From contig OX597814.1 of assembly GCA_951406725.2 (NCBI GenBank), positions 170,314,001 through 170,378,000 of the forward strand: a stretch of DNA of 64,000 bases. The letters are read 5' to 3'. The position numbers and the translations under genes were made by a program. The notes below the pieces were generated by a model. It ran no database searches. It was given only the letters and a program-made list of their open reading frames with translations, and was not told the origin of the DNA. Below are positions 1-64,000 of this stretch, one piece after another. This DNA is from Octopus vulgaris. Lineage: Eukaryota. How positions within the stretch are numbered: position 1 is the stretch's first letter; the number at the start of each line of letters is the position of its first letter.

Positions 1-90
1 CAAATGTGCCATGCAGTGGGACTGAACCCAGAGTTATGTGGTTAAAACAAACGTAGCAAACATCTTTCCACACAGCCACATCTGCACCTG
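1..90 (-). mobile_element. 5' head of SINE group A (tRNA-derived), cut by window edge
   Basis: Matches reverse complement of the head at 12202 (gggactgaaccc B-box complement; ccacacagccac A-box complement). Confidence 0.75.
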
Positions 91-355
91 TGTATGCTAC
101 TTCAAATGACATCATATGTAGAACAAACATTTCTCTTTTGTTGACTCAGTGTCAAATGGGCCATATTCTGTGGGCACAAATGTCTGTAATTTGAACTGGC
201 AAACTCCGGAGGGCTGTGTCAGCAATTAGGTACACCTGGTGAGCACAGCAGCAGCTCATCAAATACAGACTGGCTGAGACTCAGTGCATTTCAAGCCAGA
301 GCACGAAAAATAAAAATATCACTGTAGTTATGTGTTAAAATGTAAAGTGGTTACC

Positions 356-381
356 ATATATATATTTATATACACACATAC

Positions 382-412
<31 letters not shown>

Positions 413-423
413 CATATATATAC

Positions 424-468
<45 letters not shown>

Positions 469-657
469 CATACATACATACATACATATACATACATACA
501 TACATATACATACATACATATATATATACATACATATATATATATACATACATATATATATATACATACATATATATATATACATACATATATATATACA
601 TACATACATATATATATATACATACATACATATATATATACATACATACATATATAT

Positions 658-710
<53 letters not shown>

Positions 711-722
711 TATAAATATATG
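356..722. repeat. Compound (TA)n/(CATA)n microsatellite
   Basis: Directly visible; source of the YI/HTYI low-complexity ORFs. Confidence 0.97.
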
Positions 723-1051
723 CACCCACACTCATATGTGTTTTTTTTTGTGCATTTTGTCAAAATTGCAGACAGTCTGTTTATTTCCTTTGCTGTTGTT
801 GTTGTTGGGTGTTCTTATGCTCTTCTCTTTGTTAATGATGATACTACTACTGTTGATGCTGTAAATACCATTGCTAGTATTGCTACCAATGTTAGTGTTC
901 ATATTGTCACTGCTTGTTCCTAGCAATTCAAACCTTGTTAACCAAAAAGATGGTGCATGTTTTTTGTATAACAATGAACACAATAATCCACTTCTAGGAG
1001 TGTTCTTTGAGCATTTTGAGATTTGTGTATGTCTGTCTAGATAGTCTGTAT

Positions 1052-1253
1052 ATAGTCATCAACTGTCAGTTAGCTTTCACCTAAAAGATACATTAATACC
1101 AGAAACATTGCTATACATATGCACACACAAAGATTCACTTGCATAGAAACACATATACACTTATACATTTATTTGCATATAAACACATATATGTATATAT
1201 ATATGGTATTAATGTATCTTTTAGGTGAAAGCTAACTGACAGTTGCTGACTAT
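1052..1253. repeat. Inverted repeat, perfect 42-bp core (1060-1101 / 1204-1245) around a TA/CA-rich spacer
   Basis: caactgtcagttagctttcacctaaaagatacattaatacca is the exact reverse complement of 1204-1245. Confidence 0.9.
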
Positions 1254-2375
1254 CTCTGTAGTATGTTGTGTAAAAATGTCTTTTCTGTTGATAACAATGG
1301 AGAAAGATCTGTACTTTGAGGGCATTGTGTGTAGAATGAGCCATGTTGATGACAATGTGTGTAGAATGAGTATTATTTGTTTGATGACATCATGTATAGA
1401 AAAATCTGGACCTCAAGTAGCATTGTGTTTAAAATGAGTGATATTCTTCAAGCAGCTATGTTCATGATCCTAACTGTGTTAGGACTGTCAGTTATTAGGT
1501 GTGCCTGTTGATATAACAGCCCAGTAATCACTGACAGGTTGACAGTTTACTCAATTCAAGCAGGAGTGTATAAAGTAAAACTGCTAACCCAAATTTGCAT
1601 TCCACTACATCACAAAATTTAGTCTACCCTTCTTCAGGAGCAGTTCCTTACATTATTATTATTATTATTATTAAGGAAATTATTTATTTATTTGATTCTT
1701 CTGCTGCTAATTACTGAACCTTGAACAAGACTAGAGCTTATCAATCAAATAAACTATCAAGGAGGTGTGTAATGCAATTTTGCAACAAGGCTTGATTTCA
1801 TTGGTGTGTAGCTAAGCAGTCTATAGTTTCTCATAAAAGTAAGGATTTGCAAATGTTAGAAGCTTTATCCTCTCTTCGTGTTATGACTCAGATTTATAAC
1901 AATTAGTAATTTTATAACCCATAACCATTACAGCAATTAGCAATAAGGTTACTGGAGTACTTCGTCACATAGTCATGAGGTGAAGCCCTACTTCAGCATT
2001 ATATTTCATTGCTTATTAACTCTGTAACTTTTACTGTTATGTCATGGCTGAGTGATTAGCAGCAGAAAGAACTACCTAATATAAAACAAATCTTCCAACA
2101 AAGTAAAAATGATTTCATCCTTCTTTATTCTTTGTTGTCATCAAGATTTTAGCATACTGTAGACATTTGTGACCATAGTTTATTAGTTTTATTACATTAT
2201 GTGCTTTTGTAATTTATTGCTTATTGCCTTATGTGCTTCCATACATTATTTATCATTTTATTTACTTAGATGTTTGTGTACTTGGTTACCTCAGTGTTCA
2301 TTATTTAAATTATCCACTGGGGCTGTAGATTGGCAGAATTGGTAGCACTAACTAATGAAATATCTTGTGGTATCA

Positions 2376-2520
2376 ACATCATCATCATTATGTTTTCCAT
2401 GCTGACATGGATTGGAATTTTTTGACAGGATCCAGCAAGTCATGGAACTGTATCAGCTTTGGCATGCTTTCTACTGTTGGCTACCCTTTCTAATACTAAC
2501 CACTTTACTGTGTGTCTGTG
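2376..2520 (-). mobile_element. Degenerate RTE-LINE 3' end (family B)
   Basis: (CAT)n then ttccatgctgacatgggttgg...taaccacttt, as in better copies at 27845 and 45199. Confidence 0.6.
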
Positions 2521-3534
2521 TGTATTAAGCGCTACTTTTTCTTTTTGTGCCACTGGCTCTTGCAAGACAAAGAAGGAACAGTAAAAAGCCTCCTTGGCTA
2601 AATTGGGTAGAGAAAATTATTTGAGAGGGAGAAGTAACTTTATACCAGGTGTTAAGAGGCTAAAGTATGGTAGATTTACAAGCACAGGTGTCTTGCTATA
2701 GAAAAGATACATAATTACCCTGCATTATATAAGAGTGGGTGAATGTAGCTGGGAAGATGGGAAGAAGATAAAGATGCTAGTGATGGAGTGCCTAATCATA
2801 TATCTTATCATCCTGAGTTCAGATTCTGTGAGGCTGACTATGCCTTTTAGGATCGATAAAAGAATTTACATTCATGTACTAAAGCTGATATAATTGGCTG
2901 TGTCTTCCGACCAGAATGTGCAGTCTTTTGTCTGTGCTAGAAGTCATTATTTAAATTGTTCATTATATTGCATTAACTATTGTCAGCAAACTGCCATTAA
3001 AAGGTAATTTAAATTTCTATATGCTTGTGTGATTTGTACTTTTAAGCAATCACATACAAGAAAACATTGTTGGAAGAAGCTTTTGTTGATGTTGCACGTA
3101 GTCTTTATAACAGAAAATAGATGGCATAATGAAATACATGTCAACTTTGAGTTACTGTATTCTTATGTTAATGGTAACTTATTGTGTATTGTAATGGAGT
3201 AGGATTTTGGGTAACCCCAGGTTAGCCATGATAAAATGGCATTCCAGCCATGGCCAGCCTACATTTTTGTTTTTCAGGCACAGTTTATCTTGAACAACAT
3301 TATCTGATGTGTCCGTTCCTTTCAAAAGAAAGTAATTAGAATAATTTTAGAAAGATTTTGTTGCTATTTCTTGTACATAAATGCTATATCGTTGATTCAA
3401 TAATGTAAGAAGTATGGAAGTGCAATTTGCTGCTGTTTATAGCCAAAGGCCAGCCCATATACGAGTAGACTTATGCTACAAGTTGTCAAAGATGTAATCA
3501 TCTTGTCTTTTTTCATCAGGCAATGCTGGTGATA

Positions 3535-3706
3535 TTTTAAAGACACCTAGTACACTCTTTGGAGTGATTGGCATAAAGAAGGGCATCCAGCCACAGAAAC
3601 CAAGCCAAAATGGACTGGATCCTTGTGCAACTCTCCAGCTTACCAGTTCCAGTCAAACCATCTAACCCATGTCAGCATGGAAAACAAATGCTAAATGATG
3701 ATGATT
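3535..3706 (+). mobile_element. RTE-LINE 3' end (family B)
   Basis: gaagggcatccagc...aacccatgtcagcatggaaaac...aaatgatgatgat. Confidence 0.7.
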
Positions 3707-5036
3707 CATCTTGGATTTTTATTATCCTTTGCATTCTCTCTCTTTTTTTTTTTTATTCCTTCATAGTGTGAGTCGAGGAAAATTTATCTTCAAGTTTTTG
3801 AAGGTTGAATGATTGCAGATATGCTTCCTCGTCTTGATTTAGGGTTTTTGTCAAGATTGCTACCAATATTTCATGTTTCAAGTAATTATTTTTTGCCTCA
3901 TATCTCCAGAAATATTTTTATTCGTTTTGTTTCCATCTTATGAATTTAGTCTTCATATGACAAGAGGAAAGAGGGATGGAGATTACCATGGTTACTTCAG
4001 AATAGATTTAAAAACAATATGGTATTGCCAGCAGTGGTGATTATTTTGCTGCTTGCTATGGAAGTTTGCTTAGGAAGGAAGGATTTCTGTTTATTAACTG
4101 GTGCTGTTAGTTTTAAATATTTAGCTGTAATTCTCTGATATCATCCCAGATTAATGTTAACATTTAATTAAAATATCATTTCCTGTGTTGACAAAATATT
4201 GTTAGGCCTACTCAAATATATTTCACATAAATTGCTGACTTTATATGGTACAATGTTGACTGGAAGAAATTGTGAATTCTCTCATTCATTGTCACTGTCA
4301 TTAAAGTACAGTGTACTTTGTTAAATTACTGTTTGCAAACAGAAATCTTATAAGCTAAGCTAGCAGCAGTTATTCTATTTGAAGTATATCATGAACTCTA
4401 TCCAGTGCATATAAGCTAAGACTAAATTATCTGAAAATTTGTTTATTTAATGGTTTATTGTATTATTCATATGACTGTTTATAAGACCACATTTAGAGGA
4501 GCGTGAAAAACAAGATTGTGTAACCTTTATATTTTTTACTTGTGAGAGTCTCCCCCAAGCTGTTTCACCTGTTAGAAATAGCAACCAAATCTTGCCTAGG
4601 TCACACTCTATATTGCTAGGAAACCAACCAAAAACACATTGGATAGCGTGGGCCAGATACTTGCTCAAACGAGGCACCAGTACTATCATCAACATAGCTG
4701 TGAAAGAGTTAAAAGTGGAAAAAAGAAAAGTAGAAACTTAATCTGCTTGATTTCTTTGTTTTTCCATATAAAAAAAAACCTAAACAACATAAAAACACAA
4801 TAATTCAGTTTATATAACTTACTAGTACACTGTCAAAAGTGCTAGTAAATGTCAGAAACCTTCTCTTTTTATGGAGCATCAAACTAATACATTCCATGTG
4901 CACATCCTCTTGTTTTGTTATTGTTATTTTTAATGTTCGATTATTCGATTTTATTAGCATGTCTATTATTGATGAAGTTTGTTGGTTTCAAAAGTTTAAA
5001 CAATATGATTGACTTAGGTTGGTCATTAGTTTTAGG

Positions 5037-5148
5037 CAGAGCTGTGGAGTTGAAACAAAAAAATCTCCAACTCCTATGTAATTAGGTAATTGTTGTCTAT
5101 TTTACTGACTCTGACTACCCCTTAATTGTTTCTGACTCCACAGCCCTG
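5037..5148. mobile_element. hAT-type MITE, 112 bp
   Basis: Imperfect TIRs CAGAGCTGTGGAGT / ACTCCACAGCCCTG; perfect 8-bp TSD GTTTTAGG at 5029-5036 and 5149-5156. Confidence 0.85.
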
Positions 5149-5227
5149 GTTTTAGGGTATACATGGTTAGATCTTAACCCCATTTCCATAGTGTATAAGT
5201 GACTGAGATTACAGTTGTTAATGCTGA

Positions 5228-5545
5228 AGGCTCATGGCTTAGTGGTTAGGGCATTCAGCTCATGACTGCAAGGTCGCAAGTTCAATTCCTGGTGGTACAT
5301 TGTGTTGTTGAGCAAGGCGCTTTATTTCATGTCGCCCCAGTCCACTCAGCTGGCATAAACAAGTAGAACCTGTAATTCAGTGGGCCAGCCATGTCACATT
5401 CCGTATCATGTTGAATCTCCCTGAGAGCTACATTAAGGGTACATGTGTTTGTGGAGTGCTCGGTCACTTGCATGTTAATTTCACAAGAAGGCCATTCCAT
5501 TGATCAGATCAACCAGAACACTTGTTGGAACCAACAAAGTTTCGG
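5228..5545 (+). mobile_element. tRNA-derived SINE group D
   Basis: A box TGGCTTAGTGG, B box GTTCAATTCC, then tgagcaaggcgctttatttcatg...ccagtccactcagctgg shared with 8264 and 53808. Confidence 0.75.
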
Positions 5546-5811
5546 TTAACTCTTATCTGTTTTTCATGTAAGGGGTCTATTATTCTATATGCCTTTGTAA
5601 ATACAAATCCCAGGGAGGATTTTTTTGATAGGGAAAATGACAACATTATTACTCACTCCCTCCAATCTCTGACCCATTCACTGTCACCACCATCCTCTCT
5701 AAGGCAGCTTTGTTTCCTCTCTAAAGCAAGACTCCTTTTTCTTCCCCTCAATACTACTCCTCATGCCACTATTCAGTTTAGGGGTCTTGTCTTGCAAGTT
5801 ACTTGTTGACT

Positions 5812-5950
5812 TCATTCTGTAAAGTGGTTGGCATTAAGAAGGGCATCCAGCTGTAGAAACCATGTCAAAGTAGACAAGTGGGATTGGTGCAGTCTTCTGA
5901 CTTGCCAGTTCCTGTGGAACCATCCAACCCAAACCAGCATGGAAAATGAC
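5812..5950 (+). mobile_element. RTE-LINE 3' end (family B)
   Basis: gtggttggcattaagaagggcatccagctgtagaaacc...ccagcatggaaaa. Confidence 0.7.
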
Positions 5951-6119
5951 AACAGTTATCCCTTGGTTCACATGGTAGATTAGTTTCACTTGTTACCATA
6001 TAACTTGGAATTGTGTAAATCTAAGGAAATGCAATTTTTTAAAATATATTATCAGCAAAAAACAAAAACCCACACTGGTGGTGTTGATAGAATATTGTTT
6101 TAAGAAACCAGTAGTTTCT

Positions 6120-6152
<33 letters not shown>

Positions 6153-6673
6153 GCACTACATAGTGCCGACCAGCAAAAATAATTCAGGAAACATGTTGCA
6201 AGCAGCAAAACGCACTATATAAAAACTGATAATGAGTGTCATGTTAACTGTCAGTGGTTGTCTTAAAACCTTAGCATGAAGTTTGGAGAGGTATATTTTA
6301 AAAGCCAACAGAGGCTAATCAACTCTATGGTGGCTGTGTCTGATTAAGAAAAGTCATGCAATTATCTTAATTGAGTGTACTTGATTCAGGTGACTATTTA
6401 TTGATTGGTTGGTTTATTTTCTCATAATTAAATTCTTCAAAGTCTTTCATTCGCACATCTATACTATTCGATCATTGATGATTCTGTGAAATATATTTAG
6501 GTAACAACCTTCCACCCAACCAATTAGGGTCTTTTGCCATATGTTGTTTTTATTTTTAAATAAACATTGAAACATTTACTGTTAATCAAATTACATTTTT
6601 CTTTTTAATTATATGTCGTGTTTATTTAAAACTAAGTGTGGACTCACATGCAGTTAGTATTTGAAAGAAGAAT

Positions 6674-7126
6674 AGGTGCAGGTATGGTTGTGTGGTTGAG
6701 AAGCTTGCTTCCCAATCACATGGTCTTGGGTTCAGTCCCATTGTGTGGCATCTTGGGTGAGTACCTCCTTAGTATAGCCTTGGGCTGACCAGGACCTTGT
6801 GAGTGGATTTAATTGGCAGAAACTGAAAGAATCCCATCTGTGTGTGTGTGTACATAGTCCTGTCCTGACATCATGTGCTGGTCGTAAACAAGCATCACCA
6901 TCATGTAAGCTTTTTTTATATTTTATGTCTTCTGTAGAAGGACATATCTGGCCATGGGAAGTTGTTCCTTGGTTAGACAAGTGAGGATTGACAATAGGAA
7001 GAGTACCCAGGTGTAGAAAATCTGCTTTAAAAAATTCTGCCTGACCTATGCAAACATAGAGAAATGGACATTAAATTCTGTCTGACCTATGCAAACATGG
7101 AAAAGTGGACATTAAATGATGATGAA
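6674..7126 (+). mobile_element. SINE A2 (group A head plus RTE-type tail) with 41-bp tandem duplication of the tail
   Basis: Head as at 12202; after (TG)n the body differs and ends catggaaaagtggacattaaatgatgatg; 7032-7072 repeated at 7073-7113. Confidence 0.8.
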
Positions 7127-7180
7127 TACAAGAGTTAACATTTGGTAGGTTTTAGATGAAGGCTAATGTATGAAGATTCA

Positions 7181-7386
7181 CCCTTTAGCATTTAAACCAG
7201 CCATGTTCAGCCAAAATATTCTACCTGTTTTCATCTTCAAATTAGCCCGATCTGGCCTCTCACACCTATCCTACAATGTCACATTAAAAATATACAATCA
7301 CATCATCGTGAGATAATGCATGATTAATTCAAAATAATGTGAATATATAAGCATAACATTGTGACAGTATTCTGAATGCTCAACAG
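7181..7386. mobile_element. piggyBac-like MITE family E (degenerate)
   Basis: ccctttagcattt... ends gaatgctcaacagTTAA; homologous to 47677-47896. Confidence 0.7.
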
Positions 7387-7626
7387 TTAAATAGTAGGTC
7401 TGACATAGGACAACAAGATAAATGCCTGACATGCCAACTCAAAGCTGCCTTCAATTCACTTAGTTTATATGTCTATTTCTTGAAAAAAGGCAACCAAGTT
7501 CCTAAAAAGTCTGTCACTGCTTCTGGTAATTTTTTTTTTTTTTTGTTCTATAATTCTTAAGTTTCATAGTTATTTAGTGAGGGCAGTGAGAAATCCTTCC
7601 AGTGTATGCAGATGTTTAATCTAGAG

Positions 7627-7810
7627 CAGTGCTCTGCAACCTTTTTTCACTTGCAGTACACTTACATTTTTTTGAAAATTCGTTGGCACATCTGAACTAA
7701 AAATATAACTAAAAGCATAGGGAAAAAATTATATTCAGGTTACTCTGCGGCACACCTAGCATCACCTTGTGGCACACCAGTGTGCTATGGCATACTGTTG
7801 CAGAGCACTG
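7627..7810. mobile_element. hAT (Charlie-like) MITE, 184 bp
   Basis: Perfect 14-bp TIR CAGTGCTCTGCAAC / GTTGCAGAGCACTG; flanks atctagag / gtctaagg resemble a decayed NTCTAGAN TSD. Confidence 0.8.
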
Positions 7811-7958
7811 GTCTAAGGTCAGCTCTAATCGAGCAGATCTATGTCCAAATGCATTCCAGCCATGACTGCATCGTCTTTTCAAAAGTATGTAAGGGCTACA
7901 TTATCCAGTTTGTCCTTTTTAAAAACAGTGTACTGTTGTATACTATCTTATATAGTGA

Positions 7959-8225
7959 AGGCACATGGCCTAGTGATTAGGTGTTGCATTAATGATTGTA
8001 AGATTGTGGTTTCAATTCCCTGCATTGTGTTCTTGAGCAAAAAAACACTTCAGTTCACATTGCTCTGACATCTGACATGTGGTACACCATGCACCTGTGC
8101 AGACAAAATCAATCTGGAGGGGGTAAGTGAATGTACAGCAAAAGCATTTAATCACTATAAACAAATCATTTGTGCAGGATCTTCAGCAAGAAATAGCAGA
8201 ACTCTCATCTGTTTTCTACGACATG
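7959..8225 (+). mobile_element. SINE group D (older copy)
   Basis: catggcctagtgattagg...tttcaattccc...tgtgttcttgagcaaaa. Confidence 0.65.
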
Positions 8226-8263
8226 ATACTGTTTGATTGTTTGAATATTATACTGGCTCATGT

Positions 8264-8598
8264 GAAGGTGCATGGCTCAGTGGTTAGAGCATCGAGCTTA
8301 CGATTGTGAGGTTGTGAGTTCGAATCCCGGACCAGACTGCGTGTTGTGTTCTTGAGCAAGACACTTTATTTCACGTTGCTCCTGTTCACTCAGCTGTAGA
8401 AATTGAGTTGCAATGTCACAGGTGCCAAACTGTATCGGCCTTTGCCTTTCCCTTGGATAACACTGGTGGCATGGAGAGGGGCGGTCGGTATGCATGGGCA
8501 ACTGCTGGTCTTCCATAAACAACCTTGCCTGGACTTTTGCCTGGGAGGGTAACTTTCTAGGTGCAATCCCATGGTCATTCATGACTGAAGGGGGTCTC
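8264..8598 (+). mobile_element. SINE group D (well preserved)
   Basis: A box TGGCTCAGTGG 8273-8283, B box GTTCGAATCC near 8318-8327, then tgtgttcttgagcaagacactttatttcacg body. Confidence 0.8.
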
Positions 8599-9189
8599 AG
8601 CATATACTGGCTCATTAGTGGTTTGGTTGCTATTTCTAGCAGGTCAGTCAACCAAATTGTCTTGTCATTCCAGTATAGTCTTCTCTGTAGTGATTTGATA
8701 TCAGAACAAGTTACATATAAAATAAATGTACTTCTAAAACAGAAAGTAGTGCATCAGAAATGTTTAAAGGCTTAGATAGCATAACAACCAAAAACGTATA
8801 TGAGAATAGTCTTTCAAATATAAATAAGCAAGAATTCTTTCTTTGTTGGGGTACATCATAAAAGCAAAATGTATTTACAGAATGTATGCATTAAAACTAT
8901 TTATGAAGGCCACAGTTTGTAATTATAGTTTACTAAAAGTTCAGTGTCTAACTGGATCAGTTTTTTTTTTTTTTTTAAAGAACCTGTAGAAGTCTACTGG
9001 TTTTAAGACGTTAAGTGGATTTTTGTTGCAACTGACAGCAAAAAGGCAGATTGTAAGATGATTGGGCTACACCATTAAGTACTTCTGAAAAATATAGACA
9101 GGTAAAGTAGAGGGGCCTGTAGCATCTAAAAGGAATGAAGTGTGGATTCATTGGATGTAGAATGCAAACTTATGGAATGTATTGATTTT

Positions 9190-9420
9190 GGATAATCAGC
9201 TAATGTATGCCAGTAAGAGACAACCGAGCTATTATGGACATGTAATGTGAATGGAAGGTGAGAGCTGGGTGAAAACATACTGTCTGCTGCTGACAGTGAA
9301 AGGTACCTGCAGCAGAGAGAGGATATGAGAAGTAGTAAGGTCAGATATCTGGATGTTGGGCATTGGAGACAAGATAGATGAAAATATTGAGAGAAGTGGT
9401 GACATGTAATAGAGTAGACT
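9190..9420 (+). mobile_element. Decayed RTE-LINE ORF C-terminus
   Basis: Translates (with stops) YGHVM*MEGESWVK...LTVKGTC...EVVRSD, matching RTE WYGHV-RM...V.G...RGRP..W.EV motif. Confidence 0.5.
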
Positions 9421-11377
9421 TCTCACTATCATCACTGCCATTGTGTAAGAAATAAACATTAAAATGAGGATGATAGTGAAAAAAGAAGAGACACAATTCT
9501 TTTTCCCAAACTGCATTGGACTGCCCCTTGTTCTATAATACAAATTGTGTGTTTTAAAGGCATCTAAATTAAAGCCCAACAAAATTTCATGTTAATTTAT
9601 GTTGTAAATATTAGCTTTATAACAACGAAGTTATTTTGCTAAATTTTTAATTATTTTCAAAATTAATTAAAATAAAGTCAGTGTGCTTCTTCAGAAATGT
9701 TGTCAGAAAAGTGATAAGGAATAGAAAGATGAAAGCATCATAAGAGACTCAAGTTTCTCTTTCTAAGAATTATTAGCTTTTTTTTTTTTTTCTTGTAATA
9801 TTAAATAATTAGAATTAACATATTTTGCAGCTCAGTATCTGCTGTAAATCTGGATATATTTTAACTAAAGAAAACTTGGAGAGTAATTAATAACAGTAAT
9901 TTGAGTCAACTTAAAGAGAATTGCAATCAACAGAGAAATTGTCTGATTATTATTACATAATATGATGGAGAGAACATGTATATGAAATAATCTTAACAAT
10001 CATTGAATTACTGTCAAAATGATAAATATTTAAATTTTTCAAAAAAAAAAAAAAGAAAAACCTTCTGCAATTTCACTATTCATTTATTAGAAAAATAAAT
10101 TTCCTCAGTTTTATTATGAGTTCAATTATTTTCAAATTAAATGTTATTTCTTTTACTAATACTTTAGTTGGAGATGTTTGGAGTAGCTTTAAATGATGAT
10201 AGTAAATTGGTTGTTGAGCTGGTTGTAGTTGCAATCAAATTAATCTTATTTAATTATTAATAGAAACCTGTTGAGTGACAGGTCTATCAACTTTTCAGTT
10301 CAATTGTCATATGGTTACAGTATTTGGACTATAGGCTCATTAGTCTTATTGGCATCGGGGAAGTAGCTTTACTCAGTATGTATTAAGGAAATACTTAGAA
10401 ACTTAATGTACTATGTATACACAGATCATGCAGTGGTTACATGCACAGGGTGCAGTGGAAATTCTGGTAGACTGATAGATAACCAGGACTTAAGAGGCAT
10501 GTATGAAATGAAATGCTTGAATTGCTCTGATGGTTCACTAGGAGTAGGAGATAATTTGTTTCTCAGGTGACTTAATGAGTGTTGAAGGTAGACGTAATGA
10601 TAGATCAGAATGAGATGATTGATTGTGGCTGTTTGGTTGTGAATGATTTGGTATGGCTGACTTGTTTTGGCACTGGAGGTAAACACACACGCACACACTT
10701 ATAGATGGACAGTGAGAGATATATATTGAGAAAGAAACAATTTATTAATTGAATATGAGTGGCTTAAATACTTTCCCTCTCCTCATACATGCACAAAGAC
10801 TCATGTAGCTTTCGACACACTCATACACACACACAGACGTTCGCACACATACATCACAGGCACACTTGCATGCATGCACATCACAGAACACACACACAGA
10901 AAGACAAAGACCAAGCAAGCTATTCACCTGTTCAGCTGACTCTTACATGATGCTATTAACTGTGTCGTGCCGGTTGCATTGCAGTGATGTTACACATCCG
11001 TACACTTATTACCTTTCTTCTTAGACACCACTAGAATTCGACCTCAAAATCATATGCTTTGTCCTAGGATTCCTATATTTGAACTGTGAGGAATTACCGA
11101 GATGTCCCTGTTCAACATAGACCAGTCTTCTTAGGTCAATGTTTTGACTAAAATTGTTATTGTCGAACAGTTTTTTTTTTTTTGTTTTTGTTTTTCATGA
11201 GAGAAATATACTTACACACATAAACGGAAAGAAGAGAGTGAGAAGAACAAGAGCATTGAAACATCTGATGTCAAATTAGTATCAAATCAGCAACACTAGA
11301 TAGTCAACACCAAAATGACTGTGCCAAACATTTCTTACCTATGATAGCTTGGTTGAAATTTAGAGAGCTGGTACCTA

Positions 11378-11572
11378 TACTCTTTTACTCGTTTCAGTCA
11401 TTTGACTGCGGCCATGCTGGAGCACCGCCTTTAGTCGAGCAAATTGACCCCAGGACTTATTCTTTGTAAGCCCAGTACTTATTCTATCGGTCTCTTTTGC
11501 CGAACTGCTAAGTGACAGGGACGTAAACACACCAGCATTGGTTGTCAAGCAATGCTAGGGGGACAAACACAG

Positions 11573-11629
<57 letters not shown>

Positions 11630-11795
11630 TACGACAGGCTTCTTTCAGTTTTCGTCTACCAAATCCACTCACAAGGCATTGGTCGGCCCGGGGCTATAGC
11701 AGAAGACACTTGCCCAAGATGCCACGCAGTGGGACTGATCCCGGAACCATGTGGTTGGTTAGCAAGCTACTTACCACACAGCCACTCCTGCGCCT
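11378..11795 (-). mobile_element. SINE A1, full length (tRNA head, internal microsatellite, CR1-type tail)
   Basis: Reverse complement nearly identical to 12202-12616; tail repeat GAGTAAAA. Confidence 0.92.
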
Positions 11796-12201
11796 TATGT
11801 TGGTAACAACTTTCTCAATTTTTGTAAAAGGCAAAATGTATAAAGCTGAAGGAGGTTTCTCATTCTTACTATGGTATATTTTTTTGAGAAAAATTTCTTT
11901 CTATCTTCAATCATAAAATCTTTTTTTTTTCACCAAATTGTGTTAATAAGTTATTTCTATTACAAATTATTTCCTTATTTTATTGAGATAATGTGTTTAC
12001 TTTTATTTTTCAAATTTAATATTGAAGTACAATCATTTTGTCTTACAGTTTAATATTTTTTAAAAAAAGAAAAGAAAAAATATTTTATCTTGGTGGTGGA
12101 AATTTGTAGTATTAAAGTTGCTACAGAAGTTCAAAGATCCCCAAATATTCAATAACATATTTTGATAGGACACAAACAAATTTTTCTCAGAAATAATACA
12201 T

Positions 12202-12616
12202 AGGCGCAGGAGTGGCTGTGTGGTAAGTAGCTTGCTAAACAACCACATGGTTCCGGGTTCAGTCCCACTGCGTGGCATCTTGGGCAAGTGTCTTCTGCTA
12301 TAGTCCCGGGCCGACCAATGCCTTGTGAGTGGATTTGGTAGACAGAAACTGATAGAAGCCTGTCGTATATATGTATATATATATATATGTATGTGTGCGT
12401 GTTTGTGTGTCTGTGTTTGTCCCCCTAGCATTGCTTGACGACCGATGCTGGTGTGTTTACGTCCCCGTTACTTAGCGGTTCGGCAAAAGAGACTGATAGA
12501 ATAAGTACTGGGCTTACAAAGAATAAGTCCCGGGGTCGATTTGCTCGACTAAAGGTGGTGCTCCAGCATGGCCGCAGTCAAATGACTGAAACAAGTAAAA
12601 GAGTAAAGAGAGAGTA
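12202..12616 (+). mobile_element. SINE A1, full length
   Basis: A-box-like TGGCTGTGTGG, B-box-like GGTTCAGTCCC, ttgggcaagt CORE-like segment, (TA)n(TG)n, tail ggccgcagtcaaatgactgaaacaagtaaaagag. Confidence 0.92.
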
Positions 12617-12814
12617 TTGAATTCAGATTTAAGTAAAAATAATATCACTGGCTATACCCATGGAAATTCCAAGGTTATTTTTGAAAACTGCAAGATGGTT
12701 GAAATGTACAGAAAATCATGGAGTATGTAATTTCTTTTCAAATTGTAATTTTTATTGAAACATTTGATTCTATAGATGGCATACAAGTTCATATAGGTAA
12801 TATTAATGTTACAG

Positions 12815-13130
12815 TCTTAGTGGGATGCTGGGGCTGGAGAAATCGGTGGAACAGCTGGTAAGAGCAGATGGAGTGCGGTGGTATGGTCATGTGTTGAGGA
12901 GGGATGAGGATCATGTTCTGAGGAGAGTGCTTGAGTTTAAAGTGAATGAACTGCGAAAGCAAGGTCAACCAAAGAAAAAACATGGAGGAGGAGATTGGGA
13001 GGATTGGCTTGAGGAGGGAGGACACCCAAAACCAAGTGAGATAGTATGAGAGTGGTTGCTCTAACAGTGAAGTAGATCCAGCCACCCACCCACCATTAAT
13101 GGAGACAAACCTGGATTTAAAATATTGGAA
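12815..13130 (+). mobile_element. RTE-LINE C-terminus and 3' end
   Basis: ORF 12825-13049 GVRWYGHVLRRDEDHVLRRVLEF; same family as 25898-26306. Confidence 0.8.
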
Positions 13131-13675
13131 TTTAATCTTAGTGGAGAACATCTTTGGAAGCTGTATTCTTTGTTATACACTTGTCAACTCTTCTAACTTA
13201 GGTATTGTTATCCATTATTCTTCACTTTACATCAAGAACTAATCAATTTAAACTATAGGTTGAAATCAAGAAGCAAGCACATTACCTATATTATTTTGCA
13301 ACTATGATTATGTTGGTAAAGCTTTGATAAATCTTAATATTGTGTTATGTCGTATTTTCATAATCAAGAAAAAAGTTCATATTGGTTAATCCACATTTGC
13401 ATGAGCTGTGGATTCTAAAAAACATAGAAGCACAAGTATGGGCATATGTTTAAAAAGTTCCTTTCATTATGATATGGTTTTGGATTCAGTTTCATTGTAT
13501 AGAACATCTCGGTCAAGTTTATTCTGTTACAACTTTGAGTTTATTAATGCCTTGGGTGAAATTTAGTAGACAGAAACTGTAGTGGAGCCTCTCTCTCTCT
13601 CTCTCTCTCTCACACACATACTCACGTACACCCATGGGCTTATATTTATGCTGCTTAAAAGCGGTTATGTTATTT

Positions 13676-14050
13676 ATGTGTGTGGCAAGAAGCTTGCTTC
13701 CCAATCACTTGATTCCAGGTTCAGTCCCATTGCATAGCACTTTGGGCAAGTGTCTTCTACTATAGGCTCAGGCTGACCAAAGACTTGTGAGTGGATTTGG
13801 TAGACGGAAACTGAAAGAAGCCAGTCATATTTATGTGTGTCTGTGTTTGTCCCTCTGTCATCGCTTGACAACTGATGCTGGTTTGTTTATGCCCCCATGA
13901 CTTAGTAGTTCGTCAAACAAGACCAATAGAATAAGTACTAAGTTTACAAAGAATAAGTTCTGGGGTCAATTTCTTCAACAAAAAACTCTTTAAGGTGGTG
14001 GCTCCAGCATGGCTGCTGTCAAATGACTGTAACAAATAAAAAGTAAAAAA
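13676..14050 (+). mobile_element. SINE A1 (diverged); another decayed head at about 13425-13590
   Basis: Colinear with 12202 copy including tail. Confidence 0.8.
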
Positions 14051-14082
14051 ACCTAGCACTTCAACAAAAACAATAGTTGATA

Positions 14083-14277
14083 CTTCGTTTTTGGATTTGG
14101 TTTGCAAGATTCTTTATATGAGTTTGTGTGTTGAAGCACATTCTGTTGTGTCTGGGGAGAGTCATTTTCTTTTTGTGCATTATAATAAAAAATAAGAAAT
14201 AAGTGAAAATTTTACCGGTGAGTGTGTTACATTATAAGGCACAAAAAGAAAATGACTCTCTCCAGACACAACAGAAT
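14083..14277. mobile_element. Insertion with 47-bp inverted arms (14140-14186 / 14231-14277) and flanking 11-bp direct repeat
   Basis: 45/47 complementary arms; AATAGTTGATA at 14072-14082 and 14275-14285. Confidence 0.7.
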
Positions 14278-14521
14278 AGTTGATATGCTCAACTAACTCA
14301 TTGAAGGCAATGTCCCACTATGGCTGCAATCCAGTAACCAATGAAAGAATGTATAAGCCAAACTTAATTTGAAATATTTGTTTATCAGTTGATTGCCTTA
14401 CAAATAGTATAACTGTTATATTTCTAACAGATTATGCCTTTGATTTCATTCCAGAGTTTATCAGTTAGTTGTCTTATGGATAATGTAAATTTTATGCTGT
14501 TGATTTTGTTTTTCTAGTTAA

Positions 14522-14742
14522 CCCTTTTGTTACTGCATTTATTTTGAGATGCTCAATATTTCTTTCAATTATTTTAAATATATCAAAGAATTTAGTAAAA
14601 TAACTTAGTTATCATTCAGCTAGTGTTAGGAACATAAATTGTGACTAAGGTTTGGTGGAAGATTTTAATTCAAAACTTATGAAAACAAGACATTTGTACT
14701 ACAGAGCCAGAGCCGGTTTCAGCCGGGTTGGTAACGAAAGGG
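14522..14742. mobile_element. piggyBac-like MITE family F
   Basis: TTAA both sides; TIR CCCTTTTGTTAC / GTAACGAAAGGG (11/12). Confidence 0.9.
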
Positions 14743-15083
14743 TTAAAGCAGACAGGCAAATATGAAAAGTTTGGTTTAGCAGACAGCAATTGTATTAAAG
14801 TATATTAATTGACTGACATTAAAAACAATAAGTTCAATAAAGGAAAACTACACTATATACTGCTCCCATCTTCATCAACCAATATCCCTGCAGATGACAT
14901 CACCACTGTTACTACTGTAACAGCTACCACAGTTCTCAGTATGTCACGTGTGTGCAAAGTTCTCTTTCTCTTGCCTCTCATTACTACCGTGTTCCTTCCA
15001 TGCAACACATTTCTGTCTGTCTGTCTGAACATATAATAGTGTTCAATTTCTACCTCTCCCTGCTGTTGTATCCTCTCCATTAA

Positions 15084-15289
15084 CCCTTTTGTTACTGTAT
15101 TTATTTTGAGATGCTCAGTATTTCTTTCAATTATTTTAAATATATCAAAGAATTTAGTGAAATAACTTAGTTATCATTCAGCTAGTGTTAGGAACATAAA
15201 TTGTGACTAAGGTTTGGTGGAAGATTTTAATTCAAAACTTAGGGAAACAAGACATCTGTACTAAAGAGCCAGAGCCGGTTTCAGCCGGG
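15084..15289. mobile_element. piggyBac-like MITE family F, right TIR deleted
   Basis: Near-identical direct copy of 14522-14742; ends agccgggTTAA. Confidence 0.88.
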
Positions 15290-16134
15290 TTAAACGACAT
15301 TCGTTTTCTCTCTTTTATTTTTTGTCTCCTTTCAACAAACCATTTCACTGCCTCACATACATAGCTACATTAGCAGATTAATATCACAGATACTTGTTAC
15401 AGGCCGAAAAACAGAATAATGGGGTTTATTTGAATTTGGAGTAAATTATGCAAACATTAAATTTCAGTATAAGAATTCAATAATTCCTTGATTGTGGCAT
15501 TCTTTGTAAAGATACTTGATTATGTGTTTGTCTTAAATGATTTAAAAGTAACAAAAAAAAAAAAAAAATGGTGAAAATAAAGCAGTATCTGTAACCCTGA
15601 GTAACAACTTCATTTAATGTAAAATTGATCATCTTAGAGATTGTCTTTGATTTTAACAGACTTAAGATCAAAGCCATTCTACAGCCAAGAGCATCTTGTC
15701 TTTTTTTGTTTTCTATATGTACTGTATCTTGGACTAAATTTTCTTATAAGTTCTTCCTGTGTGATCCAATGTTAGTGTGAGAGGATTTAGTTTACAATCT
15801 GTAAATACCTTTATTGGTTAAATCTGCTTCCTTATTTTCTTATTCTGAAAATAATATCATCATTTAACTATTTTGATATCAACTCACTTGAAAATGCCAA
15901 TCATTCTTTGATGTAAAAGAGCCTGTTTTAAAGTGGTTCGTATATAAGTAGAACTCTCCATCATAGTCTTTTGATAAATTGCATTTGCCAACATCATCTT
16001 ACTCTACCGATACTCCTAACTCTCGAATATCTTTAAAAAAAAATTGAAACTCAAATAGTGTATTTTGTTAAAAATTTGGTTACAAAGATTTTTAGGTATG
16101 TGTGTACTGTATGCATGTATTGCATAAACGCACC

Positions 16135-16317
16135 CATGCCAATGACACGTAAACAGCACACTGATAAGTGGTTGACATTAGGAAGGGCATTCAGCTATAG
16201 AAACCATGCCTCAACAGGCAGTTGGAGTCTGGACAACTCCCTGCTAGTCAGCTCCATGTCAAACTGTCCAACCCATGCCAGCATGGAAAGTAGATGTTAA
16301 AAGATGATGATGATGAT
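16135..16317 (+). mobile_element. RTE-LINE 3' end (family B)
   Basis: ttaggaagggcattcagctatagaaacc...cccatgccagcatggaaag...(GAT)n. Confidence 0.75.
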
Positions 16318-16349
16318 ATATAATATATATCATTATAATCCTTAGAAAC

Positions 16350-16732
16350 ATTTAACATCTACTTTCCTGACATAGGTCAGTTGGAATTTGTTGATGCTGA
16401 CTTTCTATGGTTGGATACCCATCCTGTCACCAACCTTCACCAAGCATGGTAATATTTCCCCATGGCCAGACATGCTTTTCTTGGAGAACTGGAAATTAAC
16501 ATCACCACTTGTTTGACAGTGATGCTTGTTTACAATCATCACATGATGACAAGACAAGAGTACACACTCACACATGATGGGCAGGCTTCTTTCAGTTTCA
16601 TTTTACTAAATCCATTATTCACAAAACTGGTCAACTTGGATTTATTGCAGAAAATGCTTGCGCAAGTTGCCATGTAGTAGGACTGAACCCAAGAACATAT
16701 GGTTAAGAAGCAATCTTCTTAACGATACAGCT
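16350..16732 (-). mobile_element. SINE A2 (diverged)
   Basis: ccccatggccagacatg and cttctttcagtttc...ggactgaaccc match A2 body and head. Confidence 0.7.
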
Positions 16733-17042
16733 ATATGCACACACACAAACTTTATCATTTAAATTGAAAATAAGGCTGTTTGGATTGTTTAACTTCAATT
16801 ATTTGTGTTTATTTAATCATTTATGATTCAAACTAATAATTGAAGGGAAAAGAAATTTTTTTACTCTTAAATTATTTAATTTTAAGCATAAAAAATTTAA
16901 AGCTTTTGTGCTTTAACTGATGCATTTACTGAGAGTATTGATAATACCATAAAAACAAATCTCACTTAATTGAAGAACATTTAAAGCATATTATTGGTTG
17001 AGAAGAATGAAGTCATATAGTATTAATATTTGGTTGAGTATT

Positions 17043-17250
17043 AGGCAGCAAGCAGGCAAAATTATTCGCATGCAGTACAAAATACTTAATGATACTTTGT
17101 TTGTCTTTATTTTGTGAGTTCAAATTTCACTGAGGGTGACTTTGCCTTTCATCCTTTTGGGGTTGATAAAATAAGGACAAGTCAAGCACTAGGGTTGATG
17201 TAATTTACTTATCCCCTTCCCTGAAATTGCTGGTCTTGTACCAATATTTG
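17043..17250 (+). mobile_element. SINE group C (diverged)
   Basis: gagttcaaattt...gactttgcctttcatccttttggggttgataaaataag shared with 46046. Confidence 0.75.
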
Positions 17251-17339
17251 GTTGGGTACTCAAAATATCTCAAAATGGAATCACATCTGCAAGGCATTGC
17301 ATCTATAAGTATGAAAATATGTTGTTCATGTAGAATTTC

Positions 17340-17800
17340 TTCCCATTTTTTTTATTATTACATAATCATATAATGATGCTATTCAGTCAATCTTCTGGAT
17401 TTTCTGTATTGAATATTCTTGTCAGTCCATTTCTATTTGATTTAAATCCCAGGAGTGTGCTGTATTTTGTTACTTTTGATAAATCCCTTCATTATTCTTG
17501 CAGTATGCTTCAGGTATTTGCCATACTTTCCACAATTAGTCCAAATAACTTCTGACATGTGGAAGTATGGTGTTTTCCAAGATCTTTAGATAGGCAGTAC
17601 TATTCTTGATATACTTAATTTGGTGTATGGAACCAACACTCCTTTCCAGACAGATTGCCTCAAGCTATAACATTACCACCACAATGTTTATAGTGAAATT
17701 CTTTTATATAACATTGAATATTCCAGTCATCAGAGACAAATTGAATTTGTACTCCTCCAGCCACAAAATTCTGTTTTTTTACCAGTTTAGTGACTCCCAA
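17340..17800 (-). mobile_element. Possible very decayed CR1-group LINE C-terminus
   Basis: Fragmentary translation YLKILEN... and KYSTLLGF resembles YIWKILEG and RYCNSLGF of the 27389 element. Confidence 0.3.
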
Positions 17801-17867
17801 TTCATATTGCTCTTGGCTAAACTGAATATGGGTACATAGGTTATTCAGAGTAATATACAATATTTAA

Positions 17868-18077
17868 CCCTTTAGCATTCAGATTACTCTGTCAAATGTA
17901 AAGCCTCTTTAATCACATTGTTTTAGATTAATTGTACAGCATCTTGTAACTCTGAGATTTTGATGATGTCCCTGTTTATTTTTAGAATGACTTTGTAGAG
18001 TAGGTATGAGAGGTCAGAGCTGGCTGGTTTGAGCATAAAACAGGAAGACAAATATGGCCAGTTTAAACACTAATGGG
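17868..18077. mobile_element. piggyBac-like MITE family E
   Basis: TTAA-CCCTTTAGCATT ... AACACTAATGGG-TTAA; homologous to 44497-44717. Confidence 0.85.
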
Positions 18078-19867
18078 TTAATGTGCAACACTTTCCACAA
18101 ACCCAAACAGTTTTTGTTGATTTTTAATAGTAGTGACACTAATCTGCATGTACGTATTTCCGTCAAACTTTGTTTAAAATAACAGCAGCAGTCATTTTCC
18201 TGTTATTCATCAACTAACAGTGAATGCATCGATTCGTCCTTTCAGTTACGTATTTTTTGCTGCTGCCTTGTTTGAGTGTGGTCAGAATAGCTACAAGTGA
18301 GCAGCAGCAGTTGCTGAACTTCCAGTTTCAGCAACTACAAGCTTGAAAACTCCAATTCAGCTCATGTAGTTAAGCAATTCTTGATTGCATCGTCGATGAT
18401 AAGCTCTTATTGTTTATTTTTTAATAACAGATGTTAGGATAATATGTATTCTAATAGTTATTAATAGCTTGTCTTTTTTAGATAGATTATAATTTCAAAT
18501 GTTGAAATTAGATTAATATTTTCTAAAATGTTCTTCATTTAAATGATGTCTTTGTTAATATTGTCAAATAATTGCATTATTTTGTATATTTAAAAGAGTA
18601 AAAAAATTCTCTTTTCTTTATATATAGTTGGAATCATGTTTAAATAAACAGAAATAATTAACATTTAATCATCCATATGTTCTTGTCTGTGAACTAAATG
18701 ATGCCATTGTATGTATGTATGTGAGTCTGTATGTATTTTTTTTTAGAGATTCACTTAAAGAATAAATGTTGAAATACATTTTTATATTTAATCTATGTCT
18801 GCTGATGAAATGGAAGAGAACCAAGTGGAAGCACCCAGTGGGTTACTGTTTTATAATATAGTTTTGTTAAAACTATGCCACCAGTGCCAAGAAGCCAGTT
18901 AACCATAAACCATTTCATTGTAAATGTTTCTACAGATATTTGCCAAGATGCCAACCTATGTCAATATATATATAAAAAAATAAGAAAAAAAATTGAAGTT
19001 TGTATTCCAATTATGCTATAAATTATAATACTTGAATACAATGTATTTCTAACAGATTTACAGAAATTTGATAAACTGCAGTATTGTATATAGCAAGAAA
19101 TATGTAATGAATTTGACTTGTACCAATAATCATATCAATAATTTCATCTTTTAAGAGTTATTTATTATTCATTCAGGTGTGTTACTACTGTTGCCTTTAC
19201 TACCACCACCACCACTGCTATTACTATTACATGCAGTGCTTTGTAATACCATTTTATGATGTGACTTTGCCTTTGACTTTCTATTTGACATAACTCTTCA
19301 TCGTTTTTTGGTTGAATAAAATACATAACAAGTCACGTTCTGATGTCAGTCTATTCAAGTGACTTACTGTGAGAAAATTTTTGTGGTGCAACAATAAATA
19401 CATGGCTACTTTTAAAGTCATTAATATATATGGTTCTTGAATCTAAATTATGTGCCATGGCCACCTTTATTTTATATTATGCTGGGTTTGATTAAATAAG
19501 TATAAGCAGTGATTGTTGTTAAGCCCCAGGTAAGCCTCGATTAAGCAGACACAATCAAAGGCATTCTGACCATTTCTGTTCCTTTTCCCCTTGCACTGTG
19601 TATCTAGTACTACATAATCCAATGTGTCATATTTTTTTTAAGACAGTAGGATACAAAAAAAGCAGTGGGTTGATGAAATTGTTAGAACAGTGGACAAAGT
19701 GCCTTGTGGTATTTGTTCCTGCTCTGTGCCTATTTTGAGTTTTTTTATGATGACCCTAGTGTCAATCTATGTCAAATTTTCCTTTTGATATTGGTGTGAT
19801 GGAGAGTGGAGGCTTGTATGAGTGCTTTATGTGAGACTCTCTTGATGGGTTGTAATTAATGTTACTG

Positions 19868-20224
19868 TCTTTTACTGGTTTCAGTCATTAGACTGCAGCC
19901 ATGCTGGGGCATCTCCTTGTAGAAATTTTAGTTCAGTGAATCTACCCCATGACTTACTTTTTTTTACTAGTACTTATTATTCATCTCTTGCTGAACTTTT
20001 AAGTTACTGGGATGTAAACACACCAACACTGGCTGTTGAGCAGTGGTGGGGAACAGACACAAAGACACACACATACACATATATACAATGGGCTTCTTCC
20101 AGCTTCTGTCTACTGAATCCTCTCACAAGGTTTTGGTCGACCCAAGGTTCCACATAGTGGGACTGAACCCAAAACCATGTGGTTGGGAAGCAAACTTCTT
20201 ACCACACAACTACTCCTACACCTG
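19868..20224 (-). mobile_element. SINE A1 (diverged)
   Basis: Colinear with 11378 copy; tail hairpin CAGTC-TAAT-GACTG on minus strand. Confidence 0.8.
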
Positions 20225-20459
20225 TATACTAAGATTTATTCATTAGATCATACCTACAGTTTCCTAAAAATTTGTAAACTTGTGCCAGTATGAAAGATTT
20301 TTGTTAAGAATGGTAGGAAGTATAAAATGTCTGGCAGAATTTAGTTACATTGAGAGTTCATTTTCTGCAGAAGTTGACTTTCCATGTTCTGGGATTAATA
20401 TAATTGACTTGGCCACTTTCTTTAAAAGTAGTAGCAGTAGCAGCAGCAGTGTGACATGC

Positions 20460-20668
20460 TGGAAGAGCCATTACAATGCCAGACAAAACGCTTAGCAGCA
20501 TATCTTCCAGCTGTTTTATGTCCTGAGTTCAAATTCAACCATGGTTAACTTTGCCCTTCATCCTTTTGGGGTTGATAAAATAAGTACTATTTGAGCACTG
20601 GAGTTGATGTAATCGACTGATAACCTACCCCGAAATTGCAAGCCTTGTGCCAAAATTTAAAACGATTA
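20460..20668 (+). mobile_element. SINE group C (another partial copy about 20305-20420)
   Basis: ctgagttcaaattc...tttgcccttcatccttttggggttgataaaataagtac...ccttgtgccaaaattt. Confidence 0.75.
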
Positions 20669-20671
20669 TTG

Positions 20672-20980
20672 AACCACATGGTTCCGGGTTCAGTCCCACT
20701 GCATGGCACCTTGGGCAAGTGTCTTCTACTATAGCCTCGGGCCAACCAAAGCCTTGTGAAGCCCATCGTATATATGTATGTGTGTTTGTCCCCCTTCCCA
20801 GCATCGCTTGACAGCCAATGCTGCTGTGTTTACATCCCCGTAACTTAGCGTTTCGGCAAAGAAGACTGATAGAATAAGTACTATGCTTACTAAGAATAAG
20901 TCCTGGGGTCAATATGCTCGACCAAAGGCGGTGCTCCAGCATGGCTGCAGTCAAATGACTGAAACCAGCAAAAGAGTAAA
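20672..20980 (+). mobile_element. SINE A1, 5'-clipped
   Basis: aaccacatggttccgggttcagtccc through aaggcggtgctccagcatggctgcagtcaaatgactgaaac. Confidence 0.85.
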
Positions 20981-21324
20981 AAAAAAATGGCCATGGTAGC
21001 AAGCTTATCAAGACTAAGTGGAGGTGGACAGGCTGTGTACAGGATGAAGAGAATCAATTAAGATAATCATTTCCCCTGCTGACTAAATTTATGAAGATTT
21101 AAGATGTAACTTATATATACTGAAATATTCTGGTGTTAGTTCTTAATTTGATTTCCACTATCAAAACCATCACTTGTGGCAACACTCTATTATTTCTCTG
21201 TTGACTTCTCCTGGCATCCCTTAGATAAGTTTTATCTTGTGGACTTGTATATTGGTGTGGTGTTTTTTTATCTTCTTTTGTATTAGTTTTTAATGTTTTC
21301 CTATAGTAGTCTCTGCTGTGTGAT

Positions 21325-21685
21325 TATATGCGTGTATGTGTGTGTGTATATACATGTATGTTTGTATTTATATATATGTGTGTGTATCTATGTATATTTG
21401 TACGTGTGTGTGTGTGTATGTATATTTGTATATATATATGCATGTGTATATATCTATGTGTATGTGTGTATATATATATATGTGTGTGTATATATATATG
21501 TATGTATATCTATATATGTATATATATATATGCATGTGTGTGTATCTATTTAAGCATGTGAGCTTATAACTGTATATAGTATGTATGTCTATATATAGAT
21601 GTATAGGGTAGTCTTTATACACGCACACACGTGTGTTTGTGTAATGTATGTATGTGTACATTCATATGCGTATGTTGTGTATGTG
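21325..21685. repeat. Degenerate (TA)/(TG) microsatellite
   Basis: Directly visible. Confidence 0.9.
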
Positions 21686-22466
21686 AAGAAACATTACCCA
21701 AACTCTATTTCGCAAAGAAAGTTTTATGTTTCATTTTGAGTTATCACTATACTCCCCACCGCACCCCTCTCCATCACCATTCATTCAGTGTGTAATTCAT
21801 TTGATAACCTAAAGCTGTCATCTATCAAAATAATTGAAATATCATTATGAAAGAAGCAGGAAAAAAAATCTCTCTTCAACACCTCCCTTGGAGCTTTCTT
21901 CATATTACTTCTCGTGAAAAATTTTTTTTTGTTTTTGTTACCCTCTGATCTACTACTTTTAAACCGGTTATTGTAAGAACGAAGATGCTTAACAAAATTT
22001 AAATGAGACTAAATTTTGATGTATGTATATATGAGATGGTCTTTTTCATGTGTTGTTTGAATAAATTCAGATATTGTTCAAGAGAAACAGGTGTTCTACA
22101 GATGGATTCTGCTGCCTCTGTCTAATATCGATAGATCACACGCTGTCTGTAAAGTTGGAAATATCTGGTGACCCAAAAAAAAAAAAAAAGAAAAATTTAG
22201 TTAAAAATGTTGTACTTGGGGTGCCGCTATCTGTGGCATGGTGATGCTGCTTCACATCCAGAAACCTTGGAGCATTTAAAAGAAATACAGTAGCATATCA
22301 CTTTCCATGTATGCTGGTGTATACGCCAACTGGCTATATAAGATGACCCCAGAATTTCCTTTTAAAATGCAGGCTATGGGCTATATTTGTTGTATGAGAC
22401 TACCTAGCAACATTTCACCCTTGATGCAGAGGCTAGGAGGTACGTGAGGCAGAGTTCAGGCTTATC

Positions 22467-22640
22467 ACCATCATCATCATCATCAGGAGCCAGCCAGGTA
22501 GAAGACTACACCAGGCCTACTGTGTCTGTTTTGGCATGGTTTTTACAGCTGGATGCCCTTCTTAACACCAACCACATCACAGCGTGGACTGGATACTTTT
22601 TATGTGGCATCAACACTGGCAGGGCCACCAAGTAACTTGC
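22467..22640 (-). mobile_element. RTE-LINE 3' end (family B, older)
   Basis: (CAT)n ... ttttacagctggatgcccttcttaacaccaaccac. Confidence 0.65.
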
Positions 22641-23908
22641 GAGACAAAGAATTTTGAGAGGGGAGGCATCAGAGGAAGTGATCTTGTGTCAGATGATGAA
22701 AGATTATAACCATACCATTATAAGCTTTCCTAACATATCTGTTAAGTTTCAGCAGCAAATATTTAGTGGTCAGACCATAGGAACTATGCAAGTATTTTAC
22801 ATTGTTCTCTGTCTGCCTTGGTGACATTCTAGCCCGCTGCATGTTAAGATTTGGATATTATGCTTAGTATTTAAGATGACCCCTGGTTTGGGGGTAAAAT
22901 TTTTAAGGTTGAAATTTCATTCTGTATACTGACATAGTATGTGATGTGGTGAATTGAAAAAAACTTAGATCAACTGAAATTATCCCAATAAATAGGCAGG
23001 GGCACATAAAAATCAGTGAATGAAAAACAAGGGTGATAATTCCAATAAGATCAATTGATTGAAATTCAAAGACAGTATAGATTGTACAGATTGGAGTGGT
23101 TCTAGTTTCTAAAGCCAGCTGGTGGAAGTTATGCACATATTTTTGCTTTATTAAACCCCTTCAGTGAAGCATATTGTACTCAATTGGCAAAGGAAGCCAA
23201 CTAGTTTAGTTCTGAATAAAATTATCTGTTTCATTGGTACAAAAAAAAAAAAAAAATTGCCTTATCAGCACCCTAGACCTCCCCCTCCGGTACTCCAGAT
23301 ACTCTCTTTCTTTTCTGTCTGCATCTTCTCGCAACTGAAATGGACTCGCCCTTTCAGTTATCTGAATATCCTCTCTAACCTGGCCCATCCGCCTTACTGT
23401 GTATCTCCATCCAGATAAGCAAACCTCCTCCTAGCTCTTGATCTCTGTGGACTGATTAACTTCACCCCACCCCTTCCCCCTGATTCTCTGTAGCCATGTC
23501 TTCCCTCCTCCTCTTCCCCCTGTCACTATTCTTGGATGCACTCTCAACCTTCCCTTTTCAGATTCACTACTTTGCAATGTTTTAACCTAACTCTATGGAA
23601 ATTATCTTTTTCCCCATTGTATCAACCTAACAGTGACTAAATTGTAATCACATTGCCTTATGTAAGCTGTTCTGTCTGTCTGTTTGTCTCTCTCATAAAT
23701 ATGTGTATGTATTTATATAAATCTTTGTTTACTCATATTTAAAAAAAAATCTTTCGTCTCCTTGTCATGTTGCTTTGATTCTCTCTCTCTCTCTCTCTCT
23801 CTCTCTCCCCACACGCACATATGAGAAAGACATTTGCTGTGAGATTTTTACTCCTTTTGTTGCCTAGTGTCTTTCATTTATTTTATTTCCCTTTATTGAT
23901 CACTCATC

Positions 23909-23959
<51 letters not shown>

Positions 23960-25204
23960 TCATTTCTTTTAGTCTTTCTTGTCTCTTGATTTCTGTTTCT
24001 TCCCTTCCATTCTGTCTCTCTTGCCTCATTATTTCTATCACTTGTACTTTCTTCTTGCTCTCCTTCTCTCTCTCTCAATCAGTTTATCTCTCAAACAAGA
24101 ACTCTGAACAACTCACTTGTCAATTGTCAGACTGTATATTGTGTACTGAAGACAACTAAAGACTGGTTTCTAATGATAGACTATACCTGGTTCTGATAAT
24201 TTCATGTGATTGCTGTTTCCTTACAACTTTCTTTCTCTCTACTGCTGTCATAGAGAATGTGTTAAGAAAGAAAGTGATGCACATGTTATTTAATGCTCTA
24301 AGGGTTACAGTGGAACGAACAAGAGACCAAAGTGACAGCAGGAGTTGATTCCATTGATGTAAGATGTAACCTGAAGTGTTTAGGTTGAAGCCAGGGAACT
24401 TCTAGGGAACAGAAAACTGTACTAAGTATATATGTCCTATGTGTGCACTAGTAGAGAAGCAAAAGGAGAACCAGCCGTAGTTCATTTTAACTGATCCTCT
24501 AGTAACTGATGGATAGTACATTAATTAGATGAATGCATCTTCTGATTTTGATATAAATAATTAGTGAAGCTTTGCAAATGTAGGCACCAGATCTATCATT
24601 GGAGATGGAACAAGATTTGTCTTGTGCAATGTTTATGAAGGCATGCATATATGTGTGTGTGTGTATTTGGTATATATAAAAATAATAGTTATGTATATGT
24701 ATTAATAATAGTGTTATATATCAGCAATAGTTATCATCATCATCATCCTTCTCTAATATCTGTTTTCCATGCTTGGGTGGGTTGGACAGTTTGACTGGGG
24801 TCTGGGAAGCCAGGAAGAGTTATATTTATTAATAATAGTTTTATTCATAAATAATAGTTATACATACTTATTGATAATAGTTTTATATACCAATTATAGT
24901 TGTGTGTATGTGTGTTTGGAGAGATATATTATCTGGGTGGATACACAGTTAAGATCCAGTTAATGGCTAACCACAATGACCAGTATCTAACGTCTGTGTC
25001 TATGTTTAGTCGTTAGTCACTCTGTGAATTCTTCCGATGGGTAATTCTGTGTTCTCTTCGATGGACAGTAAAAACTGTCTGGAGTGTATATTTATATTGA
25101 TAATAATAATAAAGAGTATAGAGATTTGTCCTTCCACAAAGTTATAGTTATATACAGCATATCATAATGACCTACGTGTGTTTACTTACAACACACACAC
25201 ACAC

Positions 25205-25560
25205 ACAATCTTCAACGACCTGTCATGTTCAATATGCATTAGGTATTCATGCTAGTGCAGTTGTCGTGCTTGCATACTACAGCTTATTCCTCTTACACCC
25301 ACTTTCTCTCTCAGCTCATCTATGCCTTGTCATTGATCCACAGTAATATTACACATTCAGCAGATTATGCTCATCTCATTTCTTTTCAATTTTTGCACAT
25401 CCTCTGCATTTAGTGTCCCTGTCTGACTACCATGCAGCATCACAGCTTGTACTCATGCAAAATATAGTCTACTCTTTGCTCTTTTGGAGAATCCTTTTGT
25501 TATCAGCATAAGTAGTCACTCCCTGTGCTTCTCACCCTATTTTCATTCTGTAGTCCACCC
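25205..25560 (-). mobile_element. Decayed RTE-LINE ORF fragment
   Basis: Minus translation KSRLYFA*VQAVMLHGSQTGTLNAEDVQKLKRNEMSII...LREKVGVRGISCSMQARQL, typical RTE post-RT region. Confidence 0.7.
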
Positions 25561-25897
25561 TACCCTGCAGCTACTTATATCTCCTAGGTAACAGAACCTA
25601 TCAATAACTACTATAGAGCCCTTTGAGCATTGCAAAAAGTTTACTTTAATGGTCATCTGAAGGCATATTGTTCCTTTCTTGTTACATTTGGAAAATTCTC
25701 TATTCACTATCAACTGACCTTTGATTCCACTACACCTGTTGTGCAGCCATTGATCACACGGAGTGCACTGTATGGAATTTTTATCTACTCTTTTCTACTT
25801 GTCAAGCATGGCAATTTCCCTGATGAAAGCAGTCATGTCTACTTTCCAACTAAAACTTTAGTTCTTCAGTAATTTTACCTCAAGGCTTTCTTCTTCT

Positions 25898-26306
25898 TCA
25901 TCATCATCATCATCATCCAGTGTTTTAAATCCTGGCTTTGTCCCCGTTAATGGGGGTGGCTAGATCTACCTCAGTGCCATAGCAACCGTTCTCCCTTCCT
26001 TCTGAAGCTAACCTGCCCAATCTATTCCTCCACCTGTCCCCTCCATGTCTTCCTTGGTCTATCTCGCTTTACCACAAACTCAAGCACCCTCCTCAGAACA
26101 TGTTCCTCATCCCTCCTCAACACATGCCCATATCACTGCACTCCATTCACCCTTGCCAGCTTTTCCCCCCTGATTCCTCCAACCCTAGCATCCTCCTCAG
26201 TCCTTCTCAAAATTTCCATCTCTCTCTCCCTCAGACACCATGTCTCACCTCCATATAGCATTGGAACTCTCATACAACTCCTGTAGACCCTTCCTTTCAT
26301 TTTCAA
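25898..26306 (-). mobile_element. RTE-LINE C-terminus plus 3' end with (GAT)n tail
   Basis: MKGRVYRSCMRVPMLYGGETWCL...YGHVLRRDEEHVLRRVLEF...RPRKTW; homologous to 12815-13130. Confidence 0.82.
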
Positions 26307-26397
26307 ATCAAATATATATATTTATTTGTACTAGCTCCTGTGGAGGACTCTTCATTAGGCCTTGGGCCCAACAGTGATACTTCATGCATTGAGTCCA

Positions 26398-26727
26398 TAC
26401 TCTTTTACTTGTTTCAGTCATTTGACTGTGGCCATGTTGGAACACTGCATTTAGTTGAGCAAATCGACTCTTTTGCCGATCCTCTAAGTTACGGGGGCAT
26501 AAACACATGAGTATTGGTTGTCATGCAATGTTGTGGGGTGGACAAACAGACACAAAAACATACACACACATATATATGACAGACTTCTTTCAGTTTCCGT
26601 ATGCCAAATCCACTGACAAGGCTTTCGTCAGCCTGAGGCTATAGTAGAAGACACTTGCCCAAGATATCACACAGTGAGACTGAACTCGGAACAATGTGGT
26701 TGGTACCATACAGCCACACCTGTGCCT
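26398..26727 (-). mobile_element. SINE A1 with internal deletion
   Basis: Tail tactcttttacttgtttcagtcatttgactg and head match 11378 copy. Confidence 0.85.
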
Positions 26728-26891
26728 ATATTAAATTTTATTAAACTTGACCAATATTTTTCAAGCAATGAACAGTTTTCATCAAAACAATGATATAATT
26801 TGTCAACTTGGAACTTAATGCAAAGCTGCATGATAAACAACATTTTTTTGTCTTTCCATTCAGGGGTCAGTACAATATTTTTTTCTGTCTA

Positions 26892-26893
<2 letters not shown>

Positions 26894-26968
<75 letters not shown>
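26894..26968. repeat. (CT)n microsatellite (others at about 23780-23806 and 23913-23957)
   Basis: Directly visible. Confidence 0.95.
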
Positions 26969-26971
<3 letters not shown>

Positions 26972-27388
26972 CATCATCAATGCCATCACCATCACAACTG
27001 CCTTACACACACACCATTCAGACTTCTGACACCGCCACCATCAATAGCTTTGAATTTGATGCCCTCTCCTCCACCACCATCACCACTGTCTTTCACATCA
27101 CTTACTATCACTGTCATCCCTGACTGACCACCAGCACCATCATCACCATCGCCTCTGCTTCTATCACAATTACAGCTCTTACTATTACTGTCAGCCCATT
27201 ACCATCACAACAGGCAGTCTACTAGTCTTTATGCCTACTATTACTCTCACCCATAACAAAGAATAGTGGAAGTGTCATTGAATAGTGTGAGAGGGGGGCA
27301 AAGTGTGACACTGACACTCAGAAATTCATTTTGGCATTTATTATTATACATGTATAATATATATTTATATGTATAATGCGTGCATGTA

Positions 27389-28760
27389 TACTCTTTTACT
27401 CTTTTACTTGTTTCAGCCATCCGGCTGAGGCCATGCTGGGGCACCGCCCTTGTTGCTACCCTCTCTAAGTCCAGTTTGCCGTTGCTGGCCACTGATCTAA
27501 GAGAGAGTTTGTAGCTGCTGCCCTTAGGTTACCTTCGTACCTTGCAGTGGGTTCATCTGGGATCCCGGAAAGCAGCTTGTCTAGATGTTTTTTGAAAATG
27601 TCCACATCCGCATCATGTAGATCTCTTAGTTTTCTTGGCAGTTTGTTGAACAGCTGAGGGCCTCTGAACCCCAGGCTATTACAGTATCTGCTCCTTACCC
27701 TGGATGTGGAAGACGGGACCTTTGGCACCACACAGTGACGTCCTGTACGGGGATTGGAACAGCTCTCAATTCCAAAATTTGGTGCTAGTCCCTCCAGGAT
27801 TTTCCATATGTATATCACTGCATATCTCTCTCGTCTTCGTTCCATCATCATCATCATCATCATCGTCGTTTAACGTCCGTTCTCCATGCTAACATGGGTT
27901 GGACGGTTCGACCGGGGATCTGGGAAGCCAGAAGGCTGCACCAGGCTCCAGTCTTATCTGGCAGTGTTTCTACAGCTGGATGCCCTTCCTAACGCCAACC
28001 ACTCCGTGAGTGTAGTGGGTGCTTTTTGGAGTACAAATTGAGTTCCCTAAGCCTCTCCCAATAGTTCTTTTCTTTCATGGTGGAAATCCTCTTGGTGAAA
28101 TGTCTTTGGATTGTCTCAAGCTCTGTGGTTAGTTTGACACTATGTGGTGACCACAGTTGGGAGCAGTAGTCCAGGCGGCTTAGGACAAATGTCCTCCATA
28201 GTGTCAACATGGTCTCGCAGTCTCTTGTCCGGAATGTCCTCAGGATCCAGCCAGTGAGTCGTCTGCACATTGTCGCCACCTTCGCGATGTGTGAAGAAAA
28301 ACATCCATCGTCACTCATGTCTATCCCCAGGTCCCGTATTGATTTCGATACTGGGTTTTCGATCCCTCCTGGACCAGTATAGTTGTGTTGTAATGTATAT
28401 GTGTTTACAGCTTGATATTGTAAGGCTTGAAATTTACCAGCATTAAATTGCATGTTGTTGTCTTCAGCCCATTTGTATATGGCATCCAGATCTTGTTGTA
28501 AAAGGTCAGCATCAGCTGGGTTTTTGATTGCCTGTGCTACCTTTGTGTCATCAGCATAGCTAGTGAGGGATGTTGTTTGTGCTACCAATGTCAGAGAGCG
28601 CCACCAAAAACAGCAAGGGTCCCAAGACTGTGCCCTGTGGCACCCCACTTGCTATTGGTGTCTTTCCCGAGAGGGCTCCATTGGCTGCAACCATCTGGCT
28701 TCTGTCCTTCAGGAAGTCATGTATCCACTCACCTACTTTTCCTGTTATGCCGAGTCTGAG
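27389..28760 (-). mobile_element. 5'-truncated CR1-group LINE: RT domain end, C-terminus and 3' UTR, one frameshift, interrupted by a 182-bp insert
   Basis: SGVPQGTVLGPLLF, YADDTK, LQQDLD..YKW...NMQFN..K, RDLGI, SRLDYCSQLWSP, LNLYS-MERRRER; stop at 27465-27467; 8-bp tail repeat GAGTAAAA. Confidence 0.92.
27845..28026 (-). mobile_element. Young RTE 3' end (family B) inserted into the CR1 ORF
   Basis: Near-identical to 45199 copy; removing it rejoins tcgttcca+tggagta in frame. Confidence 0.9.
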
Positions 28761-28802
<42 letters not shown>

Positions 28803-28974
28803 GTTATCGCCATACTAATATGGCATTCTTATAAAAATAAGAAAAAAGCTGTCCGCTTATTAGCTCCATGAGGCCATCGCCTTAAGTTAGCTATTTGATA
28901 CACAAACTGTATCCATATAACCTTCGAACAAGGGAGGTCAGTCGCTCCACACTTAGTTATTTTAATATTTCTAT

Positions 28975-29122
28975 TATATATATATATATGTATATATATG
29001 TATATATGTATTTATATGTATTTATATATATATATATGTGTATATATGTATGTATGTATATGTATGTATATATATGTGTATATATATATGTATGTATATA
29101 TATAAATGTGTGTATATGTATG

Positions 29123-29165
<43 letters not shown>

Positions 29166-29300
29166 ATATATATGTATGTATATGTGTATATATATGTATG
29201 TATATGTATATATATATATGTGTATATATATATATGTATATATATATATGTGTATATATATAAAATATACATATTTATATGTATTTATATTTATAATATG
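28975..29300. repeat. (TA)/(TATG) microsatellite (also 28762-28799, 29515-29590)
   Basis: Directly visible. Confidence 0.95.
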
Positions 29301-29428
29301 TACAAGTGAGTGGACAAATGAAAGAAAAGGGTACTCAACACATTTAGTAGGAGTTACATATATTATTTAAAACAGCTTGATTCAGTTCTGTGCTACTTCA
29401 AGTTTCACAGGACCCTGGCAGGGGATCA

Positions 29429-29492
29429 TTCCAGACGCCTGAAGAAGTCAGGTTCCCATTACGGGGCCTGTGAAACTTGAAGTAGCTTGGAA
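29429..29492 (+). ncRNA. Type I hammerhead ribozyme motif
   Basis: Stem I TTCCAG-ac-GC / GC-TTGGAA; CTGAAGA 29439-29445; stem II CAGGTTCC/GGGGCCTG; GAAAC 29472-29476; ACTTGAAGT stem III; GTA triplet 29482-29484. Confidence 0.7.
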
Positions 29493-29552
29493 CCAAATCG
29501 AACTGTTTTTAATAATATATGTATAGTATATACATATATATTTTATGTATAG

Positions 29553-29586
<34 letters not shown>

Positions 29587-29640
29587 TATATCATCATCAT
29601 CATCATCACGTTAAACGATGATGATGATGATGATGATATA

Positions 29641-29804
29641 TATATTGCAAATAAGAAAATGGAGGAGAACAATAGTTAGTTCATCAACTTTAGGACATTA
29701 AAAATGTTAACTTATTTATTAAACTGAAATAAATAAGTTAACATTTTTAATGTCCTAAAGGTGATGAACCAACTATTGTTCTCTATTTTCTTATTTGCAA
29801 TATA
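29641..29804. repeat. Near-perfect 164-bp palindrome (arms 29641-29720 / 29728-29804)
   Basis: Arms complementary apart from one small indel and about 3 substitutions; 7-nt loop aaactga. Confidence 0.92.
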
Positions 29805-30080
29805 AATTAATGGTAAAATATCTCTTCACCATTACCCATTTAATACACTAGGTAATGTTATTGCATTGCAACAAAAACACTTGTATTAATAATTGGGTAT
29901 TCTACCAACAGTATATTGGATAGATATTATCCCTTAGTGGGTTGGATTCACAACCCCTAACTTTCTTGGAGTTTATATATATAATGGGAAAGTTTACGAA
30001 AATAAACAAAAGACGAAGGCAGGTGGAGTACAAACAAATAAATGTATTAGTATAGCACTCAGGAATAGAAATAGAAAAAG

Positions 30081-30118
30081 TCTTTTACGTTTCGAGCTTA
30101 CGCTCTTCGACAGAAAGA
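30081..30118 (-). ncRNA. Minimal hammerhead-like motif (variant core)
   Basis: Minus: TCTTT-CTGTCGA-A-GAG-cgtaag-CTC-GAAAC-GTA-AAAGA; core has U at conserved A6. Confidence 0.45.
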
Positions 30119-30956
30119 TACACAGAAAAAAACAAGGAGAGAAAAATATATATATAGGTGTGTATTTACATAATTGTGTGTTAGTAAACCAGTTTGAAGG
30201 TGTCAAGTTGGTCAGATGATTAGTCGCAGTGTGTGTGTGTGTGTATATATACATATATATATATTTAGCAACTTTTTATTATATGTACATGAATCTGTTA
30301 TGTACAATTAATCCTCTACCGCAAGGTGTGGTTATACAGCACAAAGAAAACCCAGAATATAAATATTTCTGTCAGAAGAAACAAAAGCATTGTTCCTCCA
30401 GGAGCAATGTTAACTCAGCCATTTCATTCAACTAAGTTTTTATTGTTTGCGTCATCATAACAAGAAATGGAAGCATAATATAATGCTTCTATTTGTTCCT
30501 TTTTTCCTTTTTCTGTAAATAGAAATCTTATTCCACAATCTGCTATGACATAAAACGGTTACTGGAATAACTTACCTTGCTTCTTTACTAGACTTGCAGT
30601 CTTTGTTGGATCTTCATGCAGACCAAACAAAGACTACAAGTATAGCTTAGATTCTATCTTTACTGTTCAAATTATTTTCTAACTTTATTCATCTCTCTCA
30701 CTCTCTCTTTCTCGAAGTTTCATTCTATATTGTCAACCATAACTAAAGAACTTTAAAGATTTAGTGATTGGTTGTTTCTTATATGTATTGTAGAATCCAC
30801 CAAGATAATAAGTAATGCAAGACAACAAATAACAAAAATGATAATCTTTTATACTAAAGCCACAAGGCCTGAAATTTTGGGGGAGAAAACTAGTCAATTA
30901 CACTGATCTGGCAGTATTTCTACAGCTGGATGCCCTTCCTAATGCCAACCACTCTG

Positions 30957-30989
<33 letters not shown>

Positions 30990-31156
30990 GCACAATGGGA
31001 TTCCTTCAGTTTCCGTCTCCCAAATCCACTTAAAAGGCTTTGGTTGGCCCGAGGTTATAGTAGAAGACACTTGCCCAAGGTGCCATGCAATGGGACTGAA
31101 CCCTGAACCATGTGGTTGGGAATCAAGCTTCTTACCATATAGCTACGCCTGCACCT
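30990..31156 (-). mobile_element. SINE group A 5' half; SINE C remnant follows at about 31175-31313
   Basis: ttcagtttccgtc...gaagacacttgcccaagg...gcctgcacct. Confidence 0.8.
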
Positions 31157-31673
31157 AGTTCTACACACTGAATCCAAATTCCACAAAGGTTGACTTAGCT
31201 TTTCATCCTTTCAGGGTTGACAAAATAAGTACCAGTTGAACACCGAGGTCATTGTAATCAACTAATAATACTCTTTCCCTTCCCCTCAATTTTCTTGGCC
31301 TTGTGCCAAAATTTGTGGTAGCATAGTAGTAGCAGTAGTGGTATCGGTGTGAACAAGTGAGTGGTATAATTTGGTTGCAAAAACTCTATTGATGTTCATA
31401 CACCAGTTTTTTTTACTATTCCACCACCACCCCCTTAAATTAAATAATAACTTCCATTAAAAATATATTTTTTAAAAGTTGTTTTAAACATTTTCATACT
31501 GATTATTTTCTTCTGTAAATTTTGTTCCTGATGTTTTAGTTTTATTTTGTATTTTTGTTAATTTATTTTTTTATTCTTTCCGTTGTAATAACTAATTAAT
31601 AAAGCTATTAAATGGGGGGAAAATAAGTAAACAAAGATAAAACAGCAATATACATATATGCATGCGTATATAC

Positions 31674-31723
<50 letters not shown>

Positions 31724-32151
31724 CACGCACATACATATGTATGTATATATGTTCATATATATATAAAAATATATATAATGTTATTGTATAATTTAGCTGT
31801 CTAGGTTATATTGATGTAAAATTTTATTTCTGTTTATGTCTTCTGTATCGACATTGATACAGTTGTATTGAATTGTCTGTAAAAATTTTGTTATATTTCC
31901 TATCAGTACCCTAGTATGACCAGAAACAAGGATTTAAATCAATTTAAATACACCTGATGTCACCGCATGCAGTCTTAATAATGTAGTAACTTTTTTGTCT
32001 CTACGCCCCCTTTAATTAATGATAATGATTTATTTTTAATATTATTTACAGAGATGAAAGATTCTTTTTTCTTTATCGTCAAGTGTCTTATTACTACATT
32101 GAGCACTAGTAGTCTAGTGAATTAAAATTTTATTATTATTGATGTAGCAAA

Positions 32152-32410
32152 AGCTTTGTGAGTAGATTTAGTAGAACAGAAACTGAAGGAAGCCCTTCAT
32201 GTGTGTGTGTGTATGTTTGTATATATGTGTGTGTCTGTTTATCCCTCACTACCATTTGATGACTGGTGTTTGTTTGTTTATGGCCTGCATGACTTAGCAG
32301 CTTGGTAAAAGAGTCTGATAAAATATGTACTGGGGTGAATTTGTTGAGCAAAAAAAAAAATTTAATTTTAGGCAGTACTCCAACATGACTGCATTCCACT
32401 GACTGAAGCA
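32152..32410 (+). mobile_element. SINE A1 3' part (diverged)
   Basis: tttgtgagtagatttagtagaacagaaactgaaggaagcc...gactgaagcaa. Confidence 0.65.
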
Positions 32411-34547
32411 ATATTAGCTAAGAAATGAAGATCCTTCGTGTTAATCCAATATATTACTATGTACATATCTAGGAATAAGATACATAGATTCTTATTAGAG
32501 TTTCATTGGCGATAGTGATTTGTGGTAGCTGTTTCCATTTGCAGTCATGAGATAGTGTTGTTTGTAGCTACAGTGCTTGCCATTGAATATCAGTAGTTGC
32601 ATTGATAATACCAAGCAAAAATGACTGCCTAATATTGGAGCACACATACTTGAATTTTGAAGAAAGTCTCATGGTCTTACCATGAGATTCTTGCAGATGC
32701 AGAGATCAATACCACCATTATCCACTGGATCCCAGAGCCGATGCATACTAGGTTTTTAGGCAAGTAAATTGAAGAATTATAGCAGCAGATTCTTTATGTT
32801 TAACCTTATGTAAGAACATTTGGAAGGAAATTTGCTTGGTAGATTTGATGAATTTGCATATACTATAGAGTGTTACCTTTTTTTAAGCCAGTGCGAGTTT
32901 AACTCTAGCAGTCCGGCTGTGGTGACCCAGTCTGAACTTGATCAGCTACTGTTTACAGTACCAGGGATTCACTGGCTGTAGGTAAATGCCCAAACAAGTA
33001 CAAATAATACCTCTTAACAATGTCTGGGAGCCCATTGTGTGTCCGTTCATCCGTGTCCCAACCCACTTGATGACTGGTTCATATTTCATTGTTGTGGCAT
33101 AAGAGATATAAAGACATGAGTAAGGAGGATGTAAAGTTTGGGAGAAGAAGGATTCTGATGAAATGTTCTTTAGAGTGATTTACTGAGGCTGAGATGCGGA
33201 ATACTTGCATTGAATGAGCTTAGCTGTGGATTGCTGCTATACATGTATAGTTGAACAAACAATTGGTGTTGTTTGACTTTGAGATAATCCTCTTTGAGCA
33301 GATCTGTGATCAATGCTGTTCATATTGTGACTGTCCTGTCTCTTTCATTATTTTAGTTGTAATCTGAGTGTGCTACACTATTCAATGTCTTTTGTTAAGT
33401 GATTTGAAGGAAATTGAGTTATTATTTCAAGCAAGTCATGTGACCATGAATTTTCATGTAGAGGCTTCCCTATTAGTTTGAGTAACCATGTAAGGTTTTA
33501 ACAGAGAAACAGATAGTTTATCTGTGGTTAATTTAGACAGTGAATATAGACTTTCCTATTAGACGTAGTGTACAAAATATATAAATGTGTGTGTAGTAGG
33601 GATTATATGTTGCTTACAAAATATACCAATTATAAGGATAGAATAATGTTTCTGTGGTTAAATATTATTTGTAGGAGAGGCTATGAAAGTCAGTGATAGA
33701 CTGAGATGAAATATAAGAAAGCTTAATTTGTTATAGGCTTTTCTGTTGTAATATCATAATGTTAGTTATAACTAGATAGATAGATACTGGATGGACTGAC
33801 AGTTTCTTTCTCTCACTCTCTCTTCCTTCCTTTCTTTATCTTTCTTTCTTAATGGCATGAGGCCTTGTTGCTAGATGCATTTCTTCAGTTCAGTTCATTA
33901 GGGGGGTACTTTTCATGACAGTTGTATAGCAGCACCATTCTAGTTGTGTGAAGAACTGAAGCTAGAGCATGATGGGTTTTTCTTTTCTCTTTGAAACGAC
34001 TAGAGTTAATATATTTTTATGGGCCAAACAAAAAAAGGCAGATACTGCCATTTTTGATAATAACTTTGCCATATAAAGAGAGAGAGAAGAACATGGAATT
34101 TTGTAAGTGTGCCTAGTGCAGAGCTGTTAGTATTTGCCATGTCATTTTTTGAGTTACTATAAATAATGTGATAAGGACATTTTTGTGTATCATGTCTGAT
34201 TAACTGACATGTATGTCTTTATGAGTCTGTACTTGTTTCTGAAGTCATACAAGTGTGCAAGCTTATGATTGGAAAACAATGCTGCAAGTAAGTAAATGTA
34301 TTTGTATGGATTGACTGATTGTTACATATTTTACCAATCATGAGCATTGTGGTATGAGTTCATATTTTTATATCCGTGTTTGTATTGATGTGTGTCTTTA
34401 TATATGTATTTATGACCTATATTGATATATATGTTTACGTATACCTCTATGTGTATATATATGTATATACAGATGTGTGTGTGTGTGTGTATATATATTA
34501 TATACTTTTCTATGCATATGTATATACACGTTTGCATGTGTGTATGT

Positions 34548-34885
34548 AGGTGTAATTGTATGGTTAAGAACTTTGGTTCCCAATCACTTGGTTTTGGATT
34601 CAGTCCCCAATGCAGAGCACCTAGGGCAAGTGCCTTCCATATAAATCCATGCTCATCAAAGCCTTGTGAGTGGAATTTGTCGACAAAAACTGAAGACGCC
34701 CATTGTACGTTTGTGTGTCTCCTAATCTTGACAAAACGTTATATTTACTTCTGTATAAACATATCTGGCTTTGAAGAAATTACTTTACTTGAAAACAGGA
34801 AGGGTGACCAGCTATAAATGAATATGCTTCAGTAAACTTTGTCTAACCCATGCAAGCCTGAAAAAGTGGATGTTAAATGACAAGG
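34548..34885 (+). mobile_element. SINE A2 (diverged)
   Basis: Group A head; ends aacccatgcaagcctgaaaaagtggatgttaaatg. Confidence 0.7.
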
Positions 34886-34925
<40 letters not shown>

Positions 34926-35095
34926 CACACACACACACACACAAAGTAGGAGGGGTTAGTTCATAGGTGATCTAAACGATTAGGTATGCTAGGTAAGTGC
35001 TGTAACGGATTACTGGAGCTCCAAGGTTGTAGCCGAGGTCATCTTATTGATATATACCATTCTTATTTTTCCGTTTTTTTTTTTTTTTCTTTTTT

Positions 35096-35151
35096 GTCTC
35101 TGATGATGGAATATTCCATACTCGAAGATATTCCAGAAACAGCTGTAAGAT
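35096..35151 (+). ncRNA. Type I hammerhead ribozyme motif with canonical core
   Basis: GTCT-CTGATGA(35100-35106)-TGGAATAT...ATATTCCA-GAAAC(35136-35140)-AGCT-GTA-AGAT; stem III is the palindrome ACAGCTGT. Confidence 0.75.
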
Positions 35152-35270
35152 TTTGAATTTCTTCTTGTAATATTGCATATGACTTGAGATCTTTGCCTTG
35201 CCTTAATGTTTGACATCCTGTTTAACAATTATACATATGTGTGTATATATATATGTATATATGTATATAT

Positions 35271-35966
35271 ATGGAAAGGATAATCAATCGACAAACATCG
35301 GCCTGTAGACATTCATTTATATCTATTAATTGATTACAATCATATGTATAATTGATCCAAATATACGAATGAAATAAGCAAATAAACAAGTAAATAAATA
35401 GATAAATAGATAAAAATAAACGAATAAGCATAAATGAGTAAACAAATGCTAAACCCTTATAGCTATTTCTACCATGGGGTTGCCCAATCTTCCAAGTTTT
35501 CCACATCACGCCACAATGTCTTACCCTCGTTATTTCCCCCAGTAAAATTATAATACATTGTATCTCTCAAGACCTGTGGAAATTACTCCTGGGAGTGACT
35601 TTCTTTACCATAAAATGTAATCCCATGGATTAATGGATATCACCTTGGAATTGACGTTTTTGACCGTTCCTTACTATTTCTATTATTTTATTATTTTACG
35701 TTCCTCACATGTTAGATTCCTAACATTATGGTCCAACCCTCTTTTTTTTCTCTTTTACTCTCCTTTACTTGTTTCAGTCATTTGACTGCAGCCATGCTGG
35801 AGCACCGCCTTTAGTCAAGCAAATCGACCCCGGGACTTATTCTTTGTAAGCCCAGTACTTATTCTATTGGTCTCTTTTGCCGAACCGCTAAGTGAAGGGG
35901 ACGTAAACACACCAGCATCGGTTGTCAAACAATGCTAGAGGGACAAACACAGACACACAAACATAT

Positions 35967-35998
<32 letters not shown>

Positions 35999-36590
35999 GA
36001 CAGGCTTCTTTCAGTTTCCGTCTACCAAATCCACTCACAAGGCTTTGGTCGGCCCGAGGCTATAGCAGAAGACACTTGCCCAAGATGCCACGCAGTGGGA
36101 CTGAACCCGGGACCATGTGGTTGGTTAGCAAGCTACTTACCACACAGCCACCCCTGTCCAATGTTTGTTCAACTTTGTAAAATCCCTGTATGATATGGAA
36201 AACTTGGCAGATTGGGCAACCCCATAGTAGAAACAGCCGTAAGCGTTTAGTATTTGTTCACTAATTTATTCTTATTTGTTTATTTATCTATTTATTTACT
36301 TGTTTATTTGCTTATTTCATTGGTTTATTTGGATCATTTATACATATGAGTGTACATATAATTGAATGTTAACTGGCTGATGTTTGTCGATTGTTTGTTC
36401 TCTCCATTTTCTTATTTGCCTTATAAATTCTGGGTAAATTTCTGTTTTACCCCTACCCGTACCTAGTATTCAATTGCGATATTGCCCTGCAATAGTAAGC
36501 ACTTGGATATGAATATGTAGATATACATCCAGTAGTATATTGGATATTTAATATCCCTTAGATGGTTTATTAACCTCTAACTGATACAGA
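35271..36590. mobile_element. Fold-back element: diverged 220-240 bp inverted arms (35271-35508 / 36191-36407), SINE inserted in spacer; Penelope-like by inference
   Basis: tggggttgcccaatcttccaagttttcca vs tggaaaacttggcagattgggcaacccca etc.; 36393-36583 homologous to 29775-29963. Confidence 0.6.
35745..36155 (-). mobile_element. SINE A1, full length
   Basis: Near-identical to 43324 and 11378 copies. Confidence 0.92.
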
Positions 36591-36929
36591 CATATATGTG
36601 TGTGTGTATATATATATATATATTATAGCAGAATGCCTAGCATTGCCCAGGAGGGAAAGTGTCTATAAATAATCCAGAATTGCTTTTAATGAAGGCAGGT
36701 TTTAATAGAACATTTCTAGATTCCTCTTGAAAGGTTAACTTTTATGTAAGACTGCTATAAATGTATTTTCCAATACATTTATAGCAGTCTAGTGTCTTAA
36801 CATGCTGGGTCTTGAATAGGTACTCAAAATTTATGGTATATTTTGTAATGCAATGGTGTAAATTACATAAATCTAAACCAGAAATGTTAAGTAAATGTGA
36901 AAAGTTTTATTTCATGTGAAACTTGTTAT

Positions 36930-37110
36930 CTTTTATTGTGTTTTAGTCATTGGGGTGTGGCCATGCTGGGGCACCACCTTGGGTTTTGTCAAACAAATTG
37001 ACCTCAGTATTTATTTATCTATTCAGTCTCTTTTGCCAGACTGTCAATTTACAGGGACATAAGCAAACCAACAATGGTTGTCAAGGTATAGAAGGGGGAC
37101 AAACAAACAA

Positions 37111-37150
<40 letters not shown>

Positions 37151-37420
37151 GTCTGATACAGCCCCTCAGCTTACCAGCTCTGGTCAAACTGTCCAACCCA
37201 TGCCAGCTTGGACAACAGACATTAACTGATGATGATGATGATAATATATGATGGGCTTCTTTCAGTTTCTGTTTATCAAATTCACTCAGAAAGTTTCGAT
37301 TGGCCCAGGGCTATATAGTTGGTAAAAGACACTTGCCCAAGATACCATGTAGTGGGACTGAACCCAATCCCACATGTTTGGGAAGCAAACTTCTTGACCA
37401 CACAGCCACATTTACACCTA
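36930..37420 (-). mobile_element. Diverged SINE A1 with a family B tail fragment (about 37155-37243, + strand) inserted at its microsatellite
   Basis: A1 tail and head flank gtccaacccatgccagcttgg...(GAT)n. Confidence 0.7.
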
Positions 37421-38467
37421 TTATTATGGAAGATAATATATTATTTTTCATTATTACATATTATCTTTTTGTCACATAAAAAAAAAGCATCCAGTTCATC
37501 CTGTAAAGTGGTTGGTATTAGGAAGAGGCATCCGCCTGTAAAAATCATGCCAAAACAGACAATGGAACTTGGTAGTTTCCTGGCTTGCCAACTCCTGTTA
37601 AACTTTCCAACCCATGCCAGTCAGTATAGAAGATGGATGTTAAATGGTGACAATGATGATTATCTTGTATTCTTTAATTCTCAGTACAATTTGAAAAATG
37701 TGTAGAAACTGGGTGATAAGGAGGTAAATAACATATGGAAATTAAGTCATTCTCTTATAATTTGTAGACACCAGAATGCCCAAATGAGAGCCACTCATCC
37801 AAATATTGGAAGTGCAATACATGCAGTTATAAGGAATGAATTGTATTCAGTTCCAGCCTATATGATATTAGATCCTTACCCATCATAGTCTTGGCATTTC
37901 TGAGCATTATAGTCCAGTACATTAGGATATTCAATGGTTTCTGGTTTTAGCAACATGAGTATAGCTACCAGAGACTGTGGGCTCTTCCAGCACTTGAGCA
38001 CTTTATATAAAATTAGCTCTTTAAGATGCCCTCCAGCCACTATCAATGTTTTGTCCACGGGATCTATTGTTTGACTAAGCAAAGTTTATGTGTTCTAGAA
38101 ATCGAAGTCTTCTAAATTGAATTGGTCTTCTCTTGGTTTGTGTGTGTGTGTGTAAACGAATGATTTGCTACTGGTCAGATACATGCCACTGCCCACTCAA
38201 ATATTTCTCTTAATTCATTTTTGTTAAATTATGCAAATCACTTAGGCCATAAATGTGTTCTGCTCTTTTTCGTATAAGTCTGAGTCCTTTGGCTACTGGA
38301 GATATGGGCAGACAATTGTGCTGATGATGACTAATTGCACCAGAAATATGTGTCCATGACTGTCTTCTTATTCTCCAGGAATTAAGCCTGTCCTTTTCCT
38401 TAATGGCAAATCAACTTTAGAGAATCTTGAAACTATTTCCCCTTCTCAAATGGAGCAGGTTTTAATT

Positions 38468-38850
38468 CATCATCATCATCATCATCATTTAATGTCCGTT
38501 GTCCATGCTGGCATGGATTGGATGGTTTAACTGGGTTGGCATGCTGGAAGGCTATGTCAGGCTCCAGTCCAATTTGGCATGGTTTTCTACATCTGAATGT
38601 CCTTTCTAACGCCAACAACTCCAAGAGTGTAATGGGTGCTTTTACATGCCACTGGTATGGATGCCATTTGCGTGATACCGATATCTGCCATGACTGCAAT
38701 TTTACTTGGCTTGATGGGTCTTCTTCTCAAGCACATCATAATGCCAAAGGTCTTGGTCATTGCCTCCGTGAGGCCCAGCACTCGAAAGGAACTCAGTCAC
38801 CTTACCTCCGTGTGGCCTAACACTCGAAAGGAACTCAGCCATTTTGCCAT
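38468..38850 (-). mobile_element. RTE-LINE ORF end plus 3' UTR (family B) with 42-bp tandem duplication
   Basis: Minus reads LGLTEAMT...EKTHQAK* then B-family UTR and (GAT)n; cactcgaaaggaactcag repeated. Confidence 0.8.
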
Positions 38851-39759
38851 TTGGTAATTATGATACATCCTCTAGAAGTGGAGATAATTCTAATAGATCA
38901 GGAATTTATTTTGTATGGTATTAGATATACCTGTATTTGTCAATGTCATTCAAATACATGCAACTGACCACTTTGAGTTAATCCTCTTAGCCTGTTTGTG
39001 TAAATATATATAATATATTTGTATGTGTGTGTGTATGCAGAAGAATAAACAGAGTGGGAAAGAGAAAGCCTGGCACTTGTAAGAACAGAATTGTTGCAGT
39101 TCATTGCATGCTAACAACAAATCACTTGATTTTGCTTTGGAAGCTGTCAAAATTTTGTACAGCTATCCTCCCACACTTTATTTCAATAATTACTATTCAC
39201 CATCAACTCTGATTTAAAGGTGCAAGATCATTGGACCTAGGTTCTTGAATTGAGACTTTGCTACAGCCATTATTATATGCCTTTAGACAACATGCATTAA
39301 GTTTGGTTACCTGTGTCTGATTTGCTGAGAAATAGGTTGGCTGAAATATATATTTCAATTGGGTGGTAGCTGTATGATGTGTGTGGAGGGATTTGGCTTA
39401 GTGGTTAGAGGTGTTGGACTCCTGATCATAAGATTGTGGATTCAATTCCTTGACCAGGTGATACATTGTGTTCTTGAGAGCAAAACAGCAGCTCTCAAAA
39501 ATAGCAGCTTATACACTGGAAAATATGGTAGTCTTCTAGTCTTTTGATTGCTGGTGTCATGTAGAAGTGCCAGTGCCACATAAAAGCACTCAGTATACTC
39601 TGTAAAGTGGTTGGTGGTAGTAAGAGCATCCAGCTGTAGAAACCATACCAAAACAGACAAATTGGGTTTGGGCTGGTCAACTCCTGTCAAACCGTCCAAC
39701 CCATGCCAGTATGGAGAACAGACTTTAAAAGATTATGGTGGTGGCGGCGGTGGAAGTTT

Positions 39760-39826
<67 letters not shown>

Positions 39827-41481
39827 ATAATGTTTATATGTGCAGGGAAGTAGCAATACCCAGATTTGAGTTGTGTTTGGGCTCTCTGTAAAGACGGTTA
39901 GAGGTTCTAGATCAAATCCTTACAGACTTGTGGATATCCAAAAACTTAAGTATCCATTCTAAATACATTTTGGCTGATTTGAATGTGAATCACTGTTGTT
40001 TTTTTGTTATCGGAGAACAGCTCCTCCCTTCAGATGATGTTTGTTTGTTCGTAGCACATTCAATTCTGATATCTTGCGTGTACACTGAATTACCGTTCTA
40101 TGGAAATCTGTTCCATTCCAATTAAACTGTCTTAGAGATAGCTTATACATTACAGTCCCTGCAGTCTTTCTTTGCATATTTTGCAACTATTTTCAGCCTA
40201 TTGATCTGTTTTGTGTACAAACCTGGCAACATGCTGCACTTAATACATCAAATATTTTCAACACATCATATAACGCTCAGTCAATTGCTCACTATTTTAC
40301 TTAGCTCCCTCTGTCTCTTCTAACCATGCATTTCTAACTCAACTACATATAACCCACTAGGTTTTTGTTTGCATTTTACTTAATAATTTTCCAGTTTATT
40401 TGTATAAATCTATTAAACTGGGTTGATTTACCTTTTAGACCTACCCAATACCTGTCCTGTATTAAGTATTTCTGTTTTTACTTTTTTTTTCTTTTCCTTT
40501 ATCATTTACATTGCATCATTTCTCAGGTCTTCCCTTACCATCTCTCTTCAGTTTTAGGAAGCTGGAAGTGACGCTCCAAGAATCTTCCAAGCTGCATTTC
40601 CTCTAATCAGGTATCTGCTAGCCCTGCCCTCGCCTTCTACTTTTGTTATTACTTTCTCTAAGGTCACATGAACTTAGCTTAACAGAGCCAGACTTTGCAA
40701 GTGTTTGAGTCCTCCCCCTGATGAGCTGGTCTTCCAGTGTAATTTATTATTGATAGACTCAAGTCATAAATTATGTAAATCTGTATCTACGATACATAGA
40801 GTCCCTTATCTGATTGTATATAAGACATATTTTTCTCAAAAATATACAAATCATGTATATATATATAAAGACAAAGAGAGGGAGAAAGAACAGTTAAAGC
40901 CAAACTCCAACATGTTGAATGACCATTTTTTTCTTTTTATAAGATAAAAATAAAATAAAAACAAACGGACTTTTCTCCTTGGTACAAAAATGATGTAAGG
41001 TGGGTGGAATAAATGAAGTCTATTTTATTAGTTACCGTGGTCAATACAAAACTAGTTTTGTGATTAATGTGAAAACCAAATAAATCAATTTTAAAAAAGG
41101 AATTTAATTTAGAAGCACATTTTCTGATCTTCAATTGTATGTACCATATTTTAAGAAAAAATATAATAGCTGTAAAATATATTTACCTTCATATATATTT
41201 ATCCACATCAATTCATATGCAGGTACATAGCTGAGTGATTGGGGTATTACACTCACAACTACATGATAATGGTTTTCATTCCGAGCTTGGCTGTGTGTTG
41301 TGTTCTTGAACAAAGCACTTCATTTATAATATGAGGAAGAAGATTGTGACCAGTGTGTCTCACAACAACTAATAGGTTGGGTGATACAGTAATACATACA
41401 CATATATATAAATTCATGCGTGCACACACACACACACACAAATGGCCTGGACTGAATGAGAATTTACTTTTACTAGCTTAA

Positions 41482-42566
41482 CCCCTTTCGTTACCAAACC
41501 GCCCAAAGTCGCCTGAAAAAAAATTTGGTTAATGTGACCAAACCACCCAAACCCGCCCGAATTTACCTATTCATATTTAAATGAGAATATCAGAGCAAAT
41601 CTCTTTAGTACATTCGTGAAAACACGTGATAATGCTTCGTAAACAATTCATCTACAGTTTTGTACAACGATCGACATGCAATTTTAATTCCCTGAATTTT
41701 GGGAGATTTTTTTCCACATTTTTTTGGGCATCGATTTTTCTTCAACTTTGAAAATGGATAGGAGTTTCATGTTATCAAACATTGATTCCGAATTGGAAAA
41801 TTTGTGAAACAAATACTGGGTACTGTTGTGGATTTAGTTTTTATACAGGGAAACTAATGTTAGTCAGCATGGCTTAGGGTACGATGTGGTTTGGAAGTTA
41901 TTGTTTGAAGCGATCAATGCGGAAACAAACTTACGCAGAATGTAAACAAAACACAAAATGGGGGATCAAATTTCGGAAAATTTGTGAAGCAAATACTGGG
42001 TACTGCGTGGATTTAGTTTTTATACAGGGAAAATAATGTTAGTCAGCATGGCCTAGGGAACGATGTGGTCTGGAATTTATCACTTCCATACCATAACCAG
42101 GGCCGTATATTATTTCTTGACCGATTTCTTTAGTTCGGTCAAACTTACGGTGGATTCCAGTATTTCACTTTATTCCACCTTTATGGTACACCTGTTGTGC
42201 ATTAAATTCAACTGATGATATAGTGATGTGCACAATTCTTCTTTATCAAAATTTTGTTGCATACCTATTTGAATATTAGCTGATGATTCATTTTCTATGG
42301 TGATGTTTAAACAAAATTTTTATATTTTTACCTTTTGCTCAATTTACCTGGATTTACCTGTAATTAAAGTCACATTCTGAGACAAAAGTTATGCAATAGA
42401 ATTGATTAAGAACCCTTTCTTTAATTATCTTCCAAATATCACAATATGTTGATAAGTAAAAAAGTTACAGTTATTTAATGAAACAAGCCTAGATTCATGA
42501 TTATTTTAGAATTTAATTGAAACTCATGAGGGGTGTATTTTGGTCAGAAATATAGTAACAAAAGGG
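41482..42566. mobile_element. Non-autonomous piggyBac-like element, 1085 bp
   Basis: TTAA-CCCCTTTCGTTAC ... GTAACAAAAGGG-TTAA; subterminal accaaaccRcccaaa repeats; internal 106-bp direct repeat 41795-41901 / 41975-42080; no long ORF. Confidence 0.85.
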
Positions 42567-43323
42567 TTAAAAGCTGCATTCCATGCAGAGTTTTAACTTG
42601 GCTCCTGTGGAGTGCTAATTGGGCCTGTGACCCAAAACTAAAGTGAGCAATAATAATGAAGCATTTATTGGTGGTATTACCTCAAATTCAGTTTAAATGA
42701 AAAACTTCACAAATTTTTGGAGTTCTTTTAAAATTTGAATAGAAGATGTATGTGTGTGTGTGTTTATGTATTGTGACTTTGTGTCTGTGTTTGTCTCCTA
42801 CTACCACTTGATACTGTGTTTATGTTCATGTAACTTAGCGGTTCGGTAAAAGAAGCCAATAAAAAAGAAAGAACTACCGTCAATTTGTTGGATTAAAATT
42901 CTTCAATGCACTGCCCCAGTATGGCCACGGTCTGATGACTGAAAATGATAAAAGAACCACTAAATCCCTTAGTAAAACTTAAAGCTAAGGGAGGTAACTC
43001 ATTTACCTCTCACGGTCGCTTTACCTGCTAGAAATAGCAACCCAAATGTTTTTAAATCAGATCCCAATGCTGGATGTTCAAGAACCAAATGAAGGGTAGA
43101 TTTTCAATCCTGGGATTATCCTGATTCCAAAAAGGTATAATATGTTCATGTAGAGCAAATGTAGACTAAGATACAGGGGTCCCAGACAGACAGAATTTTC
43201 TTTTATTAATATAAAATGTTTTGCTTTCTGGCATTAAGTGCAGTCATTTCAATGTAGCAGTAATTTCACTAAACATCTTTTCTTAATTGGTTGTCATTTG
43301 CTTTTAACCACCAAATTTAGAAT

Positions 43324-43739
43324 CTCTCTCTTTTACTCTTTTACTTGTTTCAGTCATTTGACTGCGGCCATGCTGGAGCACCGCCTTTAGTCGAGCAAAT
43401 CGACCCCGGGACTTATTCTTTGTAAGCCCAGTACTTATTCTATCGGTCTCTTTTGCCGAACCGCTAAGTGATGGGGACGTAAACACACCAGCATCGGTTG
43501 TCAAGCAATGCTAGGGGAACAAACACAGACACACAAACATACACACACACATATATATATGTATATACATATATACAACAGGCTTCTTTCAGTTTCCATC
43601 TACCATATCCACTCACAAGGCTTTGGTCAGCCCGGGGCTATAGCAGAAGACACTTGCCCAAGATGCCACGCAATGGGACTGAACCCGGAACCATGTGGTT
43701 GGTAAGCAAGCTACTTACCACACAGCCACTCCTGCGCCT
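43324..43739 (-). mobile_element. SINE A1, full length (decayed + strand A1 tail at about 42770-42955)
   Basis: Near-identical to 11378 and 35745 copies. Confidence 0.92.
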
Positions 43740-44496
43740 ATCTTGGTTAGATCTGGAATTGTGGTTAAAACACAGCCTGATCAAGGTGTGAGTTACTTTA
43801 GTCCATCTGTGGAACTAAATACTTCTGTCTCTGATAAATTTGTGTCCTTGAGCAGTCAATATAAGAAATAATTATCATGACAGCAACAAGACATTAATGT
43901 CAGCTTAATCAAAGAAAACAGATGTCATGCAGTGCAGACCTACACAACGTCTGCCAACTTAGGAAATGGATATAAGACATGACAATAATGATGATAGTCT
44001 AATAAGATAGTTCCTGATGGATGTGTAGGTTGCCTACCATCACTCTTGTTTATGAAGAAGCCTTAGGATAGGCTACTTAAGTAAACATATGAAAATTTAG
44101 TCAAACAAAGAAGCAGTTCTATCTGTAATTTTATTTATGGAGATCTTTGTTTTGACATTTTGAAACTTAATTGAAGAAAAGTAGACTGCTGCATGAAGCA
44201 GGTCAAGTAAACAAACCGCTTAAAATCCTTTGTTTTGTTGAGGCTGGGTCAGCCCTGATAGTGCAGTCCTATGATCAAAGACATTCAGCCTCTGACCATC
44301 CAGTGAAAAAAAAAAATTTTTTTCTTCCTTTATTTAATTTTTTCAGGCTTTTGTTTTTCTATCCAATATGTAGATTTCTGTATTAGGATAGATATTATTG
44401 TTGATTACCATTTTAAATTATATTTGACCACTGTACAAAAAACAAAAACAAACTCCAAACATTTCTGTGGAATCAGACTCTGATTTATAGGTTTAA

Positions 44497-44717
44497 CCCT
44501 TTAGCATTCACATTTCTCTGTCAAACATAATGCTTCTTTCTTCTCATTGTTTTGAATTAATCATGCATTATCTTATAGCTTCAAGATTCCGTTGATGTGA
44601 TTTGTTTCTTTTTAGGATGACATTGTAGGGTAGGTACGAGAGGCCAGATCTAGCTGGTTTGAACATAAAACAGGTAGAATATTTGTGCTGTATATGCCCA
44701 GTTTAAGCACTAAAGGG
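44497..44717. mobile_element. piggyBac-like MITE family E
   Basis: TTAA-CCCTTTAGCATT ... GCACTAAAGGG-TTAA. Confidence 0.88.
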
Positions 44718-44829
44718 TTAAACTGATTGTTTATGTCATCAGTACGAGGGAGCCTCTAACATGGTCATTTGACCTGTTATCAATAGAAGCCAAATCACTG
44801 TTGTGAAAACTATACAGACCATGACTTCA

Positions 44830-45049
44830 CCCTTTTGATGCCAACCCGGTTGAAACCACCTCTGGCTCTGTAGTACGAATGTCTTGTTTTCAAAAGTTCT
44901 GAAATAAAATCCTTCACCAAACCTTAGTCACAATTTATGTTCCTAACACTAGCTTAATAATAACTAAGTTATTTTATTAAATTCTTTGTTATATTTAAAA
45001 TTAATTGAAAGAAACAGAACATCTCAATAGAAATATGGTAACAAAACGG
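44830..45049. mobile_element. piggyBac-like MITE family F (opposite orientation to 14522)
   Basis: Reverse complement matches 14522-14742; ends ggtaacaaaacggTTAA. Confidence 0.85.
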
Positions 45050-45198
45050 TTAAACATTCATGAGTTTATTGCAAATGGGTGCTGGCAAAATTTATAGCTC
45101 TGTGTTACTGATGAACATTACTTGTTGTCATAGATTCTGTTTTATTTTTATGAAAATCTTCCTCTCATGATTTTAAAAAGATGGTAACAATAGTTTAA

Positions 45199-45500
45199 TC
45201 ATCATCATCATCATCATCATCGTTTAATGTCCGTTCTCCATGCTGGCATGGGTTGGACAGTTTGACCGGGGATCTGGGAAGCCAGAAGGCTGCACCAGGC
45301 TCCAGTCTGATCTGGCAGTGTTTCTACAGCTGGATGCCCTTCCTAACGCCAACCACTCCGTGAGTGTAGGGGGTGCTTTTTATGTGCCACCGGCACAGGG
45401 GCCAGACATGGCTGGGAAACGGCCACGATCGGATGGTGCCTTTTACGTGCCACCGGCATGGAAGACAGTCGAGGCGGCACTGGCATCGAGGCGGCATTCT
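45199..45500 (-). mobile_element. Young RTE 3' UTR (family B)
   Basis: (CAT)n cgtttaatgtccgttctccatgctggcatggg...gcccttcctaacgccaaccactccg; CpGs retained. Confidence 0.85.
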
Positions 45501-45554
45501 TGTATAAATTTGCTTCTCAATTTACACAATATATATTGTACCTCTCACTCTCTC

Positions 45555-45898
45555 ATCATCATTGTCATCATCTCCTTTAATGTCTACATTTCCATGCTTG
45601 TGTGGTTTAGAGGAATTTGTTGAGGTAGACATTCCATAGGTGAATGCCATTCTTGTTGCCAAGCCTCACCTGTTTCCAAGTAATATTTTGTCATAACCAG
45701 GTATGTTTTTATAGAAGATTGGAAACAGGTACTGCATGATGGTGGCACTTGTTTACAACTATCACACAATGTCAAGACAAGCAGACATGAATACACACAT
45801 GCACACAACAGGCTTCTTTCAGTTTTTGTCTACCAGACCCACTCACAAGTGGCTATTGTAGAAGACACATACCCAAGGTGTCATGCAATAGGACTAAA
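45555..45898 (-). mobile_element. SINE A2 (diverged)
   Basis: ttccatgcttg tail, cctcacctgtttccaag body, cttctttcagttt head part. Confidence 0.65.
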
Positions 45899-46045
45899 CA
45901 TTAAACCTGAAGATCTCCCCCTTACATTCCTCTTCACTGAGCATTCCTAATCTTGTGGGTTCATGGGTGCTGGTGCTACATAAAATGTACATGTACCAGT
46001 GCTGCATGAAAGCACCTGGTACACTCTGTAAAGTGGTTGGCATTA

Positions 46046-46277
46046 GGCGGCGAGCTGGCAGAAACGTTAGCACGCCGGGCGAAATGCTTAGCCGCATTTC
46101 GTCTGCTGCTATGTTCTGAGTTCAAATTCCGCCGAGGTCGACTTTGCCTTTCATCCTTTCGGAGTTGATAAATTAAGTACCAGTTACGCACTGGGGTCGA
46201 TGTAATCGACTTAATCCGTTTGTCTGTCCTTGTTTGTCCCCTCTGTGTTTAGCCCCTTGTGGGTAGTAAAGAAATAC
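46046..46277 (+). mobile_element. SINE group C, full length, inserted into a family B copy (about 46000-46420)
   Basis: ggcggcgagctggcagaa head, GAGTTCAAATTCC B box; 10-bp TSD GTTGGCATTA at 46036-46045 and 46278-46287. Confidence 0.9.
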
Positions 46278-46982
46278 GTTGGCATTAGGAAAGGTATCCA
46301 GCCATAGAAACCATGCCAAAACAGACATGGAACCTTGACAGCCCTTCAGCTGGTTAGCTCCTGTCAAACCATCCAACCCATGCCAGCATGGAAAACGGTC
46401 ATTAAATAGTGATGATGATGGTTGGGTGGCAAGCTTGTTAACCACATAACCCTTGCCTGTATCTCGTCTGTGTGTGTAAATGAAAATTCAGCAAACAAAA
46501 AAAAAACAAGTTATATATATTTATCAAATTTTTAGTGAAAATAGCTGCCAAGAATATGCCTCTTCTGAGATGTTGGCTTGTCTTTCGCTTGGAATTATTC
46601 TGTTGGTTTTCTTTCTCTTTCCTTCTTGTTGATGATGTTTTCTTAATATATCCACGTATATTAATGTTGATTGTAATTACTGGAAAATTATATAACTAAT
46701 ATAGATTGCTGGTGCCTGTATCAATTTACGGTTTGGCTTCTTAATCAACTTCTGTATGACTTCATTAACACTGTCTTTACAATTAACTTATTTGTTTGTG
46801 ATTTTCCAACAAAATTGAATCATAGCTTTCAATTCATACCTATGTTACAAGCCTTAGAGTTTCTTCTGTTGTGTGTATATACATCTGTATGTATACATAT
46901 GTATATGTGTGTGTGTGTGTGTATGTATGTATATATATATATATATATATATACTTTATTTAAAAGCAGCAGAAAATTCAAC

Positions 46983-47030
46983 AAAACCTGTTACTCTGAG
47001 TTTCACGTTCCCGTTCGTCGGACAGTTTTT
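46983..47030 (-). ncRNA. Type I hammerhead-like motif in a ~120-bp module between (TA)n tracts
   Basis: Minus: CTGT-CCGACGA-ACG-ggaa-CGT-GAAAC-TCAGA-GTA-ACAG; U4 replaced by C. Confidence 0.6.
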
Positions 47031-47071
47031 GCTAGAATTACTCTACCACTGGTATTTGAGTACTCTTTTCC

Positions 47072-47113
<42 letters not shown>

Positions 47114-47269
47114 CTGTCATACATACACAGACACACGCATTATTTAAGTGAATTTCTTTTCATGTCAGGAACAATAGCTATAAAGACTTAGTGGCCATCA
47201 TTGGGATATTCTTGCAGCAAGAACAAAAAGTTTCGAGTTCAAATCCAATGAGCATGTTTCTTTGCGTTT

Positions 47270-47582
47270 TTAGACAGGATATAGAAGCCTGTCAAGTGTG
47301 TGTGTGTGCACATGCACATGAATGCATGCATGTCTGTTTGTATGTACCCTTGTCTTAATATCATGGTTGTAAACAAGCATTATCAGCACACAAGCAATAT
47401 TGTTTGTTTCCAGTCTTCCACGAAAATCATGCCTGGCCATGGGGGAAAATATTGCCTCACTTGGAAACAGGAGATGGTTGGCAATAGGAAGGGGCATTCA
47501 GCTGTTGAAAATCTGTCTCAACAAATTCTATCTGACCCATGCAAGCATGGAAAAGTAGAAGTTATATGATTATGACAATGAT
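47270..47582 (+). mobile_element. SINE A2 3' part
   Basis: cttggaaacaggagatggttggcaataggaagggg...cccatgcaagcatggaaaag. Confidence 0.7.
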
Positions 47583-47676
47583 ATTCTGCTTTAGCATAGG
47601 GATTTTGATAAGCTTACCTTTGATACATCGGTGTCTTATACAAAGGGAAAGATAGATTTATCTGTTATCTGCTTAA

Positions 47677-47896
47677 CTCTTTAGTGTTTAAACCGGCCAT
47701 ATCCGGCCAAAATATTCTACCTATTTTATGTTCAAACTAGTCAGATATGGTCATTCATAGCTACCTTATTGTGTCATTTTAAAAATAAACAATCACATCA
47801 TTGAAATCTCAAAGCCATGAAATAATGCAAGATTAATTTTACATGGTGTGAATACATAAGCTTTATATTTGACAGAATAATCTGAATGCTAAAGGG
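47677..47896. mobile_element. piggyBac-like MITE family E (decayed copy also 48089-48238)
   Basis: TTAA-CTCTTTAG ... GCTAAAGGG-TTAA. Confidence 0.85.
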
Positions 47897-48398
47897 TTAA
47901 AGCTACATATCTGAAACTAAGCACCTACTCTTTAGAATTTGCTTGGGGTTTAGGAAGCATTGTCTTGAGTTTGTGTTAGCCTGTCTAGCTTAGAAAGAGA
48001 CTGTTCTTCTATCAGCTGTGAACCATATACTTTTGGTGACTGCCATTCCAAATACAGTGTTGCTGCTGTCTTGTGATTTTGAGTTTAACCGGTTAGCATT
48101 TAAATGACCATATCCAGCACAAATTTTCTGTTTTATGCTCAAACTGACCAGATCTGGCTTTTTTCACCTACCCTACAGTAGCATTCTTAAAAACAGTTAC
48201 ATCAATGAAATCTCGAGGGTGTCAAATAATGTTAAAGGTTAAGGGAGGAGAAAAGGATAGCAGCCTGTATGGCTCCAATTTTGAGTTGGATATTGGGCTA
48301 TAGGATTATGTCTTATTAATAAACATCTCCAACTCTGTGCAAGATTCACCTCCAGGGTTCTAACACAATAAGCACCTGGATAAAGTTGATATTTTAAA

Positions 48399-48601
48399 GG
48401 CGGCGAGCTGGCGCTGGGCGAAACGCTTAGCGGTATTTCATCTGCCGCTACATTCTGAGTTCAAATTCCGCTGAGGTCGACTTTGCCTTTCATCCTTTTG
48501 GGGTCGATTAAATAAGTACCAGTTACGTACTGGGGTCGATATAATCGATTTGATCCGTTTGTCTTCTCTGTGTTTAGCCCCTTGTGGGTAGTAAAGAAAT
48601 A
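48399..48601 (+). mobile_element. SINE group C
   Basis: Near-identical to 46046 copy; 10-bp TSD GATATTTTAA at 48388-48397 and 48602-48611. Confidence 0.9.
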
Positions 48602-49052
48602 GATATTTTAATGTGTCATTGTTAGCTCCTTGTACAAGAACTCTTGTCTTCTATAATTTAAAACAATACTTAGATGTAATAGTGGACTAGATTAACTGGA
48701 GGATTTGTTTATCAAAGCGTATTAGAACAGCATCTCATTGCTTACCCTTAAGAGGACTTGAATTCAACACTGCAAGTATAATTTGTTAAATTATACTGCA
48801 CTTGCACTGCTAACACTGACAACACCTACTTAACCATGGAAAGTATTTACAGTTGAGTAAAGTGAACAGGCAGTAGCTGTCTCATTGATATGACACAGTT
48901 TGTGTGTAAGTTGCTTACTGCCCATCATTTTGGCAGTGAGCAGCTTATTGCCCAAATGATGAGACATGAGCTGTCGATGCAGTGATCAGTTGTTAGAGAT
49001 CTTGTCTTCTCAGCCAGCTGTGATTCTATTTAGAAATTTGTATAAGTACATA

Positions 49053-49720
49053 TAGGTGCAGGCATGGTACCTTGGGTGTCTTCTACTATAGCCCCAGCCC
49101 AACCAAATTCTTGTGAGTGGTTCTGGTTGGTGGAAACCGAAAGAAACCTGCTGTGTATATATATTTATATATTTATATGTATCAAGTGAAAATCTAAATC
49201 GATCAACATCAATGGAAATTGCAGCTGTGATACCAGTGCCGGTGGTACGTAAGAGAACCATCCGAACGTGGCCGTTTGCCAGCCTCGTCTGGCATGTAAA
49301 AAACACCCACTACACTCACGGAGTGGTTGGCGTTAGGAAGGGCATCCAGCCATAGAAACTCTGCCAGATCAGACTGGGCCTGGTGCAGCCTTCTGGCTTC
49401 CCAGACCCCAGTTGAACCGTCCAACGCATGCTAGCATGGAAAGCGGACTCTAAACGATGATGATGATGATGATGTATATGTGTTACTTTCTCCTTGTCTT
49501 GACCTTATATGAGAGTTGTAAACAAGTGTTACTGTTAGGTGGGTGGTGTCCTGTTCCAATTTCCAGCCTCTGGTCATGAAGAAATATTAACTTACTTGGA
49601 AACAAGTGAGGGTTGGTGACAGGAAGGGCATCTAGCTATAGAAAATCCGCCTCAACAAAAATTCCATTTAACCCATGCAAACATGGGATTGTGTACATTA
49701 AACCAATGCTGATGATGACA
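49053..49720 (+). mobile_element. SINE A2 with a young family B insert (49183-49474) in its internal microsatellite
   Basis: A head before, A2 body and tail after; insert ends (GAT)n. Confidence 0.8.
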
Positions 49721-50280
49721 GCAATGACATATGGAATTGGTTTTTCAGTCGCATATCTTACAATATATAAACTTGGTGCTTCAGAAGTATGATTAACTAA
49801 TTTCCAAATATATTAGACTAAACATACCTAGGAAGGAGAGAGAGAGAGTGTCCTAAAATAATATAATCATGTAAAAAGTCTGGTGATAGGTTTTTACAAT
49901 GTTTGCTGCATCACAAAGAGAGTAATGGAGAAAAAAAAAAAATGTTTGTGTGTGTAGAACAGTTATCACCTTAGACCTCTAACTTCATCCTCATCTTGTG
50001 ATATTTATGTCTCTTGTCTACTGCTTTTGTGGTATATGTCATGTTTGGAATTGAAACATAATTCATAGTTTGCAAGAGGTAGGTGTGTGTGTGTGTGTGT
50101 GGTTGGGGTACTTCAGTTAAATGAAAAAAAAAAATTTAACGTCTTTCTATATTTATTTAGACTTGAATTGCAGCGTCATATTATATTATGTTATCTAATA
50201 TATATTTATGTGAATAAATATATATACCTATATCATAGATATACAATGCTGGAGTATATACATACACACACACACGTGTA

Positions 50281-50329
<49 letters not shown>

Positions 50330-51384
50330 ATACATACATACACACGTGTGTGTATATGAATGTAGCAGTTCTAGACTGAAGGTAAAACTGTCTTATACAC
50401 ATCCATTCAAAGTTGATGATTCACTCCAGCATTGTATATCTATATACTAAACACTGAAGAGTTGAGTTAAGATGATTATATAGTGATTCTACAAGAATTA
50501 TGTAATCCTGGGAGTAATTTACTGAAATATGTGTATGTTTCATAAGGCATAGAATACCATACAGCTTTTCTGTATTTTATTAATACTATGCATGCACATG
50601 CATGTGCGCGCACACACACACACAATAGCTTTTATTATATTGAAGACACTACTATACTTAAGTTCAATCATTTTTATTAAGGGTTTTTCATATATATTTT
50701 TTAGTCCTTCATATTTAGTATGGAACATTTTTCAAGCTTTTTTGGCCATATCATCTGAATGAAGTGGTGATAATGATGCATTATTTCTCTGTTTTGTCAT
50801 ATGTAAGCTAAGGGTTATCGAATGATGTAACTGAAATCATTATTGGCAGATTTGAAATTGTTTAATTGCTAACTTCTTGAAGCTTCTATGATTTATTTCA
50901 CATGTTGATTTTTGGTTTTTCCTATCAACAAAACTTCTGTAGCTAATTTTTTTCAGTTTTCGTAGAATTTTGAGTTATGCTGCTGATTAAAAAGTTCTTG
51001 TTGCTGTTTCAGTAAATGATGAACATTACAACTCGTGCTTTGGTCTCAACTAGAATTTTAGACATTATTACTGCTAACTGGAGAGTAAAAATAAATCAAA
51101 AGTTATTCCTCAGGCATTATATCATTAGTAAGACATTGCAAGTTATTTCTGGAAATTGGTAAACTTCTACTACAAAAGGAAGTGAATTTTGTGATATTCA
51201 TATGTGCTGGAAAAGTATATCCTCATAAAAATTGAGCTATTGATTTTTTTTACGATGTTGTGGATTGTTTTGATATTTATCCTTGGGTCACTTCTGATCA
51301 AATAGAACATGATCAGTTGTGTTCCTGTTGTGACCCTCTCTTTGGAAGAATTTTCTTTTGTTTAATAAGACACAAAAGAAGTTT

Positions 51385-51742
51385 GTTTCCTGATCGCATA
51401 GTCCTATTACATGGCAATTTGGGCAAGTGTTTTCTTTTATAGTCTTGGGTTGATGAAAGTCTTGTGAGTGGATTTGGTAGGTGGAAGCTGGAAGAAACAC
51501 ATTGTTTGTGTGTTTATTTGTGTTTTGTTTTGATATTATGTGATACAGTGTCATACATACAATATCATTCATTCCCCAGTATTCTGTGAAAACATGTCTC
51601 GCCATAGAAAAATATTAACTTGGAAACAGGTGAGGGTTGGCAACAAGTAAGGGTATCTGGCTGTAGAAAGTCTGTCTCAAATAAACCTTATCCATCCCAT
51701 TCAAGCATGGAAACGTGGATGTTAAATGATGATGATGATGAC
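51385..51742 (+). mobile_element. SINE A2
   Basis: ttgggcaagtg...cttggaaacaggtgagggttggc...agcatggaaacgtggatgttaaatgatgatg. Confidence 0.75.
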
Positions 51743-52479
51743 AACATAACTTTAAGTTCATTATCTAAAATGGATAGTGAACTCTTCTTTGTGGTAGTTA
51801 ATGGATTTGGAGTAAATTTGGCTGCTATTTCTAATTCGTTGAGTGATTGAGTAGAAAACTCTCTCATCATTCTCTTGATGACAAATGAGAATTTTAAACT
51901 GACTGTAAGTTTGGCTTATCCAAAAACTTGGCCAATTTTCGGACAGACAGCTGTTTCTTATCCAACACATACTATTTCTCTCCTCTATCTATCTCTTTAT
52001 TTCTCTTTTACTCTCATTGAAACATTCACATAAGTACACCATTGAATCTGCATTTCAATCCATAACAGAGAACTGTCAGAGATATGAATACAGCTATTTC
52101 ATTATTTAACTTACACACACACACACAACACATATGCACACAAATTCTTTTTATTATCAGACAAGGCATTTAGTCCATATAATCCTACCAGCAGTAGTAT
52201 AAACATACCTGGTCTGCCAATTATTTACAAAAAAATCAATAAAAGCACACCTGACCTCAAAATTATAGGAAATCAATCCAATTTGTATACAACAGAACTC
52301 TGTCTTCAGATAATCTATTGAAGCATTGTAGATATAATCAGATAGCCACTGTCAGTTCTTGTGAAAATGTTACAATGAAGTTTTGAAAGCGTGTGTGATG
52401 GTTTGATCAGAAAGAAGGAGCTATGCCATGATCTTTGCACACTCTTCAAGATGTGGGAAGTTAATATAATTGGTTTCAG

Positions 52480-52740
52480 TTTAGACATGTGTAAGCCATT
52501 GTAGGAAGGATGGAAATTTTTGAGAGGTAGGGTTGTCCGAATGATAAGTGTGGGCTTGGGAGGTGGAGGCATGATGGGTGATGGGAGGCAAAGCAAGTCT
52601 ATTAAGTCGACCAAGGTGAAGGTACCATGTTGTTAGACAGTTAGAGGAGAAAAGTTGATTGCAATAGGAGCAATGAGGAAACGGTGTCTGTGGACAGAGA
52701 TTGTAATGATGTCATGAATGAATCTTTGCTAATCTTTTCC
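52480..52740 (-). mobile_element. Possible decayed L2/CR1-group LINE C-terminus
   Basis: Minus LQSLSTDTVSSLLLL...HHPSCLHLP resembles LQPLSHRR.V.SL.L...HP..V.LP motif. Confidence 0.3.
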
Positions 52741-53269
52741 TAAATATTTCAGGTATGGTCAAGGCTGTTTGTGTTTTGGTAGCAAAAAGCTGTGTACCAA
52801 TCATTTTGAGTAGAATTTCCTTGCAAATCTTAGTTGATCTTTGTAGAGAATCATCAAATAATCAGAACTGAAATATTTTCTGGGTTCAATTAAGAAGACT
52901 AGTCTTTAGTTTCCATGTTAAGCTATATTATGTAAATTAGTGTAGTGTGTGCATATGTGTCATTACATTATATGAATAAAATACATTCCGTCAGTTCTAC
53001 TAGCTGTGCAGGCAGAGAAATTGAATAAAGTGAACAGAGGTTGATTGGAACTAGATAGACAGTACATGTGCAGAAGCAAAAATCTGTTTCATGTTTATTG
53101 TCTTGCAGATACCATATTTAACAATGGTTACTTGGCTTGTTCAAAATAGCCACCGAATTTCCTTCCAATCACAGTCTTAAAATATAAAATAAAAGGTCAT
53201 ATTGAATAATGTAGTCCCTGAGTACACTATAACTGAAACCCTGAAAACAAGTTAAAATGATCGTAAACT

Positions 53270-53720
53270 TTTATAGATATGAGGAGCATTTTTTTTTGCA
53301 AAGAGAATTGGAATGGAAGTCAAGAAAAGTGCTACATCTGGTCGGTGCTAATGTATGGATGTGAGTTTTGGATGATAAGCAAAGTCATGGAGAAGAGACT
53401 CAAAGCTGCAGAAATATGGTTTTATAGAAAAATGCTTGGAATCTCGTGGGTACAGAAGGTGATGAATGTGGAAGTGTTGAAAATGAAAGTGAAGAGACAA
53501 TTGATGGATACTATCAGAGAGAGACAGTGGTGATTTGATGGTCATTTTCTCAGAGAGGTTGATGGAATGGAGCAGTACATGGTGGGAAGAAGAGCGAGAG
53601 GAAGGCAGAGAATGAAGATGTTCAACTGGATGAAGAAGAGAATGAACATTCTCTTCAAGAGACAGAAATAAATGGGGGAGAAACAAGCTATGATTCATCA
53701 ACGGCATGAATATGCCATGA

Positions 53721-53756
<36 letters not shown>
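53270..53756 (+). mobile_element. RTE (BovB-like) LINE C-terminus ending in (GA)n
   Basis: ORF 53279-53533 CYIWSVLMYGCEFW...RLKAAEIWFYRKMLGISW...NVEVL; later GRRARGRQR. Confidence 0.82.
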
Positions 53757-53758
<2 letters not shown>

Positions 53759-53807
53759 GGAATGTCTTTGACATAGTAGGTTTACTAGATTATAGCTAAC
53801 CTTTGGT

Positions 53808-53990
53808 TAAATAGTGTTGGACTCATTATAAAATTGTGGTTTTGATTCCTGGACTGGGCAACATGTTGTGTTCTTGAGCAAAACACTTCATTTCATGTTT
53901 CTCCAGTCCACTCAGTTGGTAAAAATGAGTAATCTTGCAATGGAACTGCATCCCGTCCAGGGATTCATGGGGAAACTGGCCCTATGCTCC
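53808..53990 (+). mobile_element. SINE group D (diverged; partial copies also about 39390-39485, 41225-41330)
   Basis: tgttgtgttcttgagcaaaacacttcatttcatg...ccagtccactcag. Confidence 0.65.
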
Positions 53991-54094
53991 TAACGTAGTA
54001 ATGTGATCTAACCACTTGGTTAAATTGTAATAGCAAACTGAGTTATGTAATTACTTCTTGGAAAGCCAGTGAGGATGTTTGTGAAACAAAATCC

Positions 54095-54870
54095 TGGGCT
54101 TGGTTGAAAAAGGGACAATTGAAAAAAAGAAACAGGGGACCTTATTATATAGCTCCAGATCAAGCATTGCAAATGAATAAGTTATGAAAATATGTGTATG
54201 GCGTGAAAGTGCATGTAGAGTATGGAATTTGGAATGAAACAACACACATTGTTGCAGAATGCCACAGGTTGGTCCTGAGAGAGTATAAGAAATGGAGATG
54301 TGATCAAGTTTTACACTGGCAGCTTTGTCAAAAACAGGCATTGAAGCAGGAAATAGATGGTACAGTCATCAGGTAAAAATTAGTGCTTGAGTCAGAAACA
54401 TGCAAGATTATGTGGGATTTTCTCTTTCAAACTGATAAGAAGCTGGAATATAACAAGCCAGATATTACAGCAATAGACAAAGGAAATCGAATTTGCTTAC
54501 TGATTGATCCATCATGTCCATTTGATACCAGTATTATGAAGAAAGCAAATGAGTTGAAAAAAAGCAAGCCGTTAAAATGTAAGGGTGCAAAGATTTGGAA
54601 CATGAAATCTATAAAGGTTGTGCTATTGATAACTGGTACATTAGGGACTCTGAATGATGAAATAGACAAATGGATAACGGAGATTGGAATGTCCTGTTGG
54701 ATTTCTACAGAACGTTTGCCTCTTAAGAATTGGACAGAGGATCAGAAGGGTTTTGAGTATTTGATGGCTTGTTGCAATCATGTAGATATCTAAGGTTACA
54801 GGGTGTAACATGCATCCCACATAAATTCTATCAGGAATAAGACCAATCCTGAATCATGATGGTAATAATT
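54095..54870 (+). mobile_element. R4/Dong-type LINE 3' part: CCHC knuckle remnant and restriction-like endonuclease
   Basis: ETTHIVAEC..L...EYK...LHWQL then ORF 54383-54793 KIMWDF..QTDK....NKPDI...LLID...PFD...KIW....V..ITGTLG. Confidence 0.85.
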
Positions 54871-54924
54871 CTGATGATGATGATTATGATGACAGTGATG
54901 ATTTTTTTTTCTTTTCCTTGTTGC

Positions 54925-55501
54925 GTATAAGGTCAGCAGTTTTCAGGGGATGGAACAAGTCGATTACATTGCCCTACTCCAAATCCTTCCCAGTATTTGA
55001 CTAGTACTTTATTTTATTGAACCCTGAAAGACAAAGTTGATCTTAATGCCTTAGTGGAATTTGAACTTAGAATGTAAAGAGCCAGAAGAAATACCACTAA
55101 GCATTTTGTCCATTGTGCTAATGATTCTGCCAGCTTGCCACCTCAGTAATAATGGTAATAACCCTTTCTACTATAGGCACATGGCTTGAAATGTTGCGGG
55201 GGGGGGGGACTAGACGATTACATCAACCCCAGTATTCAGTTGGTGTTTAATCTTCTTGACCTCCCCAAAATGTTGAAAGGCAAAGTTGACCTCAGCAGAA
55301 CACAAGATGGATGAAATGCCATGAAGCATTTTCTTTGATTTGCTAATGATTCTCTCTGCTCATCGCCTCAAAAATAATACTAATAATAATAACAATAATA
55401 AATCTCTAATTTTGACAAAAGGCCAGCTATTTTGAGGGGAGAGGAAGTCGATTACATTGCCCCCCCCCCGTCCCAATACTCAACTGGTACTTATTTTATT
55501 G
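54925..55501 (-). mobile_element. Head-to-tail array of three SINE C copies separated by (AAT)n
   Basis: Copies about 54925-55143, 55160-55368, 55400-55501, each with cgattacat...cc(c)ag/at and, in two, aaagttga...gctaatgattct. Confidence 0.7.
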
Positions 55502-56082
55502 TTCGTGAATGATGTATGATAATAAAAGTAATAAAAAAATATTTAAAATGTTGCTAGCTTCTTGTGATGACAGTTTTATTTAATTTTTTTTTTCTTTTGT
55601 CAGTTTAAACATTCTTCAAGTTAGGAATAAAGAAAAAATGTGTAGAGTGGGGAAGAGTGTAGGTGAGAATTTTCGACTTGCCAGCCAATCTATACTTTCT
55701 GAATTACAGGAGATGAATATTTGCAATTAATTTTGATTAGGTTTCATTAGCTATCGATTTAATCACATTATCCAAGAAGTTGCATGCACCAGAATGACCT
55801 TGCTTCTATCCTGCCGATACCTGTACCCATAGTCAACTTATTCACATGGGAAGGCAAGCACATTAGCATGAATACAAAGAAATATAAAGAAAGAGTTTAA
55901 TGAATCTAAATAACAGCTACATCATGTTTGCAGCTGTTCAATATCTTAAAAATAAAGCAATTCCTGTTGTTTGCTACTTCAGCCTCTCCCCTCCTTATAC
56001 ACCATATTGCCCTACTTTACATTTTATATATATATATATATACATACATACATACACACACACACACATATGTATATATATG

Positions 56083-56670
56083 TCATCATTATTTAACATC
56101 CATTGTCCATGCTGGTATAGGTTGGACACTTTGACCAGGGCTGGCAAGCTGTAAGGCTGCACCAGACTCCAGTCTGATTTGGCATGATTTCTACAGCTGA
56201 ATGCCCTTCCTAATGCCAACCATTCTGAGAGTGTAATGAGTGCTTTTATGTGCCAGTGGCACAGGTGCCATTTGTATGACATCAGTATCTGCCAAGACTG
56301 TGATTTTACTTGGCTTGATGGGTCTTCTTCTGAAGCATGACATAGTGCCTAGGTCTTGGTCAAAAGGAGCTTTTCACGTGCCACTGGTATCAGCCACTTT
56401 GCCTCCGTAAGGCCCAATGCTCGAAAGAAGCTTTTTACATACCAGTTACATGACATCAGCATTTGCCACGACTATGTTTTTACCTAGCTTCTCAAGCACT
56501 GCATATTGCCAAAGGTCCCAGTCACTAGTCATTGCCTCTCTGAGGCTCAAATTTCAAAGATCATGCTTCGCTACCTCAACCCATGCCTTCCTAGGTCTGC
56601 CTCTGTCACAGGTTCTCTCCTCAGTTAGAGATCGGCACTTCTTGTCCATATGACCATACCAGTGCAGTCA
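56083..56670 (-). mobile_element. RTE-LINE C-terminus continuous with family B 3' UTR
   Basis: Minus LHWYGH...RGRPRKAWVEVAKHDL..L.LREAMTSD.DLWQYAVLEK then B-family sequence and (GAT)n. Confidence 0.85.
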
Positions 56671-57028
56671 GCTCTGTGGACAGCCTCCTGTCAAGCTGTC
56701 TAACCCATATCAGCAAGGAAAAACCGACGTTGAATAATTATGAATGATTTTTTTAACCAACATCGTATGTTACTAGAGAGGTGTAAATGCCTTGTGAGTA
56801 TAGTCAGTATCTTTATGGATAAAATGGAAATGGACCAACTGAACTAGTTCTAATTCTTGTATTGAGATTTCATCTGCAATTGTGCACATTCTCTAGCTGT
56901 CCATGAACTTGTGCTTGAAAACCCACTTTTTACTTTGAGCTTAAGTAATTTACATATACATAATGTATTCATGGCAGTTAGTTTAAAAAACAGCGTTATG
57001 GTTTTTTGGTTACAATTTACTTAATTAA

Positions 57029-57315
57029 CCCGTCTATGACTGACCTTGATTCCATATTACAAAGTTCCTCTTTTTAAAGTAATTAAAATTAAAACCTTCC
57101 ATCAAAATTACATTTTAATTTATGTTTCAAACCCCAGTACAGCAATCACTGAGTTACTATTTTCTTCATCATTGCCAAAATTAATTGAAAAAAAAATTTG
57201 CATCGTCAAATTCTGTCTAACCCATGCCAACATGAAAAAAGTGAACATTAAACTGATGATGATGAAAGCCAGTGTATTTAGTGTATTTCAAAAGAAATAT
57301 GGTAACAAAAAAAGG
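57029..57315. mobile_element. piggyBac-like MITE (F-related) with an RTE-type tail fragment inserted at about 57198-57265
   Basis: TTAA-CCC ... ggtaacaaaaaaaGG-TTAA; inner aacccatgccaacatg...gatgatg. Confidence 0.65.
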
Positions 57316-57561
57316 TTAATGCTTACAGTTTACTCTGAACATTTTCTCATGGCTGCCCATGCATTATGAATACATATACACACTCATTCTGACTGTGCTA
57401 TCTAAAATTTATTCCATTTATTTTACTGTTGTTTACAATATTATTTTGGAGCACCATTGGTCTGAGAGAAGAAATGGGTAGATGGGGTCTCAGATGTAGT
57501 GTGCACGAGATGATACTGTGCTATTGAAAAAAAAACCTGCGGAAGAGGAAGACACAGAAAT

Positions 57562-57935
57562 AAGTTAGTTAGTTAGTTAGTTAGTTAATTTGGCTCAAAA
57601 GCAAATAGCAAGGCCATGTAGGGGGACATGGAGTTAAGTACAGGGTGGTGTTCATGTAAAGAGTTTAGGCCACTTGAGGTCCAGGGAGGCTTTGAACAAA
57701 GCGGTCGTAGGCATCTTCACCATCTCGTCTGGCAGCTTGTTCCACGGATCCGCAACCCGGACGGAGAAAGCTCCTCTCCTTCGATTGAGATGAAATCGTC
57801 GCAGGTAGAGCTTTTCGGAATGACCCCGCAGCCGACGCTCTGGAGCAGGAGTGAAGAACAGCTCTTTCGAGAGGTTACACTTTCCGCTTATGATGTTGTG
57901 GGCGAGAATGAGATCACCACGGCGAATGAGGACTG
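57562..57935 (-). mobile_element. Second CR1-group LINE 3' fragment with (TAAC)n tail
   Basis: ORF 57652-57984 RRGDLI...LRGHSEKL...RRGAFSVRV..PWNKLP..V.......FK..LD. Confidence 0.88.
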
Positions 57936-58369
57936 ATATCAGGACAGTGTAGTTCATGAAAGAGATAAGAAAACAATGTAGCAAGTGATGAGATTTTGTG
58001 CTTTGGAAAACCTATCCGACCCAATCTTGCATAAAAACGCAATGAAAAGTAATGATGATAATCTATTCACCCAAAAAACAAAATTAGTTATTTCTTTCTG
58101 TCTATTAACACATTGTGTTGCAGTTGTTGCTTGGCCTTCATTTCAGCTCTGATCAAGCGGACCTATGATCAAAGGCTTTCCTGCTGTAACCCTCCCATTG
58201 ATTTTTTTGTTTGTTTGTTGTTTCTTTTTGGTGACTACCATGTACTTTTTCCTTGGGGGAGTGGGGGGCGTGGCTAGACGGCTGGCTGGAATTTAAAATA
58301 GCTTATGGTTTTACAGAAGTTAGGTTGCTATTTCTCTCAGTGGCTCTCTCATAGTAATTCTTGTAGTTG

Positions 58370-58620
58370 TGTTTAGCCCCAGATGAGCCCTGATCCAGCA
58401 GGTCTAATGAGAAACCTGCTAGCTATGATTGTCTTGTCTGCTTTCTTTCTTTCTTTTTTTTTTTTTTTTTTTTTTTCTCAGACATGGTGCTTTTAAGACT
58501 ACATTATACAATATTTCCTTCTCTTTTTTTTTTAAGAATGGTAAGAGTGTGATTTGAGGCAGATTTGTATACTGTTTGTAGCAGGTCAAATTACTATGTA
58601 AAGGCTCTTCACTTAGCTTA
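58370..58620 (+). repeat. Unclassified interspersed repeat G (other pieces about 3210-3375, 4565-4650, 7815-7930, 19515-19650, 33285-33480, 44220-44300, 53120-53260, 58135-58200, 62745-62820)
   Basis: Recurrent motifs ccctgat(c)aagcagacctatgatcaaaggcattcc and gatttggctgctatttctagcagg. Confidence 0.6.
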
Positions 58621-59127
58621 TTGTTGTTGCTGATATTGCTGATTTTGTTTGTTTATTTGTAGCTTGTTATTTATTATGCTTCGGTATTCTTCCTGCCAGA
58701 CAACCTATTCTCAGTGAGGCATATCAAAATATCTTACAACTGACTGCAACATAGTTAATTTCAAGCTTCGTCTGCCATGCAGATATGCATGTATAATATT
58801 TCAAGAAGAGTTGTGGGTATAGATATTCTGCTTTGCAGGTTTAAATCATCTTTAGATTAGTCCATGAAAGTCTTTAACCTTTCACTGACATTTTATCTTA
58901 ACGATCTACAAGCTTTCTATTTTATTTCTTTATTTATCCATTTTTTCTTTTTGTTGTTGTTTCAATTGTCTTGACAGGAAAGAAATGATTTTCTATATCT
59001 ATAAGCAAAACAACAACAACAGAACAATGTTTTAGAATAAATATATATGCAGTTATATACAATATGTGTAATATACTAACATTTGGTGTCTAAAGATAAG
59101 CCACAGGAGCTTTGTTAACCGAAAGTG

Positions 59128-59176
59128 AGCATCATACAACTAGTTTCACTTTGCTTAAGATTCATCAGGGATTGCT
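59128..59176 (-). ncRNA. Hammerhead-like motif with intact core but weak stems
   Basis: Minus: AGCAATCC-CTGATGA-atcttaagcaaagt-GAAAC-TAGTT-GTA-TGATGCT. Confidence 0.4.
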
Positions 59177-59484
59177 TCAATTGCTTCTACATAATTCCTT
59201 GGTGGCTACCATTATGTGAATCTCTTTATACAGATAATTGTTTACATTGTTTTCTAAGATATATTATTCTAAGCTTCAGCAGTTAAGAGGTGAGCCGAGC
59301 TGTCCCTGATTAAACTAAAGCAAGGCAAAACTAGTCACATTAGCATAATCTTTACTCAGATCAGTGGAAGTTGCTGTGGTTTACAGGCTGGTTAGATTTT
59401 CAAAAGGAGATTAAATGAATATTTAGTATATGTATATTCTTGTAATATTATGTAATACAAATATACTAATATATATATATATAT

Positions 59485-59852
59485 AGGTACAAGCGTGATT
59501 GTGTGGTAAGAAGCTTGCTTCTCAACCACATGGTTCCAGGTTCAGTCCCACTGCATGACACTTTGGGTCTTCTACTATAGCCTCAGGCTGACCAAAACCT
59601 TGTTTGTGGATTTGGTTGATGGAAACTGAAAGAAGCCCATCGTGTGTGTGTCTGTGTGTGTCCTCTGCCATCGCTTGACAACTGATGTTGGTGTGCTTAC
59701 ATCCCCTGTAACTTAGTGGTTCAGCAAAAGAGACCGATAGAATAAGTAGTGTGCTTACAAAGAATGAGTCCTGGGGTTGATTTCTTCAACTAAAACTCTT
59801 CAAGGCGGTGCTCCACCATGGCTGCAGTCAAATGAATGAAGCAATAAAAGAA
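59485..59852 (+). mobile_element. SINE A1
   Basis: Colinear with 12202 copy. Confidence 0.85.
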
Positions 59853-60023
59853 TATATATACATACATATATATGTATATCTACATGCATATATGGGTACA
59901 GGATATCAAAAAAGTAGACAGAATTGGTATGTACATATATGTATATATGCATATATTTATATTATTATATGACCGAATGTCATGCATCCTTTTCCAAGTA
60001 AGTTTTTTCTATATATGTGTGTG

Positions 60024-60064
<41 letters not shown>

Positions 60065-60069
60065 ATATA

Positions 60070-60445
60070 CAAAAGCTGTGTGTTAAAAAGTTCCCTTCCC
60101 AACCAGCAGGTTTTGAGTTCAGTCCCACTGAATGACACCATGGGCAATGTCTTCTACTATAACCTGAAACAACAAACGCCTTGGAGTGGATTTAGTTGAG
60201 GGAGATTGAAAGGAGCCTCTTGGAATTATATGTATGTGTGTGTGTGTGTGTGTGTTGGTATCTCCTTGTCTTGACGTTGAATATTAATTGTAAATGAGTG
60301 TCACAATCATTCAAGTGGTGTCATTTGTTTCCTGTCTTCCGTGAGAATATGTCTGGCTTTGGTGACAGCAATGGTAGCTGGCCATAAAAAATATATCTCA
60401 GCAAATTCTGTCTGACTCATGCAAGCCTGGAAATATGGGTGTTAA
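60070..60445 (+). mobile_element. SINE A2 (diverged)
   Basis: gagttcagtcccactg head; aaattctgtctgactcatgcaagcctggaaa tail. Confidence 0.65.
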
Positions 60446-60874
60446 AACAAACTAACAAAAAGAAAATAATAAAAAATGATATGTGAGTGTGTGCAAGAGT
60501 GTGATACAGTAATATGTTTCTGTGCTAAGCTAGACAGAACATTGCATTAAATGAAATATTTTGTGTCCTATGTATGCATCATCATCATCATCATCATCAA
60601 ATGTTTGTTTTCCATGCTAGTATGTGTTGGACAGATTGACAAGATCCAACAAAGCAAAGCACTAACTTGATCCCCAATGCCTGTTTTGCCTTGGTTTCCT
60701 GGAAGCCTTTCCTAATGCCAACCACTTTAAAGAATGTAGTGGTTTCCCCTTACATGACACAAGCTCTTGTAAAGTCGCCAAATAACTTGCAAGGCATTTT
60801 GAGATTAGCTTTCACGACTTAGTCTCACATCTTCCTAGGTTTCCTTCTTATACAAGTTTCAACGCCATGTATGC

Positions 60875-61285
60875 TCTCTCTCTCTTTTTCTCTTTTTACT
60901 TGTTTCAGTCATTTGACTGCGGCCATGCTGGAGCACCGCCTTTAATCGAGCAACTCGACCCCGGGACTTATTCTTTTGTAAGCCCAGTACTTATTCTATC
61001 AGTCTCTTTTGCCGAACCGCTAAGTAACAGGGACATAAACACACCAGCATTGGTTGTCAAGCAATGCTAGGGAGACAAACACAGACACACAAACACACAT
61101 GCATATATATATACATATATACGACCTTCTTCATTCAGTTTCCGCCTACCAAATCCACTCACAAGGCTTTGGTTGGCCTGAAGCTATAGTAGAAGACACT
61201 TGCCCAAGGTGCCACGCATTGGGACTGAACCCGAAACCATGTGGATGGTACGCAAGCTACTTACCACACAGCCACTCCTGTGCCT
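60875..61285 (-). mobile_element. SINE A1, full length (decayed family B at about 60577-60790)
   Basis: Colinear with 11378 copy. Confidence 0.9.
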
Positions 61286-62840
61286 ATGCAATCAAAATTT
61301 CTTTAGAAAGCTGTTCATATCCATACTCATCACATTATCATACCAGTCTCTCTTGCACACTATATCTATTGTTTGGCCTGGATGATGAAAATTAACTAGT
61401 TGCATTCCACTTGTACCCAGGCCTGCCTGATACTTGTCCTCATTACTCGTTTTACTCCACCCATAATATGGCCCACCTGTCCCCTACATCCAAGCCCAGC
61501 TCTAACAACTTCACTCAACCTTAGATGTTTCTTCTCCATGTCAAGCTGCTGGAATTTCTCTTCCATCCAAATCTTTCCTGCAGACATCTATTGACAGATG
61601 TTTAAACAAAACATCGACTGTATCAATCTCCCAGTCACAGAAGTCCTATGTAGGTCACAGACACTGCCTGTTCTTCCTTATTAAACTATAAAAATTTTAA
61701 AAGATTGAAATAAAATGTTACATCTCTCAAATGGTAGCAGGGTAATGTGATTGCCTTTCCCCTCTTTTTTATTCTCCACCACCACCACATTCTAATGAAA
61801 CCTACTATGAAATTAACTGTTTGATTTTTATCTTTACTTTTGATGTGACGTCTGGCAGTTCAGACTGTTTGATTGCACTAATTTAAAGAATTGGCATTTA
61901 AACTATTTTAATGAATTTTTCTTTTTCGTATGTCTTACAATTTTTAATTAAAAACCTATCTTAGATTTATTTTTTAAGTGCCATGGATTAGTAGAATCAT
62001 TAGAACGTCAAGAAAGATTCCTTGTGGCATTGAGTTAATGACCTTTTATATTCCGAGTTCTAACCTTGCTGAGATAACTTTGCTTTCCATCCTTTTGGGC
62101 CAGTTCAATAGTGAAGTAATAGGGTTGATGTAACTGACTTCCTCCTTCCCTCCTAAATTTGAAGCCTCGTACGGAATCATTATTTTTAGCATAATTTTCT
62201 CCTGTTCCAAGCTTGTGGTACAAGAATACTTTACTTATACATTTTTGTTAGCCTTTTATTTGATTCCCGTCTTACGCTGTTGTGATAGGAATTTCTTACA
62301 AAACAATGTGATAAGCAAAATTGGTTTTATTCACTTGATGAAAGCAAGCAAAGGGGAAAAGAAGCAAAGTAAAAATTAGTAAAATCTTGTGGTTTACTTG
62401 AAGTATTTCAAGTATGTTATTAACAGATAAAAGATTATTATTAGAAGGTTAAAAACAATACTGATTACAGAAGACCAAATAAAATCAGTTATATCAGCTT
62501 TAAATAACCCTTATCATAAACTGATAAATCTGTGGATGTTCAACAGTTGTTAGGAATAAGTAATTGTCATCAGCAATTCTATTGAACAAGAAGAGCATTA
62601 TAGATTAAAAACAAAAACGTCTTCAAGAATGGTAATCATCAAGTGCCATTTGTGTTTTGTTGTAAATTAATTACAATTAATTGATTTATTTTGTTTTACT
62701 ATTTTGATTCAACTTTTGCAATCTAGGTTAACAAGGGAATTGTGTGGATACTCTGTCTACTAGAAATAACAACCAAATCTCTTTCATATCACACAGTAAG
62801 GAGACATTGAAGAATATGATTTTATATATATACATACATA

Positions 62841-63959
62841 CTAGCTGAATTACCCAGTAATACCCGGAAAAGCAGGAGTTATTTCCAGTTCCTATTCCCA
62901 TTACACTGTTTCACGTCCTATCCCCAATCCTATGTCAATATATAAATTTTAGAATCAGTTAGGTGTAATTAAGCCATTAAATATTTTATTAACCTTTATG
63001 GTAATAGTTTATTGCTAAAAATAGGTATTACAAATTATTAATACGATTAGTTGGGTGAATAAGGAATGTCCCTGTTATTTTAACAAACGAATATGCATTT
63101 GAGTAAAATAAATGAGTTGACCGGTAATACTGGGAAAGCGGGGGTTATCCCCAGTTCCTGTTTACTGTTGCACTGTTCCATGTCCTATCCCATTTCCTGT
63201 TCAGTTTCTGTCTTCATGCCTAAACCAGCAAACATTGACAAATAGTCTGCATATTGTAGTTGGCATTGTCACGTGTCATAGCTTGGGGGACCCATTATAG
63301 ATTTTTATTGAAATCCAATTCACCTGTAATTCAACTGGATGTTAGGAACAAATAAATAACAAAATCAGATTTAACGTAGAAAATTATTTCAATATACCAA
63401 ATTTGAAACTTTTGACATAAATTTAAAATCTCACAATATGTGACAGCAACTGGGAAGACAGACAGTTATAGGACGTGACACACACACACACACACAAATT
63501 TACAAATGTACCTACAGGTAATCATGAGTTTAAAATAGTGTATAGTAGACATGTATGCATGTACATATCTGTAAATGTGTATGTGTATCTGTGTGTGAGT
63601 ATTTTTTTGCGATGGACATCAGAAAAGCCACCTACCCCCTCTTCTCTTAAAGCTATGTATTCTTCACATCCACCTTTCTGTGTGTGTGTGTTGTATTTGC
63701 AAAAGTAAAGTCACCATCACTCTGCTACTACCTTTCCCTCTGACTAATACTTTTTGCAACCTTCTCATTTTATCATATAATTCGCCCAACACCCCTGGGG
63801 AGCATATTATCGATTTTTATTGAAATCCAATTAGCCTATTGTTGAACTGGATGTTAATGTAACATGTATGCAAAGTTTCGAGAATATTGGTTTGCTGGTT
63901 TAGGCACCAAGATGGTCACAGACAGACAGAAAGACAGAAATTGCCTTTTATATATTAGA
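62841..63959 (-). mobile_element. Non-autonomous Helitron-like element, 1119 bp
   Basis: Minus strand starts A|TC (63960/63959) and ends CTAG|T (62841/62840); subterminal imperfect hairpin ccagta-a-tacccgg; (GACA)n near 5' end; internal duplications 62851-62930/63119-63200 and 63285-63345/63797-63856. Confidence 0.75.
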
Positions 63960-64000
63960 TATGTCTGGAAAAAGTGATGGTATGTTCAAGGAAGCACTTT

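What the first reader, a model, noticed from the sequence alone, without database searches (positions are those of the whole stretch)
27389..27449. SINE A1 tail equals the 3' UTR of the CR1-group LINE here, with a compensatory base pair
Seen: just past the LINE stop codon the minus strand reads ggcggtgccccagcatggcctCAGCC-GGAT-GGCTGaaacaagtaaaagagtaaaagag; SINE A1 reads ggcggtgctccagcatggccgCAGTC-AAAT-GACTGaaacaagtaaaagag. C-G versus T-A preserves the stem while the loop varies. Established: CR1/L2-group RTs recognise a 3' stem-loop plus short tandem repeat shared with partner SINEs. Inference: this LINE family or a close relative mobilises A1.
Basis: partly seen in the sequence, partly recalled or inferred. 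Interest (0 to 1): 0.7.

Follow-up and report, generated by a model that had tools for sequence, protein, structure and literature searches.

The report
Jumping gene and hitch-hiker share tail
A broken self-copying element (LINE) ends in nearly the same 60-letter tail, predicted to fold into two hairpins, as an abundant short repeat (SINE) in this genome, so the SINE likely borrows the copying enzyme of this LINE or a sister family, a well-known kind of partnership.

Summary
Confirmed, but ordinary. A 5'-truncated LINE (minus strand, about 28760-27389) stops at 27465-27467. Fourteen bases later begins a 61-nt tail 88.5% identical to the best of 12 SINE A1 tails in the window. 'Equals' overstates it: 7 of 42 positions differ, five unpaired and two forming the C-G/U-A pair, and all 12 pairs are kept. 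Seven of 10 distant LINE relatives (39-45% amino-acid identity) end in the same layout of two hairpins, RAAC and a short repeat. So the tail is likely native to the LINE, not a stray SINE piece. That descriptor was written after seeing them, and a blind covariance model was not significant. Other copies of this exact family were not examined. In zebrafish L2 elements the loop sets specificity, and both loops differ here, so a sister family is the likelier partner. Such pairs are in print for bivalves; I found none for octopus, the likely host.

The parts
28587..28754 (-). 5'-most surviving piece of LINE ORF2 (inside the RT domain); the element is 5'-truncated next to a (TA)n run
   Evidence: tblastn with P0004 residues 671-726, 77% identity; sequence
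28028..28582 (-). ORF2, RT and following region, after one frameshift near 28585
   Evidence: tblastn with P0004 residues 730-914, 65%; weak RVT_1, E 0.0014, below the Pfam cut-off
27843..28027 (-). nested 5'-truncated copy of a second SINE-like repeat with a (GAT)n end; interrupts ORF2
   Evidence: 19 other matches in the window, best 95.7%; junctions
27465..27842 (-). ORF2 C-terminal 125 codons and stop codon
   Evidence: 66-69% identical to P0001-P0005, which end within about 10 residues of the same place
27429..27448 (-). tail hairpin 1: 3 pairs, G.G mismatch, 4 pairs, 4-nt loop (predicted)
   Evidence: fold; pair counts in the window and with distant relatives
   Evidence: fold; alignment A4; pair counts
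27389..27413 (-). AAAC motif and terminal 8-nt tandem repeat (AGTAAAAG, about 2.5 units); end of the element
   Evidence: sequence; same repeat ends the SINE copies
43326..43741 (-). full-length SINE A1 copy (about 415 nt: tRNA-like head, body, TA/TG run, shared tail); best tail match
12200..12614 (+). full-length SINE A1 copy
   Evidence: 93.5% to the 43k copy
11378..11804 (-). full-length SINE A1 copy
35749..36156 (-). full-length SINE A1 copy
60877..61287 (-). full-length SINE A1 copy

Best explanation
The 61-nt tail is likely the native 3' UTR of a stringent-type, probably CR1-group LINE, and SINE A1 likely took it from this LINE lineage so that the lineage's ORF2 protein would bind and copy A1 RNA. 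Shown: the tail follows the ORF2 stop by 14 nt, is 88.5% identical to the A1 tail and ends in the same 8-nt repeat. Predicted: it folds into two hairpins. Inferred from eel and zebrafish L2 elements: ORF2p binds the stem-loop and starts reverse transcription in the terminal repeat at a nicked target. This copy is dead (5'-truncated, one frameshift, a nested SINE). The working partner is more likely a sister family whose loops match A1 (about 0.45) than this exact family (about 0.35).
For: Position at the natural ORF end. Tail match E 1.6e-17. LINE-only letters at columns 3 and 24 and G at 30 and 35, seen in 0 of 11 SINE tails. Seven random changes keep all 12 pairs in 2.6-9.7% of trials, and lose no Watson-Crick pair in 0.7-1.7%. 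A matrix built only from window sequences put its best site exactly on hairpin 1 in 5 of 10 distant loci. A descriptor hits 7 of 10 loci once each, after ORF2 and before a short repeat, against 0.2 hits per shuffle of all ten. Those loci lie in two lineages apart from the window's. Hairpin 1 shows 6 two-sided changes at 3 pairs, reached by 0 of 500 shuffles. Mechanism: PMC1636434 passages, PMC4176376 abstract and section 13.
Against: No second copy of this LINE family was seen: none in the window, no genome held. The run search (0.82 of 40 words in 18 rows) cannot tell whether the tail words are among those held, as about 6 of 40 touch the tail. The blind covariance model gave only E 0.34 (L006) and 3.7 (L002) at the tails, below a chance A-rich match. 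In the blind matrix test only L006 stood out by score (8 of 300 shuffles), and the five hits are one lineage. The descriptor and the rows of alignment A5 were chosen after seeing the data. L004, L005 and L010 show no such tail. Both loops differ between LINE and young A1. The LINE-SINE covariation is a single pair.
Confidence: 0.8

Rival explanations
1. A1 took its tail from this lineage long ago but is now copied by an unrelated LINE that needs only the terminal repeat or a loose stem.
For: Both loops differ between this LINE and young A1. No intact LINE with the A1-type loops was seen.
Against: The six youngest A1 tails differ at only 0-2 of 42 columns and 93.8% of pair cells are kept over 12 rows, as expected if the fold is still needed.
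Confidence: 0.09
2. The tail is a piece of an A1 copy that landed by chance just behind the stop codon, or was joined by a template switch in this one insertion.
For: A1-like pieces cover 9.2% of the window, another SINE did insert into this LINE, and only one LINE copy is in hand.
Against: No other tail lies between stop and match (14 nt). The tail has letters absent from all 11 aligned A1 tails and keeps all pairs. Distant relatives have the same layout at the same place.
Confidence: 0.06
3. The flow was the reverse: an ancestor of this LINE family swapped its tail for an old A1 tail and the whole family carries it.
For: Three older A1 copies share the LINE's C in loop 1.
Against: The layout is present in two other LINE lineages, so it is older than A1 and LINE-borne.
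Confidence: 0.05

Closest known systems
BivaV-SINE2 and BivaCORE-SINE1 with CR1-14_CGi (Nishihara 2016, PMC4824008; passages read)
   Same: Mollusc SINE sharing its 3' tail with a CR1-group LINE, argued from stem-loops with compensatory changes.
   Different: Other host class. Three short motifs of this tail or its relatives gave no tail match in the two supplementary files searched; one file was not searchable.
Bivalve SINE-LINE pairs with CR1, CR1-Zenon, Nimb and L2 (Martelossi 2024, PMC11481361; passages and supplementary file 4)
   Same: Shared tails of 35-61 bp at 72-95% identity; this pair (61 nt, 88.5%) lies in that range.
   Different: None of the five printed tail alignments resembles this tail by eye; the paper does not mention octopus or cephalopods in the main text.
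Eel UnaL2 with UnaSINE1/2, and zebrafish ZfL2-1/ZfL2-2 (PMC1636434 passages; PMC4176376 abstract and section 13)
   Same: About 60-nt tail with a stem-loop, an internal mismatch and a short terminal repeat; the tested model for the mechanism.
   Different: L2 clade, one long hairpin with a GGAUA loop and a 5-nt repeat; here two short hairpins and an 8-nt repeat, untested.
Octopus SINEs OK, OR1, OR2 (Ohshima and Okada 1994; seen only as citations)
   Same: A1 may be one of these: tRNA-like head, and a body that resembles the CORE domain (resemblance recalled, from no call).
   Different: No sequences were available, so identity was not tested; no LINE partner for them appears in the pair table of PMC3747384.
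CR1-Zenon (bioRxiv 10.64898/2026.01.13.699120; passages)
   Same: CR1-group element of marine invertebrates with endonuclease and RT.
   Different: Zenon is said to end in poly(A); this element ends in an 8-nt repeat.

Membership tests
SINE-LINE pair with shared 3' tail (stringent type) | SINE 3' end homologous to the extreme 3' end of a LINE | tested here: met
   88.5% over 61 nt, 14 nt after the ORF2 stop
SINE-LINE pair with shared 3' tail (stringent type) | tail folds into a stem-loop kept by compensatory changes | tested here: met
   predicted fold; 12 of 12 pairs kept; one two-sided change between LINE and SINE; 6 two-sided changes among relatives
SINE-LINE pair with shared 3' tail (stringent type) | short tandem repeat at the 3' end of both | tested here: met
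   same 8-nt unit ends LINE and SINE
SINE-LINE pair with shared 3' tail (stringent type) | tail present in many copies of the same LINE family | tested here: inconclusive
   one copy in the window; run search cannot resolve the tail; only distant relatives seen
SINE-LINE pair with shared 3' tail (stringent type) | LINE ORF2p mobilises the SINE tail in trans | not testable with these tools
   needs a retrotransposition assay
CR1-group LINE | ORF2 with AP endonuclease and RT domains | tested here: met
   close full-length relatives P0002 and P0004 carry PF14529, PF03372 and PF00078; shared with other LINE groups, so not diagnostic alone
CR1-group LINE | RT groups with labelled CR1-group references in a tree | not tested
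   no labelled references were available; the tree has unlabelled rows; the CR1-like look of the C-terminal motifs is recalled
CR1-Zenon | poly(A) tail | tested here: not met
   ends in an 8-nt repeat; feature from bioRxiv passage
UnaL2/ZfL2-2-type L2 tail | one long hairpin with GGAUA loop and UGUAA repeat | tested here: not met
   two short hairpins, loop GGAU, 8-nt repeat
tRNA-derived SINE (A1) | tRNA-like head with A and B boxes | tested here: inconclusive
   no ARAGORN or Rfam tRNA hit; by eye the head has A- and B-box-like motifs with one mismatch each (consensus recalled) and acceptor-like pairing
Octopus OK/OR1/OR2 SINEs | sequence identity to the published consensus | not testable with these tools
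   paper and repeat libraries not available; three A1 motifs found in 0 papers

The most novel reading that the evidence does not exclude
A tandem two-hairpin 3' signal with a near-invariant purine-purine mismatch marks an unnamed, wide lineage of marine-invertebrate LINEs, and its octopod branch is the so far unreported engine of one of the SINE families that dominate octopus genomes.
Probability: 0.35. Interest if true: 0.45.

Novelty: new member of a known kind. Interest (0 to 1): 0.27.

Why it matters
SINEs dominate the octopus repeat landscape (PMC9068888 passage), and A1-like pieces fill 9.2% of this window. Naming the LINE lineage behind A1 would explain part of that expansion and give a ready test pair. 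The conserved first hairpin also offers a natural mutational map of a LINE 3' recognition signal outside the L2 models. The principle itself has long been established.

Tried and rejected
No whole genome was held, so same-family copies could not be collected, and no read or contig evidence on the tail was obtained. Protein-guided scans of viral and prokaryote contigs found no relative. Tail patterns found 0 matches in genome contigs, and 1 and 120 in viral contigs; none of these 121 loci has LINE-coding sequence, so they were rejected as chance. The blind covariance model did not detect distant tails significantly. Rfam gave nothing at gathering score in the window and only chance hits on tail and SINE. 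A target-site-duplication search on six A1 copies gave only 6-8 nt matches in three, which is chance level. The tree is the quick version on 132 columns; the careful search did not finish. CR1-Zenon membership was rejected on the tail type. Albertin 2015 is not held. Eleven other window ORFs had no Pfam hit, so no host gene confirms the species.

Full report
Observation. It follows an open frame that ends in TAG at 27467-27465. BLASTN of this end against the window finds 12 SINE tails at E 1.6e-17 to 1.7e-4, the best 88.5% identical over 61 nt, starting at 27451. The tails are similar, not equal. The LINE differs from the six youngest A1 tails at 7-8 of 42 columns, while those differ from each other at 0-2.

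The LINE. tblastn with full-length relatives shows three pieces: 28754-28587, 28582-28028 after a frameshift, and 27824-27477. A 185-nt copy of a second repeat with a (GAT)n end sits between the last two; it has 19 other matches in the window. The element is 5'-truncated beside a (TA)n run and is the only copy in the window. The C-terminal piece finds 75 relatives; the only ones with a species name are two Argonauta hians proteins at 63% and 62%. A quick tree groups the window protein with P0001-P0006, including both Argonauta rows, at support 99. The host is therefore likely an octopod; this is inferred. Full-length relatives carry endonuclease and RT domains. CR1-group is plausible, but no labelled references were available. 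Zenon is said to have a poly(A) tail (bioRxiv 10.64898/2026.01.13.699120, passages), which this element lacks.

The SINE. A1 is about 415 nt; five full-length copies are 87-94% identical to each other. Twenty-seven BLAST pieces, one of them the LINE tail, cover 9.2% of the window. Its head looks tRNA-like by eye, but ARAGORN and Rfam find no tRNA. A resemblance of its body to the CORE domain is recalled, not tested.

The fold. Folded separately, LINE and SINE tails give the same two hairpins (z -2.5 to -3.4 for the 53-56 nt pieces, but -0.7 for the longer LINE piece). Hairpin 1 (27448-27429, with a G.G mismatch) was missed. Over the LINE and 11 A1 tails, 93.8% of pair cells are kept and two pairs change on both sides (8 of 500 shuffles). 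Of the seven LINE-SINE differences, five are unpaired and two form the compensatory pair. Seven random changes keep all 12 pairs in 2.6-9.7% of trials, and lose no Watson-Crick pair in 0.7-1.7%. This is supportive but rests on one pair.

Is the tail native to the LINE? Same-family copies could not be examined: no genome is held, and the run search cannot resolve the tail, because the 7 missing words of 40 are about as many as touch it. Distant relatives give an indirect answer. A scan of metagenome contigs returned 10 loci, nine at 39-45% identity and one 26-residue match. Seven end in two hairpins, RAAC and a short tandem repeat. A descriptor hits those seven once each, against 0.2 hits per shuffle of all ten, but it was written after seeing them. 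L004, L005 and L010 have no hit; L010 is broken early and its contig ends soon after.

Blind tests were mixed. A matrix from window sequences alone put its best site on hairpin 1 in 5 of 10 loci, though only L006 stood out by score (8 of 300 shuffles). A covariance model from the window reached only E 0.34 and 3.7. The seven loci fall into two lineages apart from the window's. In a 10-row alignment of chosen tails (LINE, two A1, seven loci), hairpin 1 is 94.8% paired, with 6 two-sided changes at 3 pairs (0 of 500 shuffles for cells, 45 of 500 for pairs). Together with the 14-nt gap to the stop codon and the LINE-only letters, this makes a stray SINE piece unlikely.

Mechanism. In eel UnaL2 the roughly 60-nt tail has a stem-loop and a terminal repeat, both required, and it lets UnaSINEs be mobilised in trans (PMC1636434, passages). 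In zebrafish L2s the stem is recognised generally and the loop specifically; loop swaps sharply cut activity (PMC4176376, abstract and section 13). By analogy, ORF2p of this lineage likely binds the A1 tail and primes in the 8-nt repeat. Both loops differ between this LINE and young A1, and several sister families exist at 66-69% identity, so a sister family is slightly likelier as the working partner. None of these steps is shown for this element.

What is known. Shared SINE-LINE tails are general, with CR1 and RTE most frequent (PMC3747384, passages and part 1 of the table section; octopus is not mentioned). Bivalve SINE-CR1 pairs with compensatory changes are in PMC4824008 (passages). PMC11481361 lists tails of 35-61 bp at 72-95% (passages and supplementary file 4; its FASTA file and one PDF could not be read). 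I also read passages of PMC4758252, PMC9068888, PMC5786205, PMC10294476 and PMC5804259. Nine literature searches showed no octopus SINE-LINE pair and no two-hairpin tail of this kind. Ohshima and Okada 1994, Albertin 2015, Repbase, Dfam and SINEBase were not seen and may hold it. The scan's own notes have nothing on this DNA and two tail-hairpin notes on other genomes.

Verdict. A real and well-observed SINE-LINE tail pair, a new member of a known kind. The most useful addition is the conserved first hairpin. Interest 0.27.

Noticed in passing
window 27843-28027 (-): A second SINE-like repeat with a (GAT)n end is nested in the LINE and has 19 other matches in the window. Its end looks like an RTE-type tail (recalled), which would mean a second partner LINE.
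   Followed up: partly
window 27451-27410 (-): Six of the seven LINE-SINE differences are transitions with G or C in the LINE and A or T in the SINE. This fits drift of the SINE towards AT; four could also be read as A-to-G changes in the LINE RNA.
   Followed up: no
window 19918, 36981, 42904: Three older A1 copies share the LINE's C in loop 1, so older A1 subfamilies are closer to the LINE there.
   Followed up: partly
window 27422-27419 (-): The LINE's hairpin 2 loop GGAU resembles the GGAUA loop of eel UnaL2; may be chance.
   Followed up: no
window 49076-49474 (+) and 36929-37409: Composite or nested repeats: a middle part of A1 followed by the second SINE's body at 49k, and an A1 copy interrupted by an inverted piece of the second SINE at 37k.
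   Followed up: no
L007, about 40-95 nt after the stop at 1885: A long near-perfect inverted repeat lies inside the 3' UTR, upstream of the conserved tail, and is absent from the related L009; possibly a small inserted element.
   Followed up: no

Follow-up and report, generated by a model that had tools for sequence, protein, structure and literature searches.

The modules described here have their closest known counterparts in the Penelope-like elements (PLEs). The available parts of the literature (PMC4209133, PMC8557442, PMC3846280) report hammerheads at the ends of PLEs, truncated copies standing alone, inverted arms, tails and a preference for (TA)n, so that the pattern is an already described one, and the suggestion of an uncharacterised system made in the initial annotation is not supported, the anatomy being published. 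As a system it is known, hence of little import. For example, the minimal hammerhead (min-HHR) of metazoan PLEs presents, as here, the type I order, a short stem I, an extra base after A9 and a palindromic 15.2-16.2, with truncated PLEs left as solo copies in their thousands (Cervera and de la Pena 2014, PMC4209133) and opposite-strand pairs 100-700 bp apart. In the accessible text, dimer activity is predicted for min-HHR, activity in vitro is low, and U3-A8 is the core variant described (PMC4209133). Also, the Penelope of Adineta vaga has a head-to-head inverted terminal copy, an optional one-arm tail and palindromic junctions as observed here, although its tails are of 31 nt in the sections available (Arkhipova et al. 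2013, PMC3846280) compared with ~60-120 nt in the present families. In contrast to that element, the targets here are microsatellites, and target duplications are therefore unreadable. A Hydra-clade PLE, Hydra-1_Obim, is published for Octopus bimaculoides (Craig et al. 2021, PMC8557442); in the available parts of that paper Neptune is paraphyletic, and what the hammerhead does in PLEs is left open. Finally, the metazoan non-LTR retrozymes share with the present case type I hammerheads in non-coding DNA and a relation to PLEs, but the excerpts available describe tandem ORF-less units of 150-450 bp (PMC7229834; 10.64898/2026.07.22.740005), whereas M1-M4 are scattered and represent the ends of elements that carry an ORF.

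The window, that is, the whole stretch of 64,000 nucleotides of Octopus vulgaris DNA that was analyzed, contains five motifs (M1-M5). Inspection of the sequence confirms the presence of all five hammerhead-like motifs of the initial annotation, in which each position given marks the lower end of stem I, and the order of core, stem II, GAAAC and GUA is present in each of them. The placement between (TA)n or (CA)n runs proposed for four of them is true of M1-M4, M5 not being so placed, and the modules indeed have no flank in common (best cross-match E 0.14). M1 is a 5′-truncated 3′ end from an old family of Hydra-type PLEs (body at 29427..29512, plus strand), with its core CTGAAGA at 29439-29445, GAAAC at 29472-29476 and GTA at 29482-29484. 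Head to head with this body lies an inverted arm (29309..29416, minus strand) formed by the tail and the 3′ half of the hammerhead, 80% identical to the family copy L250, and a (TA)n tract follows at the 3′ end (29515..29591). M2 corresponds to the 5′-truncated 3′ end of a Neptune-type PLE (29985..30146, minus strand), with a minimal hammerhead at 30118-30081 (minus) that has an ACGT helix III and a core, CTGTCGA at 30113-30107 (minus), with one mismatch (U6); this copy is without an inverted arm. The M3 body, a Hydra-type PLE 3′ end (35038..35232, plus strand), has the canonical core CTGATGA at 35100-35106, GAAAC at 35136-35140, a palindromic helix III and GTA at 35145-35147; its inverted tail arm (34945..35034, minus strand) is 88% identical to the tail of L109 and adjoins a (TA)n(CA)n tract (34888..34944). 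The M4 body is also a Hydra-type PLE 3′ end (46950..47038, minus strand), with the core CCGACGA at 47021-47015, where C4 is the single mismatch, GAAAC at 47004-47000 and GTA at 46994-46992. Its inverted tail fragment (47037..47069, plus strand) spans 33 nt with 100% identity to the tail of L294, and (TA)n tracts lie on both sides (46922..47113, being 46922-46953 and 47074-47113). The window copies of M1-M4 are stubs that end in (TA)n; in M1, M3 and M4 the 3′ tail lies on an inverted arm. M5 (59128..59176, minus strand) is a hammerhead-like motif with weak stems and the core CTGATGA at 59168. Moreover, a stub of a fifth family, M0 (28798..28985; body on the minus strand at 28953-28798, tail end on the plus strand at 28951-28985), 89% identical to L035, ends before reaching its hammerhead; (TA)n tracts flank it and continue upstream of M1 (28763..29302, being 28763-28799 and 28975-29302).

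M1-M4 are members of dispersed multicopy families, as had been anticipated. A first look gave 154 candidates for M1, 2531 for M2, 2472 for M3 and 286 for M4, M5 having just 1, and exact patterns matched 2255 times for M2, 245 for M3 and 1838 for M4, with 0 matches for each reversed control. In these families the 3′ end is fixed and the 5′ truncation variable. For example, the M4 hammerhead pattern with its 1838 matches compares with 31 for another pattern placed 130 nt farther upstream, a rough ratio since the patterns differ. At the 3′ end, (TA)3 is observed in 28/30 copies of M4, 24/30 of M2, 20/29 of M3 and 8/21 of M1, and an inverted upstream partner is present at 37/110 sampled loci (18 of M4, 12 of M2, 4 of M3 and 3 of M1). 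Contigs from four runs guessed to be RNA, which give neither ends, strand nor level, cover M2.

The absence of an attached RT or GIY-YIG ORF, stated in the initial annotation, is correct within the window, where tblastn gave no PLE protein matches, but not for the M1-M4 families, in all of which a walk in the 5′ direction reaches a same-strand GIY-YIG endonuclease. In M2, loci L229 and L233 align unbroken at 85% over 1.7 kb, from the RT thumb through the CX4CxxC linker and GIY-YIG on to the module end; the L229 translation has a CX2-5CxxC linker and CCHH in its C-terminal GIY-YIG, and the L233 linker has a deletion. For M4, a single locus (L332) shows RT, endonuclease, ~1.2 kb of 3′ UTR and the module, the upstream copy seen there being an inverted one only; the independent loci L307 and L309 align continuously to it (85% and 89%). 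Among 20 loci picked by an upstream endonuclease remnant, 9 are followed by M3 in the same orientation, and the M3-linked coding sequence comprises endonuclease and RT thumb. The M1 body or tail is found at 10/30 Hydra-type endonuclease loci (6 downstream in sense, 4 upstream inverted), the other 20 being without M1 within 1.5 kb, whereas the body profile matched 0/140 control loci; one locus (L366) joins RT, endonuclease and module. This link is based on old copies, 70-80% identical. One M1 walk stalled across CA-rich sequence, and the link was gained via L257. No intact ORF was recovered for M1-M4, every linked ORF being broken, and no complete element in which a direct pseudo-LTR upstream of a full-length ORF could be read, and Pfam returned nothing for two ORF fragments. 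Intact 781-aa Neptune-type ORFs, which form the bulk of the GIY-YIG family search, belong to a separate family; next to these ORFs and to L019 there are matches to M4, to M0 and of M2-like type, which were taken as separate insertions since they lie beyond TA tracts.

By their motifs, M2 is a Neptune-type PLE end and M1, M3 and M4 are three Hydra-type PLE ends, the clade labels being motif-based. M2 agrees with the Neptune-clade PLEs, as far as described in the available text, in the RT thumb, the CX4CxxC linker, a GIY-YIG with two Cys and two His of CCHH, and (TA)n insertion (PMC8557442), its difference being a hammerhead with U6 family-wide. On the other hand, M1, M3 and M4 share with the Hydra-clade PLEs the C-terminal GIY-YIG, the CxCX5C linker and CxxC / CxH around conserved E and N, together with (TA)n preference and a sense-oriented hammerhead, its helix III palindromic, close to the 3′ end; a 5′-truncated inverted copy at the 5′ end is also common to both (PMC8557442, parts available). 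The CxCX5C linker precedes GIY-YIG in L307 for M4, in L169 and L198 for M3 and in the M1-linked L346. L332 reads DKI where the Hydra clade has DKT (vs DKG) and begins past the RWK region, and the M4-linked RT is 42% identical to the full-length relatives P0001 and P0003, its motifs resembling the Hydra rows. The (TA)n preference of Hydra type is read from the (TA)3 counts of M4 and M3, M1 giving by the same rule only its 8/21. In the part of PMC8557442 at hand, Hydra-2_aMil has the helix I and helix III stem of M4, and the helix III stems of M1 and M3 are ones present in published Hydra hammerheads, whereas the hammerhead listed for Hydra-1_oBim differs from those of M1, M3 and M4. The 3′ UTRs are longer here (~0.8-1.2 kb) than in the Hydra-clade PLEs described there. 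Four DNA strings and two peptides of the present families are absent from the supplement of that paper, where line breaks could mask matches.

M1-M4 are very probably the 5′-truncated 3′ ends of four unrelated endonuclease-bearing PLE families in (TA)n, likely derived from early-stopped, TA-primed reverse transcription. This proposal draws on family membership, the RT/GIY-YIG link, the 3′ end fixed into (TA)n, the variable 5′ end and the inverted tailed arm, all observed here. The idea of PLE termini landing in TA microsatellites, put forward in the initial annotation, therefore stands for these four through ORFs located elsewhere in the genome, M5 being tied to no family. Following the PLE literature, the GIY-YIG domain of the element would nick (TA)n and the RT, primed at the nicked TA repeat, would copy the RNA from its 3′ end, most copies aborting early, after 90-200 bases, and a second short copy would be joined head to head. 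The hammerhead sits 41-105 nt from the 3′ end, and because of this mere closeness it would survive in stubs. In full-length tandem transcripts, pairing of two hammerheads through their self-complementary helix III is predicted, with cleavage of the precursor as its outcome. Stubs standing alone, such as M1-M4, are probably inert and in neutral decay.

The alternative that survives best, although improbable, sees in the modules short non-autonomous units, either retrozymes or SINE-like derivatives of PLEs, whose mobility would depend on PLE enzymes acting in trans and pass through small or circular RNAs. Most copies are indeed <300 nt and ORF-less, a true 359-bp tandem hammerhead repeat with PLE-like insertion shape exists in the genome (L369), and retrozymes have been proposed, in the portion available, to derive from PLE ends (10.64898/2026.07.22.740005). 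However, a non-coding unit of fixed length, the retrozyme trait, is not what is found, since in all four families the 5′ ends grade continuously into endonuclease or RT sequence; only 4/110 loci (M4 3/30, M2 1/30, M3 0/29, M1 0/21) have a second hammerhead copy in direct orientation. A fixed M4 5′ end at the base of stem I, suspected at one point, was query bias and vanished in a pattern-drawn sample. No tandem hammerhead array is found in the window. The retrozyme part of the original interpretation is accordingly not supported for these modules.

Chance matches in AT-rich repetitive DNA would be a still less probable source of the motifs as a whole, and for M1-M4 this source is not tenable. 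With our own hammerhead descriptor, these four score at least 9, and 4 are seen against a mean of 0.05 (maximum 1) in 40 local dinucleotide shuffles, in agreement with the predicted excess; moreover, they are multicopy and sited like published PLE hammerheads. A stricter descriptor found 3/5 motifs (M2-M4) against 0.1-0.6 in 30 shuffles. M1-M4 have the minimal type I order including palindromic helix III and NUH, which M5 shows weakly. For M5 alone, chance is plausible, though a decayed PLE-end relic is somewhat the likelier origin. Its score is 7, a level that shuffles reach 0.4 times per window, the base of its stem I is mismatched and stem II has 3 bp, its monomer folds worse than 195/200 shuffles, and a DNA search, three patterns and an nhmmer run on 1.67 Mb of retrieved loci all failed to give a homologue. 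Against chance, its spacing is that of published Hydra hammerheads, a (TA)4 run lies 92 nt downstream, and control DNA holds 5 motifs scoring 7 to <8 vs ~1.1 in shuffles. One of the M5 family searches turned up other hammerhead families with unrelated flanks. In monomer folding, no motif is better than its own shuffles (z -1.2 to +1.8), and computation of helix III gives for all five a self-duplex and no monomer hairpin. The Rfam comparison suggested in the initial annotation gave 79 matches at E<=1, none of them to a hammerhead, the best ones being miRNA models on microsatellites. In this genome, short modules with a hammerhead that lie in TA tracts are to be read as PLE debris, which Rfam misses.

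Least probable of all is a local ribozyme cluster retained by the host to process RNA, for although four above-chance motifs fall within 18 kb and the window copies of M1 and M3 have canonical cores, the motifs lie in both orientations, belong to unrelated families and have diverged as much as their siblings, the canonical A9 of M1 is a minority in its family (4/43), and the density matches the genome background (4 in the 64-kb window vs 28 in 400 kb from 40 evenly placed control stretches, or 21 without one tandem array). Our own density estimate, made with a looser descriptor, is ~1 hammerhead module per 15-20 kb, and such motifs may number ~10^5 per genome, far more than the 4,000-9,000 given for coelacanth/Xenopus in the available text of PMC4209133.

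At the family level, an intact consensus core is kept in M3 only (CTGATGA in 36/46 copies among those listed). M2 has U6 in 27/28 parsed copies and A6 in none (2/30 unparsed), M4 has C4 in 29/30, and in M1 position 9 is mostly G (36/43) or the core contains an additional base. Cleavage is therefore not assured for M1, M2 and M4. In comparison, 26/26 Hydra-clade rows in file S2 have CUGAnGA (PMC8557442, parts available), from which M4, with C4, and M1, mostly with G9 or an extra base, depart. U6 and C4 are absent from file 2 of the PMC4209133 supplement, the one file searched. Among the titles listed in the literature searches, none deals with these families or with U6/C4 PLE cores, although Repbase, Dfam or Lunse et al. 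2017, which is reported to treat PLE hammerhead variants, may contain them. Within families, two-sided pair changes are almost absent (4 cells: M1 3, M2 1, M3 0, M4 0) and broken pairs common (148 cells: M1 41, M2 22, M3 49, M4 36), so the copies give no covariation support, as expected for dead copies; from one family to another, and in the published Hydra elements, the stems are maintained. Based on the changed core letter of two abundant families (M2 U6, M4 C4), slower cutting is likely. If their dimers do not cut, M2 and M4, with thousands of near-identical copies spread with a changed core and every stem kept, could reflect PLE retrotransposition without ribozyme cleavage, a possibility we consider doubtful. 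The fold would then be kept for another job, e.g. as a signal by which the RT of the element binds or primes, and this genome, with its many families, would be the natural place to demonstrate this. With U6 or C4 fixed in some families and a canonical core in M3, a comparison bearing on what the hammerhead does in PLEs is ready to hand.

All five hammerhead arrangements claimed in the initial annotation are present in the window, with cores at 29439 (+ strand, M1), 30113 (−, M2), 35100 (+, M3), 47021 (−, M4) and 59168 (−, M5). With a scored descriptor tolerating one core mismatch, M1 to M4 reach scores of at least 9, against a mean of 0.05 such hits in 40 local dinucleotide shuffles, and these four of the five motifs are real, exceeding the count in shuffled sequence. 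M5 scores only 7, a level attained 0.4 times in each shuffled window, and repeated family searches of the genome and loci found no relative of it. A stricter descriptor retained M2–M4 only; a looser one gave two extra AT-rich hits, at 42505 and 43831 (both +), which score 10 only if GAAAU and an A-U closure of helix III are permitted. An Rfam search of the window returned no hammerhead and monomer folding of the motifs nothing remarkable, both being expected because helix III in these motifs forms a self-duplex rather than a hairpin. As first described, M1–M4 sit between TA or CA runs and have no flanks in common.

A search of the genome (2.8 Gb, 227 contigs) demonstrated that M1–M4 are dispersed repeats, bearing out multi-copy families for these four, with best-copy identities of ~97% for M2, 92–100% for most M4 copies, ~84% for M3 and 80–87% for M1. 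Exact patterns gave 2255 matches for M2, 1838 for M4 and 245 for M3, and their reversed controls 0. The copies have a variable 5′ start and a fixed 3′ end, mostly in (TA)n, this fixed point being either the end of the body or that of an additional tail. Among loci sampled regardless of their 3′ flank and counted if a hammerhead copy was present, (TA)3 follows the copy at 28/30 (M4), 24/30 (M2), 20/29 (M3) and 8/21 (M1); an inverted partner lies upstream at 18/30, 12/30, 4/29 and 3/21, and a second direct copy is found at 3/30, 1/30, 0/29 and 0/21, respectively. The window copies of M1, M3 and M4 are each accompanied by an inverted arm that includes tail sequence. Also, a 156-bp palindrome (29645–29800, 89%) that lacks a hammerhead core adjoins a TA run, and is probably another head-to-head stub. 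A stub of a fifth family, M0 (28798–28985), ends ~25 nt before the hammerhead; longer copies of that family (L035, L384) have a U3-A8-type core.

The initial statement that no RT or GIY-YIG ORF is attached holds in the window, where no Penelope-like element (PLE) protein match was obtained, and fails for the M1–M4 families, which are ORF-linked elsewhere, in every case to a broken copy. For M2, an ORF was reached in 2/30 loci picked by upstream sequence; the two align at 85% over 1.7 kb covering, in order, RT thumb, CX4CxxC linker, GIY-YIG and the module as far as its end, and this layout, judged by its sequence, is that of the Neptune clade. For M4, a pattern 130 nt upstream of the module gives 31 matches; one locus (L332) contains RT, endonuclease, a ~1.2-kb UTR and the module plus an upstream inverted copy, and continuity from endonuclease to module is confirmed at L307 and L309. 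A decayed endonuclease lies ~0.9 kb above the M3 module, reached in two walking steps, and M3 is downstream in sense at 9/20 loci picked by it. For M1, loci picked by an endonuclease remnant upstream at L257 have the M1 body downstream in 3/30 cases versus 0/140 control loci; with tails included, M1 lies downstream in the sense orientation at 6 of the same 30 and, inverted, upstream at 4. Translations of the M1-, M3- and M4-linked endonucleases show the CxCX5C linker and CxxC/CxH motifs that define the Hydra clade (PMC8557442). The M3-family ORF (L199, L201, L205, L198) carries a long Thr/Asn-rich low-complexity insert lying between the RT thumb and the endonuclease, resembling the Asn-rich inserts reported in Adineta Penelope (PMC3846280). 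A separate Neptune-type family (L182, L183; G000:C16) has intact 781-aa frames combining RT and GIY-YIG at many loci, an additional upstream ORF of ~350 aa and an apparent U3-A8-type motif in its 3′ end.

Thus M1–M4 are accounted for by known PLE biology, and the proposal of PLE termini stands, each family being linked to endonuclease-bearing PLE sequence with 3′ ends mostly in (TA)n. The alternative of non-autonomous retrozymes is not sustained, since a second direct hammerhead copy is rare in the four families (4/110 sampled loci) and their copies extend into PLE ORFs rather than forming a non-coding unit of fixed length. Nor is the system uncharacterised, an Octopus bimaculoides Hydra element with a hammerhead and (TA)n preference being already published (PMC8557442). 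The families themselves may be unnamed, a comparison confined to that paper's supplement having found none of the four. A 2026 O. vulgaris repeat annotation lists 31 recently active Penelope-like families, its main text being silent on ribozymes (PMC13282606). Unrelated to M1–M4, a tandem repeat at L369:2050–4880 (G000:C1, ~20.002–20.005 Mb) has 359-bp units that each bear a canonical hammerhead; five direct units meet two inverted ones head to head, TA tracts enclose the whole, and one arm exceeds the other in length. This retrozyme-like array has a PLE-type insertion shape, and its repeat has 37 exact 25-mer matches, several in arrays. Loci L430–L447 contain two or more additional hammerhead families whose helix III is ACTA-N-TAGT; one of these was seen as a head-to-head pair.

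PLE insertions show strong 5′ truncation, often together with a neighboring inverted copy and a one-sided tail (PMC8557442, PMC3846280), and several clades favor (TA)n (PMC8557442). Minimal hammerheads reside in PLE ends, mainly as solo motifs left by truncated elements, and their in vitro cutting is weak and confined to dimers (PMC4209133). In the octopus families, the PLE endonuclease would nick TA repeats and RT would begin at the RNA 3′ end, usually halting within 90–200 nt; the hammerhead would be carried along in the stub given its position, 41–105 nt from the 3′ end. Within families, stems show four two-sided changes versus 148 broken cells, which suggests that the stubs are likely inert. 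Covariation, whose absence the initial annotation named as evidence against its proposal, is therefore lacking among copies, although stems reappear across families and phyla; M4 and the published Hydra-2_aMil have helix I and the helix III stem in common.

The cores also vary. At loci picked by upstream sequence only, position 4 is C in 29/30 M4 copies, and position 6 is U in 27 of 28 parsed M2 copies and A in none; among the first 100 listed of the 2255 exact M2 matches, 99 have U6 and one C6. M1 has G9 or an extra core base in 36/43, the canonical A9 of the window copy being a minority state in its family, and the M3 core is canonical. All Hydra rows listed in file S2 read CUGAnGA (PMC8557442). 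In another hammerhead, a position-6 change, A6C, sharply reduces Mg2+ cleavage (PMC7151607). An M2 sister family (L380, L395, L401, L403, L405) has a CCGACGA or CTGACGA core and a GUU site; given the former core, C4 is present in more than one lineage.

The window is not special in hammerhead density: it holds 4 motifs in 64 kb, and forty evenly placed 10-kb control stretches, scanned with the same descriptor, hold 28 scoring at least 8 versus 1.4 in shuffles, 7 of the 28 coming from one tandem array. A rough extrapolation, specific to our own descriptor, gives ~1.4–1.9 × 10^5 motifs genome-wide. (TA)4 lies within 150 nt downstream of 13/28 control motifs versus 17% of 2400 background positions. 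The commonest control motif is the M2 sister family (5/28). Elsewhere in the window, a 138-aa frame (54377–54793, +) without a match in a Pfam search resembles, by motif, the restriction-like endonuclease domain of non-LTR retrotransposons, and the remains of a LINE-type reverse transcriptase, spread over two frames, occupy 27465–28651 on the − strand (RVT_1, E 0.0014).
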